In this document: in pieces, positions 1-64,000 of the stretch
Layout: every line of letters starts with the position of its first letter
How positions within the stretch are numbered: the first letter of the stretch is position 1
Sequence record: PV654397.1
Length of the DNA stretch: 64,000 bases
Reading direction: 5' to 3' (one strand)
Program-made: the position numbers and the translations under genes
The notes under the pieces: generated by a model
Told to the model about the DNA's origin: nothing
Database searches by the model: none
Seen by the model: the letters and a program-made list of their open reading frames with translations, nothing else

Positions 1-165
1 GGTTCTTATATGTTTCAGTGTACCCTTCCATCTCGTTGACACACACTACATGATACTTTGGTTTAGCACATACAACAGTACTCAAGAATAGCAGTACTAG
101 TACTAGATATTTCATTTTATTACCTTATAAACAAGAACAGGAATCCTTTTACGGATTCCTATAAT

Positions 166-459
166 TTAGTCCTTTAATGTACCATTGTGTAAACGATTAT
201 ACACATCATTGCGACGCAATTCAACAATATCTTCAGCGTACTTCATTGTAAACGCCCATGCTTGTGGATGCACATTAAGCTTCATACGAATGCGATTCTT
301 CATCAATTCACCGCTTAGGCGAACAAACTCATGAACACCACGACTTCCGTACTCTGAAATCAAATCATTGATGTACATGTTGCGAAGGGTTTCGTCTGTA
401 CATTCTTTGACCATTTCTACGTCTGCCACGATGCTTGCATTTACTGAAGTACTGATCAT
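166..459 (-). CDS. hypothetical protein
   Basis: 97-aa ORF in tightly packed minus-strand run. Confidence 0.75.
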   Translation of the reverse strand: MISTSVNASIVADVEMVKECTDETLRNMYINDLISEYGSRGVHEFVRLSGELMKNRIRMKLNVHPQAWAFTMKYAEDIVELRRNDVYNRLHNGTLKD

Positions 460-470
460 TTTAAGTTACC

Positions 471-737
471 TTATTTGAATTGGACTGTAATTTTATCACC
501 TTCAACTACGAACTTACAGTCGTAGCGACGGGCCATATCCATATACATATGCTCAGAATACCACGGAACATCAATAACTGGATGCTCTGCGTATTGTAGC
601 ACTTCACGGTCACCAACAGTAGTGATGACGAAAGGAATGTTCATCTCTCGCAAAAACAACTCAGCACCTGGTGAACGATTGACAAACTCAGTGTCGTTAC
701 GCAAAGTAAAACCATTGTATTGTAATTTAAGCTTCAT
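471..737 (-). CDS. hypothetical protein
   Basis: 88-aa ORF, SD-like GAGG upstream. Confidence 0.75.
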   Translation of the reverse strand: MKLKLQYNGFTLRNDTEFVNRSPGAELFLREMNIPFVITTVGDREVLQYAEHPVIDVPWYSEHMYMDMARRYDCKFVVEGDKITVQFK

Positions 738-751
738 GATTATCCTCTAAG

Positions 752-1108
752 TTAATACCATTCTTTTAAACCATCAAGTTCGGCTATGTGAGTAATTATA
801 ACACAGATAACACTCAGGTCAAGCATTATTTGCTCATAATTTAATTTTATTCTATCATCATTGTATGCTCGAAAAACAACATCAAAGTCAAAGTAGTTAT
901 CGTTTTCATCATTCATTGGAATGATTCTATATCTACGTCTACCATCATCATTGAATACAGTCAAACACTGTTTGAATTTCTTCATTAACTGTGTAGTCAA
1001 TGCATTGTAATATGCAACATCATATTGTGTACAACGTGGGTCATTGGGTAGATAAAACGATACAAATTTTTTTAATTCTATTTGAGTCTTATCCATATAC
1101 AGCCTCAT
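752..1108 (-). CDS. hypothetical protein
   Basis: 118-aa ORF in packed run. Confidence 0.7.
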   Translation of the reverse strand: MRLYMDKTQIELKKFVSFYLPNDPRCTQYDVAYYNALTTQLMKKFKQCLTVFNDDGRRRYRIIPMNDENDNYFDFDVVFRAYNDDRIKLNYEQIMLDLSVICVIITHIAELDGLKEWY

Positions 1109-1529
1109 GTATTACTCTTTTACTTTGGCGGTACTCATCCTTTGCTTCTCTCACTGACATGATACGAACCAGATTGGCACTACCACAATAGTACTGAACC
1201 TGACTACGACCAATGTCAACATGATTATCAGGAACTTCATATACTGATACAGCAAACCCTGCACGATGTAATTTACCCAAGTCCATAGTAAAGAACTTAA
1301 ACAAATCATTCAAACTCTGACAGCCAAATGCCCAGCCACGTTTGATTGAATAGATTCCATCTTCAGTTGGTTCTGGTTGGAATTGCGAAGGCGTGGTCAT
1401 GCACAAACGGTCAAATCCATTTTTAGTACTGTATCGTGAAGAGTACCGTGCGAACGGCCCTACTGTTTTTGCTGGATCTAAGTTAGGTTCAATATAACTG
1501 AATTTAAGTTCAAAACGATATACGTACAT
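1089..1529 (-). CDS. phage hypothetical protein, possible ADP-ribosyltransferase-like fold
   Basis: 146 aa; YRFE..GPF, PEP..D, FGCQS, YEV..G.SQV pattern; fold call is inference. Confidence 0.6.
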   Translation of the reverse strand: MYVYRFELKFSYIEPNLDPAKTVGPFARYSSRYSTKNGFDRLCMTTPSQFQPEPTEDGIYSIKRGWAFGCQSLNDLFKFFTMDLGKLHRAGFAVSVYEVPDNHVDIGRSQVQYYCGSANLVRIMSVREAKDEYRQSKRVIHEAVYG

Positions 1530-1566
1530 AATTAAAATCCCCAGTAGTTGATGAAATAATTATAAC

Positions 1567-1593
1567 AAAAAAGGTTGACCGAAGTCAACCTTT
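1567..1593 (-). terminator. intrinsic terminator
   Basis: minus strand AAGGTTGAC-TTCG-GTCAACCTT followed by T run. Confidence 0.85.
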
Positions 1594-1806
1594 ATTTTGA
1601 AGTTCTTGAACTAATTGTCGTACTTCTTGGATGTCACGACACTGCTTTACAGTGAAGTAATCATACTTACGACCATAGGTTCTTGGATCATCACCTTCCA
1701 TATACTGCTGCACATCAAAGATTTGTAAGTATGGATGCTGCATAACACGAATGTTATCACATTGATAAATCAACATATGTTTAGTCCTCATATTTACACA
1801 AGCCAC
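1585..1806 (-). CDS. hypothetical protein
   Basis: ORF; true start probably a downstream Met. Confidence 0.6.
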   Translation of the reverse strand: MACVNMRTKHMLIYQCDNIRVMQHPYLQIFDVQQYMEGDDPRTYGRKYDYFTVKQCRDIQEVRQLVQELQNKG

Positions 1807-2131
1807 CGAATGTTGCCTGTTTTGCTGCCTTACGCATCATCACAAGTTTAACATACTGTTCGCCATTACTTTCTTCATATACATCAACTTGAAGAAATGC
1901 AAGCATATTGGGATCAGTATCATTCGAGTACTGCGTAAAACTAATGTCACCTACAGTATGTTCTTTAACAAAATTATACACTTCACCATCGATATAAACG
2001 ATAGTATGGTCATCGCTATCACCTTGGTAAATGTGTTTAATATCACCTTCAGTACAGACTAGTCCAGGTAATGGTTCTGCATAAGACATACCACATATAA
2101 TCATACAAACAAAAAACAAAATTACTTTCAT
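1781..2131 (-). CDS. putative secreted/periplasmic protein
   Basis: N-terminal signal-peptide-like MKVILFFVCMIICGMSYA. Confidence 0.7.
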   Translation of the reverse strand: MKVILFFVCMIICGMSYAEPLPGLVCTEGDIKHIYQGDSDDHTIVYIDGEVYNFVKEHTVGDISFTQYSNDTDPNMLAFLQVDVYEESNGEQYVKLVMMRKAAKQATFGGLCKYED

Positions 2132-2511
2132 GATTTGTTTCCTTTGGATAAAATGGATTTCTTCACTTTGTACTGCTTGTAGTTATTATACCAAACATCG
2201 ATTACATAAATCAAGTACCAAAGTGATGGATATAATGATAGACCAATAAAAACTGAAAAAATACTTGTATTAATAAAACCAATACAGTGCAGTGTAAATG
2301 CAACGATTAGAATACCAATCGTAATCATACTAGCTGAATATGGTACACTATCAGATGCGAACCATGAATCAACCTTACTAATTAAAGTATACTTTCCAGT
2401 ACTAACCGCATAAACAATTGCTACTATACCAAATAATGCCATTGAAATAGTTATTACTGAGTTAATAAGAATCGGAGTAATTAATACATAAAGCATTACA
2501 TCGTTCATCAT
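2128..2511 (-). CDS. putative membrane protein
   Basis: three hydrophobic segments. Confidence 0.7.
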   Translation of the reverse strand: MMNDVMLYVLITPILINSVITISMALFGIVAIVYAVSTGKYTLISKVDSWFASDSVPYSASMITIGILIVAFTLHCIGFINTSIFSVFIGLSLYPSLWYLIYVIDVWYNNYKQYKVKKSILSKGNKS

Positions 2512-2521
2512 TTGTTATACC

Positions 2522-2917
2522 TTAAAGTTCACAATGAATATTCAATTTATCAATATCCTGATCGCGTTTGTTCGACGAATCTTGATAAATGACTATGTAA
2601 ATATCCCCATCCTTTGTCTTGGGGTCCACTATCAATATTACATTTGCTATTATACCAGCATCTGATTTATATGTCGATACCTTTTTATTCCCAATCAAAC
2701 TCTCGGCCCTGAAACGGTAAACCTCATTATCTACGACAATATTGTTTCCATTTTGTGGGTCATTAGAAAGTACATGCCATGTTCCATCGTTTCCCATACA
2801 ATCAAGGTAAGCAGGTACGGCTGTACTGAACCTTGAATAAAGCATGAATACTACAAACACCATTATCATTCTTATATATTTTTTCATTATAACCTCTAAC
2901 GAGCAATACTTCTGCAC
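2522..2917 (-). CDS. putative secreted protein
   Basis: signal-peptide-like MKKYIRMIMVFVVFMLYSRFSTA. Confidence 0.7.
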   Translation of the reverse strand: MQKYCSLEVIMKKYIRMIMVFVVFMLYSRFSTAVPAYLDCMGNDGTWHVLSNDPQNGNNIVVDNEVYRFRAESLIGNKKVSTYKSDAGIIANVILIVDPKTKDGDIYIVIYQDSSNKRDQDIDKLNIHCEL

Positions 2918-2965
2918 ATATTATTTGTACAGAAGTATTTAATACTATTAGAGACTTTTTGAACG

Positions 2966-3292
2966 TTACTTCTTACTAGTTAGTTTATCTTTCAAGATAT
3001 CAAACCAAATGGAAACTTTACCAGCAAACAATGCATTAGTAAACCACACAATACCAACAATGTTCTCAACTAAATTCATAATTGAAACAAATGGTCCAAT
3101 TGGTAATACAAAACTTACTAACCATGACAGTACTGAAATAAGTACTACAACGAAGAAGATTCGTACAATGGGTGAGTCTAACATAAACAACTCACGAAAC
3201 TCATCACGCTCGGTTTCGTCTTTAATGAAGAATTCGAAAACCATAACCCATAACAGAATTAGAGCAGGAATTGAAATTAGAACTGATAACAT
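2966..3292 (-). CDS. putative membrane protein
   Basis: hydrophobic segments; GAGG SD. Confidence 0.7.
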   Translation of the reverse strand: MLSVLISIPALILLWVMVFEFFIKDETERDEFRELFMLDSPIVRIFFVVVLISVLSWLVSFVLPIGPFVSIMNLVENIVGIVWFTNALFAGKVSIWFDILKDKLTSKK

Positions 3293-3339
3293 GTTTTATA
3301 TCCTCAAGTTTAAGTGTTAAGTTTCAGACTACAAGAACC

Positions 3340-3367
3340 ATTATACAGTACTACAAACGTTTGTCAA
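3340..3367 (-). promoter_or_regulatory. sigma70-type promoter with AGTACT abutting the -10
   Basis: TTGACA-aacgtttgtagtactg(16)-TATAAT. Confidence 0.75.
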
Positions 3368-3593
3368 CAGGTTTTTCTTCAATAAGCATAAGATAACTGA
3401 AGACGAATAGTAATACAGATGCCATATCAATAACCGTAAAGCTCACGGGAATGATAATAGACACTAGAACGAGTGCCACGTTTAGCAAGAATACAGTAGT
3501 GATATCCACCAGCTTTCGTTTAGTGGCTACTGCTACTAGTGTAGGGTAGAACATAAACAATAATGCAACTACAAAACTCAATACTAGATACAT
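3351..3593 (-). CDS. putative membrane protein
   Basis: 80 aa, three hydrophobic stretches. Confidence 0.7.
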   Translation of the reverse strand: MYLVLSFVVALLFMFYPTLVAVATKRKLVDITTVFLLNVALVLVSIIIPVSFTVIDMASVLLFVFSYLMLIEEKPVDKRL

Positions 3594-4246
3594 TTCTTTT
3601 TCACCTTAAGAAAATTATAACATAAAACAACCTCAACATCTGGCTCATCATACAAGTACTCAAAGCGTTCTTTACTACGCTTAGTACCGATGTACTCACC
3701 ATTCTTATGCCAACGCCACCCACCACTCTCTGGTTGGTCAGACTTCAGTACTGGATGATAGCACATGACAATTTCTTCTGGACCTTCAATAAGGTTCTTG
3801 TACTTCGTCAAAATCTGTTCAAGCGTATCTGCTACACCATAAGACGAGTGCATAAGATAAGACTCAGGACGTGGACGACCACTTGGTAGAATGTCATCAG
3901 TACTATTAAAGATAGCACGGAAGTCTTCTGACGTGTATAAACTTCCATCTTCATGGATCATTGGATACTCATCTACTACATCATAATCAGTGAAGTGTTC
4001 AATCGCATGTCCTGGTCTGTAACCTGCGAGGATACCTGTATGTTTCGTCTGTACAATAGTCATAACAGATGTACTATTGTTTACATTAGGATCATGAATT
4101 TCAGCCCAAAAAGGATGATGAGGATCAAATTTAGCATTAACTAAAGTACAATCACCAATGTAGTCGAAATTAGTTTCTTTAAAGTTCAAAGAAACACCAC
4201 GCAATGCCCAATCAGGAGAAGTGATGAAATTAAGATTAACTAACAT
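3584..4246 (-). CDS. conserved phage hypothetical protein
   Basis: 220 aa; GGWRWHKNGEYIG motif typical of a myophage hypothetical family. Confidence 0.75.
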   Translation of the reverse strand: MLVNLNFITSPDWALRGVSLNFKETNFDYIGDCTLVNAKFDPHHPFWAEIHDPNVNNSTSVMTIVQTKHTGILAGYRPGHAIEHFTDYDVVDEYPMIHEDGSLYTSEDFRAIFNSTDDILPSGRPRPESYLMHSSYGVADTLEQILTKYKNLIEGPEEIVMCYHPVLKSDQPESGGWRWHKNGEYIGTKRSKERFEYLYDEPDVEVVLCYNFLKVKKKCI

Positions 4247-4280
4247 AGTATCCTCAGTTGCGGTTGTTTTGATACAGTTA

Positions 4281-4493
4281 TTATATCAAAGACGTGTCAA
4301 TTTGTACAACATTTATTGTAACTATTTCGTACATAAAATCAATTGCATTGAACTCTGCATACCACTCTACAATCTCACAAGCAGCATCAACTTGGTTTTT
4401 CGCATTAACACGTCTGGCATAGGTGCTGCTCATTTTGAATCTACCATATTCATAGACATTGTAGACACCATGACACCACCACATCTTAGTCAT
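4281..4493 (-). CDS. hypothetical protein
   Basis: start moved to the ATG next to the upstream stop (MTKMWW...). Confidence 0.6.
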   Translation of the reverse strand: MTKMWWCHGVYNVYEYGRFKMSSTYARRVNAKNQVDAACEIVEWYAEFNAIDFMYEIVTINVVQIDTSLI

Positions 4494-4704
4494 TAATGCT
4501 AGGCCATACAGTGAATTGTAAGTCTTGGTATTCAAATTTACCAATATCATTCTTCTTACGGAATGATTCTTCAACCTGAATTTCTGCGTCGTACTGACCA
4601 TCGGCCTTTACTACGTACTTAAAATATTCTACATGTGAAAAACGATACCCTTCTCCGTCTTGCTTGGATACTTGTACTGACCCTTCAACTAGATATAAAT
4701 TCAT
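4486..4704 (-). CDS. hypothetical protein
   Basis: 72-aa ORF with GGAG SD. Confidence 0.7.
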   Translation of the reverse strand: MNLYLVEGSVQVSKQDGEGYRFSHVEYFKYVVKADGQYDAEIQVEESFRKKNDIGKFEYQDLQFTVWPSIND

Positions 4705-4707
4705 TTG

Positions 4708-4929
4708 TCATTCTCCATCATATTCAGTGAGTATTACACTATGTACTGTTTCAATATAGCGTTGTGTTTTTGGTGTGTTGTACTTAGTTACTTCATCAAA
4801 CAATTTAAATAGTGCATGTGTTGGACTTAATGCACGAACAAATACATCAATCTTCTGTACTTCTTTCTTATAACCACGTACATTATTAAACTCAGATACA
4901 TGCTCATACACAATGTAGTAACGATTCAT
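4708..4929 (-). CDS. hypothetical protein
   Basis: 73-aa ORF, coupled to upstream gene. Confidence 0.7.
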   Translation of the reverse strand: MNRYYIVYEHVSEFNNVRGYKKEVQKIDVFVRALSPTHALFKLFDEVTKYNTPKTQRYIETVHSVILTEYDGE

Positions 4930-5441
4930 ATATTAAGTAGTTCCATAAATTCATCGATCAAGGAAGTTCTAATGCACATAACAAATTCAAAATCAACATC
5001 GATAGTATCGAGTAGTTTGAACAACTTTGGTACATTTGGATCATTCAACTGGAAGTTATGAATCAAGCTCTGTTGAAACACACTTTCTTCAGTACTGTAA
5101 TCAATAACAAAATATTCAGCTACACCTGGAGGTGAATAAACATCATATAATATCTGACGTTTATTGTGTGTTTCTGAACCAGGACAATATATAAGTTCTA
5201 TTTCATACGAACCTGCCGAGGATCTATCATAAAACACAATTTCAGTACTGATTATTTCACTACCATCACTTCGTTCATGAAAACATACATCGGCATATCG
5301 TTTGCCATTTGGCTTCAAAATCTCATGAGTTGTTTTACCATAACATTTATCAGTTTCAATGTGAATTTTGTCTTGATATTCAGAACGTCTTACATCATTT
5401 CCACGATTAAACAATAAGATCAACAACTCATTAATATCCAT
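4926..5441 (-). CDS. TEE-FQ-S paralog family protein
   Basis: C-terminal STEESVFQQSLI motif. Confidence 0.75.
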   Translation of the reverse strand: MDINELLILLFNRGNDVRRSEYQDKIHIETDKCYGKTTHEILKPNGKRYADVCFHERSDGSEIISTEIVFYDRSSAGSYEIELIYCPGSETHNKRQILYDVYSPPGVAEYFVIDYSTEESVFQQSLIHNFQLNDPNVPKLFKLLDTIDVDFEFVMCIRTSLIDEFMELLNI

Positions 5442-5641
5442 TATTTCGCCTCGATAACCTTAAGGTTAACAAAATCACCTTTTACTTTCATGCATTTGAA
5501 TTCAGTGCGAGTTTCATCCCCACTATCGCGAGGCCAATGAGTAGCAGAGTAGCACTGGTCTGGTGTTTTATATACACCTTCACCAATAGTACGAGTGATT
5601 TCACCATTGGTGAGAACTACTGCGAGATATAAAGTAAACAT
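5441..5641 (-). CDS. hypothetical protein
   Basis: start set at MFTLYLAVV. Confidence 0.65.
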   Translation of the reverse strand: MFTLYLAVVLTNGEITRTIGEGVYKTPDQCYSATHWPRDSGDETRTEFKCMKVKGDFVNLKVIEAK

Positions 5642-5794
5642 GATATTCGCCTTAGAATAATTTATTAATAATAATAGCACCCAACGCAAGAACTGCAATA
5701 ATTACAGATACCCACATTACTGCATTCACTGTACCAGTTAGTTCTTTATCAAACTCCCTGCACTTCTTACGGTACTCTTCCCACTCTTTGTTAT

Positions 5795-6010
5795 TCACAC
5801 TGCCGCTCCTAATAGGTCGGTAGCTTTCTTCAGTACTACGTCAATTGTTTCCAGTACTGCACCTTTGTGTTCAATTGATACAATATTATTATAAGTATCA
5901 AGGTCCAAGTACTCCATATATTCAGTTTTGAATACACGAACATCAGTACTAGTGATTTTAATATCACAACCTTTATCCCAAATAACCTGCATCATTTCAT
6001 TGGTAGTCAT
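5795..6010 (-). CDS. hypothetical protein
   Basis: 71-aa ORF. Confidence 0.7.
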   Translation of the reverse strand: MTTNEMMQVIWDKGCDIKITSTDVRVFKTEYMEYLDLDTYNNIVSIEHKGAVLETIDVVLKKATDLLGAAV

Positions 6011-6285
6011 TATTCAACCTTATCATAAACAAGTTTGTGTGTGCTTAGTACTTTGTTGAGATGTCCAGGGCATTCATATACATACAATCTCTCCTGACGT
6101 TTTTCCCAACCACCACAGATACGGCCTGATTGTGTACATACCTCATACTCGTTAATAAAAGACTTACCGGTGAATGTACAATCCTGACGAACTAAGTCTT
6201 TTGCACTAAACCTGCCGTCATCATTACATGCTGTAAGAAACATTGTACAGAATACAAAGACAACTGTCAATAGTTTTTTAATCAT
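6010..6285 (-). CDS. putative lipoprotein
   Basis: lipobox LTAC after hydrophobic leader. Confidence 0.7.
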   Translation of the reverse strand: MIKKLLTVVFVFCTMFLTACNDDGRFSAKDLVRQDCTFTGKSFINEYEVCTQSGRICGGWEKRQERLYVYECPGHLNKVLSTHKLVYDKVE

Positions 6286-6650
6286 TTAACATCACCCCAA
6301 CGGAAACCTTTCATATAATTCAAATTCACCTCAACTAGTTCATGTGTTTTTGTACACCAAATGGAGAGAGTTTTTGTAACATCACCAGGTTCAGATTCAT
6401 AATTTACACAATAACCTTCAATGCGTAGAGTTTTGTTAGTCCAATGTTCCCACTCAATCCAAATTTCATTTGGATAATAAACCATATCTTCTTTGAACGT
6501 ATGGAATTGATCCATTGGTAAATGACCTTTAACTTCAATTACTTCAGCACTTCGTGCCAGTTTTTCAAGCTTGTACTTTATTTCAGCAAGATATTCTTCA
6601 TCATTCAGACGAGTTAATAAATCTGTTGCACGGGTTGTATCAAGGCTCAT
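6282..6650 (-). CDS. hypothetical protein
   Basis: 122-aa ORF, coupled. Confidence 0.7.
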   Translation of the reverse strand: MSLDTTRATDLLTRLNDEEYLAEIKYKLEKLARSAEVIEVKGHLPMDQFHTFKEDMVYYPNEIWIEWEHWTNKTLRIEGYCVNYESEPGDVTKTLSIWCTKTHELVEVNLNYMKGFRWGDVK

Positions 6651-6898
6651 TGTTGTACTCCATTAATCACTGAAGTATTGATTCGTGTTTTACCGCTGCT
6701 GTATCCAGTACTGGTATTTGCATTAGGGCAATAAACTGTATACAAGGTTACGCCAGCACCGTCCTTTTGCATACGATAAATCTTACATCCTGCTTCTTGT
6801 AATTCAATAGGGAGAATAAAATCACTTGTGCGTTCTTTGGTTGAAGCGTCACATGCAGTGAGTAAAAATGCAACGAGTACTGCTACGATATATTTCAT
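6647..6898 (-). CDS. putative lipoprotein
   Basis: lipobox LTAC after hydrophobic leader. Confidence 0.75.
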   Translation of the reverse strand: MKYIVAVLVAFLLTACDASTKERTSDFILPIELQEAGCKIYRMQKDGAGVTLYTVYCPNANTSTGYSSGKTRINTSVINGVQQ

Positions 6899-7206
6899 TA
6901 ACGAACCTCCACTTCTTGAGAAAGAGCATGAGTCAGTGCATTTGAATTCGAACTATTCATTTCACGCTGACATACAAACATAATGGCATCTTGTACTGTA
7001 CCTGCGATTTCATACTCACGGCCTTCAGGATCTGTTACCAGATGTTCAACGATACAACCACCACGCAGTACAGAAGCACCAGTACTTACACTAATCCTGT
7101 AACCTAAAAAATCAAACTGCATACATGCGTCAGTAGGTTTCATCCAATAACCGCTGTTTTGATTCAAATCGATGATTACAAAACCTTGAGTGTTAGTTTG
7201 AAACAT
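6898..7206 (-). CDS. hypothetical protein
   Basis: 102 aa, GAGG SD. Confidence 0.75.
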   Translation of the reverse strand: MFQTNTQGFVIIDLNQNSGYWMKPTDACMQFDFLGYRISVSTGASVLRGGCIVEHLVTDPEGREYEIAGTVQDAIMFVCQREMNSSNSNALTHALSQEVEVR

Positions 7207-7227
7207 AGTTAATTCCTCATTTAATTT

Positions 7228-7291
7228 AAAAGGGCGGGAACGCAGTGACGAGTACGATTATGCTGTCTTTCCTTTCACTGCATTCCCTTTT
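7228..7291 (-). ncRNA. promoter-proximal stem-loop (small RNA or attenuator candidate)
   Basis: 13-bp stem GGGAATGCAGTGA/TCACTGCGTTCCC (one G-U), 26-nt loop, downstream T run. Confidence 0.4.
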
Positions 7292-7300
7292 ATATAAAAC

Positions 7301-7329
7301 ATAATACTGCTATTATTCAGTACTGTCAA
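7301..7329 (-). promoter_or_regulatory. sigma70-type promoter, AGTACT overlapping the -35
   Basis: TTGACA-gtactgaataatagcag(17)-TATTAT. Confidence 0.75.
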
Positions 7330-7619
7330 TCGATATAAGTACCTTTTTTAACATCACAGACTTCTTCCATCCAATGTGGATTTTCGTTTTTATCAGTGAA
7401 GATTTGTTCTGCTTCTTCTTTTGTTTCAGCTAGGACAATACGATCCCCTTCATCCAAATCACGGATACGATACACTTTCAGTTCTTGTTTCTTCTCAAGG
7501 ATATTACACAGTTCACGTGCTTTTTCTTCATCGCACTTCCCTTCATTAGCATAAAACCAAATTGCTTTTTTAATAAGGTCACGTTCTTCTTTAGAAAAAG
7601 ACATAATATTTCCTATCAT
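7326..7619 (-). CDS. hypothetical protein
   Basis: 97-aa ORF. Confidence 0.7.
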   Translation of the reverse strand: MIGNIMSFSKEERDLIKKAIWFYANEGKCDEEKARELCNILEKKQELKVYRIRDLDEGDRIVLAETKEEAEQIFTDKNENPHWMEEVCDVKKGTYID

Positions 7620-7649
7620 TTGTTAAAGTGGATTTCGTTTGATATAAAC

Positions 7650-7677
7650 ATTATACAGTACTGATATCTTATGTCAA
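7650..7677 (-). promoter_or_regulatory. sigma70-type promoter with CAGTACTG abutting the -10
   Basis: TTGACA-taagatatcagtactg(16)-TATAAT. Confidence 0.75.
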
Positions 7678-7773
7678 GTATTAATCACTAAAAATCATCA
7701 GATACCCAAACCAACCCACACAGACGACTAAGCTAACAATACCAAAGACAATCTCTAAAGTCATGTTGTATCC

Positions 7774-7992
7774 TTAATCAACGATTTTATATTCACGATG
7801 ACCATAGAATCCAGCCTCAAGGATGCGATTACCATCAGCATCTTCCAAATCCCACCCACGGGATGTTTCGGCAATAATAGTCATGATGTGACCTCTTGGG
7901 AAAATTCCACTCATGGTGGATACATCTTCAAGTAATTGAACTTTCTTACCAACATTGGAATTCGGTTTAAACATTTTATGGCCCTTATTCAT
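7774..7992 (-). CDS. hypothetical protein
   Basis: 72-aa ORF. Confidence 0.7.
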   Translation of the reverse strand: MNKGHKMFKPNSNVGKKVQLLEDVSTMSGIFPRGHIMTIIAETSRGWDLEDADGNRILEAGFYGHREYKIVD

Positions 7993-8167
7993 TGATCACA
8001 TCAAGTACTTTGTCCAGTTTCTTACCAATACTATCCTTTGGTTTATCACTATTCTGGAATACATTAGTACTGCAATACTCAGGACGGGTATTAGGGAACT
8101 TCTCGTTCATCCAGGAGTGACCATATACACCAAGAATGATACCTACGATAAGAATGATGATTTGCAT
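7985..8167 (-). CDS. small membrane-anchored protein
   Basis: N-terminal hydrophobic helix; GAGG SD. Confidence 0.7.
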   Translation of the reverse strand: MQIIILIVGIILGVYGHSWMNEKFPNTRPEYCSTNVFQNSDKPKDSIGKKLDKVLDVINE

Positions 8168-8181
8168 GATATATCCTCTAA

Positions 8182-8976
8182 TTAAATTACATATGGTTTA
8201 TAGTAATGAATCTCGTTTGCGATTGCAGTGAAAACTTTATTATTAAATCTTTCACCATAATCACGAAGTGATTCACCTTCTTCGCTTTCAATAAAGTAAT
8301 TATATACTGGTAGACGTGCGGTGTCAACACCTATAAATGATTTCATGTAAATTTGTACTAAACGATTCATTCCTTCATTTAAGCATTGCACCTCAAAGTG
8401 CTTGATACCTTTGTCTAAATGTTTGAATGCATTAATGATACCACGTTTAAAATCACGCTGCATAGTACTGAATAGATTCTCAGGGAACACTGTAATAGGT
8501 GACATTGATTTAAGAATGTATGTATCTTTAGCATTCTTAATATACTCAATGAAGCAGTAGTTAACGTCAGGCTCGATAGAACGATCAGCGTTATGATACC
8601 AGTGCTTAAACTCACTGTACTCAGCAAACTTATGCTGGCGTAATGCGTTACAATCCTCACACAATGCAGTCATGTTCTCTTTATCATTACCGCCCTGAAG
8701 ACAGTCCAGTACATTATGGTCTAACGTCATGCGTACAAGACGTTTCCCTTTAAGTACATAAGGTCTGAATTTATAACGGTCTTTAGTACTGTGCTTATGT
8801 AAAGTGAATACCACATTGGATTCACCACAACAATCACATTTAAAGCCATCACGTGACATTACATGAATGAGTTTTCGAGTATTTGGGCCGAACTCAGATT
8901 TAGTAATGTTGCCGACAATTTCTGATGGGTCGTAGTATTTTGAATTCCGGCGAATCAATTCATCTATAGTGCTCAT
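8182..8976 (-). CDS. HNH endonuclease domain protein
   Basis: CDCC...TLDH...GGN...N...LCEDCN HNH/zinc pattern. Confidence 0.7.
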   Translation of the reverse strand: MSTIDELIRRNSKYYDPSEIVGNITKSEFGPNTRKLIHVMSRDGFKCDCCGESNVVFTLHKHSTKDRYKFRPYVLKGKRLVRMTLDHNVLDCLQGGNDKENMTALCEDCNALRQHKFAEYSEFKHWYHNADRSIEPDVNYCFIEYIKNAKDTYILKSMSPITVFPENLFSTMQRDFKRGIINAFKHLDKGIKHFEVQCLNEGMNRLVQIYMKSFIGVDTARLPVYNYFIESEEGESLRDYGERFNNKVFTAIANEIHYYKPYVI

Positions 8977-8977
8977 T

Positions 8978-9208
8978 TTACATTAATCCTTCTATGCTAC
9001 AACCAATAAGTACTTTTTTCACTTCAATAACTCGTACCAAATAGAATCCATTTGAAAAGTTAAAACTATACATTTGTACTAAGGCATCTGCTTCAGATTT
9101 CGCACGGATACATGATAGATATAGTTCTCGTATATCGTCATCCAACGATGCTTGTTTCTCGTCATTGATAACAATAGAACGAATCTCAAAACGAACACCA
9201 TAACTCAT
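8978..9208 (-). CDS. hypothetical protein
   Basis: 76-aa ORF. Confidence 0.65.
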   Translation of the reverse strand: MSYGVRFEIRSIVINDEKQASLDDDIRELYLSCIRAKSEADALVQMYSFNFSNGFYLVRVIEVKKVLIGCSIEGLM

Positions 9209-9414
9209 TCTGTTTGTCCAACAATTAGTTTTTCTTTAGTATTACTATTGTAACACCACATTAATTCTTCACCAACTGTTCTAAGTGAAACGCTGTTTAC
9301 TTGTTCATACGTACTGTCACGTACTGCAATGCATTGATTCATTGAATTCATTGGGGTGATTTGTACACCAGATTGTGGTGAAAGAGCAATAATTAAAAAG
9401 ATTACTGAATTCAT
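9205..9414 (-). CDS. hypothetical protein
   Basis: 69-aa ORF, GAGG SD. Confidence 0.7.
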   Translation of the reverse strand: MNSVIFLIIALSPQSGVQITPMNSMNQCIAVRDSTYEQVNSVSLRTVGEELMWCYNSNTKEKLIVGQTE

Positions 9415-9478
9415 TAGATATTCCTCGATGGTTAATCATCCATCTCTTCGAGATGTCTGTTCGCTTCTAATACTACGT

Positions 9479-9507
9479 ATTCTACGCGAATGAATCATAA
9501 CTGTCAA
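9479..9507 (-). promoter_or_regulatory. sigma70-type promoter
   Basis: TTGACA-17-TAGAAT. Confidence 0.8.
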
Positions 9508-9545
9508 GGACTTTTAATATTGACGGGATTTGAGGAAGGGATTTT

Positions 9546-9971
9546 TCTTCCCCCCGCACGGAGGGAAATTTGACGCTGATGGTATCAGAGCTATTGCATT
9601 GAAGATTACTCATAACGAGTGCGAAAGCGGGTCATCCTGTTTCTCTCTACTTCAGTTTCATATGACGGTCTACACTTTTAAACATAGTGTATCTTCATTA
9701 AGTATCTATGCAATCAAATACTTAATGTGAGTACTCAAATTTTGGACGCAACTTTCCTGTACAAAATTCGATAACTCTCCCTTAGATAATTCGTAAGGTG
9801 TTATCCTTATATGTCTATCGAGGAACCACCAGCTATCCTAACGTGGTTCTTTATACAGCCGCATTGCCGTGAGGGGTTCAAACTATGCCCACATCTAACG
9901 GGTTTCTTTTGCTGTTCGCTACAATGAAAAGCTCATCTATCCTTTACATTTTCAAGTGAAGTAGGGGAAGA
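9546..9971 (+). ncRNA. large structured non-coding RNA candidate (~430 nt), family unassigned
   Basis: ends pair (TCTTCCCC 9546-9553 / GGGGAAGA 9964-9971), nested long-range and many local helices, GNRA loops; G-U pairs favour + strand. Confidence 0.65.
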
Positions 9972-10041
9972 TTGTCAGTACCAGTACTGTCATTGTGATT
10001 GTACATAGATCATTGTATCACCATTAATAAATTTGTCCCAT

Positions 10042-10072
10042 AAAAAAAAGGGCTGACCGAAGTCAACCCTTT
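10042..10072 (-). terminator. intrinsic terminator after sigma gene
   Basis: AGGGTTGAC-TTCG-GTCAGCCCT plus T8. Confidence 0.85.
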
Positions 10073-10076
10073 AATC

Positions 10077-11045
10077 TTAAAAATCTTCGAACTCATAACC
10101 TTTTGTCTTAACCATCTTACGCAGTCGTTCCATTGCTTCAGAGTACTTACGGTGCAATGAAGAACGAGCAGTCATGACCTTACCCTTCTCATCTTCAAAA
10201 CCACTCTCAATGATTTCTCGTAGCGTTTCTGGTTCAGAATAAGAACCAATACCATGTACACGTTCAATCAATTCACGGTCTTTGGCAGATAGGTTACTCA
10301 TCATTTCTGCAATACTTTGTACCAGTGGGGTACTGACAGTTTCTACGCCTAAGTTGTAATCAGGTTCAACTGAAGTAACAATGTCAGATAATGTACTTTC
10401 TGAATCATTACTCATTTTCATATTCAATGCTACATAAGTGTTATTGTAAGTTAGACAATTCTTAACGTGTTGAATCTCAATACCAGTCTCTTTTGACACC
10501 ATCTCAGGAGTTGGGTATTTACCATGTTTCCTTTGATACTCTTCTACACAACGTTTCACATAAATGTTATTAACACTCATATAACGTGGGAAATGCACTA
10601 GATAATTAGCATCTGCACTTTCGTTATAGATTGTCATGTACACAGTTGTTGTTGCATATGTAATGAACTTAACATTTTTGGTAGTGTCGAACGTATGAAT
10701 TGCTCGCATTAAACCTTCAACACCATAAGAAATCTTATCTTCAAATGGGATAAAACATGTACACTTACGTGCAACACTTACTACCATTGGATAGTTGTAG
10801 CGAACCAAAAGGTCAATGTTCTTTTCAACGTCAATACCATCACGCACTGCTTGGATGAGCATTTCATTCGTTATCCCTTTAGGGCGAGTTAAGCTGATAC
10901 CTGTTTTTGGTTTCTCAAACTTGTGACCGTCATGTTCTTCTTCTTCTTCGACGGAATCAAGAGCCTCTAATACGTTGACTTCTTCACTAGCAAAACACTC
11001 ATCCAGTACTTCTTCAGAAATTGCATTTAAATCAAGCTTTTTCAC
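10077..11045 (-). CDS. RNA polymerase sigma70-family factor
   Basis: region 2 LVRYNYPMVVSVARK...EDKISYGVEGLMRAIHTFD...KFITYA; region 3 PTPEMVSKETG; region 4 ETLREI. Confidence 0.9.
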   Translation of the reverse strand: MKKLDLNAISEEVLDECFASEEVNVLEALDSVEEEEEHDGHKFEKPKTGISLTRPKGITNEMLIQAVRDGIDVEKNIDLLVRYNYPMVVSVARKCTCFIPFEDKISYGVEGLMRAIHTFDTTKNVKFITYATTTVYMTIYNESADANYLVHFPRYMSVNNIYVKRCVEEYQRKHGKYPTPEMVSKETGIEIQHVKNCLTYNNTYVALNMKMSNDSESTLSDIVTSVEPDYNLGVETVSTPLVQSIAEMMSNLSAKDRELIERVHGIGSYSEPETLREIIESGFEDEKGKVMTARSSLHRKYSEAMERLRKMVKTKGYEFEDF

Positions 11046-11067
11046 TTACTTCTCCTAATGAATGAAA

Positions 11068-11565
11068 TCAAAAACGGTATACATTAATATTATCATCGGT
11101 ATAGATATCATGGTTATGAACATCCATGAAGGTATCAAATACCTTATCAAGAAGAGTATTATACTCTTCATGTACTGCTGCATCAAGCATGTATTCACCA
11201 CCACTACCCATAAAGAATGTATAATCATTATGGAGATAATCAATCTTCTTGGTAAACTTACCCTTATTAACGATTAAGTGAATGATGTAATCTTTTGACA
11301 CAAGAACACAGTGACAACTCGCCTTGCGGTCTGGTATCACAGTCTCTTGTGAAATCAAGTATCTCAGTACTTTGTTAATTTCACTAACTTCACCGCAAGC
11401 ACTAAACAGTCGGTCGTGTACATACAATGTTTTTTGTGAAACTACACCATAACTAAGTTTTGGTTTCAACGGGAATAGGTTCAAAAATGAACGTTGCTCA
11501 GTTGATGTCACTTTTGAATCAGTAAGTAATACTCCCAAGCGTTTATCAATATAAACAGTTGTCAT
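11068..11565 (-). CDS. Ntn-hydrolase (HslV/proteasome beta-like) protein
   Basis: starts MTT, LTDSKVT, later MGSGG. Confidence 0.6.
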   Translation of the reverse strand: MTTVYIDKRLGVLLTDSKVTSTEQRSFLNLFPLKPKLSYGVVSQKTLYVHDRLFSACGEVSEINKVLRYLISQETVIPDRKASCHCVLVSKDYIIHLIVNKGKFTKKIDYLHNDYTFFMGSGGEYMLDAAVHEEYNTLLDKVFDTFMDVHNHDIYTDDNINVYRF

Positions 11566-11566
11566 A

Positions 11567-11986
11567 TTAAACCTTATCTAAAAATTTATCATAGATATAA
11601 AATTCTTTATCGTTGAATACATTAATTCTAGTATCGAAGCGTTGTAGTGTATTCATGTATAATGAACTTTTTAAATAAAAATACAATGCAACAAATTCAG
11701 ATATATGCATATTCTTTTTATTATTACATAAATTCTTTAGCATTTCAATGCTATCAAAATCATCTTTATCATACCTGTACTGGTAAAAATTATATCTATT
11801 GAACTGACACTCATAGATACGAAGTGCCATTATGTCAATACATGCTTTAGATTTACAGTACTTATTCAATACGTCATAATCACCCACACATAATGCTACA
11901 AAGATTTTATGTGCAAGCGTAGCTTTACCTTCAATAGTATAATAACCAAAGAACTTACTGATTAAGTAATGTATAAATCTAAGCAT
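11567..11986 (-). CDS. hypothetical protein
   Basis: 139-aa ORF. Confidence 0.65.
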   Translation of the reverse strand: MLRFIHYLISKFFGYYTIEGKATLAHKIFVALCVGDYDVLNKYCKSKACIDIMALRIYECQFNRYNFYQYRYDKDDFDSIEMLKNLCNNKKNMHISEFVALYFYLKSSLYMNTLQRFDTRINVFNDKEFYIYDKFLDKV

Positions 11987-11991
11987 TGGAT

Positions 11992-12252
11992 TTAGAATTT
12001 CTCCGAAATTACCAGTGTATCATCATAGTCATCAGCAACGGAGTTCAGTACTTCCAAATTACTTTCACCAGAAATACTTTGTACTTCGTTCAAAAGATAG
12101 TTTAGATCAACAGTTGTTACTTTTTCTGAATCAAACACACAGAAAGTCAATTCAGCGTTTGGACAGATCTTCTTCAGATTATCAGCAACAACTTGTTTGA
12201 AGTTAAAAGATGGGGAAGCAACCAGGTTAACTGCAACGAGAATAGATTTCAT
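11992..12252 (-). CDS. hypothetical protein
   Basis: 86 aa, AGGA SD. Confidence 0.75.
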   Translation of the reverse strand: MKSILVAVNLVASPSFNFKQVVADNLKKICPNAELTFCVFDSEKVTTVDLNYLLNEVQSISGESNLEVLNSVADDYDDTLVISEKF

Positions 12253-12326
12253 AATGTTTTCCTTTTTAGCTGATAATTAAATTAGGAGCACATTGTACTC
12301 CATGTTATTGGTTAAGTCAAATACTT

Positions 12327-12578
12327 TTAGATACCGAGTACTGAATTCAATTCTTTACGCTTGTTATATGAATCAGATTCAAACTTGCTTTTCTTATTGA
12401 AAAGGGATTCGATATCCTTATAGATAGCTTCGATGGATTTAGTTACAACCCATTCGGATTCCTGAAGCATAGCTTGAAGACGTGCGTACTCAACTTTGAT
12501 AGTACTGCGAAGTTCTTCACAAGCTTCTTCGTTCTTAATTAGTGCTTCACTAAGTTCTTTGACCTTATCGATGTTCAT
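12327..12578 (-). CDS. coiled-coil hypothetical protein
   Basis: 83 aa helical, AGGA SD. Confidence 0.75.
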   Translation of the reverse strand: MNIDKVKELSEALIKNEEACEELRSTIKVEYARLQAMLQESEWVVTKSIEAIYKDIESLFNKKSKFESDSYNKRKELNSVLGI

Positions 12579-12637
12579 AAGTTCCTTACCATTTCCCAGT
12601 TTTGATGTAATAATTATATATGACTCAATAACTCACG

Positions 12638-13063
12638 TCAACTGTTTTCCGTACCTTTCTCTGCCATTTTGGTGATGTGCCATTTGAGTACTGATTTGTG
12701 TACCATAAAAAATGTGAATGCAAAGACTGTAATGGCTGCTGAAGTAACACTATTAGATAAAGACCCAAGTTGGATGTTAGTACCTAAAATAACAATAAAT
12801 GGATACAACACAATCAATCTACTGTAAGGTTCGTCTCCAGTATCACGGATAAATCCCAGCCTTTCATGATCAGTATCCATAGTGACAATTGGACAGAACA
12901 TAAGTGCAGACATAACAGCAATACCAATTTGTGCTACATTGGCAATTGTAAACCACAAAGGATTTAAACCATATGAAATGTTGTTTTCAGTACAGTAATA
13001 TCCAAATGTATTGATTGCACAAACTAAAAATACAAAAATACAAATCTTATTGTATCCCCTCAT
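12638..13063 (-). CDS. putative membrane protein
   Basis: four hydrophobic segments. Confidence 0.7.
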   Translation of the reverse strand: MRGYNKICIFVFLVCAINTFGYYCTENNISYGLNPLWFTIANVAQIGIAVMSALMFCPIVTMDTDHERLGFIRDTGDEPYSRLIVLYPFIVILGTNIQLGSLSNSVTSAAITVFAFTFFMVHKSVLKWHITKMAEKGTENS

Positions 13064-13497
13064 TTGTTTAGCTCCGTTAATTTTCGTTTAACTTCAAGAT
13101 CATAATACTCATCAGCATATAAGTTTTGAACAGTTCTTGTATATTCCAACATAACAAACATAGAACCACACACCCACAGATAAGTATAGTAATCAAATAC
13201 AAAAGCATAGATAATACATGGTATTAAAATAAATGTAAACACAAAACTATATCTCTTAGTACCGAATACTTTAACAAAAAGCAGACGGCGGCAATCACGT
13301 GCAAATGTATGAATACATATAGAAAATATAATCAATGAATACCATGAAATGCCCTGGATTACACCTGAAACATTTACAAGTTTATGTCCGTCTGGAAACC
13401 CCAGTGCATTAAGCACTGGAGCCATAACCCAACCAATAATAGCAATAAGAAATAGATACTTTGCATTGCTAAGTGTGAACATTATTTCAGTCCCCAT
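13060..13497 (-). CDS. putative membrane protein
   Basis: four hydrophobic segments. Confidence 0.7.
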   Translation of the reverse strand: MGTEIMFTLSNAKYLFLIAIIGWVMAPVLNALGFPDGHKLVNVSGVIQGISWYSLIIFSICIHTFARDCRRLLFVKVFGTKRYSFVFTFILIPCIIYAFVFDYYTYLWVCGSMFVMLEYTRTVQNLYADEYYDLEVKRKLTELNK

Positions 13498-13940
13498 GCC
13501 TTTTTAATAGCATCCACTGCGTTCTGGTCTACGACTTCCTGTTTAGTAGCACTGGTTTGTAGTTTATCAATTACATAGTTCTTAGCATCTTTTTCAATCA
13601 TAAACTTACCATCAACTAAACACCCAAATACTTTAGAGTTACGTGCTGGGTATGTCCCGATTTCATCAAGAGTACGAACTTTTTTATCAACTACAATTGC
13701 TTTGATGTAACCAGTTTCCAGTACTGTAGTGATGACAGTCATTTCGATTGCAATTGGTGACTCTTCCCAGAATGCAATCCACTTGGTGAAGCTGCGGTCC
13801 GGTGAATCTTTTGTTGGCTTCAGTTTAATTGCACTGTTGAAAATGTACTGCTTGAATCCATCTTCAACCACTTCACTGATACTTAGGTAACCTTCACGTT
13901 CTTCTGCGTTGCGTTTGAATTGAGTAGCTAATACGTCCAT
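13482..13940 (-). CDS. hypothetical protein
   Basis: 152 aa, GAGG SD. Confidence 0.8.
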   Translation of the reverse strand: MDVLATQFKRNAEEREGYLSISEVVEDGFKQYIFNSAIKLKPTKDSPDRSFTKWIAFWEESPIAIEMTVITTVLETGYIKAIVVDKKVRTLDEIGTYPARNSKVFGCLVDGKFMIEKDAKNYVIDKLQTSATKQEVVDQNAVDAIKKAWGLK

Positions 13941-13977
13941 CGTTAAATCCTCTTGTCAGTTATTGCGGTACGAAGCT

Positions 13978-14007
13978 ATTATACTGCCATTTACTATTTG
14001 GAGTCAA
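13978..14007 (-). promoter_or_regulatory. sigma70-type promoter
   Basis: TTGACT-18-TATAAT. Confidence 0.65.
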
Positions 14008-14437
14008 CACATTTCAACAAGTATTTTTCTATGTATCTTATATGTGATGGTGGTAACAGTAAGTTTTCGTATCTAACTCTGTACACACTACAATCGCCTA
14101 GATGAAAGTGACTGGTAGGATACAAGTCACTTCTAATACTAACACGTTTACGATTATCAGTAAAGTTAATTAATGATTTTGGATTGTTATTAGCATGAGT
14201 TCTTACAAAGTATTCAATTTCATTGAGTGCTTTTTCGTCGTATACATACTTGTCAAACACACCTAGTGTAAAGTACCTTGGATGGTACATATATGAGAAT
14301 AACAATGCAGGAATATACTTCTTTATCCCTTCGTGTTTTGCAATAGCTGAAGCATATGCAAAATGTGATGCATCAGAGAAGATGTTAAGAAAAATGAAAT
14401 ATGACACTAATAAACCTAGAATCAGCAAAAGTGTCAT
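13994..14437 (-). CDS. hypothetical protein with N-terminal TM helix
   Basis: 147 aa. Confidence 0.7.
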   Translation of the reverse strand: MTLLLILGLLVSYFIFLNIFSDASHFAYASAIAKHEGIKKYIPALLFSYMYHPRYFTLGVFDKYVYDEKALNEIEYFVRTHANNNPKSLINFTDNRKRVSIRSDLYPTSHFHLGDCSVYRVRYENLLLPPSHIRYIEKYLLKCVDSK

Positions 14438-14898
14438 TCAAAACCTCTGTATTTTTCATATACTTCAACACATTCCATGATCTTGTCATCATCGGTCATG
14501 TCATAACCCTGAAGAAATTCTTCTTTATCAACCTTAGCAGCCATCATGTCATCATCCGAGATCCTCGAATCATAGAATGTGTACATATCTTTATAGTACT
14601 GCTTGTTGTGCTGTTCATCCTTAACCTTAGCATACCCAGCACAAAACGATGGCGATTTGACTACATTCCATTTATGCTTTTTGATAGGCTTATCATTAGC
14701 ATGTTTTTCACGGTATTGCTGGCGGTAACGTTCACGCATCTCAGGCATGTATTCTTCAGCAGTACGTTTTGGTTGGGCTTTCCCTGTTCCAATAGTCTTG
14801 ATTGTTTGACGCTGGTCTTCCGCATGTACTGGTGCAACAAAGCAGGAAGTACTGAATACAACAGCAGTGATTACTAGAAAGTGTTTAAACATAATCAA
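14434..14898 (-). CDS. putative secreted protein
   Basis: signal-peptide-like leader ending VHA. Confidence 0.7.
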   Translation of the reverse strand: MIMFKHFLVITAVVFSTSCFVAPVHAEDQRQTIKTIGTGKAQPKRTAEEYMPEMRERYRQQYREKHANDKPIKKHKWNVVKSPSFCAGYAKVKDEQHNKQYYKDMYTFYDSRISDDDMMAAKVDKEEFLQGYDMTDDDKIMECVEVYEKYRGFE

Positions 14899-15122
14899 AC
14901 CTCTTTTACAATAATGTCGATTTGCACAGGAATAGCAATCTCACTGTTGCATGAATAAACATCTGCACAGTACTCAATATCTAGTACTTCATAGTATTTT
15001 TCAAAGCCACAGATTGTAAGATTCAACGTAGCACCAATAGCTGGCAATACGGGAAAGGATAAAAATGCAATTTTAGAATTAAATTCTTCATTAATATCTT
15101 GATATACAGTTGCCTGAATCAT
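14895..15122 (-). CDS. hypothetical protein
   Basis: 75 aa, coupled. Confidence 0.7.
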   Translation of the reverse strand: MIQATVYQDINEEFNSKIAFLSFPVLPAIGATLNLTICGFEKYYEVLDIEYCADVYSCNSEIAIPVQIDIIVKEV

Positions 15123-15703
15123 AATGGTAACTCCTGAAGTGGTTTAATAATACTCAGTACTGGGTGATTTTCAATCATTGGTCGCCCTGGTACACCTGTT
15201 AGCACAACTGGAATCGAACTAATGTCTTTTACATAGTTGAATCCCTCAAATGTGAATTCTTGCTTTTTCTCATTATACAATACCCACAGAATAACGTCAG
15301 CTTTTTTCTGTATATTTTTCAACTGTCGAGTACTAACACATGGTCCAAAGTCGGTCCACGATTTGTACTTGATACCTTTCACTTCAATTCTTAAGTTGTT
15401 TACTTTGATATCACATTCCCCATCACGTCCATCACTTTGGAACGCTGGATCGATGTTAAGTGCAATACCTGAATAGTTTTCAATTTCATTAAAAAGTACA
15501 AATGACGCATGTTCACATACCATCCCCACAAAATGACTGTGAGCGTGATTAAATCCATACGGCGATTTACTTGCAGGTGCAAGAATCTTATATCGTTCAG
15601 ATTTCTCAATTGCTTTAGCCATAAAAGAATCAGCTTCATCTTTGTATAGCTTAACAGTCATTTTACCATTTTTCAGTACTAAACGTTTTTCTACAACACT
15701 CAT
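15119..15703 (-). CDS. putative PD-(D/E)XK nuclease-fold protein
   Basis: GMVCEHA...DG.CDIKVNNLRIEVKG pattern. Confidence 0.55.
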   Translation of the reverse strand: MSVVEKRLVLKNGKMTVKLYKDEADSFMAKAIEKSERYKILAPASKSPYGFNHAHSHFVGMVCEHASFVLFNEIENYSGIALNIDPAFQSDGRDGECDIKVNNLRIEVKGIKYKSWTDFGPCVSTRQLKNIQKKADVILWVLYNEKKQEFTFEGFNYVKDISSIPVVLTGVPGRPMIENHPVLSIIKPLQELPL

Positions 15704-15730
15704 AAAATCCCCTTATTGATATTCCATTTA

Positions 15731-15759
15731 AGTATACGTCAAAAACACAACTCAGTCAA
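15731..15759 (-). promoter_or_regulatory. sigma70-type promoter (divergent)
   Basis: TTGACT-17-TATACT. Confidence 0.75.
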
Positions 15760-15780
15760 GGTGCTTTTTTACCTATCTAG

Positions 15781-15788
15781 AATAAATA
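15781..15788 (+). promoter_or_regulatory. T4 late-promoter-like element
   Basis: AATAAATA (cf. TATAAATA) ~30 nt before the only clear + strand gene. Confidence 0.5.
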
Positions 15789-15819
15789 CGTTATAATAAT
15801 TATACCAATGGAGGGGTGA

Positions 15820-16977
15820 ATGTCAAGATCGATTGCTGCTGCTGGACGATATAAGTTCGGTGAATGTGGTTATATAGTCGATGGTGCAATTCTCAACGAT
15901 GGGACTAAACTCAAAAATGTTCGAATCTATCGTCAGAGAAGCCATAGATTATATGATTTACTTGATCCTGTAAGTAATGTAATTTATCGTAAAGTACAAA
16001 TTACAACAAAGGATATACAAGGATATCAATTAAACTACAACAAAACTAATGACCAAATCCTAAGTGAAATAAGAAAGAACTCTTTTTTCGTAAGAGGATA
16101 CTCAGATGCTAAACTTGAATCAGATCCTACTGGGTTTGTTTATAAGTTTCTTTTGCACAAAACAATTCTAGGTAGTTCACAAACACTATATAATATGTAC
16201 ACCCCTGAATGCGGGATTATAGATAGAGATATAGACAACATCCTTATGTTCCCAACGTTCGTAGGTGATGATTTGGTAGGTGGTCGCCTATTCAACGCAG
16301 GTTCAGCCATTGATACAACTGGAATGCGTATTACCGTTATACTTCCTGACGGAACCGAGTACTTCACAACTGAAATAATTGATGATGTTTTTAGTATTCC
16401 AGTTGATCCAATTACTCAATCCGGTAAAGGAACCATCATACTCACTTCTGACATATATAATACCAAAACTATTGAATTTGATATACTAGAAAACGGCGAA
16501 GATATTGACTTCGTTACTTCAGTACTTCTATCTCAGTTTGAGTACACGTCCGATGGTATGTACATGGCAACTGTACCAGCTACTGTGCATGAGCGTGGTG
16601 AGTATCTTGCTCTACAAGCATACAGTGGTGATTTATTCCAAATTGGAGTAGACCTCATTGTAGATCCTAGCGGTAATATTACTGTGTACCAAACTGATGA
16701 TGCTCCAATCTCATTGAGTATTATTGGTAAAACCTTACACACCACTCCATATCACAACACGTATACTGATAGTGATTGGGTAGATGATGGTGATTCTATG
16801 TACACACTGTCCATTCCTGCCAGTGAACATGGTAAAATCCTCCCACAAGTTCAAGTCTATGCTGAAGACAATCACGTTGTACTAAGTGAAGTTGAACTAG
16901 ATGCCGATGATAATGTTGTATTAAAAGTTGTTGAACCATTTGGCTGTACTGTAGTCATTGTTGGTTATAACGCATAA
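15820..16977 (+). CDS. putative virion structural protein with two C-terminal beta-rich repeats
   Basis: 385 aa, GGAGG SD, repeats YMATVPATVHE.../YTLSIPASEHG...; late-like promoter. Confidence 0.75.
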   Translation: MSRSIAAAGRYKFGECGYIVDGAILNDGTKLKNVRIYRQRSHRLYDLLDPVSNVIYRKVQITTKDIQGYQLNYNKTNDQILSEIRKNSFFVRGYSDAKLESDPTGFVYKFLLHKTILGSSQTLYNMYTPECGIIDRDIDNILMFPTFVGDDLVGGRLFNAGSAIDTTGMRITVILPDGTEYFTTEIIDDVFSIPVDPITQSGKGTIILTSDIYNTKTIEFDILENGEDIDFVTSVLLSQFEYTSDGMYMATVPATVHERGEYLALQAYSGDLFQIGVDLIVDPSGNITVYQTDDAPISLSIIGKTLHTTPYHNTYTDSDWVDDGDSMYTLSIPASEHGKILPQVQVYAEDNHVVLSEVELDADDNVVLKVVEPFGCTVVIVGYNA

Positions 16978-16978
16978 C

Positions 16979-17010
16979 AAAAAAGCCACTACATTGTAGT
17001 GGCTTTTCTT
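16979..17010. terminator. bidirectional intrinsic terminator
   Basis: AAAAGCCACTAC-ATT-GTAGTGGCTTTT between convergent genes. Confidence 0.85.
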
Positions 17011-17021
17011 TTATCTATATC

Positions 17022-17837
17022 TTATTTGAAGTTTTTACGTAGAACTTCTTCCAGTGTTTGTTCTGGATTAGCAATTGCAACAGTGTAAATCAAATCTTTG
17101 AATGCCTGTACTGCTTGCTCAGTTGCTTCTTTACCGAAGTTTGCTGAAATACTGCTAAACATATTTTCAGCACGTTCAGAACTAATTAGTTCATTAACAA
17201 AGGTATCAATCTCTTTTTTGAGTTGTCCAGTTGTCATGTCACCAATTAGCATTTCATCAACTTCTGGCTTTTCATCAGTACTAACACGTACATTTGTAAA
17301 GCCAAATACATCATCCAGTGAACCAAAACTATGTTTAACTTTAGTAACAATAGATGGCTTAGTGCGTTCTACTGGTTCTTCTTGTTTCTCGTCAGAATCA
17401 GTACTTGATTCGTATGGCTTGGTGAACATATGAGTGAGAACGTCATCAATGTTTTTAATCATACCTTCAACACGTTCTTCAGTTTTCTTAGTAACTTCTT
17501 TGAATGCTTGCTCAAGTAGACGATCTTGAACTGTAGTACGTACATCACCAACAACACCACGTAATTTTTCATTACACTGGTCTAGAATTGATAATAGTTC
17601 ACCACTTTTAATTTTGTCAACCAATAAATCAAGGTCAGATTTAACTTCAGGTTTCTTCTCAATACCATTTAGTAAGCTGTTAAGCTCTTGAGCACCCTCA
17701 ATCGCTTCTTGATGACTGGTAAATTGAACAGGCACATCAACACCATCTAGAACGATATTGAGTACTTTACCATCTACATAAGCGTAAGAGTAAGATTCTT
17801 TTTTGAAGGAAATGGTTTTGAAGAAAATGTTGCTCAT
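17022..17837 (-). CDS. hypothetical protein
   Basis: 271 aa, GGAG SD. Confidence 0.8.
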   Translation of the reverse strand: MSNIFFKTISFKKESYSYAYVDGKVLNIVLDGVDVPVQFTSHQEAIEGAQELNSLLNGIEKKPEVKSDLDLLVDKIKSGELLSILDQCNEKLRGVVGDVRTTVQDRLLEQAFKEVTKKTEERVEGMIKNIDDVLTHMFTKPYESSTDSDEKQEEPVERTKPSIVTKVKHSFGSLDDVFGFTNVRVSTDEKPEVDEMLIGDMTTGQLKKEIDTFVNELISSERAENMFSSISANFGKEATEQAVQAFKDLIYTVAIANPEQTLEEVLRKNFK

Positions 17838-17848
17838 ATTGTTACTCC

Positions 17849-18190
17849 TTATTTCCCAGATGCTGGGTATGTTTTAAACATATAGTGACATTGTACTAAA
17901 TCATTGAATTTCAATCCAAAATCTTTAGTACCCATCAGTGTGTGATAAAAATAATGTGAAATCTCATTGGTTTCTGCATCTTTAATATAGATACCGAACT
18001 CGGTACAGCAGAACTGAACGACTTCATTATAACCTACTAATTTCGAAACAACAAGTACTTGATCATAAGAATTTGCATCAAAACGAATGATATACATATC
18101 TTCAGTTTCAGGATGCACAATCATACCACCACGTGAAATGATTTTGACAAAATTCTCGCTCAAGTACTGAATTGTTGAACTCATGTCCAT
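17849..18190 (-). CDS. hypothetical protein
   Basis: 113 aa. Confidence 0.7.
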   Translation of the reverse strand: MDMSSTIQYLSENFVKIISRGGMIVHPETEDMYIIRFDANSYDQVLVVSKLVGYNEVVQFCCTEFGIYIKDAETNEISHYFYHTLMGTKDFGLKFNDLVQCHYMFKTYPASGK

Positions 18191-18400
18191 CTACGACTCC
18201 TTGCGTATAACACGTCCTGTTAAGTGCTCGTCTGCACAGAACTTCATTATAAATGCCTTAAGATAGAAGTTGTCTAAGATGCGGTATGCTTGCTTCTTCA
18301 TAACAACTTCCTTCTTTTCTACATCTACAATTATATCATGTTCTTCATGAAGTTCCTGGATCATTTTGTAAGTTTGGAAATTTAGTACGCTCATAACCAC
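18191..18400 (-). CDS. hypothetical protein
   Basis: 69 aa. Confidence 0.65.
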   Translation of the reverse strand: MVMSVLNFQTYKMIQELHEEHDIIVDVEKKEVVMKKQAYRILDNFYLKAFIMKFCADEHLTGRVIRKES

Positions 18401-18710
18401 CTATATCCTCCATTTCCCATAAAATTCCAATCGCAACTGAAAGATCATGGTGAATTTGAAAATAGCCATTTGCAGCAGTGTAGATATAACCATGCTTGGT
18501 TATTGCATAACCCCACTTCTTACTCTCCGAATGCATCTCACGCTTCAATGCATATGGTGAGCGGGGTAGCTTCTCTGGCTCTGGCTCACGGTTTTCGTTG
18601 TAAATCTCTTGTTCGATTCTCAACGCTTTATGATATGAGTATACATGAATTAGACGACAAAGTACAATAGTAATACAACAAATAATTGTAAAATATATCA
18701 GATTAATCAT
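18345..18710 (-). CDS. hypothetical protein with N-terminal TM helix
   Basis: 121 aa. Confidence 0.65.
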   Translation of the reverse strand: MINLIYFTIICCITIVLCRLIHVYSYHKALRIEQEIYNENREPEPEKLPRSPYALKREMHSESKKWGYAITKHGYIYTAANGYFQIHHDLSVAIGILWEMEDIGGYERTKFPNLQNDPGTS

Positions 18711-19126
18711 TTCAACCTCTGCATAGAAACGTACTCGTTGATTGCATCAACTAAATCATATCCAGACATCACCGTATCATTGATGGTCACATTGTACTTT
18801 TTATGAACTTGTGTACCATCTGTTTTACTGTATAGTGATCCATCTGGTTGAATTGTTAAAGTATTGTTTAGAATAAAATCAAACATTTCTTCTTTTGATA
18901 GATTTACAGTACAGGTGTCAATATGATCAGTACTTACCAATTCACGAGTATGTTTAACACCGTACTCGGTGTGTTCACCTACACTACGATGCAATACCTT
19001 TAACTGCTCCGCTGCTGTCTCTTCGTCATAGACATGAATAGTTTCAGTACTGTATAAAATATCTTGAATATTACCAGTACTTACTTCTGTCCACGTGTCT
19101 TTGAAATGTGTTTTGATTGTTTTCAT
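18707..19126 (-). CDS. hypothetical protein
   Basis: 139 aa. Confidence 0.7.
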   Translation of the reverse strand: MKTIKTHFKDTWTEVSTGNIQDILYSTETIHVYDEETAAEQLKVLHRSVGEHTEYGVKHTRELVSTDHIDTCTVNLSKEEMFDFILNNTLTIQPDGSLYSKTDGTQVHKKYNVTINDTVMSGYDLVDAINEYVSMQRLK

Positions 19127-19137
19127 AGAAGCTAGTA

Positions 19138-19590
19138 TTAGTTATATGAAGTGAATAGATCGATACTTTCATCATCTACACTGATTAATTTACCAGTTGA
19201 ACTAACAAACACAATATTACCACCAGGGGTGAGTTGAACACGCTGGTTTACTGAATATTGATCACTAAGGTTATAATTAGCCCATTCAACTACATAACGC
19301 TGTTCAACACCATTAGTATCATAAAGATAAACGTGTGTAACATCACGCATTTTTAAACGTTCTAGCAGTGTTGAGTTATCCATGAAATCCGATGGTGTAT
19401 CACTACGCAATGCAACACCGAACTCACCAATACCAGTACTAATAGTTAGACCGTTGGAAAAACGACTACAAAGAGTTTTCTCGTCAGCAATATGCATCCA
19501 TAAAACATTCTTTACATCAATCTCAATGAACTCACAATTTTCAAAAACTAAACCTACTTTAGAAACCTTACCATTAAATTGCATCATCAA
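19138..19590 (-). CDS. hypothetical protein
   Basis: 150 aa. Confidence 0.7.
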   Translation of the reverse strand: MMMQFNGKVSKVGLVFENCEFIEIDVKNVLWMHIADEKTLCSRFSNGLTISTGIGEFGVALRSDTPSDFMDNSTLLERLKMRDVTHVYLYDTNGVEQRYVVEWANYNLSDQYSVNQRVQLTPGGNIVFVSSTGKLISVDDESIDLFTSYN

Positions 19591-20023
19591 CTCCTATTTT
19601 TTTGTATTTTAAAATAAAATCTCTTGCAGCTTTCATAAGTTTAAATGGAATAGCTAATTCTTTGACAGTACTATCCATGAAATGTTCTTCTTCTGTTTTA
19701 TAGAATGTTGACATGAAATGGTCACAATCATCAATTCTATCCCAGAAATCAGAATTACTTGGTTTGTTGGCAATAACAGTGATTGTTTTAGTATAGGAAG
19801 CATGTATCGTTAATCCAATATCACCCTTTTCAACACGAATTATAAATGAACTATCAGATGTATAGTTCAGCCAACAATCTTTACCGAAGTATACAGTACT
19901 GTGTTTCTTCTCAAATGTATTACTGTTTTCAAGTACATCAATGACAATATCAACTGCATTGTCACTTAAAATTTTGACCATATCATCTTCCTCGTAGGGT
20001 TCTGGCAATTTCAAATATACCAT
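19574..20023 (-). CDS. TEE-FQ-S paralog family protein
   Basis: KTEEEHFMDSTV. Confidence 0.75.
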   Translation of the reverse strand: MVYLKLPEPYEEDDMVKILSDNAVDIVIDVLENSNTFEKKHSTVYFGKDCWLNYTSDSSFIIRVEKGDIGLTIHASYTKTITVIANKPSNSDFWDRIDDCDHFMSTFYKTEEEHFMDSTVKELAIPFKLMKAARDFILKYKKIGVDDAI

Positions 20024-20387
20024 TTATGTTGTCAACTGACAATCCACACATATCGTATAATGTAGATAGCTGAAAGAACATATCTTCATCTATAGTAACA
20101 TGTTCAATCTGCATTTGCAAGAGCACTTCACCAAGAAAATGATCGTATGTTTGTATCTTAAAAGAATCATAATATATATCAATGAAGAATTTTGGCACAC
20201 CATAGAACGAAACGACAAGTACAATGTTGTCAGAAGCTTCACATGGAACACTCAATGTATTTTTAAATGAACGGTATTCAAATGTGTACGGGTCTACGTC
20301 ACATGTATAGAATGAATTACACCCTTCAGAAAATATTACACCATTTTCAATTAGCATAGATAGTGTATGTGGTGGAATTTTCAACAT
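19983..20387 (-). CDS. TEE-FQ-S paralog family protein
   Basis: IDEDMFFQLSTLYD. Confidence 0.75.
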   Translation of the reverse strand: MLKIPPHTLSMLIENGVIFSEGCNSFYTCDVDPYTFEYRSFKNTLSVPCEASDNIVLVVSFYGVPKFFIDIYYDSFKIQTYDHFLGEVLLQMQIEHVTIDEDMFFQLSTLYDMCGLSVDNINGIFEIARTLRGR

Positions 20388-20395
20388 TTAAATGT

Positions 20396-20812
20396 TTATC
20401 CTTTATTTTGTTGTACGTTTTTATGTAGTACACCACAAATATAAAATAATTTACTTAGATTAGAATAACTTATGTTAGTTAGATCGTATACGAAATTTAG
20501 TTGCATGTACATATCTTCAGTTAAATCATACAACGATTCATCCACATCAATTACGATTTTGTGCGTGGTATCAATCTCTACTTTATTAGGCCACATATCA
20601 ATAACATAATCATTACCATGTTTTTCAGATATGGAAATGAACACATTATCGCTTTGTTCTAAAAACTCCATGTATCCGTTAAGAAATGATCCAGTTATTA
20701 TCTCATATTCACCAGAATAATACGTTGTTCTGGACTCAAATGCATTAAAAAATATAAAACGATATGTTTGGTTGATATACTCATCCATTAAACTAATAAC
20801 TTCTTTATTCAT
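20396..20812 (-). CDS. TEE-FQ-S paralog family protein
   Basis: LTEDMYMQLNFVYD; start set at MNKEV. Confidence 0.7.
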   Translation of the reverse strand: MNKEVISLMDEYINQTYRFIFFNAFESRTTYYSGEYEIITGSFLNGYMEFLEQSDNVFISISEKHGNDYVIDMWPNKVEIDTTHKIVIDVDESLYDLTEDMYMQLNFVYDLTNISYSNLSKLFYICGVLHKNVQQNKG

Positions 20813-20830
20813 TACATTAATCCCCACAAG

Positions 20831-20861
20831 AAAAAAGGCCGATTCATTATGAATCAGCCTT
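20831..20861 (-). terminator. intrinsic terminator
   Basis: AAGGCTGATTCAT-A-ATGAATCGGCCTTTTTT. Confidence 0.75.
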
Positions 20862-20902
20862 AAGTATAACACAGTAGAAGTAAAAATGTCAACTTCTAAA
20901 AT

Positions 20903-21038
20903 ACAGTATCAAAGAGGAATAAAAAGATACTGTTAGAGGGTAACGAATATAATGAACCATGAGGGTGATATCATTATACTTTAAAAGAGTGATAGCTTCT
21001 AGACAAAAGGAGGAATTCAGTACCGACTAGAAGCTATC
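20903..21038. ncRNA. array of three hairpins with purine-rich SD/GGA-like loops (+) or anti-SD loops (-)
   Basis: 8-, 8- and 12-bp stems; + strand loops AAAGAGGAAT, ATGAGGGTGAT, AAAAGGAGGAATT. Confidence 0.5.
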
Positions 21039-21051
21039 CGGTTAAACGATT

Positions 21052-21336
21052 TCAGTACTGAATGTTTAGTTTAGGATGAGTATGTCCATCTTCGATTTGC
21101 TTTAGAATCGAGTCGCGGATCTCCACTGCACCCTGATAACTGTATTTATCGTTCGGAACTACCCATGTATATTCACCATCAGTGGTTTTAAAATCAATAC
21201 ATGGATTGTCTCTGTATTCAGATGCAATGATTGAAATAACATGCAATGAATTCAATGAATGATTTATATAAGGATAATTGTTATTGTCTCGGAACGTGAA
21301 TGTTTTTAGTTCATCAGGTGCAACAATAAATTCCAT
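21052..21336 (-). CDS. hypothetical protein
   Basis: 94 aa. Confidence 0.7.
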   Translation of the reverse strand: MEFIVAPDELKTFTFRDNNNYPYINHSLNSLHVISIIASEYRDNPCIDFKTTDGEYTWVVPNDKYSYQGAVEIRDSILKQIEDGHTHPKLNIQY

Positions 21337-21527
21337 TATTCATCCTCGTACTTCTTGAATGGTTGAACATCTCCATTGAAGTCTTTGCACATCTTAGTTA
21401 CACGAACTTCAGTGTTGTTGTGGTAATTTTTCTTAAATTCATAAGAAACATAATTACGAATACCAGGTGTATGAATAATAGCAAGAACCAATGTACGACC
21501 AAATAAGCATAACAAATTCAAAAACAT
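21336..21527 (-). CDS. hypothetical protein
   Basis: 63 aa. Confidence 0.6.
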   Translation of the reverse strand: MFLNLLCLFGRTLVLAIIHTPGIRNYVSYEFKKNYHNNTEVRVTKMCKDFNGDVQPFKKYEDE

Positions 21528-21540
21528 ATTAAGCTCCGAG

Positions 21541-21900
21541 TTATGGATTAATCAAACGACACATACCAACTATAACATTTATCTCTTCTAATGTCAAGTC
21601 ACCAATGTCATTTATCATTGAGTACTGGAATAATGACTCTTCTGTGTACTCAAAATCATGTACTGCTATAAAAAATGGCTCCTTAGAAACATCTAATGTT
21701 ATCTTAGCCATTGTACTATATAAATCAAATTGATACAAAATATTAGGAGAAGTATATGCTATGTATATATTATTAGATTCAGATGGGTGTACCAGTGTGA
21801 ATACATCATAACATAATATTTTTATGTTAGGATCATCAAAATTACCAGTATAAAGATTCTTACGAACATCTTGCATTATACGAGTTATTAAACTAGTCAT
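21541..21900 (-). CDS. TEE-FQ-S paralog family protein
   Basis: YTEESLFQYSMIND. Confidence 0.75.
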   Translation of the reverse strand: MTSLITRIMQDVRKNLYTGNFDDPNIKILCYDVFTLVHPSESNNIYIAYTSPNILYQFDLYSTMAKITLDVSKEPFFIAVHDFEYTEESLFQYSMINDIGDLTLEEINVIVGMCRLINP

Positions 21901-22309
21901 TAAACGGATTTGGAACCTCTTCTGGAATCAATCTTTTAACTTTAAGGATAGCACTAATGTCCTCAAATGTCAATCCATTTAGATCGTTTACGAGACAGTA
22001 CTGAAAGAATTTTTCTTCAGTATCAATATCGTCAAAATTCAATTCAATTCCAGTGTCATAATAATCACTATTTACATTAGCAATTCTGATTTTAACTCGT
22101 TCAAAATACACATCAAATGAATAAAAATGATCATTGATTTCATAACCAAGAAAAATATTAAAACATTTACTCAAATCAGTGGTTTCGTTCAAATCGTCAT
22201 CATAGCAAAAAACTCTAACTTCACCAATATCTTCTAATTGTACATCATGCAGTGACCATGCGTTGTTTTTTAATACGTAGTTCACCATTTTAACAATGTT
22301 GTATGTCAT
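21893..22309 (-). CDS. TEE-FQ-S paralog family protein
   Basis: DTEEKFFQYCLVND. Confidence 0.75.
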   Translation of the reverse strand: MTYNIVKMVNYVLKNNAWSLHDVQLEDIGEVRVFCYDDDLNETTDLSKCFNIFLGYEINDHFYSFDVYFERVKIRIANVNSDYYDTGIELNFDDIDTEEKFFQYCLVNDLNGLTFEDISAILKVKRLIPEEVPNPFND

Positions 22310-22325
22310 AGTTTACCTTAAAAAT

Positions 22326-22721
22326 TTATTTACGATTCCTTGCGGAGTTCTTGTTCCTTGCTCTGAATGTCGGTGTCATTGAATGACAATTGGGGCAAAG
22401 AATTTTTAAATTTGGTAGGTCATTATTGGTAGCATCACCATCAATGTGCTCAACTTCTGTCAGTACTGCACCATCTGTTGGGTGACGTTTATCCCATCCA
22501 CATTCTTCACATGCAGTTCCGCGTGTTTCATGTAGATATCTTCTCACAAATGGACATAACTGTATAGTAATACCTTTATATCCTGGATGTTCACCGTTAA
22601 GCCATTTATCAACTTTCTGTTGATATTGTAGCTCTTGTTGACATGCAACACTACAATATTTTGTTTGGCCCTTTCGAACTAATTCAATTTTACAACATGC
22701 ACAATAACGTTTTTCTTTCAT
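22326..22721 (-). CDS. HNH homing endonuclease
   Basis: CACC/CSVAC N-terminus; CEECG...EVEHIDGDATNNDLPNLKILCPNCH; start set at MKEKRY (GGAG SD). Confidence 0.85.
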   Translation of the reverse strand: MKEKRYCACCKIELVRKGQTKYCSVACQQELQYQQKVDKWLNGEHPGYKGITIQLCPFVRRYLHETRGTACEECGWDKRHPTDGAVLTEVEHIDGDATNNDLPNLKILCPNCHSMTPTFRARNKNSARNRK

Positions 22722-22727
22722 ATAGTT

Positions 22728-22752
22728 CTCCATATATTATGGAGTATTTATA
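22728..22752 (-). promoter_or_regulatory. T4-type late promoter plus RBS-sequestering hairpin
   Basis: TATAAATA at 22745-22752 followed by 7-bp hairpin CTCCATA/TATGGAG covering the SD. Confidence 0.7.
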
Positions 22753-22786
22753 TGTAAGAAAAATATCATTTTTAATCGTAGATTTG

Positions 22787-22858
22787 AGGTCAATATCAGA
22801 ATTGCACTGATTATTCAGACTTACAAGGTCCGTGTTATACTCTTTTAACTAATCGACC
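22787..22858 (-). tRNA. trnT: tRNA-Thr(UGU), atypical T-loop, no encoded CCA
   Basis: acceptor GGTCGAT/ATTGACC; anticodon arm CGGAC-CTTGTAA-GTCTG; T arm ATCAG-TGCAATT-CTGAT. Confidence 0.7.
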
Positions 22859-22864
22859 TGAGAA

Positions 22865-22919
22865 GTAAGATAACCAACAAGTCTCCATACTCTTTCGCAT
22901 TGAGGGGAGGCCATCTTAC
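22865..22919 (-). ncRNA. small structured element just upstream of tRNA-Thr
   Basis: 11-bp stem GTAAGATGGCC/GGTTATCTTAC (two G-U) enclosing an inner hairpin. Confidence 0.35.
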
Positions 22920-22920
22920 G

Positions 22921-22972
<52 letters not shown>

Positions 22973-23087
22973 GCCAAGAGTCGGCATAGGTGCAGCACTA
23001 CAAAGTTCTTCAAGCTGCTTGGTAGTTTCTTTACTTACTTTCATATTGACCTCGTTAGGTTAAAAACCCCAGTTTTCTTCTTGAACC

Positions 23088-23828
<741 letters not shown>

Positions 23829-23839
23829 TTAAATACACT

Positions 23840-24241
23840 CTAGTAGTTTAAGTCAGCGGCGTTGAAGACACCAAGTGAAGTCTTACCACGTAGTTTAGGT
23901 GAAATGACATATTTTGTCAATTTCTTTTTACCGTACCAGTGATTGAATTCGTCTTCAGTAACATGTGGGTTCTGGAAATCGTATTCACGTTTCTTATGAA
24001 GTTTTTTAGCTTGTTCTGCAATCTTAGTTCGTTGATCTTCTGGAATGTCGAATGTATTGTTACGTTTGCACCATTCGTGCACTAATGCTTCCAGAAGGAA
24101 CTGTTCAGTTTCTTTGACTAGAGTGATTTTAGTCAAGCCTTTTTCGATGTTCATATAATCATCGACATATCCATTCCAAATAACAATCTCTGGATTGCCG
24201 TCAATCTCTTGAAGCATTTTGATCAAGTCATTCTTTTTCAT
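23840..24241 (-). CDS. conserved phage hypothetical protein
   Basis: 133 aa, AGGA SD. Confidence 0.75.
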   Translation of the reverse strand: MKKNDLIKMLQEIDGNPEIVIWNGYVDDYMNIEKGLTKITLVKETEQFLLEALVHEWCKRNNTFDIPEDQRTKIAEQAKKLHKKREYDFQNPHVTEDEFNHWYGKKKLTKYVISPKLRGKTSLGVFNAADLNY

Positions 24242-24249
24242 TTAAATTC

Positions 24250-24519
<270 letters not shown>

Positions 24520-24522
24520 AAA

Positions 24523-25065
24523 TTATTGTCGTTCATCATCATGAATCTCACGATGACAATTTGCACAAACCATAATACATTTATCCAGTTCTATTTTAAT
24601 TTTTTCAAAAGAACGAGTTGCACCTTCTTGACTAATTGAATAATCTTTCTGTGAAGGATCAACATGATGGAATTCTAATGCGGCAATGCATTTATCATAT
24701 CCACACTTTTCACAACAACCGCCTTTGTATTCAACGGCTAGTATTTTTAATTTTCTACGTCTATCAGAAACACGTTGACTGTCACATTTTAAACATTTCC
24801 ATTTACCTTGTGAATTTAATTCATAATTCTTATTGTGTATTTCACAAAATCGCATTTCATTGGTTGATTTTGGTCGTTTAACACCATGTGATTCAACGAT
24901 ATCATTTATTCTTGATCTATTACACTTATATTCTTTGGCTAAACCGTAAATTGGCATACCATTTAAATATTTTTGAATTATTTCATTCTCTGGTAATTTA
25001 GAACTTTTAGCCTTTAATGATTCAGCTATTTTTTTACGTGTTTCTTCTGATTGTTTTCGTCCCAT
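24523..25065 (-). CDS. HNH homing endonuclease with NUMOD3-like N-terminus
   Basis: MGRKQSEETRKKIAESLK; YKGGCCEKCGY...LEFHHVDP...ELDKCIMVCANCHREIH. Confidence 0.85.
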   Translation of the reverse strand: MGRKQSEETRKKIAESLKAKSSKLPENEIIQKYLNGMPIYGLAKEYKCNRSRINDIVESHGVKRPKSTNEMRFCEIHNKNYELNSQGKWKCLKCDSQRVSDRRRKLKILAVEYKGGCCEKCGYDKCIAALEFHHVDPSQKDYSISQEGATRSFEKIKIELDKCIMVCANCHREIHDDERQ

Positions 25066-25121
25066 GAACCTTAGACCTCATAATATCCTGTATGATATTA
25101 TTTATTGTTCCGAGGTTCATG
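25063..25121 (-). promoter_or_regulatory. start-codon-sequestering hairpin enclosing a late-promoter-like AATAAATA
   Basis: 9-bp CATGAACCT/AGGTTCATG stem (25063-71 / 25113-21); AATAAATA at 25099-25106. Confidence 0.65.
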
Positions 25122-25130
25122 ATTGTTTTG

Positions 25131-25214
25131 CTGGTAGTACTGGAGTCGAACCAGTCTTGTCATTTCTGACACGGATTAACAGTCCGTTGCATAAGGCCGA
25201 TATGCTAACTACCA
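25131..25214 (-). tRNA. trnN: tRNA-Asn(GUU) with long variable arm, no encoded CCA
   Basis: acceptor TGGTAGT/ACTACCA, G73; ACGGA-CTGTTAA-TCCGT; variable stem GTCA-GAAA-TGAC; ACTGG-TTCGACT-CCAGT. Confidence 0.85.
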
Positions 25215-25223
25215 TTTGTTTTA

Positions 25224-25305
<82 letters not shown>

Positions 25306-25314
25306 GAATTTTGA

Positions 25315-25558
<244 letters not shown>

Positions 25559-25574
25559 ATATCAATACTTAATA

Positions 25575-25952
<378 letters not shown>

Positions 25953-25967
25953 ATCACCAACTTTAAT

Positions 25968-26310
25968 TAAAAAAAATGGATGGTGACGCTTTTAAACGCC
26001 GCTGTTAATTCAGCTTTATAACCACCCGTTTTAACTTGCCTTTCGGCTACCTTGACGTGGGGCGTACAGGCTACTAAAAGCAACTACTGTAAACATATTT
26101 CCACGCCTTACCCTTTTAAATAAAAATCCATCCGGTTTTCCAGTTTGGTGAAGGATAGTCACCTCTAGTTTAAACCTGCTAGTCAAGTAATAATTGCCTA
26201 TCGTCCAATTATCAAACCCGTCTAGGTTAACATTCACCACTTCCTAGAGTACCAGAGATCTTGTTCTGGATTGCATCGACGTAACTTACACCATATACGT
26301 CTGATTGTGG
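25968..26310 (-). ncRNA. stand-alone structured non-coding RNA candidate (~340 nt)
   Basis: own consensus promoter upstream, GC stem plus T8 at 3' end, at least 8 helices, GCC-GAAA-GGC loop; G-U pairs favour - strand. Confidence 0.65.
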
Positions 26311-26315
26311 AATTC

Positions 26316-26340
26316 ATTATATCAGTACTGAACTATTTAG

Positions 26341-26344
<4 letters not shown>
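26316..26344 (-). promoter_or_regulatory. sigma70-type promoter with CAGTACTG in spacer
   Basis: TTGACT-aaatagttcagtactga(17)-TATAAT. Confidence 0.8.
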
Positions 26345-26936
<592 letters not shown>

Positions 26937-26940
<4 letters not shown>

Positions 26941-27097
26941 ATTCGTACCAGTAGTTCAATTAAGTACATTTCATATGCTGGATCGTTGATAAGTTTATCA
27001 TACAGATGTGGCTCTGAAATGAATTCCCAATGATACTTTAGCCATTTACCGATACCCGAATATCTAAAATTAATGTCATTCATCCATTCTTCATGTG

Positions 27098-27101
<4 letters not shown>
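26937..27101 (-). CDS. MTHEEW-family small protein (54 aa)
   Basis: MTHEEWMNDINFRYSGIGKWLKYHWEFISEPHLYDKLINDPAYEMYLIELLVRI. Confidence 0.75.
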
Positions 27102-27262
<161 letters not shown>

Positions 27263-27279
27263 GGTTTAACCTTTAATTG

Positions 27280-27365
<86 letters not shown>

Positions 27366-27371
27366 ATATTT

Positions 27372-27776
27372 TTAATATAATTTTCTAATATATTTCTTAC
27401 GTTCTTCAGTTAATGTAAATGCTGAATGTGCATCAATGTCATCAATTGGGATGATATATATGTCATTATTATCACACAACACAAACAGTATGTCACACGA
27501 TGTTTTATCAAAGTTTCGTATAACACTCTTACCACTAGAACCACCACTATTTTTTAGTTGGACATTATAATTTCCAGATGGTGCTTTGTATGATGTTGTT
27601 TTTACGGATACTCTATACAATTTAATATTATCATCAACAACCAAGTCATATGATTGTGTGTCATTCATCGGTATCGACACTGAATAACCATTCGTGACAT
27701 AGTAATCTATTGCACGAGCAACTCCAATATTTCCTTGTTTTGATTTATATTCGTTTCCCCACATTTTACGTTCCAT
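27372..27776 (-). CDS. PD-(D/E)XK homing endonuclease (I-Ssp6803I-like)
   Basis: GNIGVARA...GYSVSIP....SYDLVVD....RVSVKT. Confidence 0.8.
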   Translation of the reverse strand: MERKMWGNEYKSKQGNIGVARAIDYYVTNGYSVSIPMNDTQSYDLVVDDNIKLYRVSVKTTSYKAPSGNYNVQLKNSGGSSGKSVIRNFDKTSCDILFVLCDNNDIYIIPIDDIDAHSAFTLTEERKKYIRKLY

Positions 27777-27832
27777 GTATTTTTGTTATCATGTTAATAA
27801 TTATATCACATCTTTATAGTCTGTTCCAATAT

Positions 27833-28123
27833 TTATGATTCGGTTTCGGGATTAAATTTTATAAATTCATCTTTATGTTCATCTTCAATCGCAATATCTT
27901 CTACGTGTTCAGGCCAGATTGTGGTGTCCCCTTGGTAGAAGCGATAGTTATCGAATTCTGCACTACGTGTTCTTCCCTGTTCCCAACCAATAGTACAGTC
28001 ATGATATACATCACCACTACGTGTACGAATGCTTATTGAGTCTTGTGTTTCATAAAGAACGTCAATGCGTGTGTTACGATTTGTATTGAATTTTTCAAAA
28101 TGCATAGTAATCCCCAATAACAA
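27833..28123 (-). CDS. hypothetical protein
   Basis: ORF; true start probably MHFEK. Confidence 0.65.
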   Translation of the reverse strand: MLLGITMHFEKFNTNRNTRIDVLYETQDSISIRTRSGDVYHDCTIGWEQGRTRSAEFDNYRFYQGDTTIWPEHVEDIAIEDEHKDEFIKFNPETES

Positions 28124-28126
28124 TTG

Positions 28127-28345
28127 TTATTCTTGTGGTTTAGTTACACCAACACCAATAATACTTTTAATATCAATATGGATATTAGCAAGTTCATTAC
28201 TGTCAAACGGGTTAGTTTCAGTTACAACAACAGTGGTGTCATTAACTAAAACTACTGAACCTTTTACACGGTATCCCTGAAGGAGTACTTGTACATTGTC
28301 GCCAGCGTTTAATGAGTTAATAACTTCTAATAGAGTAGATTCCAT
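28127..28345 (-). CDS. hypothetical protein
   Basis: 72 aa, AGGA SD. Confidence 0.75.
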   Translation of the reverse strand: MESTLLEVINSLNAGDNVQVLLQGYRVKGSVVLVNDTTVVVTETNPFDSNELANIHIDIKSIIGVGVTKPQE

Positions 28346-28355
28346 TTTATTTTCC

Positions 28356-28553
28356 TTACGGTTTACTATTTTTACGTTTTTCTGATTCGGGTATAGTTTT
28401 CATTTCACCAATACATAGTTCCATGATGAGCACACCTTTGTCATTATAACGTACTACATCTTCAATGTCAAAATGTCTCGCACTATGAACAACTTCAATA
28501 CATGCATCATCGGGATATGATTCCAATAATGCTACAAGTTCTGCTTTAGTCAC
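28356..28553 (-). CDS. hypothetical protein
   Basis: 65 aa, GAGG SD. Confidence 0.7.
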   Translation of the reverse strand: MTKAELVALLESYPDDACIEVVHSARHFDIEDVVRYNDKGVLIMELCIGEMKTIPESEKRKNSKP

Positions 28554-28566
28554 TTTGGATTCCTCG

Positions 28567-28915
<349 letters not shown>

Positions 28916-28925
28916 AATATATCTT

Positions 28926-29096
28926 CTATTCCCTAAATACAAGCTCATATATGAACCATCGATTTCCATCCTCATCTAGTACATATAAATCGAACTGATG
29001 TTTGTCTCGTAAAATATCGTAATGACCATCACGAAATCCATTCCCAAACAGATCATATCGTTCTTTCATAATAGACATCCATTCTTCATGTGTCAT
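28926..29096 (-). CDS. MTHEEW-family small protein (56 aa)
   Basis: MTHEEWMSIMKERYDLFGNGFRDGHYDILRDKHQFDLYVLDEDGNRWFIYELVFRE. Confidence 0.75.
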   Translation of the reverse strand: MTHEEWMSIMKERYDLFGNGFRDGHYDILRDKHQFDLYVLDEDGNRWFIYELVFRE

Positions 29097-29596
29097 TTAC
29101 GTTGCATCCAATGTGAACCAGTCCAGACTTTTTTCTTTTCACGTTCTATCTGTCGTTGTTTTAATTCTTCATCCCACAGAATATTGTCGTTTAAGAAATA
29201 GTTATATAGTTCTTTTAACTTCAAATTATCTGAAAATGCGGGAAAGTACTTATTATCACATACCAAACTCTCTTGAAAATGTACATCTTCATCGGTGATG
29301 TATTGATATGTGAAAATTCTATTCGGGTTTGGATAGATACCATTTGTTTCAGAGAAACATTTTCTAAGTAGTCTTTTACCAAAATCACAGATAATAGTAT
29401 CTTTACGAATAAAATTCCAGCGAGTAACCATTTTAATTGTTAGAGTTTGATAATTCTGATCTAAGCTTATTTGATGTTCACCATCTTTGTGCTTATAGTG
29501 ATAAGTACCTTGTTTTCGAACTGTTCGTTCAAATTCATTAACATTAATTTTACTTAAAATCTCAGTAATACTTTCCGGTACATGCGTAATGAGCAT
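29093..29596 (-). CDS. TEE-FQ-S paralog family protein
   Basis: TDEDVHFQESLV. Confidence 0.75.
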   Translation of the reverse strand: MLITHVPESITEILSKINVNEFERTVRKQGTYHYKHKDGEHQISLDQNYQTLTIKMVTRWNFIRKDTIICDFGKRLLRKCFSETNGIYPNPNRIFTYQYITDEDVHFQESLVCDNKYFPAFSDNLKLKELYNYFLNDNILWDEELKQRQIEREKKKVWTGSHWMQRK

Positions 29597-29641
29597 TATT
29601 GTTCTCCTGTTTAAAACAAAACAATAGCATATATATCAGTA

Positions 29642-29824
29642 CTAGTCAATTTTTTTGTCTCTAACCGCAAGCTCATAGATGAACCAGTGATTACTATCCT
29701 CATCAAGTACAAATGATTTGAAAAGTTGTTTATCTTTTAACACATCATAATGACCTTGGCGTATACCAAAACAAAAAGGATTATGTTTAAATTTTAGTTC
29801 ATCTAACCATTCTTTGTGTGTCAT
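29642..29824 (-). CDS. MTHEEW-family small protein (60 aa)
   Basis: MTHKEWL...GHYDVLKDK...VLDEDSNHWFIYELAVR, aligned to 28926-29096. Confidence 0.75.
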   Translation of the reverse strand: MTHKEWLDELKFKHNPFCFGIRQGHYDVLKDKQLFKSFVLDEDSNHWFIYELAVRDKKID

Positions 29825-30006
29825 CTTATTTTGTCCATGACTGCTATACTAAAATATGTACCAAAATCATCACAATTGATGATGTTGTTATAGTACTCGA
29901 TTGGGTTACGCAATGATATATACAATTCAAGCTTAAAATAGTATATATCTGCTGCATTTATATTATAGTGTAGATTAAACCACTCATCAAATGTCTTAGG
30001 CTGCAT
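29821..30006 (-). CDS. hypothetical protein, possible distant MTHEEW relative
   Basis: KTFDEWF...FSIAVMDK. Confidence 0.6.
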   Translation of the reverse strand: MQPKTFDEWFNLHYNINAADIYYFKLELYISLRNPIEYYNNIINCDDFGTYFSIAVMDKIR

Positions 30007-30400
30007 TATATTTATCTTTATAAAAATCCATGATTTTAGTCAACAGTACTGCAATCGTATAATCTAAATCAGGATAAAGTAAATTGTACTGAAATTCTTC
30101 CTCTACACTATAGTTTGTGGTGCAGTACTGATAGTCTTTATAACCAATGGAAAAATGGTTAGGATACAATGTACAACGAAAACGATATGCTTCATCTGTC
30201 ATATAATCATTGTATTCAACACAGAAGTATAGTGATTTGGCATTTAATTCAATAAGCTCAACGAAACCATCAGGTAATGAATGGTTATAAATTACTGAAT
30301 CTTCATTAAACCATTCATAGTATTTTTCCAAAAAATCACTAATGGATACATCCAGACTTTGTATAGGTGGAGTTATGATAATTTGAACTTCTTTATTCAT
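29996..30400 (-). CDS. TEE-FQ-S paralog family protein
   Basis: SVEEEFQYNLLY. Confidence 0.7.
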   Translation of the reverse strand: MNKEVQIIITPPIQSLDVSISDFLEKYYEWFNEDSVIYNHSLPDGFVELIELNAKSLYFCVEYNDYMTDEAYRFRCTLYPNHFSIGYKDYQYCTTNYSVEEEFQYNLLYPDLDYTIAVLLTKIMDFYKDKYNAA

Positions 30401-30903
30401 TTCGACCCCTTACTATATTTCACGTATGGGCTATCATACAGATCATAACTTTTTTGTGCACGTTCTTTTCGGCGTTCATACATGATTCTATCATAATCTT
30501 TGGCTTTCTGATTTGCTTCATTATACAATTTTAAAATTAGCAAAAAAGCATCAAGGTCGGGGTAGTTTGCTGGATTGATAGTACTCAGCATAAATCGTTC
30601 TTCTTCAGTTCTAGCTAAGTCAAACTCGTACTTAATAGTTTTATATCCACTCCATTTATATGTATGTGTTACTTTATTAGTAAGTACATTGTATCCAACG
30701 AAATCAGTACTACCATCAAGTACGCGAGTAATCATAATAGATGTACCAATGACAATCTGCACAGAACTCATTTCTGAAGTTTTAAAGTAATATATATTAC
30801 CACGTCGCAGATTAACTTCTCGATCTCCAATGCGAACATGCTTAATAACTTCCATTAATGGTTCTGGTACACCACGAATCGGCATGTTAGTATTCCTCAA
30901 CAA
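30397..30903 (-). CDS. TEE-FQ-S paralog family protein
   Basis: RTEEERFMLSTIN. Confidence 0.75.
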   Translation of the reverse strand: MLRNTNMPIRGVPEPLMEVIKHVRIGDREVNLRRGNIYYFKTSEMSSVQIVIGTSIMITRVLDGSTDFVGYNVLTNKVTHTYKWSGYKTIKYEFDLARTEEERFMLSTINPANYPDLDAFLLILKLYNEANQKAKDYDRIMYERRKERAQKSYDLYDSPYVKYSKGSK

Positions 30904-31456
30904 CGGTTAGGAATCTATCCCAACCAGTATAAGTGAAATGATCAAAGTATTGTTTTTCGCCACCTACCATATATACTTCAATTAAACCGTGGTCGAAATA
31001 ATTTTTTGGTTTTTTAACTTCAGTTACAATTGCTTTATGTCTGAAACCATTATAATCAGTATATGTTACAATATCGTGAATTTTGATATTATCAGGTGTA
31101 TAAGTGTTGGCGTTATTATTGAGAACATGAAGATGATGGTCTACGATTTCTTTACTGGAAATTACCCCAAATATGTTACCAGAAAATACTTTATTACCAT
31201 TACAGGTCAATGCCCAGCCATCACCAACTTCAATAGATTCAAATACATAATGTGTGCAAATTTTAGATACATCTGACGTATCCCAGTAATCACCATCAAG
31301 ATTGGTGAATTTATAAACAGTTTTGAGTTTTTCGCCATCAAATGAAAGCAATGATACTCCGATAACAACCGTTCCGTCTTTAAGAATAATATTAAATTTA
31401 TTATTTGTATTAAAGTATGCTTCTGACTCAGATGAGTTGAATTTAATAAAGTTCAT
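30887..31456 (-). CDS. hypothetical protein
   Basis: 189 aa, AGGAG SD. Confidence 0.75.
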   Translation of the reverse strand: MNFIKFNSSESEAYFNTNNKFNIILKDGTVVIGVSLLSFDGEKLKTVYKFTNLDGDYWDTSDVSKICTHYVFESIEVGDGWALTCNGNKVFSGNIFGVISSKEIVDHHLHVLNNNANTYTPDNIKIHDIVTYTDYNGFRHKAIVTEVKKPKNYFDHGLIEVYMVGGEKQYFDHFTYTGWDRFLTVVEEY

Positions 31457-31503
31457 ATGTTCTCCTTAGTAAGTCATAGTATTATATCAGAGTTTCATTG
31501 CAC

Positions 31504-31896
31504 TTACCAGCATGTTTTCATAACTTCTGTGATGTAAATCATTTTATCTTTTAGTTCATAAGGGATGCAAATTTCACCTGGGCTTAACGTTGTGTTCTTT
31601 TGAAACTCATCCTCTTCGGAATCAGCCAGGTAAAATGGGTGCGTCACAAAGTTATCATCAACTGGACGATTATGTGGTTTCATTAATGCATCATGATTGA
31701 CAAAATAATAAGCATCAATATCAGGACGGAAATACAAACAATCAACCTTAATGCACGGGTGTAACCATAAGGACAAAGAATATGTTATTTGGTTACCAAT
31801 TTGTCTTGGACCAGATGCAATTGTATTGATGTTATTTTTATCTTGTACCATTTCATAAATGAAATCTATCATTTCACGTAGTTCAGATTCAGTCAT
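31504..31896 (-). CDS. TEE-FQ-S paralog family protein
   Basis: DSEEDEFQKNTTL. Confidence 0.7.
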   Translation of the reverse strand: MTESELREMIDFIYEMVQDKNNINTIASGPRQIGNQITYSLSLWLHPCIKVDCLYFRPDIDAYYFVNHDALMKPHNRPVDDNFVTHPFYLADSEEDEFQKNTTLSPGEICIPYELKDKMIYITEVMKTCW

Positions 31897-31946
31897 TTTA
31901 TTTCCTTAAAAAAATACCCAGTACTAGACTGGGTATAAAGTAATGT

Positions 31947-32096
31947 TCAATCAGATTTCTTTTCGTAATCTGCAAAAACAGTCAGGATTGTTGCACACAG
32001 TGAATCAACTGCTGCTGCACGTTTTTCATCAAGGGATTTCGCTAGTTCTTGAATCTCTTGAAGTTTTACTACTAAGTCAATTTTTTGATTACTCAT
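31947..32096 (-). CDS. small hypothetical protein
   Basis: start set at MSNQK (AGGAG SD). Confidence 0.65.
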   Translation of the reverse strand: MSNQKIDLVVKLQEIQELAKSLDEKRAAAVDSLCATILTVFADYEKKSD

Positions 32097-32118
32097 TACT
32101 TCTCCTATTGAATGTATT

Positions 32119-32424
32119 TTAGATGTTAATTTTGATACCAGATAGATCCAGTACTTTACGTATAGGAGGTTCTGGTTCAGGCTGAACAACCTCTTCAGGC
32201 TCTTGTGCTGGAATCTTTGTGTTAATATTTAGACCATCTTGAAGAATTTCAGGGATAATTCCATGCTGCACATCATTGTACATAGACACAACCGTTTCTG
32301 CACAAGATAACATTTCACGAACTTTAAACTGATATCCTTGTGGTAAATCTTTGATGATTTCCATAACATCTAATAACTTCGTTTGTACATCAATAAGAAT
32401 ACTGTTTGATTTATCTGCGTCCAT
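32119..32424 (-). CDS. hypothetical protein
   Basis: 101 aa. Confidence 0.7.
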   Translation of the reverse strand: MDADKSNSILIDVQTKLLDVMEIIKDLPQGYQFKVREMLSCAETVVSMYNDVQHGIIPEILQDGLNINTKIPAQEPEEVVQPEPEPPIRKVLDLSGIKINI

Positions 32425-32930
32425 TAATCCAACTCCACTACGTTATTTTTTTTCTTTGTATTTACTACAGTGGGTGAATCATTTTTTGTCACATCACCTC
32501 GTAGTTTCTTTTCTAGTGCGATGATACGCTTTAATGTCTTAATTGACGGTCGTTTCTTTGTTAGCTCGGCTTTTGCTTCAGTATAATACTTTCGGATATA
32601 TCCATATGCATAATACTTAGAACCAATAAAAATTTCAGCAACGGCTGGCTGGTAACTCATTTCGTACCCATTAATGTCCACGGGTGATGCATAAAATACA
32701 ATATTTGTATTACACGAAGAAATTTTAGCAACCAGTAAGTTAGCTTCAAGTTTATTCAAAATCAATGTAGTGGTTTCTTCTGCCTCGTCACTGTACTGCA
32801 TAGCTGACATTAGAAGTTGAAAGGACTTGAAGTAATTACTACCACTGATTACCGTATTGAAGATTAAGCCCAATGTAATCAGTACTAGTGTACCAAGACA
32901 TATAAACAAAAACCAATATTCAACACTCAT
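32424..32930 (-). CDS. hypothetical protein with N-terminal TM helix
   Basis: start set at MSVEYW (GAGG SD). Confidence 0.7.
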   Translation of the reverse strand: MSVEYWFLFICLGTLVLITLGLIFNTVISGSNYFKSFQLLMSAMQYSDEAEETTTLILNKLEANLLVAKISSCNTNIVFYASPVDINGYEMSYQPAVAEIFIGSKYYAYGYIRKYYTEAKAELTKKRPSIKTLKRIIALEKKLRGDVTKNDSPTVVNTKKKNNVVELD

Positions 32931-32996
32931 TAATATATCCTCAGTTTGTATTTTATTAAAAAAAGCCCCATCAACATTGATGAGGCGGGAAATCAA

Positions 32997-33206
32997 TTAC
33001 TTACGGTTTGCTTTACGCAGTTCAGAAAGTTCTTCTTGTAGACTTTTCTTCCATGCAATTAGATGAGCAAAACGGATTGGCCTTGCACCAGTACCGTGGA
33101 ATACTGCGAGAGCTTCTTCAGCTTGATGAATCTGGAACTGAATGTAGTTCACAGTGCGGTCGAAGTCGGTGATATCTAGTACTTGTGCGTTAGTTTCTTT
33201 AGCCAT
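32997..33206 (-). CDS. hypothetical protein
   Basis: 69 aa. Confidence 0.75.
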   Translation of the reverse strand: MAKETNAQVLDITDFDRTVNYIQFQIHQAEEALAVFHGTGARPIRFAHLIAWKKSLQEELSELRKANRK

Positions 33207-33323
33207 TTTTAATACCCTTTTATTTCTTTTTTATGAAAAACCCTCATCATTGAGGAATGGTTTGCATTTTTACATCTGCCGATAATATACATTATATCAT
33301 GCTTTTCAGCGTTGTCCCAAAAA

Positions 33324-33683
33324 TTAATTATTTTTTAGAACAAATTTCACGACTGGTAACTCTGTTTCGTTTGATTCGGATTCATTATATCCGTTCTTCG
33401 TGAGAACGTCAATAACTTTTTTAGAATCGATTGTAAATTTATCAAGTTCAGTATAACGATAATAACCAATGGTCTGACTGAACTCATACTCACCTGGACG
33501 CTGACGGCAACATGTTTGTGTTTCTGACATAATTGCATTGATTAGATAATAAGATTCAGTACTATCATTGTTTGGTACATAAATCTTACCATCAAAATGA
33601 ATCACTTCATGTTTATTCATACAGTGAGTTGATCTCCACTTGAAGAATTGAAATAATTTCCTTTTGAAGACCTGTAATTTCAC
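33324..33683 (-). CDS. hypothetical protein
   Basis: 119 aa; start uncertain. Confidence 0.65.
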   Translation of the reverse strand: MKLQVFKRKLFQFFKWRSTHCMNKHEVIHFDGKIYVPNNDSTESYYLINAIMSETQTCCRQRPGEYEFSQTIGYYRYTELDKFTIDSKKVIDVLTKNGYNESESNETELPVVKFVLKNN

Positions 33684-33882
33684 TATTCAGTGAAGATAAA
33701 CGTTTGGTCAATGCCATAAACTGTTTAGCGTCTTCTTTGGAACGGTCATTGCGAACTTTATCGGAACTCCAGTTAGCATATGATTGCTCATCTTTTTTGT
33801 TAAGAATGTCCCAGTCCAAACGGACTAGTTTTCGTTCTTTCTTAAGTTCGCTTAGGCGAGATTTCATTTCTTCTTTAGTCAT
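33613..33882 (-). CDS. coiled-coil hypothetical protein
   Basis: 89 aa. Confidence 0.65.
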   Translation of the reverse strand: MTKEEMKSRLSELKKERKLVRLDWDILNKKDEQSYANWSSDKVRNDRSKEDAKQFMALTKRLSSLNSEITGLQKEIISILQVEINSLYE

Positions 33883-34172
33883 TACAATGTTCCTTTCATA
33901 AAGTCAGGGATAACGATTACGATAGAAGGATTATACTCCACATATCCATTCTTTGTCAATAGACTTTTGATATCAGAAATAACATTATCATGTTGTTCCA
34001 TATCTTTATCGCAGTGAATTTCCAATTCTTTTAGGAAAGGTTGTTTAACTGAAATTGATTGGGTCAGTGTTTGAATACGCTGCATCATATCAATTGGGTC
34101 AGGACTGAACTCATTACCAACATAAAGAGTGCCGGATGCATCCTTTTCAAGTAAGACTTCTAAAATTTTCAT
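33882..34172 (-). CDS. hypothetical protein
   Basis: 96 aa. Confidence 0.7.
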   Translation of the reverse strand: MKILEVLLEKDASGTLYVGNEFSPDPIDMMQRIQTLTQSISVKQPFLKELEIHCDKDMEQHDNVISDIKSLLTKNGYVEYNPSIVIVIPDFMKGTL

Positions 34173-35005
34173 TTTGTACCCTTTAATGTACCAAAATTAC
34201 GTAGAGTAAATCCAGGAACTGGGAAATATACATCACAGTCAATGTCAGGATTAATTGTCACTACCTCATTACACATTATATCACGAATTCCACTTCCGTC
34301 TACGATTTTTTGCATTAAATCGTTCCATTCTTTTCGTTCAATAACATATGTGTTAATCAAACACAAGTCATGACCACGTTTCGAAATATAACCAAGTACT
34401 ACATCATTGTGGACAACACGTATAGTAACTTTTCCAATTCGAGTTCCTCGTACTGCATTAGTACTAGTATCGTCGTAAATCAGTTCTATCCTAAGTGAAC
34501 CATTAGATATAAGAGTTGTGGTATATTTTGAAACCATATTCTCAATTTCTTGAGTTAAATCGTCTCGGTTAAGGTACTCAAACACCGAATATGTCAACTC
34601 ATTTGCATCCAAATATTGGACTGTTGGAAGCTGGGCAACCATATCCAAAGATACAGGTTCTATGTATATTTTTTCAATATCAGATGTTTTGACGAATAGA
34701 TACCCTTCTAGCGTCATTGAACTAACAATTTCCGCATAATAAGAGTACAGATAAAAAACATTCGTCTCATTCGAATCAGTTTCAACCCAAACCTCTGGCT
34801 GTTTCATCTCATATTGTTGTAGAATTCGTTGTGTAAACCCAATGTAAAATCCAAGATTAACATCGGATTGAGTTTCAAATGGATTAAACATCAAATATGG
34901 ATATTTGTCAAGATACTCATTAAACTTACGCTGGGTATCTCTATCACAATCAATGATGTACTTTCGGAATTCAGAAATAATTACTTTTTCCAATGACATA
35001 ATCAA
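34169..35005 (-). CDS. hypothetical protein
   Basis: 278 aa. Confidence 0.8.
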   Translation of the reverse strand: MIMSLEKVIISEFRKYIIDCDRDTQRKFNEYLDKYPYLMFNPFETQSDVNLGFYIGFTQRILQQYEMKQPEVWVETDSNETNVFYLYSYYAEIVSSMTLEGYLFVKTSDIEKIYIEPVSLDMVAQLPTVQYLDANELTYSVFEYLNRDDLTQEIENMVSKYTTTLISNGSLRIELIYDDTSTNAVRGTRIGKVTIRVVHNDVVLGYISKRGHDLCLINTYVIERKEWNDLMQKIVDGSGIRDIMCNEVVTINPDIDCDVYFPVPGFTLRNFGTLKGTK

Positions 35006-35199
35006 TCCTCACGATGCATATAGTACATAAACATCGCCAACCATATGCAGAATCCCACGCAACGAAGAAACAGATCAACTGTTGGGTCTGTACCACCATT
35101 AACTTGGTAAACGATTACTGGGATTAAAGCAATAGCAATAGATACAGCACATAAGATGAATACAACAAACACCTCAAACATAAACTTAATCGTTTCCAT
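35002..35199 (-). CDS. small membrane protein
   Basis: two hydrophobic helices. Confidence 0.7.
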   Translation of the reverse strand: METIKFMFEVFVVFILCAVSIAIALIPVIVYQVNGGTDPTVDLFLRCVGFCIWLAMFMYYMHRED

Positions 35200-35773
35200 T
35201 ATTATCCTTCAATGTGTAGTGTAGTACATTTAAAAAGTTATACATTGATTCATTACGCATAACCTTGATTGTTAAATTACCACAACCCAACATACGTTTG
35301 AGGCGACGCTTCACCGCAGTTAAATCATGTGTACTGTTCGTATACAGACCATTAACCTGACCTGGAACAGTAGGAACATGAAGAATGTAATCATAATTCA
35401 TTAGTAAGCGTTGATTATATTTCTTTAATGCTTGCTTGTATTCTGAAATATTTTCAAAGAATGTACAATAACGGTCGTAACGATTCATTTTATTCAAAAT
35501 TGAAATACGAAAAGCGTTACCACTATTCCAATCATCTTCAGTTGGGTTTGGGTTGATATGTGCCATGTTAGCTGTACTATACCCACCACTTGTGAAAACT
35601 TCAGAATATCCATTCTCAAAAACATACAATGTTGCTTTGTGTCCTCGGAATTCTTTACGGTACTTTGACAGAACTTGAATGTGATTACGCTTGGACTTGT
35701 ACATTTCGTAACCTTCATAATCGCCACTGAATTCACAAATTTTATCAACACCAGCCATTTCGTATATCCTCAT
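35186..35773 (-). CDS. hypothetical protein
   Basis: 195 aa. Confidence 0.75.
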   Translation of the reverse strand: MRIYEMAGVDKICEFSGDYEGYEMYKSKRNHIQVLSKYRKEFRGHKATLYVFENGYSEVFTSGGYSTANMAHINPNPTEDDWNSGNAFRISILNKMNRYDRYCTFFENISEYKQALKKYNQRLLMNYDYILHVPTVPGQVNGLYTNSTHDLTAVKRRLKRMLGCGNLTIKVMRNESMYNFLNVLHYTLKDNNGND

Positions 35774-35790
35774 TTGATTAATATAGGAGT

Positions 35791-35819
35791 ATTATACATA
35801 CTCCATTTTCATGTGTCAA
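35791..35819 (-). promoter_or_regulatory. sigma70-type promoter
   Basis: perfect TTGACA-17-TATAAT; overlapping GGAGTAT/ATACTCC inverted repeat. Confidence 0.85.
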
Positions 35820-36293
35820 GCTTTATAATACGGAAGACTTTTCACTAAAGATTCTGACGTATTATTTTTTACCCATGTACTACCGTTGTCATTGGATACA
35901 TATCCAATACCATTAACAAACTTACGCATAATACCAGTAAAAATATTAGTATACACCATTACTCAGTATCCTTTGGTTTAGAATGTAAACCATACTTTTC
36001 ATCATAACGATCATAGGTAGTGCCATTAGTACTAGCTTTGATGCTTTCGGTGCGATTGATTGGTTCGATTTTGACACCACGATAACCAATCTCTTCTTTA
36101 AATTGTTCCCATGATTCACGTAGACTCATTTTAGTCCCCTTTTTGTTATTTCATACACTCACGTAGGTCAATCTTTTCAACTGAACCACCGAGTACTAGA
36201 TAGTGAAAATTAGAATCTTTGTTTGCCATATTCAAAAGATCTGCTTTCTGTTGAAGCGTAAAGCGTGAAGTACTGTTACGTACTGGCATAGTG

Positions 36294-36737
36294 TTACTCC
36301 TTAAAGTAGATATCACGAATTTGCTTAATCATCTCTAACTCTTGAAGTCCTATCATACCGAAGTTTTCTTGTACTGTCAACTGTTGGAAGTACATTTCCT
36401 CTAAATTATTATAAGGAATATCCACTAATGATAAAGGTACTCGTTCTTCACTGAATGCCAGATCTTCAACTAAATGTTTTATAATCATAACAGTAAATGA
36501 ATCTTTTTGTATATGAAATTTGTAAAACGTTTGGTTAGTAGTGAACATTGTGTTTGATGGATGGAAACCCATTTCAACAAATACTGTATCTTTATCATTA
36601 TGTGTGCAATATGTACATCTTGAATTCGCAAGAACTTTAGATTTTGGGTAATAAAAATCACCCAGCAACTTCTGTCGTTTCCAGTCCTCATATACAACTG
36701 GATGCTTAACCTTCTTCAATCGGTGCAGTACTGTCAT
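36294..36737 (-). CDS. TEE-FQ-S paralog family protein
   Basis: NLEEMYFQQLTVQE. Confidence 0.75.
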   Translation of the reverse strand: MTVLHRLKKVKHPVVYEDWKRQKLLGDFYYPKSKVLANSRCTYCTHNDKDTVFVEMGFHPSNTMFTTNQTFYKFHIQKDSFTVMIIKHLVEDLAFSEERVPLSLVDIPYNNLEEMYFQQLTVQENFGMIGLQELEMIKQIRDIYFKE

Positions 36738-37117
36738 AGTTTTTTCCAGTCCAATGAATCGAAATCGATTTGTTCAGGGTTATCAACAGCGACAACTCGT
36801 GCATTATGAAGAGTTTCAAAGTAGCCGTTCCACGGTGTTCGTAATGGAACAGTCACATCGCCAACTTTAACCAAGAATGAATATTCTGGTGATATTGGGT
36901 CAAACCACTCTTTTTGTTTAGCATTTTCCATGATCGTTTCGTGTTCTTTTGTATAGCAATTATCTTGCTTCATATAAAACACCCAATGCTCTTTTAGGCA
37001 CTGTAAAGCAGCAACTGCTTCCTCTTTAGAAGACCATTGAATATCAATTGTATTAAGAACGTCATAACAATTTTCAGTATCACCTGTAGTGTAATGTACT
37101 TCAATGCAGTATTTCAT
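36734..37117 (-). CDS. conserved phage hypothetical protein
   Basis: 127 aa, YTTGDT...W...EEA pattern. Confidence 0.75.
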   Translation of the reverse strand: MKYCIEVHYTTGDTENCYDVLNTIDIQWSSKEEAVAALQCLKEHWVFYMKQDNCYTKEHETIMENAKQKEWFDPISPEYSFLVKVGDVTVPLRTPWNGYFETLHNARVVAVDNPEQIDFDSLDWKKL

Positions 37118-37572
37118 TATTCAACACCTTTTAGTAATTTACAAATTTCAATCATATGATAATAACATGTATTCCAAAATTGCCCAGTAGTACTACCAAC
37201 ATCATGCACAGTACTTTGTTGGAAAACATATTCATCATTGAACAACTTTTTAATGTCATCAATGTAAAATTCTGGTTTTGAATCATTATTGTATTCAATA
37301 CTCGTTTCACCATCTGGATCAAGTGAAATTGATGATATGTCGTGAATTCCTATCGGATTTGTTGGATAAATTCTCAACGTAAGAGGATAGAAGTCTGGAT
37401 CGGTTTCATATGTATATTCGATTATGTAATTACCATCTCCAGTGATTGAGTTATATTTAAATGTAGGTTCAAATACATTATGGACATTATAACCTAGTTT
37501 ATTCATCTCGTTAAGATGTAATAATATTTTATGTAAAGTCCCTAAGACATGAATCAAATTATCAATTTTCAT
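37117..37572 (-). CDS. TEE-FQ-S paralog family protein
   Basis: FNDEYVFQQSTVHD. Confidence 0.75.
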   Translation of the reverse strand: MKIDNLIHVLGTLHKILLHLNEMNKLGYNVHNVFEPTFKYNSITGDGNYIIEYTYETDPDFYPLTLRIYPTNPIGIHDISSISLDPDGETSIEYNNDSKPEFYIDDIKKLFNDEYVFQQSTVHDVGSTTGQFWNTCYYHMIEICKLLKGVE

Positions 37573-38111
37573 TTACGATCCTTTGAAAAGTTCAGTTTAA
37601 AAGATTTACCAAATTCCATTGTAGCTTTACCCAGATTGTTAATATTTTCTTTCAACATTTCTTGCATCTTTCTTACACTTTCATTCCAGGCTTCCTCTTC
37701 TTTACGGAGGATTGGTCGCAATCGTTCCTGAATATCGTTGAAACGTGTATTGAGTTCAACCAATGATTCATATGTGAAATCTTTCATATCGATGATAGTA
37801 CTACGTTGAAAGAATTCTTCTTCGGATAAATTACTCAAAATGATTTTATCACTACCAATAGATAATGTCAATTCATCATCTTGATTTTTTTTAATTACAA
37901 TACGTACAGGTGATTTTATAGTAATGTGAACATCATGATTATTAAAAGTTTCAGTTTTGTTTGACGTTCTGAATTGTAGTCTTCCGGTTAGTGCGTGTAC
38001 TGGCATTGGGTTCTTTTTACCAGTAATAACATCTTCCCACGAATCAAGGATATTATTAATAATTTTAACATAAGGAACTGTCATATATGCACCTATGAAA
38101 AATCCACGCAT
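37569..38111 (-). CDS. TEE-FQ-S paralog family protein
   Basis: LSEEEFFQRSTIID; start probably MTVPY. Confidence 0.75.
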   Translation of the reverse strand: MRGFFIGAYMTVPYVKIINNILDSWEDVITGKKNPMPVHALTGRLQFRTSNKTETFNNHDVHITIKSPVRIVIKKNQDDELTLSIGSDKIILSNLSEEEFFQRSTIIDMKDFTYESLVELNTRFNDIQERLRPILRKEEEAWNESVRKMQEMLKENINNLGKATMEFGKSFKLNFSKDRK

Positions 38112-38126
38112 AGCGTGGATCTGTAA

Positions 38127-38657
38127 TTAATCGAGTATAGTAACTTCAATCAAACGAATTTCGATGAATTCGTTTTCAGTTTCCCATGATGAACCTAATT
38201 TCTTATTAAGTTCAGTTTTAACATCACTTTTAAATTTTCCCATAGTATTAGGAATAATTTGTTTGGTTAGTTTGTCATAACCACAATAAAACATAGGTTT
38301 CTCCCTTCGAGATATTAGCTCAACAAAATCCTTTGGATATGCAGGTATATTATGCATCACTTCATGAATGCACTCAGTACTTGAATCTTGTACTTTGTAC
38401 ATTACATTAAGTTTACCTTTGAAAGTGCGAATCATATCAACAATAATACCTTTACCGGATTTAAGTAAAGTTCCATTCTTTGTATGAGAACAATAGAATA
38501 CCTCATCACCAATATTAGGATAGTACAAATTAAATTCTAATTCTTCCTTTGATGACTGACGTTGAAATTTCATTACACGTTCAGTATAGGTGGGGTAGTT
38601 CTTCATGTTCAAAAGAATATCTCTCTTAGTAAGTGTGATATAACTGGCATAGTCCAT
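38127..38657 (-). CDS. hypothetical protein
   Basis: 176 aa. Confidence 0.7.
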   Translation of the reverse strand: MDYASYITLTKRDILLNMKNYPTYTERVMKFQRQSSKEELEFNLYYPNIGDEVFYCSHTKNGTLLKSGKGIIVDMIRTFKGKLNVMYKVQDSSTECIHEVMHNIPAYPKDFVELISRREKPMFYCGYDKLTKQIIPNTMGKFKSDVKTELNKKLGSSWETENEFIEIRLIEVTILD

Positions 38658-39469
38658 CCATTCCCAAGCATTTTGTATGCTTGTGTCTTACTAGACACTT
38701 TAAAGAAATCTACAGGAATACCCTGTAATTTACAACATTCTACTACACTTAAGTGTCTATAGTCAATATTTCTTTTACCATTCTCCAATAGATATTGACG
38801 ATTAATCGTTGGGTCACGAAACACCAACTGTCGTCTTGATTTATTAAAGTACTGGTTACAATCACCACCCTTAAAATAGTTAGCATCTATACAGTACGAA
38901 GCGGTTCTGTCAGTGTACCAACCATCTTCAATGATATCTTGAAGTTTAGGGGCATTTGATAATGCAGGTGGTATAAAAAGCTTATCAGTACTGCACCAGT
39001 AGTATCTCTGCCTGAAGTGAGGCGTATAATGCTGGGAATTTATCAGTACTGGTGTGATTCCTAAAATACTATTAATGTATTCTTTGAAATCTTCCTTCAT
39101 TTTAACATTCTCGAACAGAAATTGCAAGTTTGGATTTACACTTTTGATGTGCTCAAAAATATCAACCATAACCAAAAATAACTGTCCACGTATATCATTC
39201 AAGCCACCTTGCTTACCAGCAACAGACCAGGCTTGACATGGGAATCCTCCCATGAGTAAATCTATCTTATCCCACTCAATATCCCATTCTTTCCACTTAG
39301 TCACATCACCTAACTGGATAATATCAGGAAAATTCTCGGAAGATTCAGCAATTGCGTACTTGTCAATTTCAGATGAGTAATATTTTTCAACTGGAATACC
39401 TGCATCTGCCAATGCCATATATCCAACGCTCATTCCATTAAAAAGTGACAGTACTCTGATAGGTTTCAT
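38609..39469 (-). CDS. DNA (cytosine-5)-methyltransferase
   Basis: motif I VLSLFNG, IV GGFPCQ, VI ENV, VIII RQRYYW, X LGNGW. Confidence 0.9.
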   Translation of the reverse strand: MKPIRVLSLFNGMSVGYMALADAGIPVEKYYSSEIDKYAIAESSENFPDIIQLGDVTKWKEWDIEWDKIDLLMGGFPCQAWSVAGKQGGLNDIRGQLFLVMVDIFEHIKSVNPNLQFLFENVKMKEDFKEYINSILGITPVLINSQHYTPHFRQRYYWCSTDKLFIPPALSNAPKLQDIIEDGWYTDRTASYCIDANYFKGGDCNQYFNKSRRQLVFRDPTINRQYLLENGKRNIDYRHLSVVECCKLQGIPVDFFKVSSKTQAYKMLGNGWTMPVISHLLREIFF

Positions 39470-39521
39470 ATAAAATCCTTTTTATATTGTTAAGGTACTA
39501 TAATACATTATAGCATCTTAT

Positions 39522-39812
39522 TTAGAAATCTTCCAGACTTTTTTCATCGCACCATCGAGAAGTACAGATGATCGCAGATGCAAGAATTGAAGCACTGGCT
39601 CGACCACCACCAAGTAAGTACTGGCTAATGACACCAATCATATTGAAGACTTTATCATACTCAGCAAGGAGTTCGAAATCCTTCTTCCAACATTGATATT
39701 CTTCTTCAGTAACATTAAACTCATCACCAAGTTCATTTAAAATCTTTTTAAGTACTGCACGATGTTCACTCATCTGATTCCCCATATCGTTCGTCGTAAA
39801 AATCATCATCAC
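39522..39812 (-). CDS. hypothetical protein
   Basis: 96 aa. Confidence 0.65.
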   Translation of the reverse strand: MMMIFTTNDMGNQMSEHRAVLKKILNELGDEFNVTEEEYQCWKKDFELLAEYDKVFNMIGVISQYLLGGGRASASILASAIICTSRWCDEKSLEDF

Positions 39813-39851
39813 GGTCCAACGGTTCTTTTGGTTTTTCTGCCATATATTTCC

Positions 39852-40112
39852 TCACATGGTAAATGTATTATCACCATCCATATCTTCATCTGTAGCTTCA
39901 GCTAAGGTCTTAATCGTTAGCAATTCACGCTTCACGTACAACATGAAGACCTTTTCATAATTACCGAACATCATCTCAGGTGACATGTAATTCTCCGTTA
40001 CAATGACGATTGGACGGCCCTGTGACAGCATACGAAACATAGTACGGTATTTGTCAAAGGTGCGAAATTCATCCATGTTCATCATGTGGCGTTTACGAAC
40101 TACTTTAGTCAT
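39852..40112 (-). CDS. hypothetical protein
   Basis: 86 aa. Confidence 0.7.
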   Translation of the reverse strand: MTKVVRKRHMMNMDEFRTFDKYRTMFRMLSQGRPIVIVTENYMSPEMMFGNYEKVFMLYVKRELLTIKTLAEATDEDMDGDNTFTM

Positions 40113-40126
40113 TTTGATACCTTTAG

Positions 40127-40582
40127 TTATTTGAACTCGATTTCTGGATAATGATTATAGAACATCTCACGTACTGCGTCAAGCTGTTCTTTAAATTTCT
40201 CAATGTCATCAAGAGTTAGTACAGTGTCACTAACAGTACTCAACTGAAAAAGTGCCTCTTCAGTACTGTTTTCTGATAAATCAAATGTACATGATGAATC
40301 ATCTGTTATAATATTATCACATATTTCAAATGTGTCAATATGAACATCATTGAGTAGATCACCACTATAATCATTATATATGAACACAAAAATGTATGAT
40401 GGTTTTTTTATCTCAGTTTCTGACTCATAGGCTACCAAATCATATGTTACGTAACATTTAAAGTCAGGTGAATCGTATTCCATAGATACAATTCCTATAT
40501 CACGATATTGATTCGCTTCACTGATTAAATCCGGTATAGGTGTAATACTAAGTAAATGGAAAAACTGTCCTGGATTTAGCAT
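40127..40582 (-). CDS. TEE-FQ-S paralog family protein
   Basis: STEEALFQLSTVSD. Confidence 0.75.
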   Translation of the reverse strand: MLNPGQFFHLLSITPIPDLISEANQYRDIGIVSMEYDSPDFKCYVTYDLVAYESETEIKKPSYIFVFIYNDYSGDLLNDVHIDTFEICDNIITDDSSCTFDLSENSTEEALFQLSTVSDTVLTLDDIEKFKEQLDAVREMFYNHYPEIEFK

Positions 40583-41031
40583 TTGATTACCTTCGGGTTT
40601 TGCTCTGTGATATCAAACATAGATAGAACGAAATCATTTAGCTTTTCAACACAATTGATTATAGTGCTTAAATCAGAATAACTAACTGTTAAATTTTTAA
40701 CAAGAGATTCCTGAAAGTATCCTTCTTCAGTTGAACAATAACTCACATTTGATATAGTCTCATAATGTACATCTTTGATTGTTTTACATGTTATAATTTC
40801 TATTAAATCCGATGTTGTGTTATATAATAATATAAATGTTGTTGTTCGTGAATTCTTATTGTAAAATGCGAGTTCCGTACTGTCATATGTTTTCTCAATA
40901 AGAACATTGTACTCTTCCGAAAACGATGTGGAAATTCTAATTATCTCTTCTGGATCAGGAACATAAGAGCCATCAAATTTACAAGACAATGCAATTTCAA
41001 AATGATTTTTTATTTCATCAATTTCCATCAT
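40576..41031 (-). CDS. TEE-FQ-S paralog family protein
   Basis: STEEGYFQESLV. Confidence 0.75.
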   Translation of the reverse strand: MMEIDEIKNHFEIALSCKFDGSYVPDPEEIIRISTSFSEEYNVLIEKTYDSTELAFYNKNSRTTTFILLYNTTSDLIEIITCKTIKDVHYETISNVSYCSTEEGYFQESLVKNLTVSYSDLSTIINCVEKLNDFVLSMFDITEQNPKVIKC

Positions 41032-41423
41032 AGCTCACCATTAATTTTTATATTTGTATAGTCTAATGCTTTTTTAACAATATCAATTTCTGTAATTCCT
41101 ATTACATTTTCCTCAATCAATGACAATTGGAATAGTTCCTCTTCCTCAATATCAATACTATGGGTTCTTGACCAATAATCTTTGAAGTCATATGCATATC
41201 GTATTGTATTTTCTTTAATATCAAGTACCAATATAACCATACCATCGTGTAGGTATGTCAGTGTTTTTGCGTATCTATTAAAAATTAACCTATCTGGTGA
41301 ACCTATTGGTAGTTGAAATAAATTTCTAGTATCTTGAACAATAACAAAATCATTATCTATATTTTTATTCAAGTCACCTAAAATGTCATATATAGTAGTC
41401 ATGTTAATCTTGACCCTCAGCAT
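41028..41423 (-). CDS. TEE-FQ-S paralog family protein
   Basis: IEEEELFQLSLI. Confidence 0.75.
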   Translation of the reverse strand: MLRVKINMTTIYDILGDLNKNIDNDFVIVQDTRNLFQLPIGSPDRLIFNRYAKTLTYLHDGMVILVLDIKENTIRYAYDFKDYWSRTHSIDIEEEELFQLSLIEENVIGITEIDIVKKALDYTNIKINGEL

Positions 41424-41823
41424 TTCTGATGATTCGCATTACTTCTCTGGATACGTTGTATACTTTTTTATAGTACTCAAATGTAACTGAACCAAAATCA
41501 TTAACAGTACTATCCATGAAGAACGATTCTTCGGTGCAATACACACCTGTAATTGAAACATGCTCATGATGGAATTTAGCATCTTTCCAGTAACGGAATT
41601 CGAAAATAAATTGCCCGTCATGACCAACCCTACAACACTCAGCACGGTCACTGTCTACGCAGCTAATCACAATATCCCTTTCGGAGTCATACCAGATATT
41701 TCCAATATTTGTTTCAATAACTGCATAATCAATTTTTGTAGAATTGGGAATTACACCTTTTTTTACCAGTACTAGACTGGTATTATCAATATCAAGTAAA
41801 CTTACCATATCAACTCCCCACAA
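41404..41823 (-). CDS. TEE-FQ-S paralog family protein
   Basis: CTEESFFMDSTVND. Confidence 0.75.
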   Translation of the reverse strand: MWGVDMVSLLDIDNTSLVLVKKGVIPNSTKIDYAVIETNIGNIWYDSERDIVISCVDSDRAECCRVGHDGQFIFEFRYWKDAKFHHEHVSITGVYCTEESFFMDSTVNDFGSVTFEYYKKVYNVSREVMRIIRNAEGQD

Positions 41824-42220
41824 TTACTGTGTTTTTAATTTCTAACAATTCACTATACATCTTCTTCAATTGTACAATATCTTCATATAAAATACCACCC
41901 ATATCATCAATCAAAGAACGTTGGAATAGTGATTCATCTGACTGTATCGTGTCCAAATCAGAAATTTTCAATACGGTAACTGGGTTTAGGGTGTTTACAA
42001 TAAGTTTGTTTGTGTATGGGATGTATGTGATCTTGATATTCATTTCCGAATCAAGGGCATACAACCTCAAAACAGACAAATCACCACAAAGTTGGATTTT
42101 TGGTTCATCAAACTCATCAGACCACCACATAGTACTAGTCATATAATTGACGTGTTGGTTCAAATGTGATATATCCAAATCGAAATAATATTTTAGTTCA
42201 TTGTGTAAATCTAAACTCAT
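41810..42220 (-). CDS. TEE-FQ-S paralog family protein
   Basis: QSDESLFQRSLIDD. Confidence 0.75.
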   Translation of the reverse strand: MSLDLHNELKYYFDLDISHLNQHVNYMTSTMWWSDEFDEPKIQLCGDLSVLRLYALDSEMNIKITYIPYTNKLIVNTLNPVTVLKISDLDTIQSDESLFQRSLIDDMGGILYEDIVQLKKMYSELLEIKNTVIVGS

Positions 42221-42250
42221 AAATTTATCCTCTATGTATCATTATCTTAC

Positions 42251-42279
42251 ATTGTAGGATAAACCCACGATAATGTCAA
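42251..42279 (-). promoter_or_regulatory. sigma70-type promoter
   Basis: TTGACA-17-TACAAT. Confidence 0.8.
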
Positions 42280-42671
42280 GATGTGAATTGCTTATACCAG
42301 TGATACAGTTCTTTCAATTCTTCAGTACTGAATAGAACATCTTCAATCGTTGTTTGTTGGAAGTGGTAATCTTCATTTAAGTACATTGAAATATTTTTAT
42401 ATACTTTTCGATTACATTTCCCAAGAAATGATGTTCTTTTGGATGTATATTCAATAAATGTTAACTTATCTAATTCTACATCCAATGACAATTTCATACA
42501 GTATTCAGTATCATCTACGTACATAAGTTTATTTGAATAACAATCAACTGTGATATATTCTTTATGTGAGAATTGGTATATACCATTAAATTTTTTACCA
42601 TTTGTACTTCTGAATTTTTCAAGGTAATAAGAGAGTGGTTTAGATATTGTACTACCAATAGTATTATTCAT
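42276..42671 (-). CDS. TEE-FQ-S paralog family protein
   Basis: LNEDYHFQQTTIED. Confidence 0.75.
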   Translation of the reverse strand: MNNTIGSTISKPLSYYLEKFRSTNGKKFNGIYQFSHKEYITVDCYSNKLMYVDDTEYCMKLSLDVELDKLTFIEYTSKRTSFLGKCNRKVYKNISMYLNEDYHFQQTTIEDVLFSTEELKELYHWYKQFTS

Positions 42672-42693
42672 AGAACCTCAAAATTTAGACAAG

Positions 42694-42718
42694 AAAAATG
42701 CCCCGAAGGTCGGGGCAG
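42694..42718 (-). terminator. intrinsic terminator
   Basis: TGCCCCGAC-CT-TCGGGGCA plus T run. Confidence 0.75.
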
Positions 42719-42728
42719 TACGAAAAAG

Positions 42729-42809
42729 ATTTTGTACGAAAAAGGGGAATAATACAATAAAATAATAACGCATCATTATTATGTAAGGGAGGAAAGTAAC
42801 ATGATAATG
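42729..42809. ncRNA. two hairpins with SD/GGA-like (+) or anti-SD (-) loops
   Basis: + strand loops CGAAAAAGGGGAATAA and AAGGGAGGAAAGTA; 11-bp stem 42774-84 / 42799-809. Confidence 0.45.
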
Positions 42810-42828
42810 TTAACCATTACTGGTATAA

Positions 42829-43380
42829 TTATTTATCATTTAATTCTTTTAATTGAGCTTGTATATCACCAGAAAGTTTACGGATTTTCTTGAAACAGTA
42901 CACGCTATCATCAAGTTCAAGTTCTAGGCCGTGTGTGATTGCATAAAGCATTTCAGCAAGTACTAGATCCTGACGCATCCAGTTACCATTTTTATAGGTT
43001 GTCATTACACAATAAGGACAGTGGCTGTTTCCGGTTTGTTTACCCAGGAACACAGATTGGATTGTATCATGCTTGAAACCCACAAAAGATTGGTTGATCT
43101 TGTTGATTTCAGCTACTACGTCCATTTGTGCACCAGTGTTGATTGCAAACACTTGGTCACCGTTCTCGGTTTTGTTAATGTTTAGTTCAATATCACTACC
43201 AAGTTTACGAACAGCCAATGTATAAAGTAGGATTTCATACATATCATAATTGGTTGTTTCGCCATTTGGTGCAGTTACATCGAGACTAACACCATGCATT
43301 TTAACTTCAGTACTGAATCCATCTTTATCTGCTAGAAAATCAGTGATTTGTTCAGTTAGGATTTTAATTTGGTCAATCAT
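42829..43380 (-). CDS. hypothetical protein
   Basis: 183 aa. Confidence 0.8.
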   Translation of the reverse strand: MIDQIKILTEQITDFLADKDGFSTEVKMHGVSLDVTAPNGETTNYDMYEILLYTLAVRKLGSDIELNINKTENGDQVFAINTGAQMDVVAEINKINQSFVGFKHDTIQSVFLGKQTGNSHCPYCVMTTYKNGNWMRQDLVLAEMLYAITHGLELELDDSVYCFKKIRKLSGDIQAQLKELNDK

Positions 43381-43400
43381 TATTCATATCCTTATGTTGG

Positions 43401-43425
43401 AAAAGCCCCCATTACGGAGGCTTTT
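43401..43425 (-). terminator. intrinsic terminator
   Basis: AAAAGCCTCC-GTAAT-GGGGGCTTTT. Confidence 0.7.
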
Positions 43426-43435
43426 GTTAATCTAA

Positions 43436-43864
43436 TTATAGGGAAGCTTCGTATTCAGCTACAATGTCAACCATCTCATTGACAAAGTTGATGTGGTCAT
43501 GAGTTACAGTACGGAAATCATAAACCAGTGATTGTTGGAAGAATACGTCTTCAGCCAGATTACCTTCAAAGTTCAGGTCGATGTTTTCTTCATCGTTGGT
43601 TGGAGCAACTTTGATATTTAGTTGATTTTCATCAACGACCAATTTCACTACACAACCCAATGCAATCGCCAGTACATAGGCAGGTTTCTTAGCTGCTTCA
43701 GAACGGAATGGAGCACGTAGTGCACAAATGGTGCTGCTAATCTCATCATTCAGTTCTTTATATTTAACGTTAATCATCAGTTCTTCAATTTTGACGCTCT
43801 CGATTACACGACCAGTTTCAGCAGCGAAGAAAGAGTGGTTACGGATAGTTTGTTCGATATTCAT
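43436..43864 (-). CDS. TEE-FQ-S paralog family protein
   Basis: LAEDVFFQQSLVYD. Confidence 0.75.
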   Translation of the reverse strand: MNIEQTIRNHSFFAAETGRVIESVKIEELMINVKYKELNDEISSTICALRAPFRSEAAKKPAYVLAIALGCVVKLVVDENQLNIKVAPTNDEENIDLNFEGNLAEDVFFQQSLVYDFRTVTHDHINFVNEMVDIVAEYEASL

Positions 43865-43867
43865 GTG

Positions 43868-44062
43868 TTATTCCTTATATAGATTGCTAAAGTTACGAAG
43901 ATTACGGTTTGCTTTAAACTGTTTTAAATCACCAAATCTATCATCAACGATAAAAGTGGCAGCCTGTTTTGATTGGCATATTGTACAAATCAACATACCC
44001 TGTATTGTATACTCGGTTGAACAATTTGTACAGTACTTTTTTTCATAAAGTTCAGTACTCAT
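43868..44062 (-). CDS. small zinc-ribbon protein
   Basis: CTNC...CTIC. Confidence 0.65.
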   Translation of the reverse strand: MSTELYEKKYCTNCSTEYTIQGMLICTICQSKQAATFIVDDRFGDLKQFKANRNLRNFSNLYKE

Positions 44063-44394
44063 AAAACCTTCACATCAGTACGTTTATCTCTTTCTTCTTT
44101 CTTTACCTCATCGGAGCGGGTATCTTCTAATTGTAACACAACTTCTTTCAGAATGTCAACATCAATCATTGCTTCTTTGTATTGAAAGTCGTTTACGCCG
44201 AAAATATACTTCAATGCAACCCATACACGTTTGTACCATTTTAAGAAAGGATTCAAACGCATACTCACCAGACATTGACCAAGTTTATCATCTCCATGTT
44301 CTTGTGTCAAGTCAAATTGTGAAATGTGAACACAATGTTCCGTATTATCGCCACAACTACAACGTACTATAAATTCTTTGCTGTCTTTGCTCAT
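44059..44394 (-). CDS. hypothetical protein
   Basis: 111 aa. Confidence 0.75.
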   Translation of the reverse strand: MSKDSKEFIVRCSCGDNTEHCVHISQFDLTQEHGDDKLGQCLVSMRLNPFLKWYKRVWVALKYIFGVNDFQYKEAMIDVDILKEVVLQLEDTRSDEVKKEERDKRTDVKVL

Positions 44395-44813
44395 ACTGGA
44401 TAAGCCTTCATAAATTGTTTTAGAACTCCAAACTTAGAAGCACTGTAATCATACTGATAACTTAGCTCACGTTTATCATTCATTCGATAAACCATATGAT
44501 TGTTTGGATAACCTATTCTAACAGGTTTGTTAGGATTTGCAAGCAAAATTGCCCATTCTTTTACAGGAAAAACGTTTTCAGATAACATCTTCACATCTTT
44601 ACTGTAATACTTCATTGCTTGGGTACAGTGCTTGTAATCTTCTGCACTCAGTTCTTCACACACAACACTGTGCGTTTCAGTACTGGATACCCATGACTCT
44701 TCTTCATAATATAAGTCAATTACATCTTCTACGGTATAGCTATCAGGTAAATCATAATATACCCAATTACTAAAACCAGAGCTTACACCAACTCGAATTC
44801 GATAGTACTTCAT
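44391..44813 (-). CDS. hypothetical protein
   Basis: 140 aa. Confidence 0.7.
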   Translation of the reverse strand: MKYYRIRVGVSSGFSNWVYYDLPDSYTVEDVIDLYYEEESWVSSTETHSVVCEELSAEDYKHCTQAMKYYSKDVKMLSENVFPVKEWAILLANPNKPVRIGYPNNHMVYRMNDKRELSYQYDYSASKFGVLKQFMKAYPV

Positions 44814-44977
44814 ATTTTTTTATCATCCGATTTTACATAATAGTAACATACAATGCAGTGAATTACAAGAAGAATAATTTCTACTACATTCAGTGCCACA
44901 ACATGCCCTTGCGGGACCGTAAGGGACAATAACAACATTATAGTAGGTATTACGAATATTGTCAATGTTTTTTTCAT
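44810..44977 (-). CDS. small membrane protein (55 aa)
   Basis: MKKTLTIFVIPTIMLLLSLTVPQG...; AAGGA SD; start lies in the duplicated block. Confidence 0.65.
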   Translation of the reverse strand: MKKTLTIFVIPTIMLLLSLTVPQGHVVALNVVEIILLVIHCIVCYYYVKSDDKKI

Positions 44978-45065
44978 TTTATTTCCTTGTGGGACCGTAA
45001 GTGACAATAACAACATTATAGTAGGTATTACGAATATTGTCCATGTTTTTTCATTTTATTTCCTT
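44907..45065. repeat. 77-78 bp tandem duplication of an RBS and gene 5' end
   Basis: two near-identical copies starting at 44907 and 44985; upstream copy has a 1-nt shorter A run. Confidence 0.9.
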
Positions 45066-45287
45066 AATGTAGGCAAATGGTAAAAATACAACCTCTACCC
45101 CAGGAAATGCAGTTGCGAGTGCATCAACTATAGATTTGTTTTTATTACATTGCCATACTTTTGTAACTTTGTGCTGGAATACCTTGCCATCTTTTACTAA
45201 CCAATACATTTGCATTTTAACAGTACTGTTATCAGATGGTATTAGTAAATCTTCCATATCATATGAATTAAAGATTCTCTCGTTCAT
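45051..45287 (-). CDS. hypothetical protein
   Basis: 78 aa. Confidence 0.7.
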   Translation of the reverse strand: MNERIFNSYDMEDLLIPSDNSTVKMQMYWLVKDGKVFQHKVTKVWQCNKNKSIVDALATAFPGVEVVFLPFAYIKEIK

Positions 45288-45546
45288 ATAATCTCCTAGT
45301 GAAAAAAGCCAGATTCTTTCTTATATATTCGGCGACACAATCAGTAGTTTGTGTATTTGTGAATGCAACAACTTCATTCGATACACCATTCCCATTACAC
45401 AATGGACAAATCCCCATATACTTAGGTGTTGGAACTGTATCTAGTTTATATTTCCCTGAAGATATCATGTATTGTTGTGGTAATACATCCAAAGAAATAA
45501 TATAATCTTCATCGAATTGCTTACAACATACCCAACATTTACTCAT
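45268..45546 (-). CDS. hypothetical protein, possible zinc binding
   Basis: CWVC and CPLC. Confidence 0.7.
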   Translation of the reverse strand: MSKCWVCCKQFDEDYIISLDVLPQQYMISSGKYKLDTVPTPKYMGICPLCNGNGVSNEVVAFTNTQTTDCVAEYIRKNLAFFTRRLYERENL

Positions 45547-46030
45547 TGTGGTTCTCCTTCAAAACAATTCTTATATCTTCGAATGTTTTAACAAACCAGT
45601 CATGTTCATCAGATACATCAACCACCTTCCCACCATAAACATAGTAATGATAGAAGGGTAACTTACTTTTCCTCAATCGTTCAGCAAGTTCTGGGTTTTG
45701 AAATATCTTAGCACATATTGCATCCTGGATACGAGAAATGCATTCGGGTGTCATTTCAATACGGTCGTGCATATACTTGTTCGCCGCTGCTTTTGCAGCA
45801 GCACCCGACACTTTTCTAAGATCATCATGTTTCTGGCCTGTTAAAAACCAAAAATAAAAAGTTTCTACCGATGGGAACCAACCATATGGTTCTAAGGTAA
45901 AACTATGTGAAGAAAAGTTAGATAGATCCCTACCTAACTTAGTCTTAGCTTTACTATAGATATTAATATGTCTGTATCCATCATCAGTAGGGTCAATATA
46001 GTTAAATGACTCTTCAGGAAATTCAAACAT
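45539..46030 (-). CDS. NADAR-like (T4 gp30.3-like) protein
   Basis: INIYSK...LGRDLSNFS...FPSVETFY...KIFQNPELAERL. Confidence 0.5.
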   Translation of the reverse strand: MFEFPEESFNYIDPTDDGYRHINIYSKAKTKLGRDLSNFSSHSFTLEPYGWFPSVETFYFWFLTGQKHDDLRKVSGAAAKAAANKYMHDRIEMTPECISRIQDAICAKIFQNPELAERLRKSKLPFYHYYVYGGKVVDVSDEHDWFVKTFEDIRIVLKENHNE

Positions 46031-46032
46031 AA

Positions 46033-46386
46033 TTACTCTTCTTCACCAGATGGTGTGCCACGCAGTTTATCAAAATCAACCCAAATACCATGCTGGTTTT
46101 TGAAGCGACATTTCTCATAGTACCAGCTATAGTCGGTTTCAACACCCTGGGAAATTGAACGAACACTACAGTCATACATATTGTATAAATGTGTACGTAC
46201 AATGAATGTTCCTATAAGAAGAACAAACACAACAATCCCAGTACAGATCTTTGGATGATCCATTATTAGGTCCAACACAGAACTGGTTTCAGTACTATCA
46301 ATTTTACTACGACCGATAGCAACAACTTTCAGTACTGCTAATGATACCAGTAATGAAATAACAAGAACACTCAAATAAATTAGCAT
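46033..46386 (-). CDS. putative membrane protein
   Basis: two TM helices. Confidence 0.7.
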   Translation of the reverse strand: MLIYLSVLVISLLVSLAVLKVVAIGRSKIDSTETSSVLDLIMDHPKICTGIVVFVLLIGTFIVRTHLYNMYDCSVRSISQGVETDYSWYYEKCRFKNQHGIWVDFDKLRGTPSGEEE

Positions 46387-46388
46387 AT

Positions 46389-46973
46389 TTAGACTCCTAC
46401 CCCAAAACGTAAAAGGATGTTATTAACAAACACAAAATCAAATGGAGACTTTGGTTCAGATACCGAGTACTGAAAAGTTTCAGTGGCAAAATTTTCCCTA
46501 TTATGCCATGTTGATGAATCGATTAGTAATTGTTTATCACCAATTGACGTTGAATGTAATGGGACGTGTGCTGATGAATTTATAGAATACGCATTTAGTT
46601 TTCCTTGTTCATCAAATGTAACACAAAGGTAATATCTCTTCTTAACATCAGGAGAACGCTCTTTAATATACGAATATATTGATTCATTCAAATCATCATC
46701 ATTCCTTGTCTTAGCACCGAGAACTTGAGCAAAAGACAAATTACGTTTCGGTTGGATCGTTCCTGGTCTTTTTAGAATGAATTCTTTTGTTAAGTAAAAG
46801 TTATTGTGTTTTACCTCAATATTAACAGTTTTAAAGTTTGTGATTTTATCATATACGTTCCTAAAAACTGTTATATCCCATGAACTAATTTCTTGCATCG
46901 TTACCGTAACTAGTTCTTCTAGTTCTTGGATAAATGGCAAATCGTCTTGATCAAATCTAATCACAGTTTTCAT
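46389..46973 (-). CDS. hypothetical protein
   Basis: 194 aa. Confidence 0.75.
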   Translation of the reverse strand: MKTVIRFDQDDLPFIQELEELVTVTMQEISSWDITVFRNVYDKITNFKTVNIEVKHNNFYLTKEFILKRPGTIQPKRNLSFAQVLGAKTRNDDDLNESIYSYIKERSPDVKKRYYLCVTFDEQGKLNAYSINSSAHVPLHSTSIGDKQLLIDSSTWHNRENFATETFQYSVSEPKSPFDFVFVNNILLRFGVGV

Positions 46974-47544
46974 ATACCTTTTTTAAATTCATAATTTCAA
47001 GAAGACTATATTCTTTTTCACTAATCAAATCTTCAGTTAGTGCTTCTGGTTCGGTGTTACAATACAACTTCCCATTAATGATAACATAACCATTGCTAAG
47101 ATACAACGCACTCATTATCTGTTGTCCTTCTTTTGCATTGACTGCTATACCAGAATTTGTTACAACAAGCCCATTGTTTGCAAATGCTGATGTTAGTTCC
47201 GACCATTCAACTGATATTAAATCACGATAGTCTTTTGATACTTTTATAGTAACAATACAAGCAACTCTTGTAATAGATGGAGTACTAATCGTATACATCT
47301 GTGGGTGTTGGTAGTTTGAGTTATATGTTTGTGGTGTATTAACAGCAGTTCCTGAATTCGGAGTTGTTGGCATAATTACTTGATCCATATTTGGAACAGC
47401 CGTTCTTAGTGATGCAATACGCCCAGTTTCATCCAATTTCAAAACTAAACGATGAGTTTTATCCTCAGAGTGATACGGGAATAGACCACCGGAATTCATA
47501 TTTTGAAGCATTTTAATTAATTCATAAGTATTTTTTAAAAACAT
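46957..47544 (-). CDS. hypothetical protein
   Basis: 195 aa. Confidence 0.75.
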   Translation of the reverse strand: MFLKNTYELIKMLQNMNSGGLFPYHSEDKTHRLVLKLDETGRIASLRTAVPNMDQVIMPTTPNSGTAVNTPQTYNSNYQHPQMYTISTPSITRVACIVTIKVSKDYRDLISVEWSELTSAFANNGLVVTNSGIAVNAKEGQQIMSALYLSNGYVIINGKLYCNTEPEALTEDLISEKEYSLLEIMNLKKVYENCD

Positions 47545-47591
47545 AATAAATCCTATAGAAAATGGGAGTACAATGTACTCCCAGATTTAGA

Positions 47592-48146
47592 TTATAGTTT
47601 AATTACTTCTTGGATACCAGTATCCATTGCTTTCTTAGTGCGTGTATCAGAAACTACTGTACATAAATGTTCAATATTTTCACTTGGGAATGTGTTAGTA
47701 TCAAGAATTTTGGAGTTCCAGAAACCTTTACGGAACTTAGCATAATCAGTACACTGGTCAATTTTCATTTTCTGAAGATTGTTGAACTGTGTACGTCCTG
47801 ACTCGATAGTTACCATAAGTTCTTGATAAATCTTAGGATCGAGATTAGGAACCTGTTGTTGAATCTGTGACATCACAAACTTCTGGTCAACACCTTCACG
47901 ACCTTTAAAGTATGTTTCGATGGTTTCTTTCAATGCATCCTTATACTTATCAGAAACTTGTACTTTTTCTTGAATGACAAGAGTGTATTTACTTAGTTGA
48001 CTTTCTGATGCATCATAGTACTTTTTAATATTACCTTCAAATTCAACAGCACGGTCATGTGCATCTACATACATACTAACTGAACCAATTGCCATAAGAC
48101 CGAATACAACAACAACACCAATCAATGCAATAATTTTACCATTCAT
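47592..48146 (-). CDS. membrane-anchored helical protein (LemA-like topology)
   Basis: N-terminal TM helix followed by a coiled-coil-like domain. Confidence 0.7.
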   Translation of the reverse strand: MNGKIIALIGVVVVFGLMAIGSVSMYVDAHDRAVEFEGNIKKYYDASESQLSKYTLVIQEKVQVSDKYKDALKETIETYFKGREGVDQKFVMSQIQQQVPNLDPKIYQELMVTIESGRTQFNNLQKMKIDQCTDYAKFRKGFWNSKILDTNTFPSENIEHLCTVVSDTRTKKAMDTGIQEVIKL

Positions 48147-49237
48147 AACTTGTTATCCCTCATATAAAGGCCAATGAAAATAGATACAATCAGTAACAAA
48201 ATAGAAGCACCGATGAGAACATCTTTACGTGGTTCCATTTTTACAGACAAGTACTCGAACTCTTTATTAGAGAGTCTTTCAAACTTTGTGTCAATATTAT
48301 GCACTTCTTTGCTCAACAAGTCAAGAGTTAATTTTTCATTTAATGCATCCATTCGCATCTTAGCATGTAGTTCTTCGTTCTTCATGCCTTGTGCAAAGGA
48401 AGTGCTATCAAATTTAACAATCTTCCCATCATTATCAATTCCAAAGAACATAATAACATCATTCTTCTTACCACCACGCCACGAAGCGAGTGTTGCCTCA
48501 ACAAAATCTACGTTTTTATAATCATAAACCAAAACTTGGATGTTGACTTGTTTACGTGCACCCATAGTTTTTAGTTCTTCACGCAGATACTCATCATAAC
48601 CATCTACATTATAATTAGTAGTGTTGATTACATGGTGTGTTTTATAATAGTCTACCACACTTGGGTATTCTGGTAAAGTACTAAGATATTTCTCATCATA
48701 CATTTCATGTAATTCATCAGGACTGAACAATGAGTTTTTATCAGCGAACAGATAGTTAATATAAGAACTTTCTGCGGCAGCATAATCCCCAATGTTAACC
48801 TGTTGCCAGCGTGGAGGGGTCATTGTACCCTGACGGTTTACTCGCTCAATCTCAAACTTCCCTACAGTACTTTTTACATACCAGTCAACTTCGTATGAAT
48901 AATCAAATACCTTATAGGACTCACATTCACGATGGGATTTCCCCTTACTATCATAACGAGTTCTGCATTTCTCGTGCCACGTGTAATGCTTACATGAGCT
49001 TGATTGTGTACAAAACTCCTTGTGATTATATTTGGATGTTACCTGCCCATTTAGAATCTCTACATCGTACAATTGACTGTAGTTGATTGCATATGAGATA
49101 CCAAGCACAAGAGCAGCACCAACTATACAACAACCAATATGAATCAACAGTTCTTTAGTACTGATATGCTTATCATACATGTATTTCATAACAAATACAA
49201 CGATAAGTGAAGGAATCAACAGAATAATAAAATTCAT
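48143..49237 (-). CDS. membrane protein with large periplasmic domain
   Basis: two N-terminal and one C-terminal TM helices; WRGGKKNDVIMFFG. Confidence 0.75.
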   Translation of the reverse strand: MNFIILLIPSLIVVFVMKYMYDKHISTKELLIHIGCCIVGAALVLGISYAINYSQLYDVEILNGQVTSKYNHKEFCTQSSSCKHYTWHEKCRTRYDSKGKSHRECESYKVFDYSYEVDWYVKSTVGKFEIERVNRQGTMTPPRWQQVNIGDYAAAESSYINYLFADKNSLFSPDELHEMYDEKYLSTLPEYPSVVDYYKTHHVINTTNYNVDGYDEYLREELKTMGARKQVNIQVLVYDYKNVDFVEATLASWRGGKKNDVIMFFGIDNDGKIVKFDSTSFAQGMKNEELHAKMRMDALNEKLTLDLLSKEVHNIDTKFERLSNKEFEYLSVKMEPRKDVLIGASILLLIVSIFIGLYMRDNKL

Positions 49238-49240
49238 GTA

Positions 49241-49930
49241 TTAGTCCAGTTTAAGTTTATTGAGACAATAGGAGATTTGGATAGCTTCACGTGCTGCATC
49301 ATACAGAGGGTGATGTAATTCCAAACCATCAATACCACATTTTTCTACATACTTCACGAATTTAGCTAACTGCACTGACACAATCTCATCCATTTCGGTA
49401 CGAGCTTCTTCATTCAATAAACGCTTCAGGGTTCGTGCGTTTTCAGGAGCATCATATTTCCACAAATCACCAACATTTAATAGTTTTAAGTGATTAGCTT
49501 GTAAAATACTACAGTCGAAGTTGCAGCCATTTCCCCAAATTGAATGTTCAACCTCGTTACCATAACAATCAAAACGGATATCTTTCCAGAAATCGACAAT
49601 ACCATTAGAAGTAAAGATTTGTTTGGATTTACCATTAGGACCGTACAATTCTGGTGCAACAAGTGCCATAGTACTGGCAACTTCAGCATATGCATTAGGA
49701 TATTCCTTCTGACATGTATTCATCCAGAAATCCATTGCACCTGCATCTGATTTCAGCCCAGCGTTGACTTGTGCTTGGTATGGTAACTTAACATATACAA
49801 ATTGTCTGATATCATGTTCAGGTTTACTTGGAACAACTACTGCTGCATAATTTGGAATAATAATATCATAACCAGAGTTTTCAGGAGTTCCGAGAGCTTC
49901 AATATCAACACTAACATGACGACGTTTCAT
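49241..49930 (-). CDS. 3'-5' exonuclease, DnaQ/DexA-like
   Basis: ExoI SVDIEALG, ExoII WGNGCNFDCSIL, ExoIII HHPLYDA. Confidence 0.8.
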   Translation of the reverse strand: MKRRHVSVDIEALGTPENSGYDIIIPNYAAVVVPSKPEHDIRQFVYVKLPYQAQVNAGLKSDAGAMDFWMNTCQKEYPNAYAEVASTMALVAPELYGPNGKSKQIFTSNGIVDFWKDIRFDCYGNEVEHSIWGNGCNFDCSILQANHLKLLNVGDLWKYDAPENARTLKRLLNEEARTEMDEIVSVQLAKFVKYVEKCGIDGLELHHPLYDAAREAIQISYCLNKLKLD

Positions 49931-49953
49931 ATTTCGTTCCTTATCAGTATATT

Positions 49954-50008
49954 AAAAAAGAGTGCGTTTCAATAAGAACATTATATTGAAAACGCACTCT
50001 TGTGTCAA
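49954..50008 (-). promoter_or_regulatory. sigma70 promoter embedded in a long inverted repeat/terminator
   Basis: TTGACA(50003-08)-17-TATAAT(49980-85); arms AAGAGTGCGTTTTCAAT / ATTGAAACGCACTCTT then T run. Confidence 0.75.
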
Positions 50009-50011
50009 CTA

Positions 50012-51154
50012 TTACTTGTTAGCTTTTTCAGCAATTTCACGAAGAGTATCTTCAAGTTCATGAGAGAGTTTTGCGATTTCAATCTTAGCACGCTCACGCT
50101 CTTCTTTACCTTTCTTCTCTTCAATCAGTACTGCTTCGATGCTATCGATCATTGTTTTGTGTACATTACGCAATGTTTTAATATCCACGATACCACGATT
50201 ATTTGCTTTAGCAGCATCCAACATGTTAGTTGCTACCATTTTAGAGTTTACTTCGAGTAAACGGTTAGTTTCATTGTCAATCAGATTACCCAACTCATTG
50301 TCTTTACGTTGACGTTCGGAAATCAACTGTTCAGCCAATTGTGATTTCCATGCTGGAATAACAACTGATTTCAAATCCTCAAACTTAGAAACAGTGTTGA
50401 GGTTTACTTTCTTCATACTCATCAGGCGAGGACCGCTCAGTTCACACATCATGATAAGACGACGAATCTTATCTTCCTGTTTAGAAAGAGCTTCACAAAT
50501 CATCTTTTGCTCCTGGATTGCAAAAGAATCAACGTCAGGGTTCGCTTGCATTGCTACCAATTCAGCATCTTGTGCTTTGGTAACTTCTTCCAACTCAACT
50601 AACGTATCACGCAGTTCAAAGAGATAGTTTTTGTTTTCGTTGTAAGCAGTGTCTAGCCATGCACATTCCCCATGCTGGCGGTTAATACCAACCTGAAGAG
50701 TGTTCATGATTTCATCAATTTGTTCTTTACTGTTTTTGTACTGATCGCCAACTTTCTGTTTAGCATTAACAAAAAGTTTTTTGACCCAGCCTACGATTGA
50801 TTTATCATCCTGTAGACTATCAATATCAACTGCACGAGTCAATGTCAAGATAGTAGTAATAGACTTACCGAATTCGGTATTATCATCAGTGACGTTAACT
50901 TTTGACATGATTTCATCAGCCAAACGTCCTACACCTGCCCCAGCAGTGGTTCCGATGGTATTAATATTCTGCACAGTTAAAGCCATACTGTTGCCTTTAG
51001 TATCTTTCAGTACTGGAAGTGACTTGGACTGTTGTTCGAAGATATCAGTTGCGTCAATTGTGTGTGCTGCTGTTTTGGTAGTACGTTTGGCAGTTTTGGT
51101 TGCTTTGGCTTGTTTAACTGTTGCTTTTTTCGGATTGATTTCTTTCTCGGACAT
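50012..51154 (-). CDS. telA: toxic anion resistance protein TelA family
   Basis: long helical protein; QQIDEI...L, N..YL.EL, ALSKQ..K, L.KV...F...VIPAWKSQLA; start set at MSEKE. Confidence 0.75.
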   Translation of the reverse strand: MSEKEINPKKATVKQAKATKTAKRTTKTAAHTIDATDIFEQQSKSLPVLKDTKGNSMALTVQNINTIGTTAGAGVGRLADEIMSKVNVTDDNTEFGKSITTILTLTRAVDIDSLQDDKSIVGWVKKLFVNAKQKVGDQYKNSKEQIDEIMNTLQVGINRQHGECAWLDTAYNENKNYLFELRDTLVELEEVTKAQDAELVAMQANPDVDSFAIQEQKMICEALSKQEDKIRRLIMMCELSGPRLMSMKKVNLNTVSKFEDLKSVVIPAWKSQLAEQLISERQRKDNELGNLIDNETNRLLEVNSKMVATNMLDAAKANNRGIVDIKTLRNVHKTMIDSIEAVLIEEKKGKEERERAKIEIAKLSHELEDTLREIAEKANK

Positions 51155-51200
51155 TGTGTATTCCTCAGTTAATTTAAGATAGTGTTGCTCAGTGATAAAC

Positions 51201-51229
51201 ATTCTACAGGCAACACTCAGTACTGTCAA
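51201..51229 (-). promoter_or_regulatory. sigma70-type promoter, AGTACT overlapping the -35
   Basis: TTGACA-gtactgagtgttgcctg(17)-TAGAAT. Confidence 0.8.
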
Positions 51230-51237
51230 CTACTTTT

Positions 51238-52365
51238 TTACTCTTTATTTCCATACGCTAGGTTGCGAATGATATTGGCAGTATCTTCATCGACTGCTTT
51301 ACCAGTTTGAGCTTGTAAACGACCTATAATCAATGGGATAGTGATAGTTTGAATATCAATCATTCGGCTCATATCAATCTGATACTGCTTACTAACACCA
51401 ACAATACTAGTTTCAGTCATTGCTGTTGAAATACCCATTTTCATAATACGTTCAAGCGTTAGTTCATATTCAAATGGATCTTCCAAACGACGAATTGCAT
51501 ATTCACACCCAATCTTACCATACTCAAGTTCATTTTTGATTTCACGAACTTCATCACGAATTTCAGTGAATAAAGACGTAATACCACTAAACTTGTTAGT
51601 ATCGTACTTCACGGCCTCATTCAATGCTTTCATTACTTTTGGTAAATCAGATGGTTGAACTTTGATATCTGCTTTCCCAAACAACTTCTGTGCAAAGGTA
51701 GGCTTCAACGGGAATAACTTTTCCAGTGCTGTTGTAAGGTTACCCATTAATAAACGGATATAATCACTGTGTTGTTGTAGTGCTGCGTTCAAATCCAATT
51801 GTCGCTCAGAGATCTTCTGAATCTTCATACCAACTTCTTGTGCACATACTGGGAGGTTAACATACCAATCCAGTACTTTTACCGAATCTTTTTTAATTGT
51901 ATCTGGGAATTCCATCCAACGTTCAATGTCAGCAACCATCTCACATTCAGGGTCGATAGGTTTCTTCTTAAGAACAATAGGAGCCGGAACTTCTGGTGAA
52001 GTAGCTACTGCTGCCATGTTTGGACGAAGTTTGCCTTCCTTCCAGTCTCGGTACTCCTTCTCTAACGGAGGAATTGGGAGATCTGGAACGATTCTCACAT
52101 TTGAGAAATGAATTTTATCTTTCATCAAATCCATTACCTTCAAACGGCGATTATCAAAATAGATCTCGTCGAGTGAAAGTGAACGGGTGTCGAAATGTGG
52201 ATTTCCCAATGAATCGTATGTTCTGTCCACAACAATGGTATACATATATTTTCGATTCGATGAACGATCATACTGTTTTAACAGTGAGTTAAGAACGTAG
52301 TTGAAGTTAAATTCTTTGATTTCAACTTCTTTGCCGTTGTCAATGAAAAAATATTTTCCTTTCAT
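51238..52365 (-). CDS. hypothetical protein with helical C-terminal domain
   Basis: 375 aa, GAGG SD; C-terminal half weakly TelA-like. Confidence 0.75.
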   Translation of the reverse strand: MKGKYFFIDNGKEVEIKEFNFNYVLNSLLKQYDRSSNRKYMYTIVVDRTYDSLGNPHFDTRSLSLDEIYFDNRRLKVMDLMKDKIHFSNVRIVPDLPIPPLEKEYRDWKEGKLRPNMAAVATSPEVPAPIVLKKKPIDPECEMVADIERWMEFPDTIKKDSVKVLDWYVNLPVCAQEVGMKIQKISERQLDLNAALQQHSDYIRLLMGNLTTALEKLFPLKPTFAQKLFGKADIKVQPSDLPKVMKALNEAVKYDTNKFSGITSLFTEIRDEVREIKNELEYGKIGCEYAIRRLEDPFEYELTLERIMKMGISTAMTETSIVGVSKQYQIDMSRMIDIQTITIPLIIGRLQAQTGKAVDEDTANIIRNLAYGNKE

Positions 52366-52405
52366 TACTAACCTCTTAATTAATTAAAATTGATACGATA
52401 CGTAC

Positions 52406-52434
52406 ATTCTACATACACACGATGTATTTGTCAA
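52406..52434 (-). promoter_or_regulatory. sigma70-type promoter
   Basis: TTGACA-17-TAGAAT. Confidence 0.8.
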
Positions 52435-52464
52435 ACCATTTTTTAAAGAAAAAAAGGACGCACC

Positions 52465-53283
52465 TTAGTGCATCCTTTTGTTACTCTTGTCCTTGTACCA
52501 CACAAATGTTTTTACTGGTGGGTACTTTTCATTCTTTGGTGGTTCCGGCATATCATACACAGTTGCATTTCTGAATTTTAAAATGTATGAATCCATTAAA
52601 CGAATTATACAATAGTTCATGCACTTTTGTGCACGTTCTTTCCAAAAATGTTTATATGGTTCTGGACACCCAAGATAATCCAATTTGTACATACCCATAG
52701 CAGCTTGCATAAAGCGTTGGGCAGAGAACTTACGCTTGTCTACCTTACTAGCTCGATGCTGGTCACATGTCCAACTAGAGATACCAGGGAGATGACAGAA
52801 TAAATCAAAACTCACCATACTATCAAAGTACTTGTTATGACCGTTCAACTCTCCATAAAATACCGCTTCGGAAACAGTTTCATATAGTGAGTAATTTGTA
52901 TGTATATGTTCATTGTCAAATATAGCTTTTAGATCTTTGTAAGTTTCTGGTACTGGTGGCTCTGGTAACACTTCACCGAACGTCTCTAAGCACCAAATCT
53001 TCCACAAGCCTTTCGTAAATTTTACTTCAAGTTCTTTATCGCTGTCAATATAAAAAGTTTTCTCATTGATAAAAACTTTTCGTGCCATGTATGCTTTGAA
53101 TACCGCATCAGGGTCGATATCTTCACGTTTGATATCGTCCCATCCTTTACCGATTCGAGAAATTTCGAATCGTCTCATATACATTCTACATGCCAAATCT
53201 TTAGTTGTACTACGATGATACTTGTCGTCTTGGTGAAGTTTGGTAGTCTCATGGAGAGATTTAAGCATGTTTAAAATTCTCAT
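52465..53283 (-). CDS. hypothetical protein
   Basis: 272 aa. Confidence 0.75.
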   Translation of the reverse strand: MRILNMLKSLHETTKLHQDDKYHRSTTKDLACRMYMRRFEISRIGKGWDDIKREDIDPDAVFKAYMARKVFINEKTFYIDSDKELEVKFTKGLWKIWCLETFGEVLPEPPVPETYKDLKAIFDNEHIHTNYSLYETVSEAVFYGELNGHNKYFDSMVSFDLFCHLPGISSWTCDQHRASKVDKRKFSAQRFMQAAMGMYKLDYLGCPEPYKHFWKERAQKCMNYCIIRLMDSYILKFRNATVYDMPEPPKNEKYPPVKTFVWYKDKSNKRMH

Positions 53284-53960
53284 CGTAACACCAAATACTT
53301 CCCATCTTTACCTACTACATACTGATTACCGCTACGTAGGACGCTATAACTTTCACCTAGTACCGAACTTAAGCGAGATGTATCTACCTGCGTATCGTTC
53401 GATAGAAGCTGTTTTACGTATGCTTCTGACACAAAGCCACTACCAGTACTGTAATGTAGTTTACCATATGCAGTGTTTAGTGCAAGCATGTGACCTTCTT
53501 TAACAACAGATACACCAGCAAAGTCTAAAAATTCACTGATGGATTTAGGAATACCCAAATCGATACGTTGTTGAATTTCATCAAAATCAACATCAATCGG
53601 ATCATTCACACCATAAAGCTGAATCTTCCAGCCAGGATTTGGGCAAATGTTTTCAATAGTTTTGATAAGACGAAGTAGGTTTTCTGGAAATTCCGCATCA
53701 CGTTCCATTTCAACGAATACCTGATAACGACCATCCAGGTTAGGTGTTTCAGCAGCTTCAGTATCAACTGCATCAATTGGAGACTTCTCAATAAAAGATG
53801 ACAGGTCATATGCAGCATCAAAGTTGTTTAGTACTTGAAACATAACAACGATATTACTATCTTCAATCTTAGGAGTATATTCATCTACACTAATAATAGG
53901 ATGAATCAAATCCTTTAGTACTTGTGGACGTAAACCTTGTTCATTTAGTTTCTTTTTCAT
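53280..53960 (-). CDS. conserved jumbo-phage hypothetical protein
   Basis: 226 aa, ISVDEYTPKI...F.V motif. Confidence 0.8.
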   Translation of the reverse strand: MKKKLNEQGLRPQVLKDLIHPIISVDEYTPKIEDSNIVVMFQVLNNFDAAYDLSSFIEKSPIDAVDTEAAETPNLDGRYQVFVEMERDAEFPENLLRLIKTIENICPNPGWKIQLYGVNDPIDVDFDEIQQRIDLGIPKSISEFLDFAGVSVVKEGHMLALNTAYGKLHYSTGSGFVSEAYVKQLLSNDTQVDTSRLSSVLGESYSVLRSGNQYVVGKDGKYLVLR

Positions 53961-54523
53961 TGCATACCACCTTGTTGTACATCATCAGATACTTCTACAT
54001 CTAAATCAACATCTTCACCAGTAATTGGCTCATCTGATGGTTCTTGTGCATTCATAGGATTACTATTGAACTCGGAAGCCATTAGTTTGTATTCATCAAA
54101 ACTTTCAGGGTTGATTAGGTTTCTAGGAATTTGTACACGAACCAATAGAACTGGAATTCGTTCATTTTTTGGAATACGAACAGAACCAGATTGCGTTGCC
54201 ACACTCTTCATATCAGCCTGACGGTTAGGATCTTGAATAGGTGTAATTTCATAATCTGCTTTCACATATACCTTAGTCCCGTGCTTCTCAAGAATTGAGA
54301 ATGCAGTAGGATCAGGGAAATTCTCACGATAGTATTTGAATGTCACAGTACACCAGTACTTACTAACAATCGGACCTTCAACGAGTTCACCTTCGATGAT
54401 ACCATGATATGCGTACAAATCATTATCATCAAAATATTTTTCAACAGCCAGAAGTATATCTAGCATACCGCTGTTATCATACAACTGCTGGACTGCATTA
54501 TCTGTATAATCTAAATCATCCAT
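53957..54523 (-). CDS. conserved jumbo-phage hypothetical protein
   Basis: 188 aa, W..GELVEGP.VSKYW pattern. Confidence 0.8.
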   Translation of the reverse strand: MDDLDYTDNAVQQLYDNSGMLDILLAVEKYFDDNDLYAYHGIIEGELVEGPIVSKYWCTVTFKYYRENFPDPTAFSILEKHGTKVYVKADYEITPIQDPNRQADMKSVATQSGSVRIPKNERIPVLLVRVQIPRNLINPESFDEYKLMASEFNSNPMNAQEPSDEPITGEDVDLDVEVSDDVQQGGMQ

Positions 54524-54622
54524 GTTTTATATTATCCTTAAAAAACTAGCACATATAATACTATTTACTACTTTTAAAAAACAATAAAAGGGGATTAAAT
54601 AATCCCCATTGTTTTTACTATA

Positions 54623-55249
54623 TTATTGGTAATATTTCGACAGTACTGAATAGATTTTTAAACGTAGTTCATCCCAGTTGTTAACATAGTCATACCCATA
54701 ACCATTTTTATACATATGATTGTGGGACGCTCGCATCATAACTGATGGGATACCCAATTCCATTGATGTTTCAATATTATTGATATAATCATCAATCATC
54801 AGTTTTACGTCATATCGTTCTTTTAATTCTACTAGTGCTTCATGCTTAGATTCATTCATTTCAACAATGATGATTTCATCAAAACATGTCTCACCAAATA
54901 CATGCATAAGATTAGTATTGCGAAGTACCTCGCTATAACCTTTCTTACCACACTTAGTCAGTACTATGAATTTTTCCTTGTAAAAACGATCACGCAGTTC
55001 ATGCATAATACTTACAGTGTTAGTTTCTACAGGTTTTAGTAATCCAAACATATACGAACGTTGATTGAATTCAGTAATGATCTCTTGAACTTTTTCTCGT
55101 GAAACACCAAACCATTCAGATAAATCGTATGCGAGTGGGTATGGTGTTGTTGGGTTGATATCATATTGGAGTTTTGCGTATTCTCCTAATGAACCAATGT
55201 GATCTAGTAGTACTTCATCACAGTCGAATACAATACAACGGTCTTTCAT
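54623..55249 (-). CDS. HAD-family 5'(3')-deoxyribonucleotidase-like
   Basis: motif I FDCDEVLLD, motif IV MIDD..NN. Confidence 0.75.
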   Translation of the reverse strand: MKDRCIVFDCDEVLLDHIGSLGEYAKLQYDINPTTPYPLAYDLSEWFGVSREKVQEIITEFNQRSYMFGLLKPVETNTVSIMHELRDRFYKEKFIVLTKCGKKGYSEVLRNTNLMHVFGETCFDEIIIVEMNESKHEALVELKERYDVKLMIDDYINNIETSMELGIPSVMMRASHNHMYKNGYGYDYVNNWDELRLKIYSVLSKYYQ

Positions 55250-56202
55250 TACATGTTCCCCGAACAGATTAGGTCAATCTCACACAGTAATGCACTGAGA
55301 TTCATTTCACGGTCAGACACGGTAGCTTGTTTAACAACAGCGTCACGAATCTTAACCTTAATTTTCATTAGAGTAATTTCATCAGTACTGAACATTTCTG
55401 CATTACGATACAGATAAGAGAAGAATGCATCCATCTCATCATCAGGAATGTTTTGCACGATCTGCTCACGCATTTGACGAATGTTACCAGCTTTTAGTGC
55501 ATCAATAATGGCAGTACGATACCCAGCAGAGTTCTCAATACTGTCTTCAAGCTTTACAAGTTTACCATCGACTACTGAACTTTGCAATACGTTTAGCGTT
55601 TTGCGGAAATCAGGATATGAAGCATTGATGTATTTTTGTACTTGTTCAATACTTTCATCAGTACTTAGATCTACTCCTTCTGCCAATAGTACGTTGTAGA
55701 TGCGTGACATGAATTGTTCCATATCATGCTTCTCAATGGTGATGACCTGAACACGAGAGATAATAGGTTTCTGAATCTTATGTGGTTCATTACTGGTAAG
55801 AATGAAACGAGCATTTTCATGGTAATCTTCCATGACACGTTTCAAGCTACCCTGTGCTTTGTGGTTCATTTGTTCCATTTCTTCCAGAACAAATACACGA
55901 TAACGACCAAAACATGATAGTTTTGCTGCTGCATCAATTTTGTCACGAACAGCATCGATACCTTCATCTGACATATTCAGTGTTGTTACATCACTAGGGT
56001 CAAGGTGTCCGTTAGCTTCCAGACCATTCAGTAGTACTTTGATTGCTGAAGTTTTTCCTGTCCCTGCTGGTCCAAAAAATCCAATATGTGGGATATCACC
56101 AGTACGAATCCATTCTTCCATCTTCTGACGTAGGGCTTCGTTCTTAGATACATAATCTTCCATAGTTTGTGGGCGGTATTTTTCAGTCCATAATGTAGTC
56201 AT
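55249..56202 (-). CDS. sliding clamp loader ATPase (gp44/RFC-like)
   Basis: WTEKYRP, Walker A GPAGTGKTS, Walker B VLEEME, ISR motif. Confidence 0.92.
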   Translation of the reverse strand: MTTLWTEKYRPQTMEDYVSKNEALRQKMEEWIRTGDIPHIGFFGPAGTGKTSAIKVLLNGLEANGHLDPSDVTTLNMSDEGIDAVRDKIDAAAKLSCFGRYRVFVLEEMEQMNHKAQGSLKRVMEDYHENARFILTSNEPHKIQKPIISRVQVITIEKHDMEQFMSRIYNVLLAEGVDLSTDESIEQVQKYINASYPDFRKTLNVLQSSVVDGKLVKLEDSIENSAGYRTAIIDALKAGNIRQMREQIVQNIPDDEMDAFFSYLYRNAEMFSTDEITLMKIKVKIRDAVVKQATVSDREMNLSALLCEIDLICSGNM

Positions 56203-56228
56203 GTTTTATTTCCTTGTATATTAGGTGT

Positions 56229-56498
56229 TTATGAAATCCAATCTGCATAATCATACAACAATGCAGTGAATAAGTCTTCTGTCATTTCAAGTTGATTAAA
56301 CAAAAAATTAAATGAGTTTGCTTTGTTCTTCACACCCATTGCTTCGGCCTGGGCTGATACGATAAGTAAGTACTTAAACATATCATGAGAAACTTCATAT
56401 ACGTACTTCGTGTTAGTTCTATCTTCAAACATAAATCGTCCATTTTTAGAAACTAACGTAACGTCAGAAAAACTATATTTTCCATCATCAGTTATCAT
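56229..56498 (-). CDS. hypothetical protein
   Basis: 89 aa. Confidence 0.7.
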   Translation of the reverse strand: MITDDGKYSFSDVTLVSKNGRFMFEDRTNTKYVYEVSHDMFKYLLIVSAQAEAMGVKNKANSFNFLFNQLEMTEDLFTALLYDYADWIS

Positions 56499-56554
56499 GT
56501 ATTTTCATCCAAATAAAAAGCCCAGATAATATATCCGAGCTTTAGATTTATGTT

Positions 56555-56881
56555 TTAACGACCAAATGTTTGAGCAGAGATGCGTGGATCAGTGTCAGAT
56601 ACCAAACTTACTGCTGCTGGATAATCAACGAGATTCATTTTAATACCATCAATCTCAATAGTTCTCGACCAACGACCGTGGTCAATTAGAATCCATTGTC
56701 CTTCTTTGATATCGGTAATGTCTTCACCAACAGAATATACTTTAGCCCAACGACAACGAATACCACGTATCTTACCATCATCACTTGTCAGTACAATACC
56801 ACCTGCGGTTTTACGCTCACCATGTTCTAGTTCAGTTACAATAACTTTACCTTTACAAGCTGTCATTACTTTATTGGTCAT
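56555..56881 (-). CDS. groES: GroES/Cpn10-like co-chaperonin
   Basis: KTAGGIVL mobile loop; VYSVG; IKEGQWIL. Confidence 0.85.
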   Translation of the reverse strand: MTNKVMTACKGKVIVTELEHGERKTAGGIVLTSDDGKIRGIRCRWAKVYSVGEDITDIKEGQWILIDHGRWSRTIEIDGIKMNLVDYPAAVSLVSDTDPRISAQTFGR

Positions 56882-56884
56882 GAA

Positions 56885-57229
56885 TTACTCCTGATCTTTA
56901 GTTTTTGCTCGGCGTGGAGCTTTCTTCTCTTCAGATACTTCAACTTCTGGTTCTTGTGGTTGAACTTCAAAGCTTTCATCATCCCATACTTCTTCAGTAC
57001 TATATTCAGCACTGTGAAGTTGGTGTTCAGGAATGAAATCAGGAATTTGCATTTCACGTTCTTTTTCTTGGATTAGTTCTTCACGGGTTTTAATGACCGT
57101 ACCACCCGAACCAATCTTATCACCACGAGCATTTAGGTTTGCATTACCTAGTGCTACTTTGTGCTGGTTTTGATACTTTAGCATATCCATATCAATGGTG
57201 GTTCCACGATAAGTTGTGTGTTTTGACAT
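56885..57229 (-). CDS. conserved jumbo-phage hypothetical protein
   Basis: RGTTIDMD...ALGNANLNARGDKIG.GG. Confidence 0.8.
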   Translation of the reverse strand: MSKHTTYRGTTIDMDMLKYQNQHKVALGNANLNARGDKIGSGGTVIKTREELIQEKEREMQIPDFIPEHQLHSAEYSTEEVWDDESFEVQPQEPEVEVSEEKKAPRRAKTKDQE

Positions 57230-57292
57230 ATAAAAATCCTTTTTCTATGTGAGTGATATAACGCCTCAAACAACATTATATCACATGTTTTT

Positions 57293-57811
57293 CTACCATT
57301 TCAAAAATTCATTTACATCTAGTTTATACTTCAAAGAATCAACCATATGCAAATCAATCAGGAACAAACAATACGAAGCCACTGAACTACCACGCCCAAG
57401 ACCCCAAAAAATATTGTGCTCTTCCATATAATCAACTAACCAGATCATACATCTTAAAAGCTTAGTCATGTTGTAATGTTCAAACAAATCAATCTCATAC
57501 ATTACACGTTCACGGGCTTCATCCGATGTACATTTCTGTAAAAAGTACTCACGCAAGTTGATGTTATCGTACACTGGATCATAACGCCATAGTTCATGGT
57601 TTTTATCATGTTCTATTGTATAATCCAGCATACGCTGTTCTAAACCAAATTTTTTACAATTATCGTTAAATTTCAATCGTTCCGGTTCATCAATCTCCTG
57701 TAGCTGTAAGTACTGAATATCTGCACCACAGTTGATTGCATACACGACTGCATTAAGGTTACATTTTACATCACCATTGGGACTTATAAATCTGTTTCCT
57801 TGTACTTTCAT
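57293..57811 (-). CDS. DNA polymerase III alpha (DnaE) fragment
   Basis: RVMYEIDL...DYM..HNIFWGLGRGSSVASYCLFLIDLH.VD..KY.L. Confidence 0.8.
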   Translation of the reverse strand: MKVQGNRFISPNGDVKCNLNAVVYAINCGADIQYLQLQEIDEPERLKFNDNCKKFGLEQRMLDYTIEHDKNHELWRYDPVYDNINLREYFLQKCTSDEARERVMYEIDLFEHYNMTKLLRCMIWLVDYMEEHNIFWGLGRGSSVASYCLFLIDLHMVDSLKYKLDVNEFLKW

Positions 57812-58082
57812 TTTTCTTCTTCTGATCCTCTTCGTTATCCGTTAAGTAAGAGTTCATGTCAAATATGCATGGGTCTTGCTCATCATAGGAGGTTTTTTCT
57901 TTTTGTCCCTGACGAATCTCTAATTCAGCATAGCACTGATTCAGAACGGTTTGCATGTTACCAACAATCATATCACTCATACCTGCTGCACGAGCAGACG
58001 TAATACGCATCGATTGTTCGTTAATTTTCAATTGTAACTCTTTCTCGGTCATGGTTGATGGATCAAAAAATGGATTGAACAT
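57771..58082 (-). CDS. hypothetical protein
   Basis: 103 aa, GGAGG SD. Confidence 0.75.
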   Translation of the reverse strand: MFNPFFDPSTMTEKELQLKINEQSMRITSARAAGMSDMIVGNMQTVLNQCYAELEIRQGQKEKTSYDEQDPCIFDMNSYLTDNEEDQKKKNESTRKQIYKSQW

Positions 58083-58083
58083 A

Positions 58084-60480
58084 TCATCCTCCTAAATTGC
58101 TGTTTTGTAATGAAATCAAAAATGTATCATGAACGTAGTTTTCGAATTCATGTGCAAAGAATCCAAATTCAACTCCTGTGATTTCAAACTCAACACCAAC
58201 CATCTTACCATGTTCATTGTTCTGAAGTAAAGTGTTAAAGAATGCTTCACCCTTTCCTGGTGCACAGTATGCAACTGGAATGATTGGCATGAATTTCTTT
58301 TTAACTCCATCTTCTTCGTATGGGTGATTCATGAAGCGAGGAACAGTATCTAGCATCTCATCAGAAATTCCAGGTATAGCATCTACATACAAACCACGGT
58401 TCTGTAAATCAGTTGGGTCTTTCACAAGGTTAGTTGTGTCTTCGCCAATTGCTGCAAAAATATTTTGACGCAAGCCAAATATTTCACCGAGTGTTCCGTT
58501 ATCAATTTGCGTGTAACTTCTTGGATTCTTAGAAACTGACACCAATGAACCTGCTGGTAAAACTTCACGGTATAATATATCATACTGCAAGTTACCTTGG
58601 TTGTCAAGTGCTGACATTACTTTATAGTTTCCCATTACCATTCTAAATTTTCCATCAGGTATAGTTGCACCAGTTTGGTTTATGATATTTTCCCTAAGTA
58701 CTTTTTTAATATCACTCAACGTAGTGTAAGTATAGTTCTGACTCAAAAAGTTTTCTTTTAATAAAATACGTGGTACTTTTTGTAACCCGTATCTATCATC
58801 TGATTGGCGATGGAAAGCTTGATTTGTAAATGATGGTGTACTAATACACTTAAACCATTCACGTTCAAAATAAACAGAAGGTACAATATGTGCACTTAAG
58901 TAGTTTTGTCCAAAACCACGTACAATTTTAAGTTTAAATAACTTGGACGCAACACCACCTTCAGTGTCATATGCTTTGATGTTGAATTCTAAATTTATAT
59001 CATCATTTGCACTGAAATCTAAACTTTTTGCATATGCCGTCCCGACCAAGAACCCATCTGCGGTGAGGTCCAAACCATATTTGCGAATATCATCAGGTCC
59101 ACCATCTAATACATAAGATACCTGATTAGTACTGGTAGTTTGTATTTGTGGATAAGTACTGTGACCGAAATATTCACCCACATGAATACTACCTAAATCA
59201 CTATCAGTTGTGAAGTCTATTGAGTTTCCTTCTTCTGCGTTCACTAGAACACGGAACATCTTCTCTTCACCTATAATATTCTCACCTAAGCTTGAATCAT
59301 AATATCCTAAATCAATCCAATCTGAACTTTTAAACACTGGCTTTGTTTCACCTAGATCATATTCACCAGAGATTACATATGGATATACAACGTTATCTTT
59401 CAACTGATACAAATGATTAGGTAAAGGTTTATCACCATCAGCGTATATACCATCTACATTGTCTGGACATACCCACATTTGATATGCTTTGAAACGTTGG
59501 TTTATAGCGAAGCGGTCAGTGTCATAACTATATGTACTCAAAATATCAACAATTTCAACTTTGAAATATGCATCACATGCATCAGAGTCATATAGGAATG
59601 TTTGCAGAAATTGTCCATTTGGGTTGAAAACCAATCCTGAATCTAGTAACTCCCCAGAGCTAGTTTGAATATTAACCTTAATTTCTTTATTAATACCAAA
59701 TACAGGCCATATATTATCAATAGGACGTAGGATTGCATAATCATCAGTAATGTGGCGAGCAGGAACTTCTGCTGGGGTCATATCGAGTAGACGATACGCT
59801 GGATAAAATACTCTAGGAGATAGGTCAGTTGATGTATCAGTTCCTAAAATAAATGGGCGACGGCGACCAAATCCCTGTACAAATAAAGTACTGTTGGAAC
59901 CGTATTCAATATCACCAATACAATATAATTTGTCATCATCACCGATTTCGATTCCAGGAGTAACCCACACTTCCTGACTATCATATTCAATTGTTACTTC
60001 ATTTGAACCAATTTCACCACTAGGGGAAATGTTACCATAGTACATAACATTTACTGCTTGAAGATAGAAGTTAATCTGTTCAGAGTTGTTAAATGTACCA
60101 TCATCTTTACAATGCAATTTAATAAAATAAACATCTTCGGTATTAGTGCTTGCCGATAGATCAAATTGAGTTTTATCAATTTTACATTTGTGCTTACCAT
60201 TAATCAACTTGTTACCAGTAATACCTGATGATATAGGTGTGAGATTAGATTCATCATTACCAACATACACTGCGTAGTGATCTTCTGGTTGAAATACTGC
60301 ATCAGAACTGTCCAAACCCTGAATAGTTAGAATCATCTCTAAGTATTCGTTTTCATTAAGTATATAACTATCATCCGTTGTGGTTTCTTTGTTGATACTC
60401 AAACGCACAAGAATGTCTTGTCCTTCTTGTATATATCGAGCATCGGCTTTTATATCCCATCTAGGGGTAAAAGTTGTCAT
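58084..60480 (-). CDS. large putative virion structural protein
   Basis: ~798 aa acidic, beta-rich; start set at MTTFTP (GGAG SD); preceded by TATAAATA. Confidence 0.75.
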   Translation of the reverse strand: MTTFTPRWDIKADARYIQEGQDILVRLSINKETTTDDSYILNENEYLEMILTIQGLDSSDAVFQPEDHYAVYVGNDESNLTPISSGITGNKLINGKHKCKIDKTQFDLSASTNTEDVYFIKLHCKDDGTFNNSEQINFYLQAVNVMYYGNISPSGEIGSNEVTIEYDSQEVWVTPGIEIGDDDKLYCIGDIEYGSNSTLFVQGFGRRRPFILGTDTSTDLSPRVFYPAYRLLDMTPAEVPARHITDDYAILRPIDNIWPVFGINKEIKVNIQTSSGELLDSGLVFNPNGQFLQTFLYDSDACDAYFKVEIVDILSTYSYDTDRFAINQRFKAYQMWVCPDNVDGIYADGDKPLPNHLYQLKDNVVYPYVISGEYDLGETKPVFKSSDWIDLGYYDSSLGENIIGEEKMFRVLVNAEEGNSIDFTTDSDLGSIHVGEYFGHSTYPQIQTTSTNQVSYVLDGGPDDIRKYGLDLTADGFLVGTAYAKSLDFSANDDINLEFNIKAYDTEGGVASKLFKLKIVRGFGQNYLSAHIVPSVYFEREWFKCISTPSFTNQAFHRQSDDRYGLQKVPRILLKENFLSQNYTYTTLSDIKKVLRENIINQTGATIPDGKFRMVMGNYKVMSALDNQGNLQYDILYREVLPAGSLVSVSKNPRSYTQIDNGTLGEIFGLRQNIFAAIGEDTTNLVKDPTDLQNRGLYVDAIPGISDEMLDTVPRFMNHPYEEDGVKKKFMPIIPVAYCAPGKGEAFFNTLLQNNEHGKMVGVEFEITGVEFGFFAHEFENYVHDTFLISLQNSNLGG

Positions 60481-60518
60481 TATAATTCTCCATAGCCAAG
60501 CTACCATTATCTATAGAT

Positions 60519-60526
60519 TATTTATA
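60519..60526 (-). promoter_or_regulatory. T4-type late promoter
   Basis: exact TATAAATA. Confidence 0.7.
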
Positions 60527-60534
60527 TAAAGGAC

Positions 60535-60560
60535 AAGGAAGACCCATAAAGGTCTTCCCT
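60535..60560 (-). terminator. putative terminator hairpin after topoisomerase
   Basis: GGAAGACC/GGTCTTCC stem. Confidence 0.65.
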
Positions 60561-60568
60561 GTTTATAA

Positions 60569-61981
60569 TCAATCTTCAGTTTTTGGCGTGAAGTCAATCT
60601 TACGTAGTTCTTTCAACTCATCTTTATAGATGTTCCAAATCAAATCATGATTCGACAGGAGATTGTTATATTCATCCATTAAATCCAAGTTATGTTGAAT
60701 ATCAGCTAGTACTGATTGATAATTGTCTTGGGTCCAACGATATGATGGGAAGTTTACGATGCTTTGAATATTCTCATCGGTTGCTTCGATTTCAGTGTTT
60801 AATGATTTAACAAACTCAACCATTTCTGAACGGTTAGCAAAACCCTTAACCTTAGCAATCATATCATTATCAAAACATTCTTTGATTAGAATCTTATAAC
60901 GTACTTCAGCAGCACAATCATCAAGTTTCTTCTCATAGCGTTTCACATAGTATTTGAAACGGAATTCAACAAAGTCCTTAATCAAATCCATTGTGTTATC
61001 ATAGACTTTAACCTTACCATTCTCACCTAGAACAGTTAGGATTTGTGTCATCTTCTTATGAATGCCAAAGTATTCAATTACATCTTTCTCCACCCATTTA
61101 GCAGATGTTCCGCGTGGCAATTTGATTGTAATATCAATAACATCAGTACTATCATTATCATAATCACGAATATCACCATCATCGCTCATCTTAATGAGTT
61201 TCTCGATGAATTTCTCAATACTGTAGTTTGGTGGTAGACCTGTCACTTTAACAGTACTGGCATCAATTACTTGTGCTTTACCATAGAACTCATATTTGTT
61301 TTCATCAAGCTTAGTTACGATATCACTTGCACCACATGAAACATAGTATGGAGTCATTTCTTTTAATGGTTTTTTATCAATAGCACGAATACAGTTATCA
61401 ATAACATCTTCAATCTTATGTGGTAGAATTGTACTCTTATAACCTACTGACATACTATCGTTACCAAACAAAGATAGTGGGATGATAGGTAAAAAGAAAC
61501 TTGGTTCCATTGTAGTACCATCATAGTTCTCTTTCATTGGAATAATGTCAGCGTCACGTAGCACTAACATTTCAGTACTTTTATTCTTTTTAACATAAGT
61601 ATAACGAGCAGAAGCTGGAGTACTGTTTACTTGTGTACCAAAACCACCACGTTTACCAATGAGTGGGTAGTTGTTTACCACTGGTGATGCTAGGTTCTGG
61701 AGAGTTCCAGATGCAGATGTATCACCGTGTAGATAGATACCATCACTAATCATTTTACCAGCACATGATACAGTTTTGATTTCACCACTAACTTTTGAGA
61801 GGGTGAAGATTGCTTTACGTTGTGAACTCTTAAGGCCATCAATCCCAGGGATTGCACGGTCTAGTGTGTACATTGAATATTCTAGTGATGTGGTATTCAC
61901 ATAATCAGAACTGTTATAATCTAGTAGAGTTAGTGTTTGGTTATCGATGCTTTGATTTTCGGTTTTTTTACTTTTAGCCAT
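60569..61981 (-). CDS. type II DNA topoisomerase, GyrA/ParC-like subunit (T4 gp52-like)
   Basis: RAIPGIDGLKSSQRK, YLHGD, catalytic ASARYT. Confidence 0.95.
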   Translation of the reverse strand: MAKSKKTENQSIDNQTLTLLDYNSSDYVNTTSLEYSMYTLDRAIPGIDGLKSSQRKAIFTLSKVSGEIKTVSCAGKMISDGIYLHGDTSASGTLQNLASPVVNNYPLIGKRGGFGTQVNSTPASARYTYVKKNKSTEMLVLRDADIIPMKENYDGTTMEPSFFLPIIPLSLFGNDSMSVGYKSTILPHKIEDVIDNCIRAIDKKPLKEMTPYYVSCGASDIVTKLDENKYEFYGKAQVIDASTVKVTGLPPNYSIEKFIEKLIKMSDDGDIRDYDNDSTDVIDITIKLPRGTSAKWVEKDVIEYFGIHKKMTQILTVLGENGKVKVYDNTMDLIKDFVEFRFKYYVKRYEKKLDDCAAEVRYKILIKECFDNDMIAKVKGFANRSEMVEFVKSLNTEIEATDENIQSIVNFPSYRWTQDNYQSVLADIQHNLDLMDEYNNLLSNHDLIWNIYKDELKELRKIDFTPKTED

Positions 61982-61997
61982 TCCATTGTCTCTTTGT

Positions 61998-62020
61998 AAA
62001 AGGGGAACACCATGTTCCCC
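61998..62020 (-). terminator. hairpin between the topoisomerase genes
   Basis: GGGGAACA/TGTTCCCC stem plus T run. Confidence 0.6.
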
Positions 62021-62031
62021 ATTAATCTATA

Positions 62032-63996
62032 TTATTCCATCCAGTTCTTACGATCATCAGCACGTTTCTTGTTGAAAATCAAATCAAGAGTTTCACCAAG
62101 GCGACCATCATCTGTAATCGCTACTGCAACACTGTTAGTGAATGCATCACGGAAGTTTGCTTTTTCTAACGTACCCAATCCTTTCGCACGGGTTGCTTTC
62201 CAACCTTTCCAATCATCTGGGTTGTATTCATGTACATCATGACCATAGTAGTACTTGGATTCCTTACCTTTCTCTAGAATGATGAATGGTGTTTTGAATA
62301 TATACACAAATGGATTCTCTGGGTCTTGGAATAGTTCAGGCCAGAATTTGTATAGGAAGTTACATACTAAAGCACCAATGTTCTTTCCATCCTCATCTTC
62401 GTCGGCACAGATATAAAGCTTACCATAGTTAAGGTCTGCTCTTTCCGCTTTTACACCAGGAATCAGGTTGATACTCGCCATTATATCATGCAATGCCATT
62501 GAATCCATTAATTCTTTGGTTTTCTCATTACCACTGACGTTCATAATTTTACCACGCAATGGTAGAATACCATGAACTTTAGGATCACGAGCACTCGCCA
62601 TGTTGGAAATAGCAGAATCACCCTCAGCAATTAGTAGGATGCATTTGGAACGATCCGTACCTGTACTGTCCAATAGTTTTGCAACTTTACCTTTCAGTAG
62701 TTTTTTAGCTAGACGGCGATCTTCTTCTGCATCTTTCTTGTTTGTACGAGCAGCACAGCGTTCAAAAATCTCATCAATCCACTCTTTGTTCTTCTTGACT
62801 AATTCATCAAACCACTCGGAATTCATCGCTTGTTGAATTGGACGAATAACGTTTTCGTTAGTTAGTTTGGATTTAATCTGTGAGTTGAATGATGGTGCTT
62901 TCATCGTTGTTACGTTATAAATCAACAAACCTTCTTCAATATCAGAGCGGTTAGGTTTCATCTTGCGTTTCTTTGATTCTTTCTCTAGAGCAGTTCCTAC
63001 TCCTAATGAGAAGAATTTCTTGAATGTATCAAGATGTGTACCACCATCAAATGCTGGGGCATTGTTAACCAAACCATGCATATGGAAGTTAGTGTTCATA
63101 CCCGATACTGCATTAGGAACAATGTAGAAAGTACTGTTAAAGTTGAATGATTCATCTTTAACATTCAATTGCATCAGTTTAGATGCGTTGAATAGTGCTT
63201 TTTCTGTAGTTCCTTTAATTGCAATACGCTTACCGTTAAGGAAAATCTTATAGGTAGGGTTAGCAGCAGACATTTCTTTCAAAATACTGTATAACAATTC
63301 GGTTGGCAGTTTACGGTTAGGAAATACCTCAGAACTCAGAGTGAAGCGAATTGTTGTTCCAGTCTTATCTGCTTGAACCTTACGAATAGTTGGTTCATGT
63401 ACATGAAGTTCAGGAAACATAATAGTTCCTTCTTCGAACTTCTGATTGAACTTATAAAAACCGTCATATCCGTCATTGCTACTTTGTGTTTTATACGGGC
63501 GACCTTGGCGATGGATTTCAAGTTCAGCTTTAGAACTTACAATCATTGCAACTGAACCACCCAATCCATTCTGACCGATTGTTTCATCACGCTTCGAGTC
63601 ATCAAAGTTGCGACCAGTTTTAGTTTCAGTCATTACCATTGTACATAGATTTTTCTGATACTCAGGAACATAGTCAATTGGAATACCACGACCATTATCA
63701 CTGATCTCAAAGGATAACTCTTCTTCATTGAAATCAACTTTGAGTACTGGTTCTTTTGTGCCAGCTTTTTTAAATTCATCTAAGCTGTTATCGATAATTT
63801 CACGAGTAGCAGTTAGAATTGCAGGAACCCACTCAACGTTTTTAACTTCATATCCAGACTCACCAAAGATCAGTACTTGACTTTCGTGAACAGAACGTGA
63901 ACCCAGATACATCTCAGTACGTAAGCGAGCATGTTGATAATCGTTTAGACGTTGTACATCATGTTCCTGAAGAACAGCACTTTCTTTCTTAGCCAT
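62032..63996 (-). CDS. type II DNA topoisomerase, GyrB/ParE-like subunit (T4 gp39+60-like)
   Basis: EIIDNSLDE, DNGRGIP, GQNGLG, AEGDSA, PLRGKIMN, DEDEDG, KGLG. Confidence 0.95.
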   Translation of the reverse strand: MAKKESAVLQEHDVQRLNDYQHARLRTEMYLGSRSVHESQVLIFGESGYEVKNVEWVPAILTATREIIDNSLDEFKKAGTKEPVLKVDFNEEELSFEISDNGRGIPIDYVPEYQKNLCTMVMTETKTGRNFDDSKRDETIGQNGLGGSVAMIVSSKAELEIHRQGRPYKTQSSNDGYDGFYKFNQKFEEGTIMFPELHVHEPTIRKVQADKTGTTIRFTLSSEVFPNRKLPTELLYSILKEMSAANPTYKIFLNGKRIAIKGTTEKALFNASKLMQLNVKDESFNFNSTFYIVPNAVSGMNTNFHMHGLVNNAPAFDGGTHLDTFKKFFSLGVGTALEKESKKRKMKPNRSDIEEGLLIYNVTTMKAPSFNSQIKSKLTNENVIRPIQQAMNSEWFDELVKKNKEWIDEIFERCAARTNKKDAEEDRRLAKKLLKGKVAKLLDSTGTDRSKCILLIAEGDSAISNMASARDPKVHGILPLRGKIMNVSGNEKTKELMDSMALHDIMASINLIPGVKAERADLNYGKLYICADEDEDGKNIGALVCNFLYKFWPELFQDPENPFVYIFKTPFIILEKGKESKYYYGHDVHEYNPDDWKGWKATRAKGLGTLEKANFRDAFTNSVAVAITDDGRLGETLDLIFNKKRADDRKNWME

Positions 63997-64000
63997 TTGA

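Follow-up and report, generated by a model that had tools for sequence, protein, structure and literature searches.

Why should one six-base palindrome, AGTACT, be repeated throughout the genome of a large phage, and what might read it? The window, by which we mean the whole 64,000-nucleotide stretch of DNA that was analysed, corresponds to positions 62,001–126,000 of Escherichia phage WPEC5, a RaK2/PBECO4-like jumbo myophage. It contained 166 copies of AGTACT; dinucleotide-preserving shuffles gave 17.65 ± 4.33 (maximum 29), and the order-1 z-score of 35 was the highest of all hexamers. The word CAGTACTG occurred 40 times in the window, compared with 0.8 expected. Across the whole genome (360 kb) there were 984 copies against about 94–111 expected (~9–10x), and AGTACT was the only palindromic hexamer enriched; its one-mismatch variants were mildly enriched as well (1.2–2.5x), most strongly for changes at the outer positions. 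A sample of E. coli K-12 DNA had 0.06 sites per kb, so that the phage DNA is about 45x denser. The first-pass annotation, made by eye, had given ~31 sites for the first 10 kb and a similar density across the window; we counted 33, with 6–14 sites per 4 kb throughout. It had named AGTACT not being an outlier among hexamers as a refuting outcome, but the word ranked first under Markov, dinucleotide-shuffle and synonymous-codon-shuffle nulls. The hyper-abundance is therefore real and strong. At short range, spacing between sites was near-Poisson (median 242 bp, mean 360 bp), with pairs 20–24 bp apart over-represented.

The excess did not follow from what the genes encode. Sites in the window used all three reading frames (67/32/54), and their intergenic density (2.3 per kb) was close to the coding density (2.6 per kb). 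Shuffling synonymous codons gave 38.6 ± 5.3 genic sites and shuffling codon order gave 22.4 ± 4.5, compared with 150 observed in the genes of the window; when all 4,096 hexamers were ranked by the synonymous shuffle, AGTACT came first (z ~18) and the words next in rank merely overlapped it. Between 38 and 58% of the synonymous opportunities to write AGTACT were used, versus ~13% expected, and the dipeptides that it encodes were raised (Ser-Thr 1.5x, Val-Leu 1.35x) while the reversed dipeptides stayed at ~1.0. Disappearance of the enrichment under codon and dipeptide controls had been named beforehand as the outcome that would refute it; instead, a 4–7-fold excess was left after the synonymous and codon-order shuffles. 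The earlier proposal that the pressure acts upon DNA rather than protein is thus upheld, because all frames and noncoding DNA are used, the flanks are symmetric, the excess survives the codon controls, and dipeptide usage is itself distorted.

The bases flanking the sites were symmetric, with C at −1 in 54% and G at +1 in 43% of the sites in the window. The two flanks varied independently: the C..G pair was found 215 times compared with 200 expected from independent flanks. The palindromes previously quoted at 23236, 23358 and about 28734 do exist, the last starting at 28732 and being in reality part of an 18-mer (Table 1), but the notion that many sites extend symmetrically held only in part, since past C(−1)/G(+1) the excess was small, at about 1.4–2x chance (palindromes of at least 10 bp, 17 versus 12 expected; at least 12 bp, 7 versus 3.3). 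Long cruciform-forming palindromes were unsupported, as extension past 8 bp was near chance.

Enrichment of 9–12x was found genome-wide and in four genera (Asteriusvirus, Alcyoneusvirus, Mimasvirus and Eneladusvirus), with phages PBECO4, EJP2, RaK2, Serratia BF and CBB among the enriched (12x in CBB), and was absent in PA5oct, Atu_ph07 and XacN1. The enriched clade infects Enterobacterales; the hosts of the non-enriched relatives are Pseudomonas, Agrobacterium and Xanthomonas. Avoidance of palindromes is classically illustrated by phages, and the premise that they usually deplete 6-bp palindromes agreed with what we found: AGTACT was depleted in alia (0 versus 11.6 expected), PA5oct (3 versus 14.3), XacN1 and JSF5, and the AGTACT-rich genomes lacked GCGC entirely and had purged 22 other palindromic hexamers. 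Scarcity of AGTACT in unrelated phages, taken together with the purging of other palindromes in the clade, argues that this word is specifically tolerated and favoured. The comparison with restriction-site avoidance (ScaI/Eco255I) thus concerns the same word, in genomes that avoid those 22 palindromic hexamers and GCGC, but the sign is reversed, with AGTACT enriched 9-fold instead of depleted. We found no earlier account of this abundance in the literature on jumbo phages, Asteriusvirus, PBECO4 or 121Q, and the motif was unmentioned in publications on CBB, RaK2, PA5oct, fEgEco12 and Sharanji.

Sites were better kept than their surroundings between near relatives. When WPEC5 was compared with PBECO4 (16% divergence), 64% of the AGTACT sites were kept versus 41% of hexamers of the same composition (p = 4e-7), and divergence was ~0.10 inside the sites versus ~0.14–0.16 outside. 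At deep divergence site positions were nearly independent between genomes, and the conservation excess was weak or non-significant; over long times it is the density of AGTACT that is maintained, not the position. Slower evolution of the sites cannot tell selection from biased repair, and the maintenance of density rather than position fits a density-dependent function and a non-functional drive equally well.

One gene island of ~8–8.5 kb had no ACT whatever on its coding strand, and this was conserved in three Asteriusvirus genomes. The island lacks AGTACT because ACT is banned; AGTACA stands in for it there, equally dense and identically flanked, so the force keeps as near to AGTACT as the ban on ACT permits. 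Recent acquisition of an AGTACT-free segment was ruled out, since PBECO4 (78% identity) and A4 (~30% protein identity) both carry the island, likewise without AGTACT.

Placement relative to promoters was examined on the coding strand, where 35 of the 205 strong promoter-like sequences carried AGTACT. Offsets from the −10 hexamer peaked at −7/−8, −17/−18 and ~−28 (examples in Table 1), and the noncoding DNA of the terminal repeat held 12 sites per kb. A palindrome set at fixed −35/−10 distances, often paired with another two helical turns off and recurring in many early promoters, is the arrangement of operators for dimeric repressors over sigma70 core promoters, and AGTACT matches it in position, overlapping the core promoter at fixed offsets in one promoter after another. 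It differs from known repressor operators in that only ~5% of the sites lie in promoters, more than 90% being intragenic and without promoter context, and in that the cognate repressor is only putative.

Table 1. Positions of AGTACT sites and associated features within the 64,000-nucleotide window.
Feature	Position	Strand	Basis or remark
AGTACT copies, consensus yC-AGTACT-Gr	1..64000		n = 166, ~2.6/kb; all reading frames and intergenic
Tight cluster of three AGTACT sites (77, 93, 99)	77..104		motif positions
AGTACT in sigma70-type promoter spacer, TTGACA-N9-AGTACT-g-TATAAT	3347..3352	-	sequence and offset statistics
AGTACT over -35 hexamer, TTGACAGTACT	7319..7324	-	sequence
AGTACT in promoter spacer, TTGACAtaagatatcAGTACTgTATAAT	7657..7662	-	sequence
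Phage sigma70-family sigma factor, regions 2 and 3	10077..11045	-	context for promoter sites
16-bp palindrome TATTCAGTACTGAATA	23236..23251		
14-bp palindrome ATTCAGTACTGAAT	23358..23371		
tRNA-Asn gene	25130..25214	-	AGTACT at 25136, in 3' acceptor end
AGTACT in promoter spacer, TTGACTaaatagttcAGTACTgaTATAAT	26324..26329	-	sequence
AGTACT in promoter spacer, TTGACTaaatagttcAGTACTgTATAAT	26745..26750	-	sequence
Longest perfect palindrome at a site, TTCTTCAGTACTGAAGAA	28730..28747		18 bp; contains CTTCAGTACTGAAG at 28732
AGTACT adjoining -35-like TTGACT	29638..29643	-	sequence
Dnmt3-like C5-cytosine DNA methyltransferase, 286 aa	38609..39469	-	PF00145, DNMT3A/B catalytic domain, E ~1e-23
AGTACT over -35 hexamer, TTGACAGTACT ... 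TAGAAT	51219..51224	-	sequence

An order-of-magnitude excess in all frames and in early promoters, in genomes that have purged other palindromes, makes AGTACT look like a deliberately kept "self" signal in the DNA. We infer, with a probability of roughly 40%, that AGTACT (yCAGTACTGr) is the site of a symmetric, probably dimeric, putative phage-specified factor that binds or marks DNA. With sites ~45x denser than in E. coli DNA, phage DNA would take up such a factor selectively and in large amounts, and the bound factor could label that DNA as "self", coat it or protect it. In a few dozen early sigma70 promoters AGTACT lies in what would be operator positions, within the spacer (~−19 to −14), overlapping the −35, or just upstream of the −35 with a separation of 22 bp; a factor bound there might shut off or tune early transcription. 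The putative reader would prefer a TTCAGTACTGAA duplex to a point-mutated duplex. Among the functions listed in the first-pass annotation, a site for a dimeric factor gave the best fit (independent half-site preferences, operator-like positions) and self-marking is a less likely candidate, the rest being unsupported: a packaging or nicking signal sits poorly with sites spread ~1 per 365 bp in near-Poisson fashion, and the Chi-like signal is considered below. Pfam and PHROG scans of ~40 neighbouring or candidate proteins (neighbours of the sigma factor, proteins of the island, and neighbours of the Dam-like methyltransferase) revealed no reader protein.

The chief rival is a molecular drive like that proposed for HIP1 or uptake sequences, in which biased repair, gene conversion or recombination shared by the clade makes AGTACT from near-cognate words, and AGTACT would need no function; we consider this unlikely. 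Persistence of density rather than position at depth would be expected of it, as would the filling of about half of the synonymous opportunities with distortion of dipeptides, which is also seen with uptake sequences. Around AGTACT there is a halo of one-mismatch words, clearest for changes in the outer positions, and a similar one has reportedly been described for HIP1; AGTACA, the nearest allowed word, accumulates in the ACT-free island. Against a drive, the signature of very-short-patch repair was missing (AGTATT/AATACT were not depleted, 1.36x); AGTACT contains no CpG, the probable target of the C5 methyltransferase; a narrow Pfam search with two annotated endonucleases gave no Vsr-type match; and the sites keep fixed, operator-like positions in promoters whose spacers are unrelated, which speaks for a function. 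In Pfam, the genes annotated as "endonuclease" and "DUF4379" produced nothing above noise. As a candidate in its own right, AGTACT as a C5-methyltransferase target coupled to very-short-patch repair was weakened by the Dnmt3-like nature of the enzyme, by the m5CpG of RaK2, by the undepleted AGTATT/AATACT, by that Pfam outcome, and by phage alia, which has a related methyltransferase but no AGTACT.

The likeness to HIP1 (GCGATCGC) and to the alternate iterated palindromes of cyanobacteria is close, these also being short, hyper-abundant genome-wide, and found in all frames and between genes. By the features used to define HIP-type words, AGTACT shows an order-of-magnitude excess, at the low end of the 15–300x reported for HIP1 (PMC5861425), occurrence in every reading frame of ORFs and in the DNA separating them, independently of codon and peptide usage, and conservation of sites. 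Both words are conserved beyond neutral expectation, with the outer positions most tolerant of deviation, and the conservation analysis of HIP1 favoured selection over biased repair (PMC5861425). HIP1, however, belongs to a cellular chromosome; AGTACT is an AT-rich 6-mer of a lytic phage lineage at 9–12x, for which a cognate methyltransferase is not evident, and it differs further in its fixed operator-like positions in promoters and in the extreme avoidance of other palindromes that accompanies it. The uptake sequences of Haemophilus (USS) and Neisseria (DUS), and Chi, are likewise words in genome-wide excess that a DNA-level process maintains; they occupy all coding frames with effects upon protein, and count more by density than by position. 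They are asymmetric and are read by an uptake receptor or RecBCD, Chi being replication-polar, whereas AGTACT is palindromic and resides in a virus. A Chi-like role for AGTACT, as once suggested, was not sustained: a palindrome with symmetric flanks cannot be polar in the way that a Chi hotspot is, and we saw no link to the RecBCD Chi, the E. coli Chi word itself being not notably enriched (12 + 25 copies).

If instead a phage-encoded modification (N6-adenine, N4-cytosine or other) targeted AGTACT, the abundance would serve a mark rather than a binding protein, giving ScaI/Eco255I-type protection and an epigenetic self-mark; this we regard as distinctly unlikely. Avoidance of AGTACT by other phages, together with avoidance of nearly all other palindromes by the AGTACT-rich clade, would then mean that AGTACT is specifically protected, and the genome does encode both a Dam-family adenine methyltransferase (PF05869) and the C5 methyltransferase (Table 1), the latter with orthologues in PBECO4, 121Q, CBB and RaK2. 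RaK2 DNA is reportedly cut only by methylation-insensitive enzymes, and cyanobacterial HIPs are said to co-occur with cognate orphan methyltransferases. Protection, however, lifts negative selection and leaves a 9-fold positive enrichment unexplained. PF05869 enzymes are typically GATC-specific, and the C5 enzyme, considered as the one that might mark AGTACT, is probably specific for CpG, which would exclude it as the protein that reads or writes the motif; m5CpG was present in RaK2 by bisulfite sequencing (RaK2 paper). Phage alia has a C5 methyltransferase 50% identical to that of WPEC5 and yet zero AGTACT, and the DNA of fEgEco12, 99.8% identical to the window, was reported to be cut as predicted by ten enzymes, CpG-sensitive ones included.

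A role of AGTACT as the favoured target of a DNA enzyme of the phage, and not of a regulator, is improbable; the candidates would be the window's own T4-type topoisomerase II, cleaving A/GTAC/T with a 4-base stagger, or a primase or nickase reading ACT on each strand. Type IIA topoisomerases do make 4-base staggers with symmetric preferences, GTAC-centred substrates being strong for some gyrases, and the complete exclusion of ACT from one strand of the island shows that this trinucleotide is read by some machinery. The specificity of the phage topoisomerase II is, however, purely conjectural, its orthologues in Atu_ph07 (45% identity) and XacN1 (28%) are not accompanied by AGTACT enrichment, and topoisomerases normally need no dedicated sites.

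Titration or recruitment of the host nucleoid-occlusion protein SlmA, with a block to host division, was suggested by the identical central hexamer of its site (GTGAGTACTCAC), by SlmA being a dimeric helix-turn-helix protein that reads a palindrome, and by the enriched clade infecting SlmA-bearing Enterobacterales while the non-enriched relatives grow on Pseudomonas, Agrobacterium and Xanthomonas. SlmA requires G, T, purine, A, G at half-site positions 1–5 (GTRAGY/RCTYAC; PMC3020112). These specificity-determining flanks are absent or opposite in the phage, with zero matches to GTRAGYRCTYAC in 360 kb, a preference for C at position 3 (G in just 7%) and no enrichment of G at position 1; identity with the SlmA site was thereby ruled out, and this explanation is very improbable. 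Equally hard to credit is an origin in codon, dipeptide or oligonucleotide composition, or a role as a signal in RNA, for instance an RNase site: a maximal-order Markov model does predict most of the count (134/166), with GTAC, AGTA and TACT themselves enriched, and, with nearly all genes on one strand, the mRNA carries every site as well, but the sub-word enrichment comes from AGTACT itself, since masking the sites drops the expectation to 94, and the 4–7-fold excess after shuffling, the equal or higher noncoding density, the strand-symmetric flanks and the unenriched reversed dipeptides all stand against it. The excess in synonymous, codon-order and dinucleotide shuffles rules out a codon, dipeptide or composition artefact.

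One palindrome at ~1,000 copies per genome, in a clade that purges nearly every GC-containing palindrome, has bent codon and even amino-acid usage, and this points to an undescribed cis-acting system, be it a reader protein, a mark or a repair drive. The phages concerned are under development for therapy, and most of their genes are of undescribed function. For iterated palindromes, whose purpose has been debated for decades in the case of HIP1, they offer a tractable model that a lytic phage on E. coli K-12 would make testable; the promoter-embedded sites are handles for experiments, and AGTACT is a simple marker for the clade in metagenomes. A broader and rather doubtful proposal is that in RaK2-like jumbo phages the content of words, instead of base modification or a protein shell, may serve to address the phage's own DNA and RNA, through a system of three features. 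AGTACT may be the "self" barcode, 45x denser than in the host, read by a phage factor that would guard or arrange the genome and set the timing of early transcription; the absence of GCGC may confer immunity to a phage or host activity on GCGC-rich host DNA; and the ACT-free 8-kb island may give rise to mRNAs without ACU, which an ACU-specific ribonuclease would spare.

A tRNA-Asn gene missing from the annotation of the record was also noted, with an AGTACT site inside it (Table 1).

The window is identical to positions 62,001-126,000 of Escherichia phage WPEC5, a 381-kb jumbo myophage with direct terminal repeats of ~21 kb. Its close relatives, including fEgEco12, EC.P1 and CMSTMSU, are 98-99.8% identical; PBECO4 and 121Q (Asteriusvirus) show ~81% identity, and a greater distance separates RaK2, CBB/GAP32 and Serratia BF from WPEC5. 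The coding fraction is 93%, with nearly all genes on the - strand, and most genes are small and have no assigned function; a sigma factor, a C5 DNA methyltransferase, a clamp loader and topoisomerase II are among those that depart from this. ARAGORN located a tRNA-Asn(GTT) missing from the GenBank annotation and adjoining tRNA-Met and tRNA-Ser; AGTACT, the palindrome examined here (the ScaI/Eco255I site), falls within its 3' acceptor end.

The first-pass annotation had claimed ~31 AGTACT sites in the first 10 kb and a similar density along the window. We counted 33 and 166, respectively, evenly spread, compared with 17.65 ± 4.33 (maximum 29) in dinucleotide-preserving shuffles; AGTACT was the top hexamer, and CAGTACTG occurred 40 times where 0.8 were expected. 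The description of sites in differing frames and in intergenic DNA was likewise accurate: all three reading frames were used (67/32/54), and the density between genes was about that in coding DNA. The proposal that the pressure acts on DNA rather than protein held when codon and dipeptide artefacts were checked, as 150 observed sites compared with 38.6 ± 5.3 after synonymous-codon shuffling within each gene, and with 22.4 ± 4.5 after codon-order shuffling; the first comparison contradicts an origin in codon usage. Under synonymous shuffling AGTACT ranked 1st of 4,096 hexamers (z ~18), the next ranks being only overlapping words. Peptide contexts able to encode AGTACT by synonymous choice alone were filled in 58%, 38% and 46% of cases (frames 0, 1 and 2), compared with ~13% expected from codon usage. 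Ser-Thr and Val-Leu were over-represented 1.5-fold and 1.35-fold while the reversed Thr-Ser and Leu-Val stood at 1.0, and the force therefore extends into protein sequence.

In the non-redundant WPEC5 genome (359,664 bp) AGTACT occurred 984 times, with ~94-111 expected, and was the sole clearly enriched palindromic hexamer (9.35-fold; runner-up, 1.7-fold). Twenty-two other palindromic hexamers, including CCATGG, CTGCAG, GGATCC, GGTACC, GCATGC and TGGCCA, had zero copies (expectation 24-53 each), and GCGC was found 0 times vs 219 expected in 360 kb. AGTACT density ranged from ~1.2 per kb in the conserved replication genes, a minimum still at least 4-fold above expectation, to a maximum of 6.5 per kb in the terminal repeat. 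In 50 kb sampled from E. coli K-12 there were 0.06 AGTACT and 6.8 GCGC per kb; both words therefore separate phage and host DNA almost maximally sharply. Apart from these words, TAAATA and TATTTA were the most under-represented hexamers genome-wide, window genes included (e.g., 76 vs 283), which is consistent with avoidance of spurious T4-type late promoters (TATAAATA); the phage encodes a gp55-like sigma factor.

An 8-12-fold AGTACT enrichment was found jointly with complete GCGC absence in five phages: PBECO4 (110 observed, 12 expected), EJP2 (136, 14.5), RaK2 (91, 9), Serratia BF (98, 11) and CBB (117, 9.5); for GCGC, absence refers to the window, the complete WPEC5 genome and the segments analysed from these five. 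Neither property was seen in the relatives PA5oct (segments L021/L022; 3 observed, 14.3 expected), Atu_ph07 (2, 3.2) and XacN1 (segment L015; 0, 6.6). Counts for the unrelated coliphage alia (segment L016) were 0 observed and 11.6 expected, and for the ICP1-like vibriophage JSF5 (segment L017) 4 and 12.6. The depletion in sampled other phages indicates that AGTACT is ordinarily avoided by phages, which throws this clade's enrichment into sharper relief, and AGTACT-specific restriction seems to be a selective pressure that phages commonly face, given the depletion in alia, PA5oct, XacN1 and JSF5. Among the sampled phages GCGC absence tracked AGTACT enrichment exactly (5/5 enriched vs 0/5 others), and immunity to a GCGC-directed nuclease may lie behind it. 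These results establish that a DNA-level, strand-symmetric, clade-wide force favours AGTACT amid intense palindrome avoidance.

Information outside the hexamer was confined to the adjacent positions, with C at -1 in 47-54% and G at +1 in 43% of sites, and G at -1 and C at +1 down to 7-10%; T was weakly preferred at -2 and -3. The flanks were independent (C..G pair, 215 observed vs 200 expected), as additive half-site recognition predicts. Symmetric extension, as first annotated, stood insofar as longer palindromes exist, the longest perfect one being 18 bp, but they were just ~1.4-2-fold above chance. Gaps of 20-24 bp between sites were ~2.4-fold over-represented, and one-mismatch variants were mildly enriched (1.2-2.5-fold), most strongly at the outer positions.

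Noncoding DNA of the terminal repeat held 12 AGTACT per kb. In coding-strand orientation, the sites lay inside canonical sigma70 promoters, TTGACA-N9-AGTACT-g(a)-TATAAT/CATAAT; a second AGTACT often sat 1 base upstream of the -35 hexamer, at a distance of 22 bp from the spacer site. Of 205 strong promoter-like sequences on the coding strand of the whole genome, 35 contained AGTACT, with offsets from the -10 hexamer peaking at -7/-8, -17/-18 (TTGACAGTACT) and ~-28. The remaining spacer sequences of the window promoters with AGTACT were unrelated, and similar arrangements occurred in CBB, A4 and BF. Judged by sequence, these placements are classic operator positions, and they represent merely ~5% of all sites. 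In the terminal repeat itself, early promoter cassettes (TTGACA-N16/17-TATAAT, 12/12 matches) recur in dozens of nearly identical copies embedding one or two AGTACT sites, and there is a recurrent 28-nt hairpin, AAAGGGATTGACTCCGGTCAGTCCCTTT, that overlaps a -35-like TTGACT. Most likely, with a probability of about 0.4, AGTACT is the recognition site of a putative dimeric phage factor, which would label or coat phage DNA and would also act at early promoters, with AGTACT as operator. Such a factor would account for the half-site logic, the fixed promoter geometry and the host/phage contrast, as well as for the need of specific protection from AGTACT-cutting restriction.

Between WPEC5 and PBECO4 (16% divergence) 78 of 122 aligned sites were conserved (64%). 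The corresponding figure was 41%, both for hexamers in general and for those of the same composition (p = 4e-7). Divergence per base was ~0.10 inside sites vs ~0.14 in flanks, and 44 sites were WPEC5-only and 26 PBECO4-only. At deep divergence (~60% amino-acid identity, third positions near saturation) ~30% of sites coincided, mostly because each genome had independently filled conserved peptide contexts. At positions open to AGTACT in both genomes, the other genome had the site in 46-86% of cases if WPEC5 had it and in 22-46% if not, an association that was not significant for RaK2 and BF. The force thus slows loss and goes on filling opportunities, preserving density, not position, over the long term. 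A molecular drive like that of HIP1, the highly iterated palindrome of cyanobacteria, or the Haemophilus uptake sequence (USS) could generate AGTACT, and would explain the opportunistic filling and the lack of deep positional conservation, judged on sequence data alone, as well as the dimeric factor does; we regard it as rather unlikely. HIP1 is the nearest known phenomenon (PMC5861425), of which AGTACT would be a phage-borne variant, differing in occurring in a phage, being AT-rich, having no evident cognate methyltransferase and being placed as a promoter operator.

That AGTACT is a modification target, compatible with either the dimeric factor or a drive, seems quite improbable. The very short C5 methyltransferase is conserved across the clade, and a Dam-family adenine methyltransferase is encoded elsewhere in the WPEC5 genome. 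AGTACT contains no CpG; alia has a 50%-identical C5 methyltransferase homologue, yet no AGTACT; and AGTATT/AATACT showed no depletion, the mark that very-short-patch repair of deaminated 5-methylcytosine would leave. Bisulfite sequencing reported m5CpG in RaK2 DNA (PMC3622015), and this is in conflict with the cleavage, as predicted, of fEgEco12 DNA (99.8% identical to the window) by the CpG-sensitive enzymes ClaI, NruI and SmaI (PMC13070987). A scan of ~40 proteins for DNA-binding domains found none, and a search of the literature turned up no earlier publication that mentions the motif. The site of the host nucleoid-occlusion protein SlmA, GTGAGTACTCAC, has the AGTACT core in common; SlmA binding depends on G, T, purine, A, G at positions 1-5 (PMC3020112), and SlmA was rejected, with zero pattern matches in the phage and C favoured where the purine is needed.

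Coordinates of features in the window, WPEC5 and relatives (L-numbers, analysed genome segments)
Feature	Sequence	Position	Strand	Remark
C5 methyltransferase, Dnmt3-like	window	38609-39469	-	286 aa; end-to-end alignment with mammalian DNMT3A/3B catalytic domain
tRNA-Asn(GTT)	window	25130-25214	-	
Longest perfect palindrome	window	28730-28747		
Spacer-type promoter AGTACT	window	3347, 7657, 26324, 26745		
AGTACT overlapping -35	window	7319, 51219, 29638		
Terminal repeat with promoter cassettes	WPEC5	1-20,600 (L003)		
ACT-free island	WPEC5	343,573-352,020 (L008 ~17,573-26,020)		~24 small genes
ACT desert	PBECO4	NC_027364 ~116,900-124,500 (L018 ~7,790-15,400)		7.6 kb, 78% identical
ACT desert	A4 (ON286972)	L020 5,806-12,784		7.0 kb
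~70-aa ORF array	WPEC5	~354,000-359,600 (L008 28,000-33,600)		
~70-aa ORF array	PBECO4	L018 19,000-23,000		
~70-aa ORF array	A4	L020 1-3,000		

The only long AGTACT-free gap lies outside the window, in an island whose genes have no assigned function and whose length is 7-8.4 kb depending on the genome. Its + strand has zero AGT, i.e., zero ACT on the coding strand, where ~170 were expected; ACT on the + strand (AGT on the coding strand) was at a normal level, and the WPEC5 genome has no second trinucleotide desert. The same desert occurs in PBECO4 and in A4, whose island proteins are just ~30% identical; kept in three Asteriusvirus genomes despite this, the ACT ban is therefore actively maintained. 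On the coding strand of the island, AGTACA takes the place of AGTACT at the same density, with 45 copies (5.3 per kb) and unchanged flank preferences, which shows two superimposed constraints, the AGTACT-promoting force driving toward the nearest allowed word. ACA-less mRNAs resist MazF; by analogy, the ban is most simply read as suggesting a need for ACU-free mRNAs, which would be immune to an ACU-specific ribonuclease, the alternative being a strand-specific DNA enzyme. Directly upstream of the island, an array of ~70-aa ORFs is almost without AGTACT; its coding strand has TGTACT instead, and AGT is reduced.

Follow-up and report, generated by a model that had tools for sequence, protein, structure and literature searches.

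What unites the many small open reading frames (ORFs) in this stretch of DNA, and what might their products do? The whole stretch analyzed, further called the window, comprises 64,000 nucleotides and gives a 100% match to PV654397.1, the record of Escherichia phage WPEC5. This phage is an Asteriusvirus, i.e., a RaK2/121Q-like E. coli jumbo phage, with a genome of 381 kb. An earlier note had described about 22 paralogs that combine a variable N-terminus with a constant C-terminal motif and occur in tandem runs. All 22 ORFs are present on the minus strand, and each of them carries a motif-like string 32-84 residues before the C-terminus. They are listed below in window coordinates, with the E values of hidden Markov model (HMM) profiles and data on orthologs in the relative ph0011.

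4926..5441, minus strand: member of 171 aa, isolated copy; leave-one-out HMM E 2.6e-6; has its own PHROG of unknown function
19574..20023, minus strand: member of 149 aa; leave-one-out E 4.4e-6; ph0011 ortholog with 92% identity, dN/dS 0.40
19983..20387, minus strand: member of 134 aa; leave-one-out E 1.4e-6; dN/dS 0.22
20396..20872, minus strand: member of up to 158 aa with a GTG start, downstream of which the true start may lie; leave-one-out E 2.4e-6; dN/dS 0.12
21541..21900, minus strand: member of 119 aa, the shortest in the window; leave-one-out E 3.8e-8; BLAST-linked seed
21893..22309, minus strand: member of 138 aa; leave-one-out E 4.7e-8; BLAST-linked seed
25575..25952, minus strand: divergent member of 125 aa; E 4e-4 with a profile built without it, above all decoys; top non-member in every leave-one-out run
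26341..26706, minus strand: member of 121 aa; leave-one-out E 4.4e-6
29093..29596, minus strand: member of 167 aa with a basic C-terminal extension, pI 8.7; leave-one-out E 2.9e-5; shares one PHROG with 30397-30903
29996..30400, minus strand: divergent member of 134 aa, with the spacing from the acidic pair to the aromatic residue shorter by one residue; E 0.0075 with a 146-sequence profile built without it (best decoy 0.13); included in the genome-wide profile
30397..30903, minus strand: member of up to 168 aa with a TTG start and a basic C-terminal extension; leave-one-out E 2e-4; PHROG match begins at residue 7
31504..31896, minus strand: doubtful member of 130 aa with a motif-like string only; profile E 0.63, 2.1 and 0.28, which is the decoy range; ph0011 ortholog at profile E 0.048
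36294..36737, minus strand: member of 147 aa; leave-one-out E 2.4e-4
37117..37572, minus strand: member of 151 aa; leave-one-out E 9e-7
37569..38111, minus strand: member of up to 180 aa, extended at the C-terminus by a long, charged helical stretch; leave-one-out E 2.6e-6; PHROG match begins at residue 10
40127..40582, minus strand: member of 151 aa, the most acidic (pI 4.05); leave-one-out E 8.4e-8
40576..41031, minus strand: member of 151 aa, second structure model; leave-one-out E 6.5e-8
41028..41423, minus strand: member of 131 aa; leave-one-out E 9.1e-5
41404..41823, minus strand: member of up to 139 aa with a TTG start, probably starting 5 codons after it; first structure model; leave-one-out E 1.4e-8
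41810..42220, minus strand: member of 136 aa; leave-one-out E 7.1e-9; sigma-70-like promoter sequence (11/12) immediately upstream, at 42279-42251
42276..42671, minus strand: member of 131 aa; leave-one-out E 1.2e-6; ph0011 ortholog shorter, 82 aligned codons
43436..43864, minus strand: member of 142 aa; leave-one-out E 2e-8; dN/dS 0.04

The constant motif is statistically solid in 21 of the 22 ORFs, the only doubtful one being 31504-31896, and the arrangement in tandem runs is confirmed. A strict regular expression matches 20 of the 253 ORFs of the window, all on the coding strand, against a mean of 0.19 (maximum 2) in shuffled window ORFs; genome-wide, 59 matches were observed vs. 0.42 expected. 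Starting with five BLAST-linked seeds, an HMM built up iteratively converged on 19 listed ORFs, with no decoys below E = 0.01, and all 19 are recovered when left out of the profile (E 7e-9 to 2.4e-4). Within the motif, the aromatic column is conserved in 96% of the sequences, Gln in 94%, the two Glu in 77% and 70%, and Ser in 75%. The synonymous codons at the motif vary freely, which means that conservation acts at the protein level and does not reflect a DNA repeat. Detectable similarity is restricted to the final ~40 residues, and the N-terminal parts alone give no significant signal in leave-one-out or leave-cluster-out tests, in agreement with the earlier description of the upstream sequence as barely alignable.

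With respect to family size, the estimate of about 22 members was an undercount. The genome-wide profile identifies at least 71 paralogs in WPEC5 (0 decoys below E 0.1), of which 24 are located in the left arm (21 in the window) and 47 in the right arm. They are 103-229 aa long, are all encoded on one strand and account for about 8.7% of the DNA and about 9% of the genes. In the record they occupy 23.9-105.9 kb and 260-353 kb, with the replication and structural core in between. An exhaustive search of 1.84 billion representatives resulted in 141 relatives, nearly all of 105-190 aa and many of them aligning along most of the profile length; these relatives are confined to RaK2-like jumbo phages. 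Judged by sequence comparison, the motif is the marker of a real, previously undescribed family of small acidic proteins. The explanation that accounts best for the data overall, held tentatively and at slightly less than an even chance as a whole, is that one small protein domain underwent an old expansion specific to the lineage of the RaK2-like jumbo phages, the products of which are early acidic binders of host proteins.

No match was found for the members in Pfam, PADLOC or the PDB, and PHROGs gives families of unknown function only. Each paralog of the window is a near-exact match of one PHROG (24510, 30548, 30841, 17453, 38573, 28118, 23322, 24027, 22160, and others). These PHROGs are held as separate groups, the superfamily being hinted at by weak cross-hits only. 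The earlier note had compared the family to the poxvirus ANK/F-box and BTB expansions. The likeness, which lies in the expansion of a family whose members combine a constant with a variable part, extends to the BTB-kelch proteins, and it is reasonable to compare the family with the multigene families that large DNA viruses carry. However, no ankyrin, F-box/PRANC, BTB or kelch domain was matched in Pfam by 19 members, even at E values up to 1, which excludes membership in the ANK/F-box (PRANC) or BTB/kelch families; furthermore, the structure models show a beta sheet and not helical repeats. Poxvirus ANK/F-box proteins consist of repeats plus a docking box, whereas the WPEC5 family has one predicted domain, and PRANC binds Skp1/cullin, whereas the host of WPEC5 is a bacterium without SCF ligases. 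The multigene families (MGF) of ASFV and the poxvirus host-range families are similar in having dozens of diverged tandem paralogs in both arms around a conserved core and, as the promoters of the WPEC5 family suggest, probably in early expression. The tandem arrays in both WPEC5 arms thus fit the arm-located multigene pattern as a functional class, not by homology: there is no sequence or domain relationship, and WPEC5 is a phage. In addition, those viral families are accordion-like, whereas copy number and synteny are stable in the region compared between WPEC5 and ph0011. Other lineage-specific paralog expansions in jumbo phages have been cited as genome growth by duplication (PMC7824862; PMC5646251). 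The earlier expansion concerns a different protein with about half as many copies, and the WPEC5 copies are far more diverged. As most of them are below 30% identical to each other, this deep expansion goes undetected when paralogs are counted at the BLAST level, which gives about 10% for RaK2 and 22 ORFs for CBB. On a bold reading, its 71 or more copies would make it larger than every other lineage-specific expansion of a protein that has been reported for phages.

AlphaFold models were made for two very divergent members from the window, both on the same family alignment. The model of 41404..41823 (pLDDT 87.8, pTM 0.81) has seven strands, a motif helix (98-107) and a further helix (115-135); that of 40576..41031 (pLDDT 76.8, pTM 0.64) has a helix, six strands, a motif helix (102-111) and a helix at 118-142. 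Both thus share one fold: a single compact domain in which an antiparallel beta-meander sheet of 6-7 strands is followed by two helices. An independent BFVD model of a RaK2 relative aligns with the 41404..41823 model over 136 columns (TM 0.83), and the length of the N-terminal part is tightly constrained (interquartile range 87-102 residues). Every copy is consequently predicted to be a single compact alpha+beta domain, with the N-terminal ~95 residues forming the meander sheet and the conserved motif forming the first of the two C-terminal helices. According to DSSP of both models, the conserved residues map to the first helix and the start of the second. Among them are an aromatic residue that hardly varies and further hydrophobic positions, and in the models this set looks like a structural core. 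Burial of the motif was deduced from helix periodicity and pLDDT. On the basis of helix periodicity rather than model coordinates, the two helices packed on the sheet would act as a structural keel, and the opposite face of the sheet and the loops would be free to vary.

This architecture bears on the modular adaptor system that was proposed from the sequence, in which one machine of the phage or host would be the common docking site of the conserved C-terminal helices and different targets would be recruited by the variable part, by analogy to poxvirus ANK/F-box proteins. A candidate machine is a phage-encoded ClpA-like ATPase/protease: WPEC5 encodes a ClpA-superfamily protein (record 211578-213866), a relative encodes ClpP, and Clp adaptors are known from jumbo phage genomes (PMC7824862). 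Moreover, the invariant polar residues of the motif (two Glu, Gln, Ser, and Asp) are not obviously required structurally. Of the original proposal, the constant element, the highly variable remainder and the tandem expansion stand, but a separable docking module finds no support, as both models give one and the same domain instead of two modules. This argues for a helical keel with a variable sheet and not for a docking module with unrelated N-termini. Hydrophobic core residues are among the conserved positions, and ankyrin, F-box, BTB or ClpS-like domains were not found in the members using Pfam. Modular adaptors are therefore considered unlikely.

Chains of p32/gC1qR/Mam33 (1p32, 6szw, 1yqf, 3qv0) are the top PDB fold match of both models, and the proteins are similar in that an antiparallel meander sheet precedes two C-terminal helices, in agreeing order of secondary structure, and in acidity; p32 itself is a strongly acidic protein that forms a trimeric ring, and its meander sheet of seven antiparallel strands has flanking helices, of which two are C-terminal. 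The median pI of the members is 4.6 vs. 5.9 for other ORFs, and 77% of the 22 listed ORFs have a pI below 5. It could be imagined that the proteins are p32/Mam33-like acidic oligomers that are held together by the conserved helices, may combine different paralogs, and serve as charged decoys or nucleic-acid mimics. However, the Foldseek matches are weak (E 0.015-0.03, TM 0.28-0.36, rmsd 10-17 A), the Pfam model MAM33 does not match the members at E values up to 1, and p32 was not returned by profile searches of PDB sequences. The WPEC5 proteins are also smaller than p32, and a neutral or basic pI, above 6.5, is seen in 5 of the 22 listed ORFs (three are basic). Such oligomers are a distinctly unlikely explanation. 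A contact-dependent-inhibition immunity protein is present among the weak fold matches as well (E 0.23). Together with the tandem arrays of small, diverged, single-domain paralogs, this is reminiscent of bacterial poly-immunity loci, in which case each paralog would neutralize a different toxin or competing phage function. Given that the fold match is not significant, that no immunity family is matched in Pfam or PADLOC and that no toxin genes were seen adjoining members, an immunity- or exclusion-type array is highly improbable.

The comparison with ph0011 indicates that the copies are maintained. All 20 members of the compared stretch of the window have 1:1 orthologs, and the pooled dN/dS of 0.195 corresponds to purifying selection. 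Could the similarity nevertheless be an artefact, i.e., a DNA-level repeat, chance ORFs or functionless decaying duplicates? The mainly hypothetical annotation of the members and the low identity between paralogs would be compatible with this, but the orthologs kept at a dN/dS of about 0.2 and the differing synonymous codons at the motif refute it. Since, in addition, every member lies on the coding strand, AlphaFold gives confident modeling and public data hold 141 relatives, next to no credence is left for an artefact. Concerning the N-terminus, which had been regarded as diversified, dN/dS is 0.21 in the N-terminal part, 0.21 in the rest and 0.09 in the motif. The N-terminal part therefore evolves no faster than the rest, and nothing points to an arms race in progress on the WPEC5-ph0011 time-scale. 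No signal of positive selection was obtained in this comparison, nor any copy-number change in the one region of the one relative compared (20 members in each phage). Traces of this kind might be anticipated if an arms race over counter-defence were active.

The genomic context points to the stage at which the genes may act. Sigma-70 promoter matches of at least 11/12 occur 39 times on the coding strand and 0 times on the other strand, with 3.4 expected. They are commoner in the genome arms, rarer in the structural core and thinner over the right-arm array. Neighboring genes include a phage sigma factor, a C5 methyltransferase and a TelA-like gene. In the CBB paper, the equivalent region is interpreted as harboring early host-takeover genes (PMC5259590), and the promoter setting in WPEC5 suggests early expression. 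This setting is also relevant for a possible role in the virion. The inner-body proteins of phiKZ are paralogous, and the first residues of the motif end in Glu, as is reported for the short sites of head proteases of the T4 and phiKZ types. A phiKZ-like inner body is visible in bubblegrams of 121Q (PMC5646251). The family might accordingly consist of virion-packaged, inner-body-like proteins, with the conserved acidic stretch as a prohead-protease processing or targeting signal. This is very unlikely, as the genes are located at a distance from the structural module and are surrounded by strong promoters of the sigma-70 type, the site falls within a confidently predicted helix of a folded domain, and no member seen in the record annotation is called a virion or structural protein.

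Early binders acting in host takeover are the most likely function, as inferred from these elements. Under the preferred reading of a single-domain expansion, the genes would be transcribed early by the host sigma-70 RNA polymerase, and the mostly acidic products would constitute a set of proteins that bind, inhibit or act as decoys for different host proteins in a stoichiometric manner. Defence nucleases or further proteins that bind nucleic acids may be among these targets. The variable sheet face would determine specificity, and a common interface, e.g., for oligomerization as in p32-like proteins, may additionally be provided by conserved polar residues in the motif helix. A bolder and doubtful extension is a combinatorial system, in which the helical interface would co-assemble paralogs or dock on one phage machine and each variable sheet would catch a different host protein; the machine could, as part of the same long shot, be the Clp-type ATPase of the phage itself. 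If true, this would be the bacterial-virus counterpart of poxvirus and giant-virus adaptor families.

New RaK2/121Q-like jumbo phages continue to be isolated and are put forward for therapeutic use, with about two thirds of their genes 'hypothetical'. At least 71 such orphans of one genome now come together in one domain family, for which a fold has been predicted. This provides a defined set of putative early proteins, the variable surfaces of which can be compared between phages. Should the individual members prove to bind different host factors, they would amount to a catalogue of host-takeover or counter-defence specificities. In the WPEC5 record, most members are annotated merely as hypothetical.

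There is good support for a family of small acidic paralogs, and for its size, its architecture and its conservation; in the members, a variable N-terminal part (N-part) precedes a conserved C-terminal stretch of about 40 residues. All 22 ORFs that had been listed from the sequence alone are present, each with a motif-like string at 32-84 residues from the C-terminus. Of the 253 window ORFs, 20 match a strict regular expression for this motif, every one of them on the coding strand; the expectation from shuffling is 0.19. As few members are linked by pairwise BLAST among the window ORFs, profiles are needed to detect them. Starting from five BLAST-linked seeds, an HMM has grown to 19 ORFs at convergence without any decoy at E < 0.01, and the significance of the motif is confirmed by leave-one-out recovery of all 19, with E-values from 7e-9 to 2.4e-4. 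Profile search additionally recovers 25575-25952 (E 4e-4), and a broader profile, of which the best decoy lies at 0.13, recovers 29996-30400 (E 0.0075). Altogether, 21 of the 22 listed ORFs are retained, the exception being 31504-31896, which always falls within the decoy range and is doubtful as a family member.

The earlier note described the sequence upstream of the motif as barely alignable. This is correct, since profiles made from the N-parts only find nothing, either in leave-one-out within the window or in leave-cluster-out with 152 sequences including relatives. The N-parts fall into 87 BLAST components. A repeat at the DNA level is ruled out: the conserved positions show free variation among synonymous codons, and the conservation therefore lies in the protein.

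The window corresponds with 100% identity to Escherichia phage WPEC5 (PV654397.1, 381,326 bp); subtracting 62,000 from a record position gives the window position. Ecwhy_1, fEgEco12, BF17 and CMSTMSU are close relatives (96.8-98.5% over window 40-44 kb), followed at about 82% by ph0011, 121Q and PBECO4, of the genus Asteriusvirus, RaK2-like jumbo myoviruses. Nearly all window genes are carried by the minus strand. The sole large plus-strand ORF (15820-16977, 385 aa) lacks a Pfam match and may be a mobile or foreign insertion.

At the level of the whole genome, the family is far bigger than the 22 members originally counted. An iterative profile search of all 1,062 WPEC5 ORFs of at least 60 aa, together with reversed decoys, converges on 71 members with a best decoy E of at least 0.1; every member is encoded on the minus strand. 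Of these, 24 are located in the left arm of the genome (record 23.9-105.9 kb), 21 of them inside the window. The remaining 47 occupy the right arm (260-353 kb), where most of them form an almost unbroken array at 324.5-353.4 kb. An independent regular expression matches 59 ORFs genome-wide, where 0.42 are expected, and 54 of the 59 are also in the HMM set. Since the right-arm array contains two of the remaining five, the true member count is probably slightly above 71. The family takes up 33 kb of coding DNA, or 8.7% of the record. No two paralogs exceed 57% identity, and the majority of pairs stay under 30% or are invisible to BLAST; judged from these sequences, the paralogs are old. The few recent duplicates are adjacent genes in the right arm.

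Among the 71 members, the motif columns are dominated by an aromatic residue (96%), Gln (94%), two Glu (77% and 70%) and Ser (75%). The next two positions hold Leu (48%) or Thr (38%) and then Val (48%) or Ile (37%), with Asp (51%) two positions further on. The motif Gln is encoded by CAG in 58% of the cases, versus 35% elsewhere in the same genes (raw shares). The members have a median pI of 4.6 versus 5.9 for other ORFs; three basic members, with charged C-terminal extensions, are exceptions.

The family is not restricted to WPEC5. Searching 1.84 billion representative proteins exhaustively with the profile yields 141 matches at E <=0.001, almost all of 105-190 aa and many aligned over the greater part of the profile. 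Named matches and those on long contigs originate from phage-sized contigs (250-360 kb) or from phage-containing E. coli assemblies. Distant representatives are found in jumbo phages of Salmonella (Munch, 7t3), Erwinia and Yersinia (fHe-Yen9-04), and Erwinia phage pEa_SNUABM_47 has at least five members within a 50-kb stretch. Fold matches in BFVD are uncharacterised proteins from RaK2, GAP32 and phage UB. From this distribution, the family belongs to the entire RaK2-like clade. No description of it was found in a literature search. In RaK2, about 10% of the gene products have been reported as paralogous (PMC3622015), and 22 paralogous ORFs were reported for CBB (PMC5259590). A zinc-ribbon expansion of roughly 35 copies in phage G has been called unprecedented (PMC7824862).

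Each of the 20 members located at window 19.5-44 kb is matched 1:1 by a syntenic ortholog in ph0011. The pooled dN/dS of the family against this phage is 0.195, with 0.21 for the N-part, 0.09 for the motif and 0.21 for the rest of the C-terminal part, versus 0.098 for non-family genes; adjacent small ORFs have values similar to the family. The 1:1 synteny and these ratios indicate that the paralogs are individually maintained genes and not decaying copies, and in the same members neither recent diversifying selection nor copy-number flux is apparent. Over window 19.5-64 kb, dS between orthologs is strongly mosaic, ranging from 0.01 to more than 1.9 from gene to gene, which suggests frequent recombination among Asteriusvirus lineages.

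To predict the structure, AlphaFold2 was run with a 146-sequence alignment for 41404-41823. The resulting model (pLDDT 87.8, pTM 0.81) has seven consecutive strands followed by helix 98-107, which is the motif, and helix 115-135. The very divergent member 40576-41031, with the lowest N-part score against the family N-part profile, was modeled at pLDDT 76.8 and pTM 0.64 as an N-terminal helix and six strands followed by two helices, the motif (102-111) and 118-142. A BFVD model computed independently for a RaK2 relative gives a TM of 0.83 over 136 aligned columns, and N-part length is narrowly distributed (interquartile range 87-102). Together, these elements indicate that each member is one compact alpha+beta domain. 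They speak against a C-terminal module placed on unrelated N-termini. Each predicted helix is preceded by Thr or Ser and has its first turn filled with acidic residues, a pattern typical of helix N-caps. When the motif helix is drawn as a helical wheel, its conserved positions, hydrophobic ones included, take up roughly two thirds of the circle, so that most of this helix is probably buried. The conserved polar residues of the motif could form a shared interface. The adaptor model, in which the C-terminus docks on a common partner while the varied N-part recognizes different targets, stands only as a minority alternative.

The reading with the best support is that a small acidic domain, expressed early, has undergone a lineage-specific expansion. 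The conserved helical hairpin would serve as the structural keel of each member, and the variable sheet face would give each paralog its own target. That the members act as binders or decoys is suggested purely by analogy, on the one hand with the early genes of other large phages and on the other with multigene families in large DNA viruses.

Pfam and PADLOC give no informative match for the family, and Pfam detects no additional known domain in the long members. Membership of the ankyrin/F-box or BTB families, to which the expansion had been likened, is excluded by the absence of Pfam matches. In PHROGs, each paralog has its own group of unknown function, with weak cross-matches among groups. 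Sequence profile searches of the PDB give no true match. The sole one (6trs_D, E 0.22) is an artefact in which the motif is aligned to the protease site within an expression tag; the motif resembles this site, making such tags a trap for profile searches with the family. The idea that the motif itself is a protease site of this type was set aside: the motif sits in a helix that is predicted with confidence, the position following Gln varies, and the annotation contains no protease of that kind. The p32/gC1qR/Mam33 family (1p32, 6szw, 1yqf, 3qv0), which likewise combines a meander sheet with two C-terminal helices, ranks first among the PDB fold matches of both models. Given the weak scores (E 0.015-0.03, TM 0.28-0.36), this is a lead and not an assignment of membership.

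The timing of expression can be approached through the promoters. Sigma-70 consensus matches of at least 11/12 number 39 on the coding strand of the window (10 of them perfect, 12/12) and none on the other strand, with 3.4 expected. Genome-wide, such sites are dense in the arms and the terminal repeat and scarce in the structural core. The T4-type late-promoter octamer is rare throughout the genome and is therefore of no use for timing the family genes. In CBB, the corresponding region, which has short ORFs and RpoD-like promoters, was read as an early, host-takeover region (PMC5259590). The promoters suggest early expression of the family in WPEC5 as well. The inner body observed in 121Q (PMC5646251) raises the idea that the members have a role in an inner body or in the virion; the probability of such a role is low. 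Promoters and neighboring genes are listed below.

Promoter examples and neighboring features in the window (all minus strand)
44965-44937, sigma-70-type promoter, consensus match
35819-35791, sigma-70-type promoter, consensus match
33959-33930, sigma-70-type promoter, consensus match
28615-28588, sigma-70-type promoter, consensus match
28471-28443, sigma-70-type promoter, consensus match
10077-11045, sigma-70-family factor with Pfam regions 2 and 3, inside the early region
38609-39469, C5 cytosine DNA methyltransferase ORF, 286 aa versus 626 aa for the annotated ortholog in ph0011
50012-51229, TelA-like protein (toxic anion resistance family), just downstream of the family region
22786-22858, tRNA-Thr, among family members
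25130-25214, tRNA-Asn, among family members
25227-25305, tRNA-Met, among family members
25460-25549, tRNA-Ser, among family members
26776-26940, second mini-family (54-60 aa)
26937-27101, second mini-family
27098-27262, second mini-family
28926-29096, second mini-family
29642-29824, second mini-family

Bigger tRNA clusters occur in the same kind of region in relatives. The five mini-family ORFs have a common N-terminal start and are separate from the main family, with which they are interleaved; a profile of them finds no more copies in the genome. PV654397.1 further has an exact direct terminal repeat of 21,662 bp (record 1-21662 and 359665-381326), which contains no family members and is rich in small ORFs and sigma-70-like promoters. 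Other arrays are present as well: about 15 RCC1-like ('chromosome condensation regulator') genes in tandem on the plus strand at record 26.6-44.9 kb, and stretches of roughly 20-30 ORFs, each 60-85 aa long, at record 21.9-26.6 kb and 353.4-359.6 kb.

What the first reader, a model, noticed from the sequence alone, without database searches (positions are those of the whole stretch)
9546..9971. ~430-nt ornate non-coding RNA candidate, probably antisense to the surrounding genes
SEEN: a ~650-bp gap with no credible CDS between the sigma gene and ORF 9205-9414. The ends pair (TCTTCCCC 9546-53 / GGGGAAGA 9964-71). A second long-range helix pairs GAGCT 9588-92 with AGCTC 9930-34 and CATTG 9597-601 with CAATG 9922-26. 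Inside are CATTAAGTAT/ATACTTAATG (9696-9727), AATTTTG/CAAAATT (9738-68), GATAAC..CCTTA/TAAGG..GTTATC, AGGAACCAC/GTGGTTCTT (9821-51), TACACT/AGTGTA, ACAGC/GCTGT, CTTTAC/GTGAAG, and GNRA loops GC-GAAA-GC (9621-28) and CC-GTGA-GG (9867-74). Four stems gain G-U pairs only on the + strand. INFERENCE: a closed multi-domain RNA of the size seen in large ornate phage RNAs (ROOL/GOLLD class). I could not match it to RNase P, tmRNA or intron consensus motifs by eye, so it may be a new class. An alternative local hairpin (GGAAG 9534-38 / CTTCC 9547-51) competes with the closing helix.
Basis: partly seen in the sequence, partly recalled or inferred. Interest (0 to 1): 0.87.

Follow-up and report, generated by a model that had tools for sequence, protein, structure and literature searches.

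The report
New structured RNA of jumbo phages
The gap holds a gene for a roughly 480-base, intricately folded non-coding RNA of a family nobody seems to have described, kept in three to five copies in a group of giant bacterial viruses and also carried by small mobile islands in gut bacteria.

Summary
The window is an Asteriusvirus jumbo coliphage, 100% identical to phage WPEC5 here. The 662-bp gap (9415-10076) has no coding signal. It holds a conserved element of about 475 nt (9521-9995).

- **Family:** there are 77 distinct homologues. Rak2-like jumbo phages carry 3-5 diverged copies per genome. Small integrase-bearing islands of Enterobacteriaceae carry one copy each.
- **Structure:** ten helices (55 pairs) are 95% paired, against 33-46% in slid controls. 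Compensatory changes occur at 35 pairs. One pseudoknot is proven and a second is likely.
- **Known families:** no Rfam family matches, and I found no paper describing it.
most local hairpins are confirmed. The closing helix, the second long-range helix and one GNRA hairpin are not conserved; the other GNRA hairpin lacks support.
- **Strand:** probably reversed. A sigma-70 promoter with an extended -10 (59 of 74 copies; window 10039-10012) points into the element on the minus strand. The best-resolved helix is 94% paired on minus and 79% on plus. The RNA would then be co-directional with its neighbours, not antisense.
- **Function:** unknown. My leading guess (about 0.35-0.4) is a ColE1 RNA II-like primer RNA of a replication origin that the islands have borrowed. 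A trans-acting ornate RNA is nearly as likely.

The parts
10012..10039 (-). Sigma-70-type promoter of the RNA: -35-like GGGACA (10039-10034), a 16-nt spacer, then an extended -10 TG-A-TACAAT (10020-10012). The predicted start is near 10005.
   Evidence: Found by the scan. The same promoter (ATGAAAC or TGGGACA, 17-18 nt, TGnTATAAT) sits at the same place in 59 of 74 copies. The other 15 have a TATACT or TATAAT -10 without the TG.
9521..10005 (-). Predicted RNA. The conserved core is 9521-9995, and the 5' end is inferred from the promoter. The 3' end is not mapped. Conservation stops at ...CAAATCCCGTCA (the reverse complement of 9521-9532).
   Evidence: nhmmer E-values run from 1e-65 to 1e-143 against 77 distinct homologues. 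Covariation is shown. There is no coding signal. The strand assignment rests.
9976..9989 (-). 5'-terminal hairpin, CAGTAC/GTACTG as written on the plus strand. A hairpin of variable sequence followed by a conserved CTGnnTGA-type motif sits at this position in most copies.
   Evidence: Seen in the alignments. On unique helices, wobble pairs number 4 on plus and 9 on minus.
9937..9964 (-). Hairpin Pu: CTA 9937-39 / TAG 9962-64 plus CTTTAC 9942-47 / GTGAAG 9956-61. The loop ACATTTTC (GAAAAUGU on the minus strand) is conserved.
   Evidence: Compensatory variants include CUG/CAG, CCAUC/GAU(A)GG, CCCUC/GAG(U)GG, GUAUC/GAUAAC and UCAAU/AUUGA.
9918..9932 (-). Hairpin Pt: GCT 9918-20 / AGC 9930-32.
   Evidence: All 39 sequences are paired at every position, and two of the three pairs covary with three and two pair types.
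9855..9915 (-). Three nested helices. Pq is ACAGC 9855-59 / GCTGT 9911-15. Pr is CCGT 9867-70 / ACGG 9898-9901. Ps is a variable-length hairpin at 9871-9897. Invariant strands GCCGCATTGCCG and GGGTTTCTTTTGC lie between them.
   Evidence: Pq is 100% paired with three covarying pairs, and Pr is 99.4% paired. A hairpin forms at the Ps position in most homologues despite different sequences and lengths.
9821..9851 (-). Hairpin Ph: AGGAACCAC 9821-29 / GTGGTTCTT 9843-51.
   Evidence: It is 96.2% paired and six of eight pairs have compensatory changes.
9770..9819 (-). Junction region. Hairpin Pn' is GTAAGG 9793-98 / CCTTAT 9805-10. Its loop (GTTAT 9800-04) pairs with ATAAC 9771-75 (Pm), a likely second hairpin-loop pseudoknot. 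It is followed by the near-invariant block CTTATATGTCTATC.
   Evidence: Pn' covaries: six sequences have GUAGG/CCUAU. Pm variants include GUGCA/UGCAC, GAUGCA/UGCAUC, GCCAAA/UUUGGC and AUCGC/GCGAU.
9738..9768 (-). Modular hairpin Pmod: AATTTTG 9738-44 / CAAAATT 9762-68, with a conserved GGACGnAnCTnTnnTGTAC interior. Some paralogues carry it at a different place or lack it.
   Evidence: In the 208k copy of ECO103, in L028, L016 and in one Yen9-04 copy the module is inserted into hairpin Py. The last three then lack it at the usual site, and the 128k copy lacks it altogether.
9696..9727 (-). Hairpin Pk: 12 bp, 9696-9707 / 9716-9727. Seven bases of its 8-nt loop (9708-9714) form helix Px with 9593-9599, which makes a pseudoknot.
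   Evidence: All 12 pairs of Pk and all 7 pairs of Px have compensatory changes. Pk is 94.2% paired on minus and 78.8% on plus. RNAduplex energy is better on minus in 36 of 39 sequences.
9593..9691 (-). Core domain enclosed by Px. It holds Py (ACTC 9608-11 / GAGT 9617-20), Pz (GTCAT 9631-35 / ATGAC 9662-66, with an invariant 26-nt loop CTGTTTCTCTCTA...) and Pw (TACAC 9671-75 / GTGTA 9687-91).
   Evidence: Px is 99.3% paired, Py 97.3% and Pz 99.5%, all with compensatory changes. Pw variants were read by eye and by script.
9540..9575 (-). 3'-proximal GC-rich hairpin Pa. On the minus strand the family consensus is UUUCAUUCCCC-UGC-GGGGGGAUGAAA, with an invariant G run. The window lineage has the variant TTCCC 9548-52 / GGGAA 9563-67.
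   Evidence: GGGGGA is invariant in all 39 sequences. Pairing is 83.4% on minus and 80.3% on plus, so this helix does not decide the strand and shows little compensation.
9479..9507 (-). The next minus-strand promoter, TTGACA 9507-02 / 17 nt / TAGAAT 9484-79. It lies immediately after the end of the RNA and serves ORF 9205-9414 and the genes after it. No intrinsic terminator lies between the RNA and this promoter.
   Evidence: It matches the consensus at 11 of 12 positions. Terminator scans found no site within about 60 nt of the RNA's 3' end on the minus strand; the only hit there is a hairpin inside the RNA of the CBB copy.
10047..10072 (-). Intrinsic terminator of the upstream sigma-factor gene. 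It separates that gene's transcript from the RNA unit.
   Evidence: Found. The weak Rfam 'hits' STnc390 and sraA are this terminator.

Best explanation
**What it is (high confidence).** It is an independent gene for a non-coding RNA with a core of about 475 nt (450-610 nt across the family). The RNA has many helices, at least one proven pseudoknot and long invariant unpaired strands.

It belongs to a family I could not find described anywhere. Rak2-like jumbo phages (Asteriusvirus, Mimasvirus, Eneladusvirus and relatives) keep 3-5 diverged copies at conserved, widely spaced sites. Small integrase-bearing islands of Enterobacteriaceae carry one copy each.

**Strand (about 0.75).** It is transcribed on the minus strand, the same sense as its neighbours. 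Host sigma-70 RNA polymerase would start at the promoter at 10039-10012, just after the sigma gene's terminator. No intrinsic terminator of its own was found.

**How it most likely works (inferred, about 0.35-0.4).** It would be the primer RNA of a replication origin, in the manner of ColE1 RNA II or the R-loop origins oriF and oriG of T4.
- Early host transcription makes a folded RNA.
- Its 3' part, which holds the invariant G run, stays hybridised to the template just upstream of an A+T-rich stretch and two conserved hairpins.
- Its 3' end primes leading-strand synthesis, co-directional with the genes.
- The islands, which have no recognised replication gene among those annotated, would use the same module to be replicated after excision, by host enzymes or by an infecting jumbo phage.

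**Shown:** the fold, the family, the copy number, the promoter and the contexts. **Inferred:** the strand (strongly) and the origin function (weakly).

The confidence value given for this entry applies to the whole statement, including the origin mechanism. On its own, the claim that this is a real structured RNA family stands at about 0.97.
For: **Fold.** 55 pairs are 95.2% paired against 33-46% in slid controls, 35 pairs have compensatory changes and 0 of 500 shuffles reach this. RNAalifold gives 23 of 49 pairs with compensation. The pseudoknot Px x Pk has compensation at all 19 pairs.

**Not coding.**

**Family and copy number.**
- BLAST found 62-78 phage records with 3-5 places per genome.
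- There are four copies in phage ECO103 4-12-1, at 18, 128, 208 and 261 kb. All have the same orientation and sit inside gene blocks of that orientation.
- Seven bacterial loci and 53 metagenome loci were also found.

**Strand.**
- A conserved promoter on the minus strand.
- Pk is 94.2% paired on minus against 78.8% on plus.
- With scoring neutral between G-U and A-C, wobbles in Pk number 6 on plus and 51 on minus. In Pw they number 3 and 14, and in Pmod 16 and 34.

**Origin idea.**
- A strong sigma-70 promoter and no terminator at the RNA's end.
- An invariant G run near the 3' end.
- About 150 nt beyond the 3' end is conserved too, with two hairpins of variable sequence, in both phages and islands.
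- Diverged copies are kept at syntenic, spaced positions across genera. This argues that position matters.
- The island core is resolvase, a membrane protein, a Ner-like protein, a cI-like repressor, the RNA and an integrase, with no recognised replication gene.
- Island and phage copies interleave in the tree.
- There is precedent for small islands moved by jumbo phages (PMC12595487).
Against: **Against the strand call**
- There are no expression data.
- In the right half the wobble evidence is equivocal. Alignment folding gives -22.25 kcal/mol on plus and -21.67 on minus.
- Three invariant G-U pairs and the short form of hairpin Ps favour the plus strand.
- Pa does not discriminate.

**Against the origin idea**
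- GC skew follows transcription only and shows no shift at the four copies. This was to be expected for a T4-like phage and is not informative.
- As far as I know, the R-loop origins of T4 need no elaborate RNA (my own knowledge).
- About 15 helices, pseudoknots and invariant strands of up to about 20 nt look more like a ribozyme or ribonucleoprotein core than a primer.
- No antisense regulator comparable to RNA I was found.
- The window copy's downstream stretch is not unusually A+T-rich.
- Several island proteins have no known function, so a replication function among them cannot be excluded.
- The mapped 3' end, an R-loop and origin activity are all untested.
Confidence: 0.38

Rival explanations
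1. A trans-acting ornate RNA in the sense of ROOL, GOLLD or OLE. It would be a stable, free, folded RNA serving as a ribozyme, as the scaffold of a ribonucleoprotein or of an RNA-only assembly, or as a decoy or anti-defence factor. The phage would make it early in infection. The islands would make it to exploit or to interfere with the phage.
For: - The fold is complex: about 15 helices, one proven and one likely pseudoknot, a peripheral module that moves or is lost, and optional extra hairpins.
- Unpaired strands are near-invariant between genera, for example CTTATATGTCTATC, GCCGCATTGCCG and AAGCGGGT.
- It has its own strong promoter.
- The E. coli island also carries candidate defence genes, PDC-M45.
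Against: - No terminator or defined 3' end was found.
- A trans-acting RNA gives no obvious reason to keep 3-5 copies only 60-70% alike at conserved, spaced positions.
- No partner protein is shared by phages and islands. The constant island neighbour F1 has no phage homologue.
- There is no similarity to ROOL, GOLLD, OLE, HEARO or any other Rfam model.
Confidence: 0.33
2. A cis-acting leader. The RNA would be the structured 5' part of the transcript of the genes that follow, for example a processive antitermination element like put of phage HK022, or a regulatory leader.
For: - In the phages the order on the minus strand is terminator, promoter, element, then genes, with no terminator after the element.
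- In the E. coli island, genes of the same sense follow the element.
Against: - A second strong promoter lies between the element and the next gene.
- In most islands, and at the 128-kb copy and its orthologues in Munch and XaC1, the next gene is convergent, so there is nothing to lead.
- As I recall, known antitermination RNAs are about 70-130 nt, not 480 nt (my own knowledge).
Confidence: 0.1
3. One reading: the functional RNA is the plus strand, antisense in orientation to its neighbours, or both strands give functional RNAs.
For: - On the first ten helices G-U outnumbers A-C on the plus strand, 73 to 42, or 66 to 11 without Pk.
- Invariant G-U pairs lie at the bases of Ph and Pn'. Pb changes from A-U to G-U.
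- Ps, Ph and Pr fold better on plus.
- The right half has an excess of G+U on the plus strand.
Against: - No plus-strand sigma-70 promoter was found in the window, and the -10-like hexamer there is not conserved in the islands.
- The plus-favouring G-U pairs are invariant pairs or lie in helices without compensatory support.
- Pk is 78.8% paired on plus against 94.2% on minus.
- The conserved promoter points the other way.
Confidence: 0.15
4. Not an RNA at all, but a DNA-level element, a degenerate gene or a mobile repeat. Possibilities include a packaging site, protein-binding sites, a cruciform or a miniature transposable element.
For: - It is multi-copy and moves between phages and islands.
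- The UE-S1 record annotates part of it as a repeat region.
- Homing-endonuclease-like genes lie near several copies.
Against: - Selection on base pairing is strand-biased. In Pk the wobbles number 6 against 51, whereas a double-stranded cruciform would show none of this bias.
- There is no coding signal.
- The copies are old (60-70% identity) and syntenic between genera, so they were not recently transposed.
- A phage reported to have fixed terminal repeats (PMC12805682) has no use for four packaging sites.
Confidence: 0.04

Closest known systems
ColE1/pMB1 RNA II, the plasmid replication primer (comparison from my own knowledge)
   Same: - An RNA of roughly 500 nt made by host sigma-70 polymerase from a strong promoter.
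- An elaborate fold that is needed for function.
- No terminator before the origin.
- A G-rich segment involved in the persistent hybrid.
- Conserved hairpins downstream.
- It lets a DNA with no initiator protein replicate.
   Different: - There is no sequence or model similarity. Rfam's RNAI and related models do not hit.
- No antisense regulator was identified.
- This RNA has pseudoknots and far stronger conservation of unpaired strands.
- It sits in a 350-380 kb phage in several copies.
- Origin activity is untested.
T4 R-loop origins oriF and oriG (comparison from my own knowledge)
   Same: - Several origins per genome in a T4-like replication system.
- Each origin is a promoter whose transcript stays hybridised and primes leading-strand synthesis.
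- One copy lies next to baseplate, endonuclease VII and gp46-like genes, much as T4 origins lie among such genes.
   Different: - The T4 origins are a promoter plus a short unwinding element, with no large conserved RNA fold that I know of.
- Here 480 nt of covarying structure is conserved.
ROOL, GOLLD and OLE, the large ornate bacterial and phage RNAs
   Same: - Similar size class: 450-610 nt here, against about 600-800 nt for those.
- Many helices with conserved junctions.
- Found in phages and mobile elements.
- Function unknown.
   Different: - No match to any Rfam family, at curated thresholds for the window and eight homologue loci and at E up to 10 for the window region.
- Different hosts: Enterobacteriaceae and their jumbo phages.
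- Several diverged copies per genome at fixed positions.
- No terminator was found.
PA5oct ncRNA001-004, RNA-seq-defined non-coding RNAs of a related jumbo phage (PMC7318152)
   Same: - Four unannotated transcribed regions without ORFs in a jumbo phage related to the Rak2 group.
- One is 451 nt long and highly expressed early.
   Different: nhmmer finds no similarity to ncRNA001 or ncRNA002. ncRNA003 and ncRNA004 were not fetched.
Satellite islands moved by jumbo or virulent phages: I55 with JPTI55 (PMC12595487) and PICMIs (PMC10803314)
   Same: Small islands with an integrase and defence cargo and no transfer genes, depending on a large virulent phage.
   Different: - Those islands occur in Pseudomonas and Vibrio.
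- A term search of the I55 paper found no mention of a structured element shared by island and helper.
- Here the shared RNA module is the only link, and mobilisation is untested.

Membership tests
ROOL (Rfam) / GOLLD (Rfam) | A match to the family covariance model (sequence plus consensus structure). | tested here: not met
   cmscan of the whole window and of eight homologue loci at gathering scores, and of 9350-10120 at E up to 10, gives no hit to either family.
RNase P RNA, tmRNA, SRP RNA, 6S RNA | A match to the Rfam models. For tmRNA, also a tRNA-like domain and a tag reading frame. | tested here: not met
   There are no Rfam hits. ARAGORN finds no tRNA or tmRNA in 9300-10150. The only SRP hit is the host ffs gene beside the E. 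coli island.
Group I / group II introns | A match to the intron core models, and insertion in a host gene whose exons join up. | tested here: not met
   There are no Rfam hits. The element is intergenic in every context, with unrelated flanks.
HEARO / IscB or TnpB omega-RNA | A structured RNA encoded next to, and in the same sense as, an IscB, IsrB or TnpB nuclease gene, and a match to the Rfam HEARO model. | tested here: not met
   - There is no Rfam hit.
- Neighbouring genes differ between copies.
- The 264-aa protein annotated as an HNH endonuclease in related phage records, encoded at 8182-8976, has no Pfam match.
- It is not a constant neighbour.
ColE1-type primer RNA (RNA II) | A sigma-70 promoter about 0.5 kb upstream of the origin, directing a structured RNA with no terminator before the origin. 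| tested here: met
   The promoter is conserved in 59 of 74 copies, with related forms in the rest (window). About 480 nt of covarying structure follows. No terminator lies at the 3' end.
ColE1-type primer RNA (RNA II) | Homology to known RNA II or RNA I sequences and an antisense regulator RNA I. | tested here: not met
   No Rfam family, RNAI included, matches. No conserved plus-strand promoter was seen. It therefore cannot be filed as a member; at most it works in a similar way.
ColE1-type primer RNA (RNA II) | A persistent RNA-DNA hybrid, an RNase H-processed 3' end used as a primer, and origin activity. | not testable with these tools
   This needs replication assays, 3'-end mapping and R-loop mapping.
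T4-type R-loop origin | A promoter followed by a DNA unwinding element, and replication starting there early in infection. | tested here: inconclusive
   - The promoter is present.
- The stretch after the RNA is A+T-rich in many copies by eye, but not in the window copy.
- GC skew gives no signal.
- Initiation itself cannot be tested here.
Protein-coding gene | A conserved open reading frame and 3-base periodicity of substitutions. | tested here: not met
   The median longest stop-free run is 79 codons. There are 8-13 stops per frame. Variability by phase is 0.219, 0.217 and 0.242.

The most novel reading that the evidence does not exclude
The module (promoter, 480-nt pseudoknotted RNA and downstream hairpins) is a new kind of RNA-primed replication origin, or alternatively a new large ribozyme or ribonucleoprotein RNA. 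Rak2-like jumbo phages would use it at several sites. Small integrase, cI and Ner islands of Enterobacteriaceae would have captured it repeatedly. That would make these islands the first recognised satellites, or parasites, of this jumbo-phage group, with a structured RNA as the hijacked part.
Probability: 0.3. Interest if true: 0.9.

Novelty: categorically new. Interest (0 to 1): 0.8.

Why it matters
Large structured RNAs with strong covariation are rare, and each known class has turned out to do something fundamental or is still an open puzzle.

This one offers three things:
- It is conserved across several genera of 350-380 kb phages that infect E. coli, Salmonella, Klebsiella, Erwinia, Yersinia, Serratia, Cronobacter, Pectobacterium and Xanthomonas.
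- It is present in several diverged copies at fixed genomic positions, which is unusual for an RNA gene and points to a position-dependent role.
- It is shared with small chromosomal islands that otherwise look unable to replicate or to move on their own.

If it is an origin RNA, it would explain how these jumbo phages start replication and how islands ride on them. If it is a trans-acting RNA, it is a new ornate class in hosts that can be handled genetically, since E. coli K-12 is a host of several of these phages. That would make experiments far easier than for ROOL, GOLLD or OLE.

Tried and rejected
- **Rfam at every threshold** and **ARAGORN**: nothing relevant. The weak hits are the sigma gene's terminator.
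- **Single-sequence folding**: z-scores of -2.2 and -1.6, so it says little on its own.
- **Self-BLAST in the window**: there is no second copy within these 64 kb. The paralogues lie elsewhere in the genome.
- **PA5oct ncRNA001 and ncRNA002**: not homologous.
- **Literature searches** for jumbo-phage non-coding RNAs, Asteriusvirus ncRNA, and the CBB, Sharanji and UE-S1 papers: no description found. The supplements of the large phage-RNA survey PMC10690425 are not held.
- **Hammerhead-like CUGACGA motifs:** rejected. The GAAA part is not conserved and no Rfam hammerhead model hits.
- **Group I topology:** rejected. There is no P8-like hairpin between the crossing strands, and the element is intergenic.
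- **A closing helix GAG/CUC**: rejected. It overlaps the covarying helix Pt and shows uncompensated changes.
- **My own first conclusion that the plus strand is the RNA**: withdrawn. It rested on invariant G-U pairs and on helices without compensatory support.
- **GC-skew test for origins**: uninformative.
- **A partner protein shared by islands and phages:** tblastn with the island membrane protein found nothing. Pfam and PADLOC gave only a cI-like repressor, a Ner-like protein, recombinases and the candidate defence genes PDC-M45.
- **A strand test on hairpin Pa**: inconclusive.
Full report
**Where we are.** The window is an Asteriusvirus, a Rak2-like jumbo coliphage. Positions 9400-10080 are 100% identical to Escherichia phage WPEC5 and 89-99.7% identical to about 35 other phages of the 121Q/PBECO4 group. 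On the minus strand the local order is:
- the sigma-factor gene (10077-11045);
- its intrinsic terminator (10047-10072);
- a 662-bp gap;
- ORF 9205-9414, ORF 8978-9208, and a 264-aa gene annotated as an HNH endonuclease in related phage records (8182-8976).

The gap has no coding signal. Across 39 homologues the median longest stop-free run is 79 codons, there are 8-13 stops per frame, and variability shows no 3-base periodicity. Folding the window sequence alone gives z = -2.2 on plus and -1.6 on minus, so comparison with relatives was needed.

**A family, not a singleton.** BLASTN found the element in 62-78 phage records at about 70% identity outside Asteriusvirus. These include Mimasvirus (CBB, GAP32, XbC2), Eneladusvirus (BF, fHe-Yen9-04, the pEa_SNUABM phages), Salmonella phages Munch, 7t3 and SE_PL, a Klebsiella phage, Erwinia phage Kaldavass and Xanthomonas phage XaC1. 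Each genome has 3-5 places, nearly all unannotated.

I fetched one whole genome, ECO103 4-12-1, and found four copies at 18, 128, 208 and 261 kb. They are 60-72% identical to one another. All have the same orientation, and each sits inside a long block of genes of one orientation. Individual copies are syntenic between genera.

**Also in bacteria.** A search of complete E. coli genomes gave an unexpected result. Strain LR-29-1 has a full-length copy (nhmmer E = 5e-113) in an island of about 10.5 kb between ybaA and ffs. The island has an integrase (split by IS3), a resolvase and the candidate defence genes PDC-M45.

Pattern scans added six species-representative genomes: Citrobacter amalonaticus, Enterobacter chinensis, a Buttiauxella genome, two unnamed Enterobacteriaceae, and one 2.8-kb contig binned as Clostridium. 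They also added 53 metagenome loci. In all there are 77 distinct sequences.

The islands share a compact core: a resolvase, a small secreted protein, a membrane protein, a Ner-like regulator (HTH_35), a cI-like repressor (HTH plus S24 peptidase), the element, and a serine or tyrosine integrase next to the chromosomal flank. They have no recognisable replication, packaging or transfer genes. In a tree, island copies interleave with phage copies in at least two places.

**Structure.**
- On 25 sequences RNAalifold predicted 49 pairs, 23 of them with compensatory changes.
- On 39 sequences below 95% identity, ten helices (55 pairs) are paired in 95.2% of cells, against 33-46% when the partners are slid.
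- 35 of these pairs have compensatory changes.
- 360 cells are changed on both sides, against 34-60 in the slid controls. No shuffle of 500 reaches the observed values.

Two helices cross. These are ATTGCAT 9593-99 / ATGCAAT 9708-14, and the hairpin at 9696-9727 whose loop is that second strand. Every pair of both helices covaries, so this pseudoknot is proven.

A second arrangement of the same kind is likely. The loop of hairpin GTAAGG/CCTTAT pairs with ATAAC 9771-75.

Peripheral parts come and go, as in other large RNAs:
- an optional A-rich hairpin;
- a short or long form of one hairpin;
- a 30-nt module, AAAUUUUGGACG...GUACAAAAUU, that sits at different places in different paralogues.

Between the helices lie near-invariant strands, including CTTATATGTCTATC, GCCGCATTGCCG, AAGCGGGT and ACGGTC.

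- Confirmed: the hairpins at 9696-9727 and 9821-51, ACAGC/GCTGT, TACAC/GTGTA, GATAAC/GTTATC and CTTTAC/GTGAAG. AATTTTG/CAAAATT (9738-68) recurs in most copies with weaker support.
- Not conserved: the closing helix TCTTCCCC/GGGGAAGA, which is absent even in UE-S1 and G17.
- In conflict with covarying helices: GAGCT/AGCTC, CATTG/CAATG and CC-GTGA-GG.
- Without support: GC-GAAA-GC.

**Known families.** Rfam gave nothing at gathering scores for the window or for eight homologue loci, and nothing at E up to 10 for the region. ARAGORN found nothing. The RNA-seq-defined non-coding RNAs 001 and 002 of phage PA5oct are not similar. I found no paper describing the element.

On the alignment, G-U outnumbered A-C on the plus strand. 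That count is dominated by three invariant G-U pairs at helix ends and by helices that lack compensatory support.

Two later results point the other way.

*1. The promoter.* A sigma-70 promoter on the minus strand lies immediately to the right of the element and points into it. It has a -35-like ATGAAAC or TGGGACA, a spacer of 17-18 nt and an extended -10 TGnTATAAT. It is present in 59 of 74 copies, and the other 15 have a TATACT or TATAAT -10. This holds in phages and islands alike. In the window it is GGGACA 10039-34 and TGATACAAT 10020-12. I found no comparable plus-strand promoter.

*2. The wobble pairs.* With scoring neutral between G-U and A-C, the hairpin at 9696-9727 is a continuous 12-14 bp helix only on the minus strand.
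- Wobbles number 6 on plus against 51 on minus.
- RNAduplex energy is better on minus in 36 of 39 sequences.
- On mirror-image alignments the same 12 pairs are 94.2% paired on minus and 78.8% on plus.
- Other left-half helices lean the same way.

The right half is equivocal. Alignment folding gives -21.67 kcal/mol on minus and -22.25 on plus. Non-invariant wobbles slightly favour minus, and one hairpin favours plus. Hairpin Pa does not decide.

I put the minus strand at about 0.75. The RNA is then co-directional with its neighbours, not antisense to them.

**The transcription unit.** On the minus strand the order is: upstream terminator, promoter, RNA of about 480 nt, and then, about 14 nt later, the -35 of a second near-consensus promoter (TTGACA 9507-02 / TAGAAT 9484-79) for the next genes. 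No intrinsic terminator ends the RNA in the window or in the CBB and Enterobacter loci.

About 150 nt beyond the RNA's 3' end is conserved in phages and islands. It contains two hairpins whose sequences vary while the pairing is kept. An invariant G run lies in the last hairpin of the RNA.

**What does it do?** Nothing here shows a function.

*Leading guess: an origin primer RNA.* Three facts make me lean towards a position-dependent, cis-acting role.
- Several diverged copies are kept at conserved, spaced sites.
- There is a strong host-type promoter and no terminator.
- The module is present in islands that have no recognised replication gene.

The best-fitting known mechanism is an RNA-primed origin, like ColE1 RNA II or the R-loop origins of T4. 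I hold this at about 0.35-0.4. GC skew neither helps nor hurts.

*Close rival: a trans-acting ornate RNA* (ribozyme, ribonucleoprotein or decoy), at about 0.33. The complexity of the fold and the invariant unpaired strands speak for it.

*Other rivals.*
- A leader or antitermination role, at about 0.1. It is weakened by the second promoter and by contexts where the next gene is convergent.
- The plus-strand reading, at about 0.15.
- A DNA-only element, at a few per cent.

A recent report that a jumbo phage moves small integrase-plus-defence islands in Pseudomonas (PMC12595487) makes a satellite relation plausible. It says nothing about this element.

**Verdict.** The finding is real and, as far as I can tell, new. 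It is a large pseudoknotted RNA family shared by Rak2-like jumbo phages and enterobacterial islands. The function is open. The experiments that would settle it are simple and use laboratory E. coli strains.

Noticed in passing
window 22787-27365 (minus strand): A cluster of five tRNA genes, the only Rfam hits in the window at gathering scores.
   Followed up: no
window 8182-8976 (-); L009 28961-29932; L011 9481-10137; L012 9539-10324: Homing-endonuclease-like genes lie within 0.1-1.2 kb of all four paralogous copies. They show HNH motifs or repeated zinc ribbons with a Vsr-like nuclease domain. They may use the highly conserved RNA gene as a homing target, or this may be chance in a genome full of such genes.
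   Followed up: partly
Escherichia virus TH47 (MT446416.1) 145933-147284, hit H35: The orthologue of the window copy matches in three pieces spread over 1352 bp instead of 681. This suggests an insertion or a replacement inside the element in that phage.
   Followed up: no
L037 (E. coli LR-29-1, NZ_AP027515.1 about 3472900-3483700): An island of about 10.5 kb between ybaA and ffs. It carries the RNA, an IS3-split integrase, a resolvase, a ParB-like protein, the candidate defence genes PDC-M45 (dual OB domain plus DUF488) and DUF4326. Only 2 of 5426 complete E. coli genomes have it.
   Followed up: partly
L021, L024, L084, L085, L091, L092 and L087, right of the element: In some copies the promoter is followed at once by a GC-rich hairpin and a run of T before the conserved RNA begins. 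An example is GGACGGTACAGTGTATCGTCCTTTTTT. This looks like a terminator or attenuator in the leader, and might regulate how much RNA is made.
   Followed up: no
Pmod module: window 9738-9768; L011 about 8130-8170; L028, L016 and L014 inside hairpin Py: The same hairpin module of about 30 nt (AAAUUUUGGACGnAnCUnUnnUGUACAAAAUU) occupies different positions in different paralogues, and sometimes occurs twice. It looks like a transposable structural or protein-binding module.
   Followed up: partly
window 9601-9606 and 9948-9953: GAAGAT and ATTTTC are complementary, and both lie in conserved unpaired stretches (family consensus GARAAU / AUUUUC). This may be a tertiary pairing between the two halves, but only one-sided changes were seen.
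   Followed up: partly
Sixteen Vibrio phage records matched the 681-bp query but not the 491-bp core. Their similarity must therefore lie in the flanks (9400-9499 or 9991-10080), not in the RNA.
   Followed up: no
L042 (DPOH01000171.1, a 2.8-kb contig binned as Clostridium sp.): A copy nearly identical to the Enterobacteriaceae island type sits on a short contig assigned to Clostridium. This is most likely a binning error in that metagenome-assembled genome.
   Followed up: no
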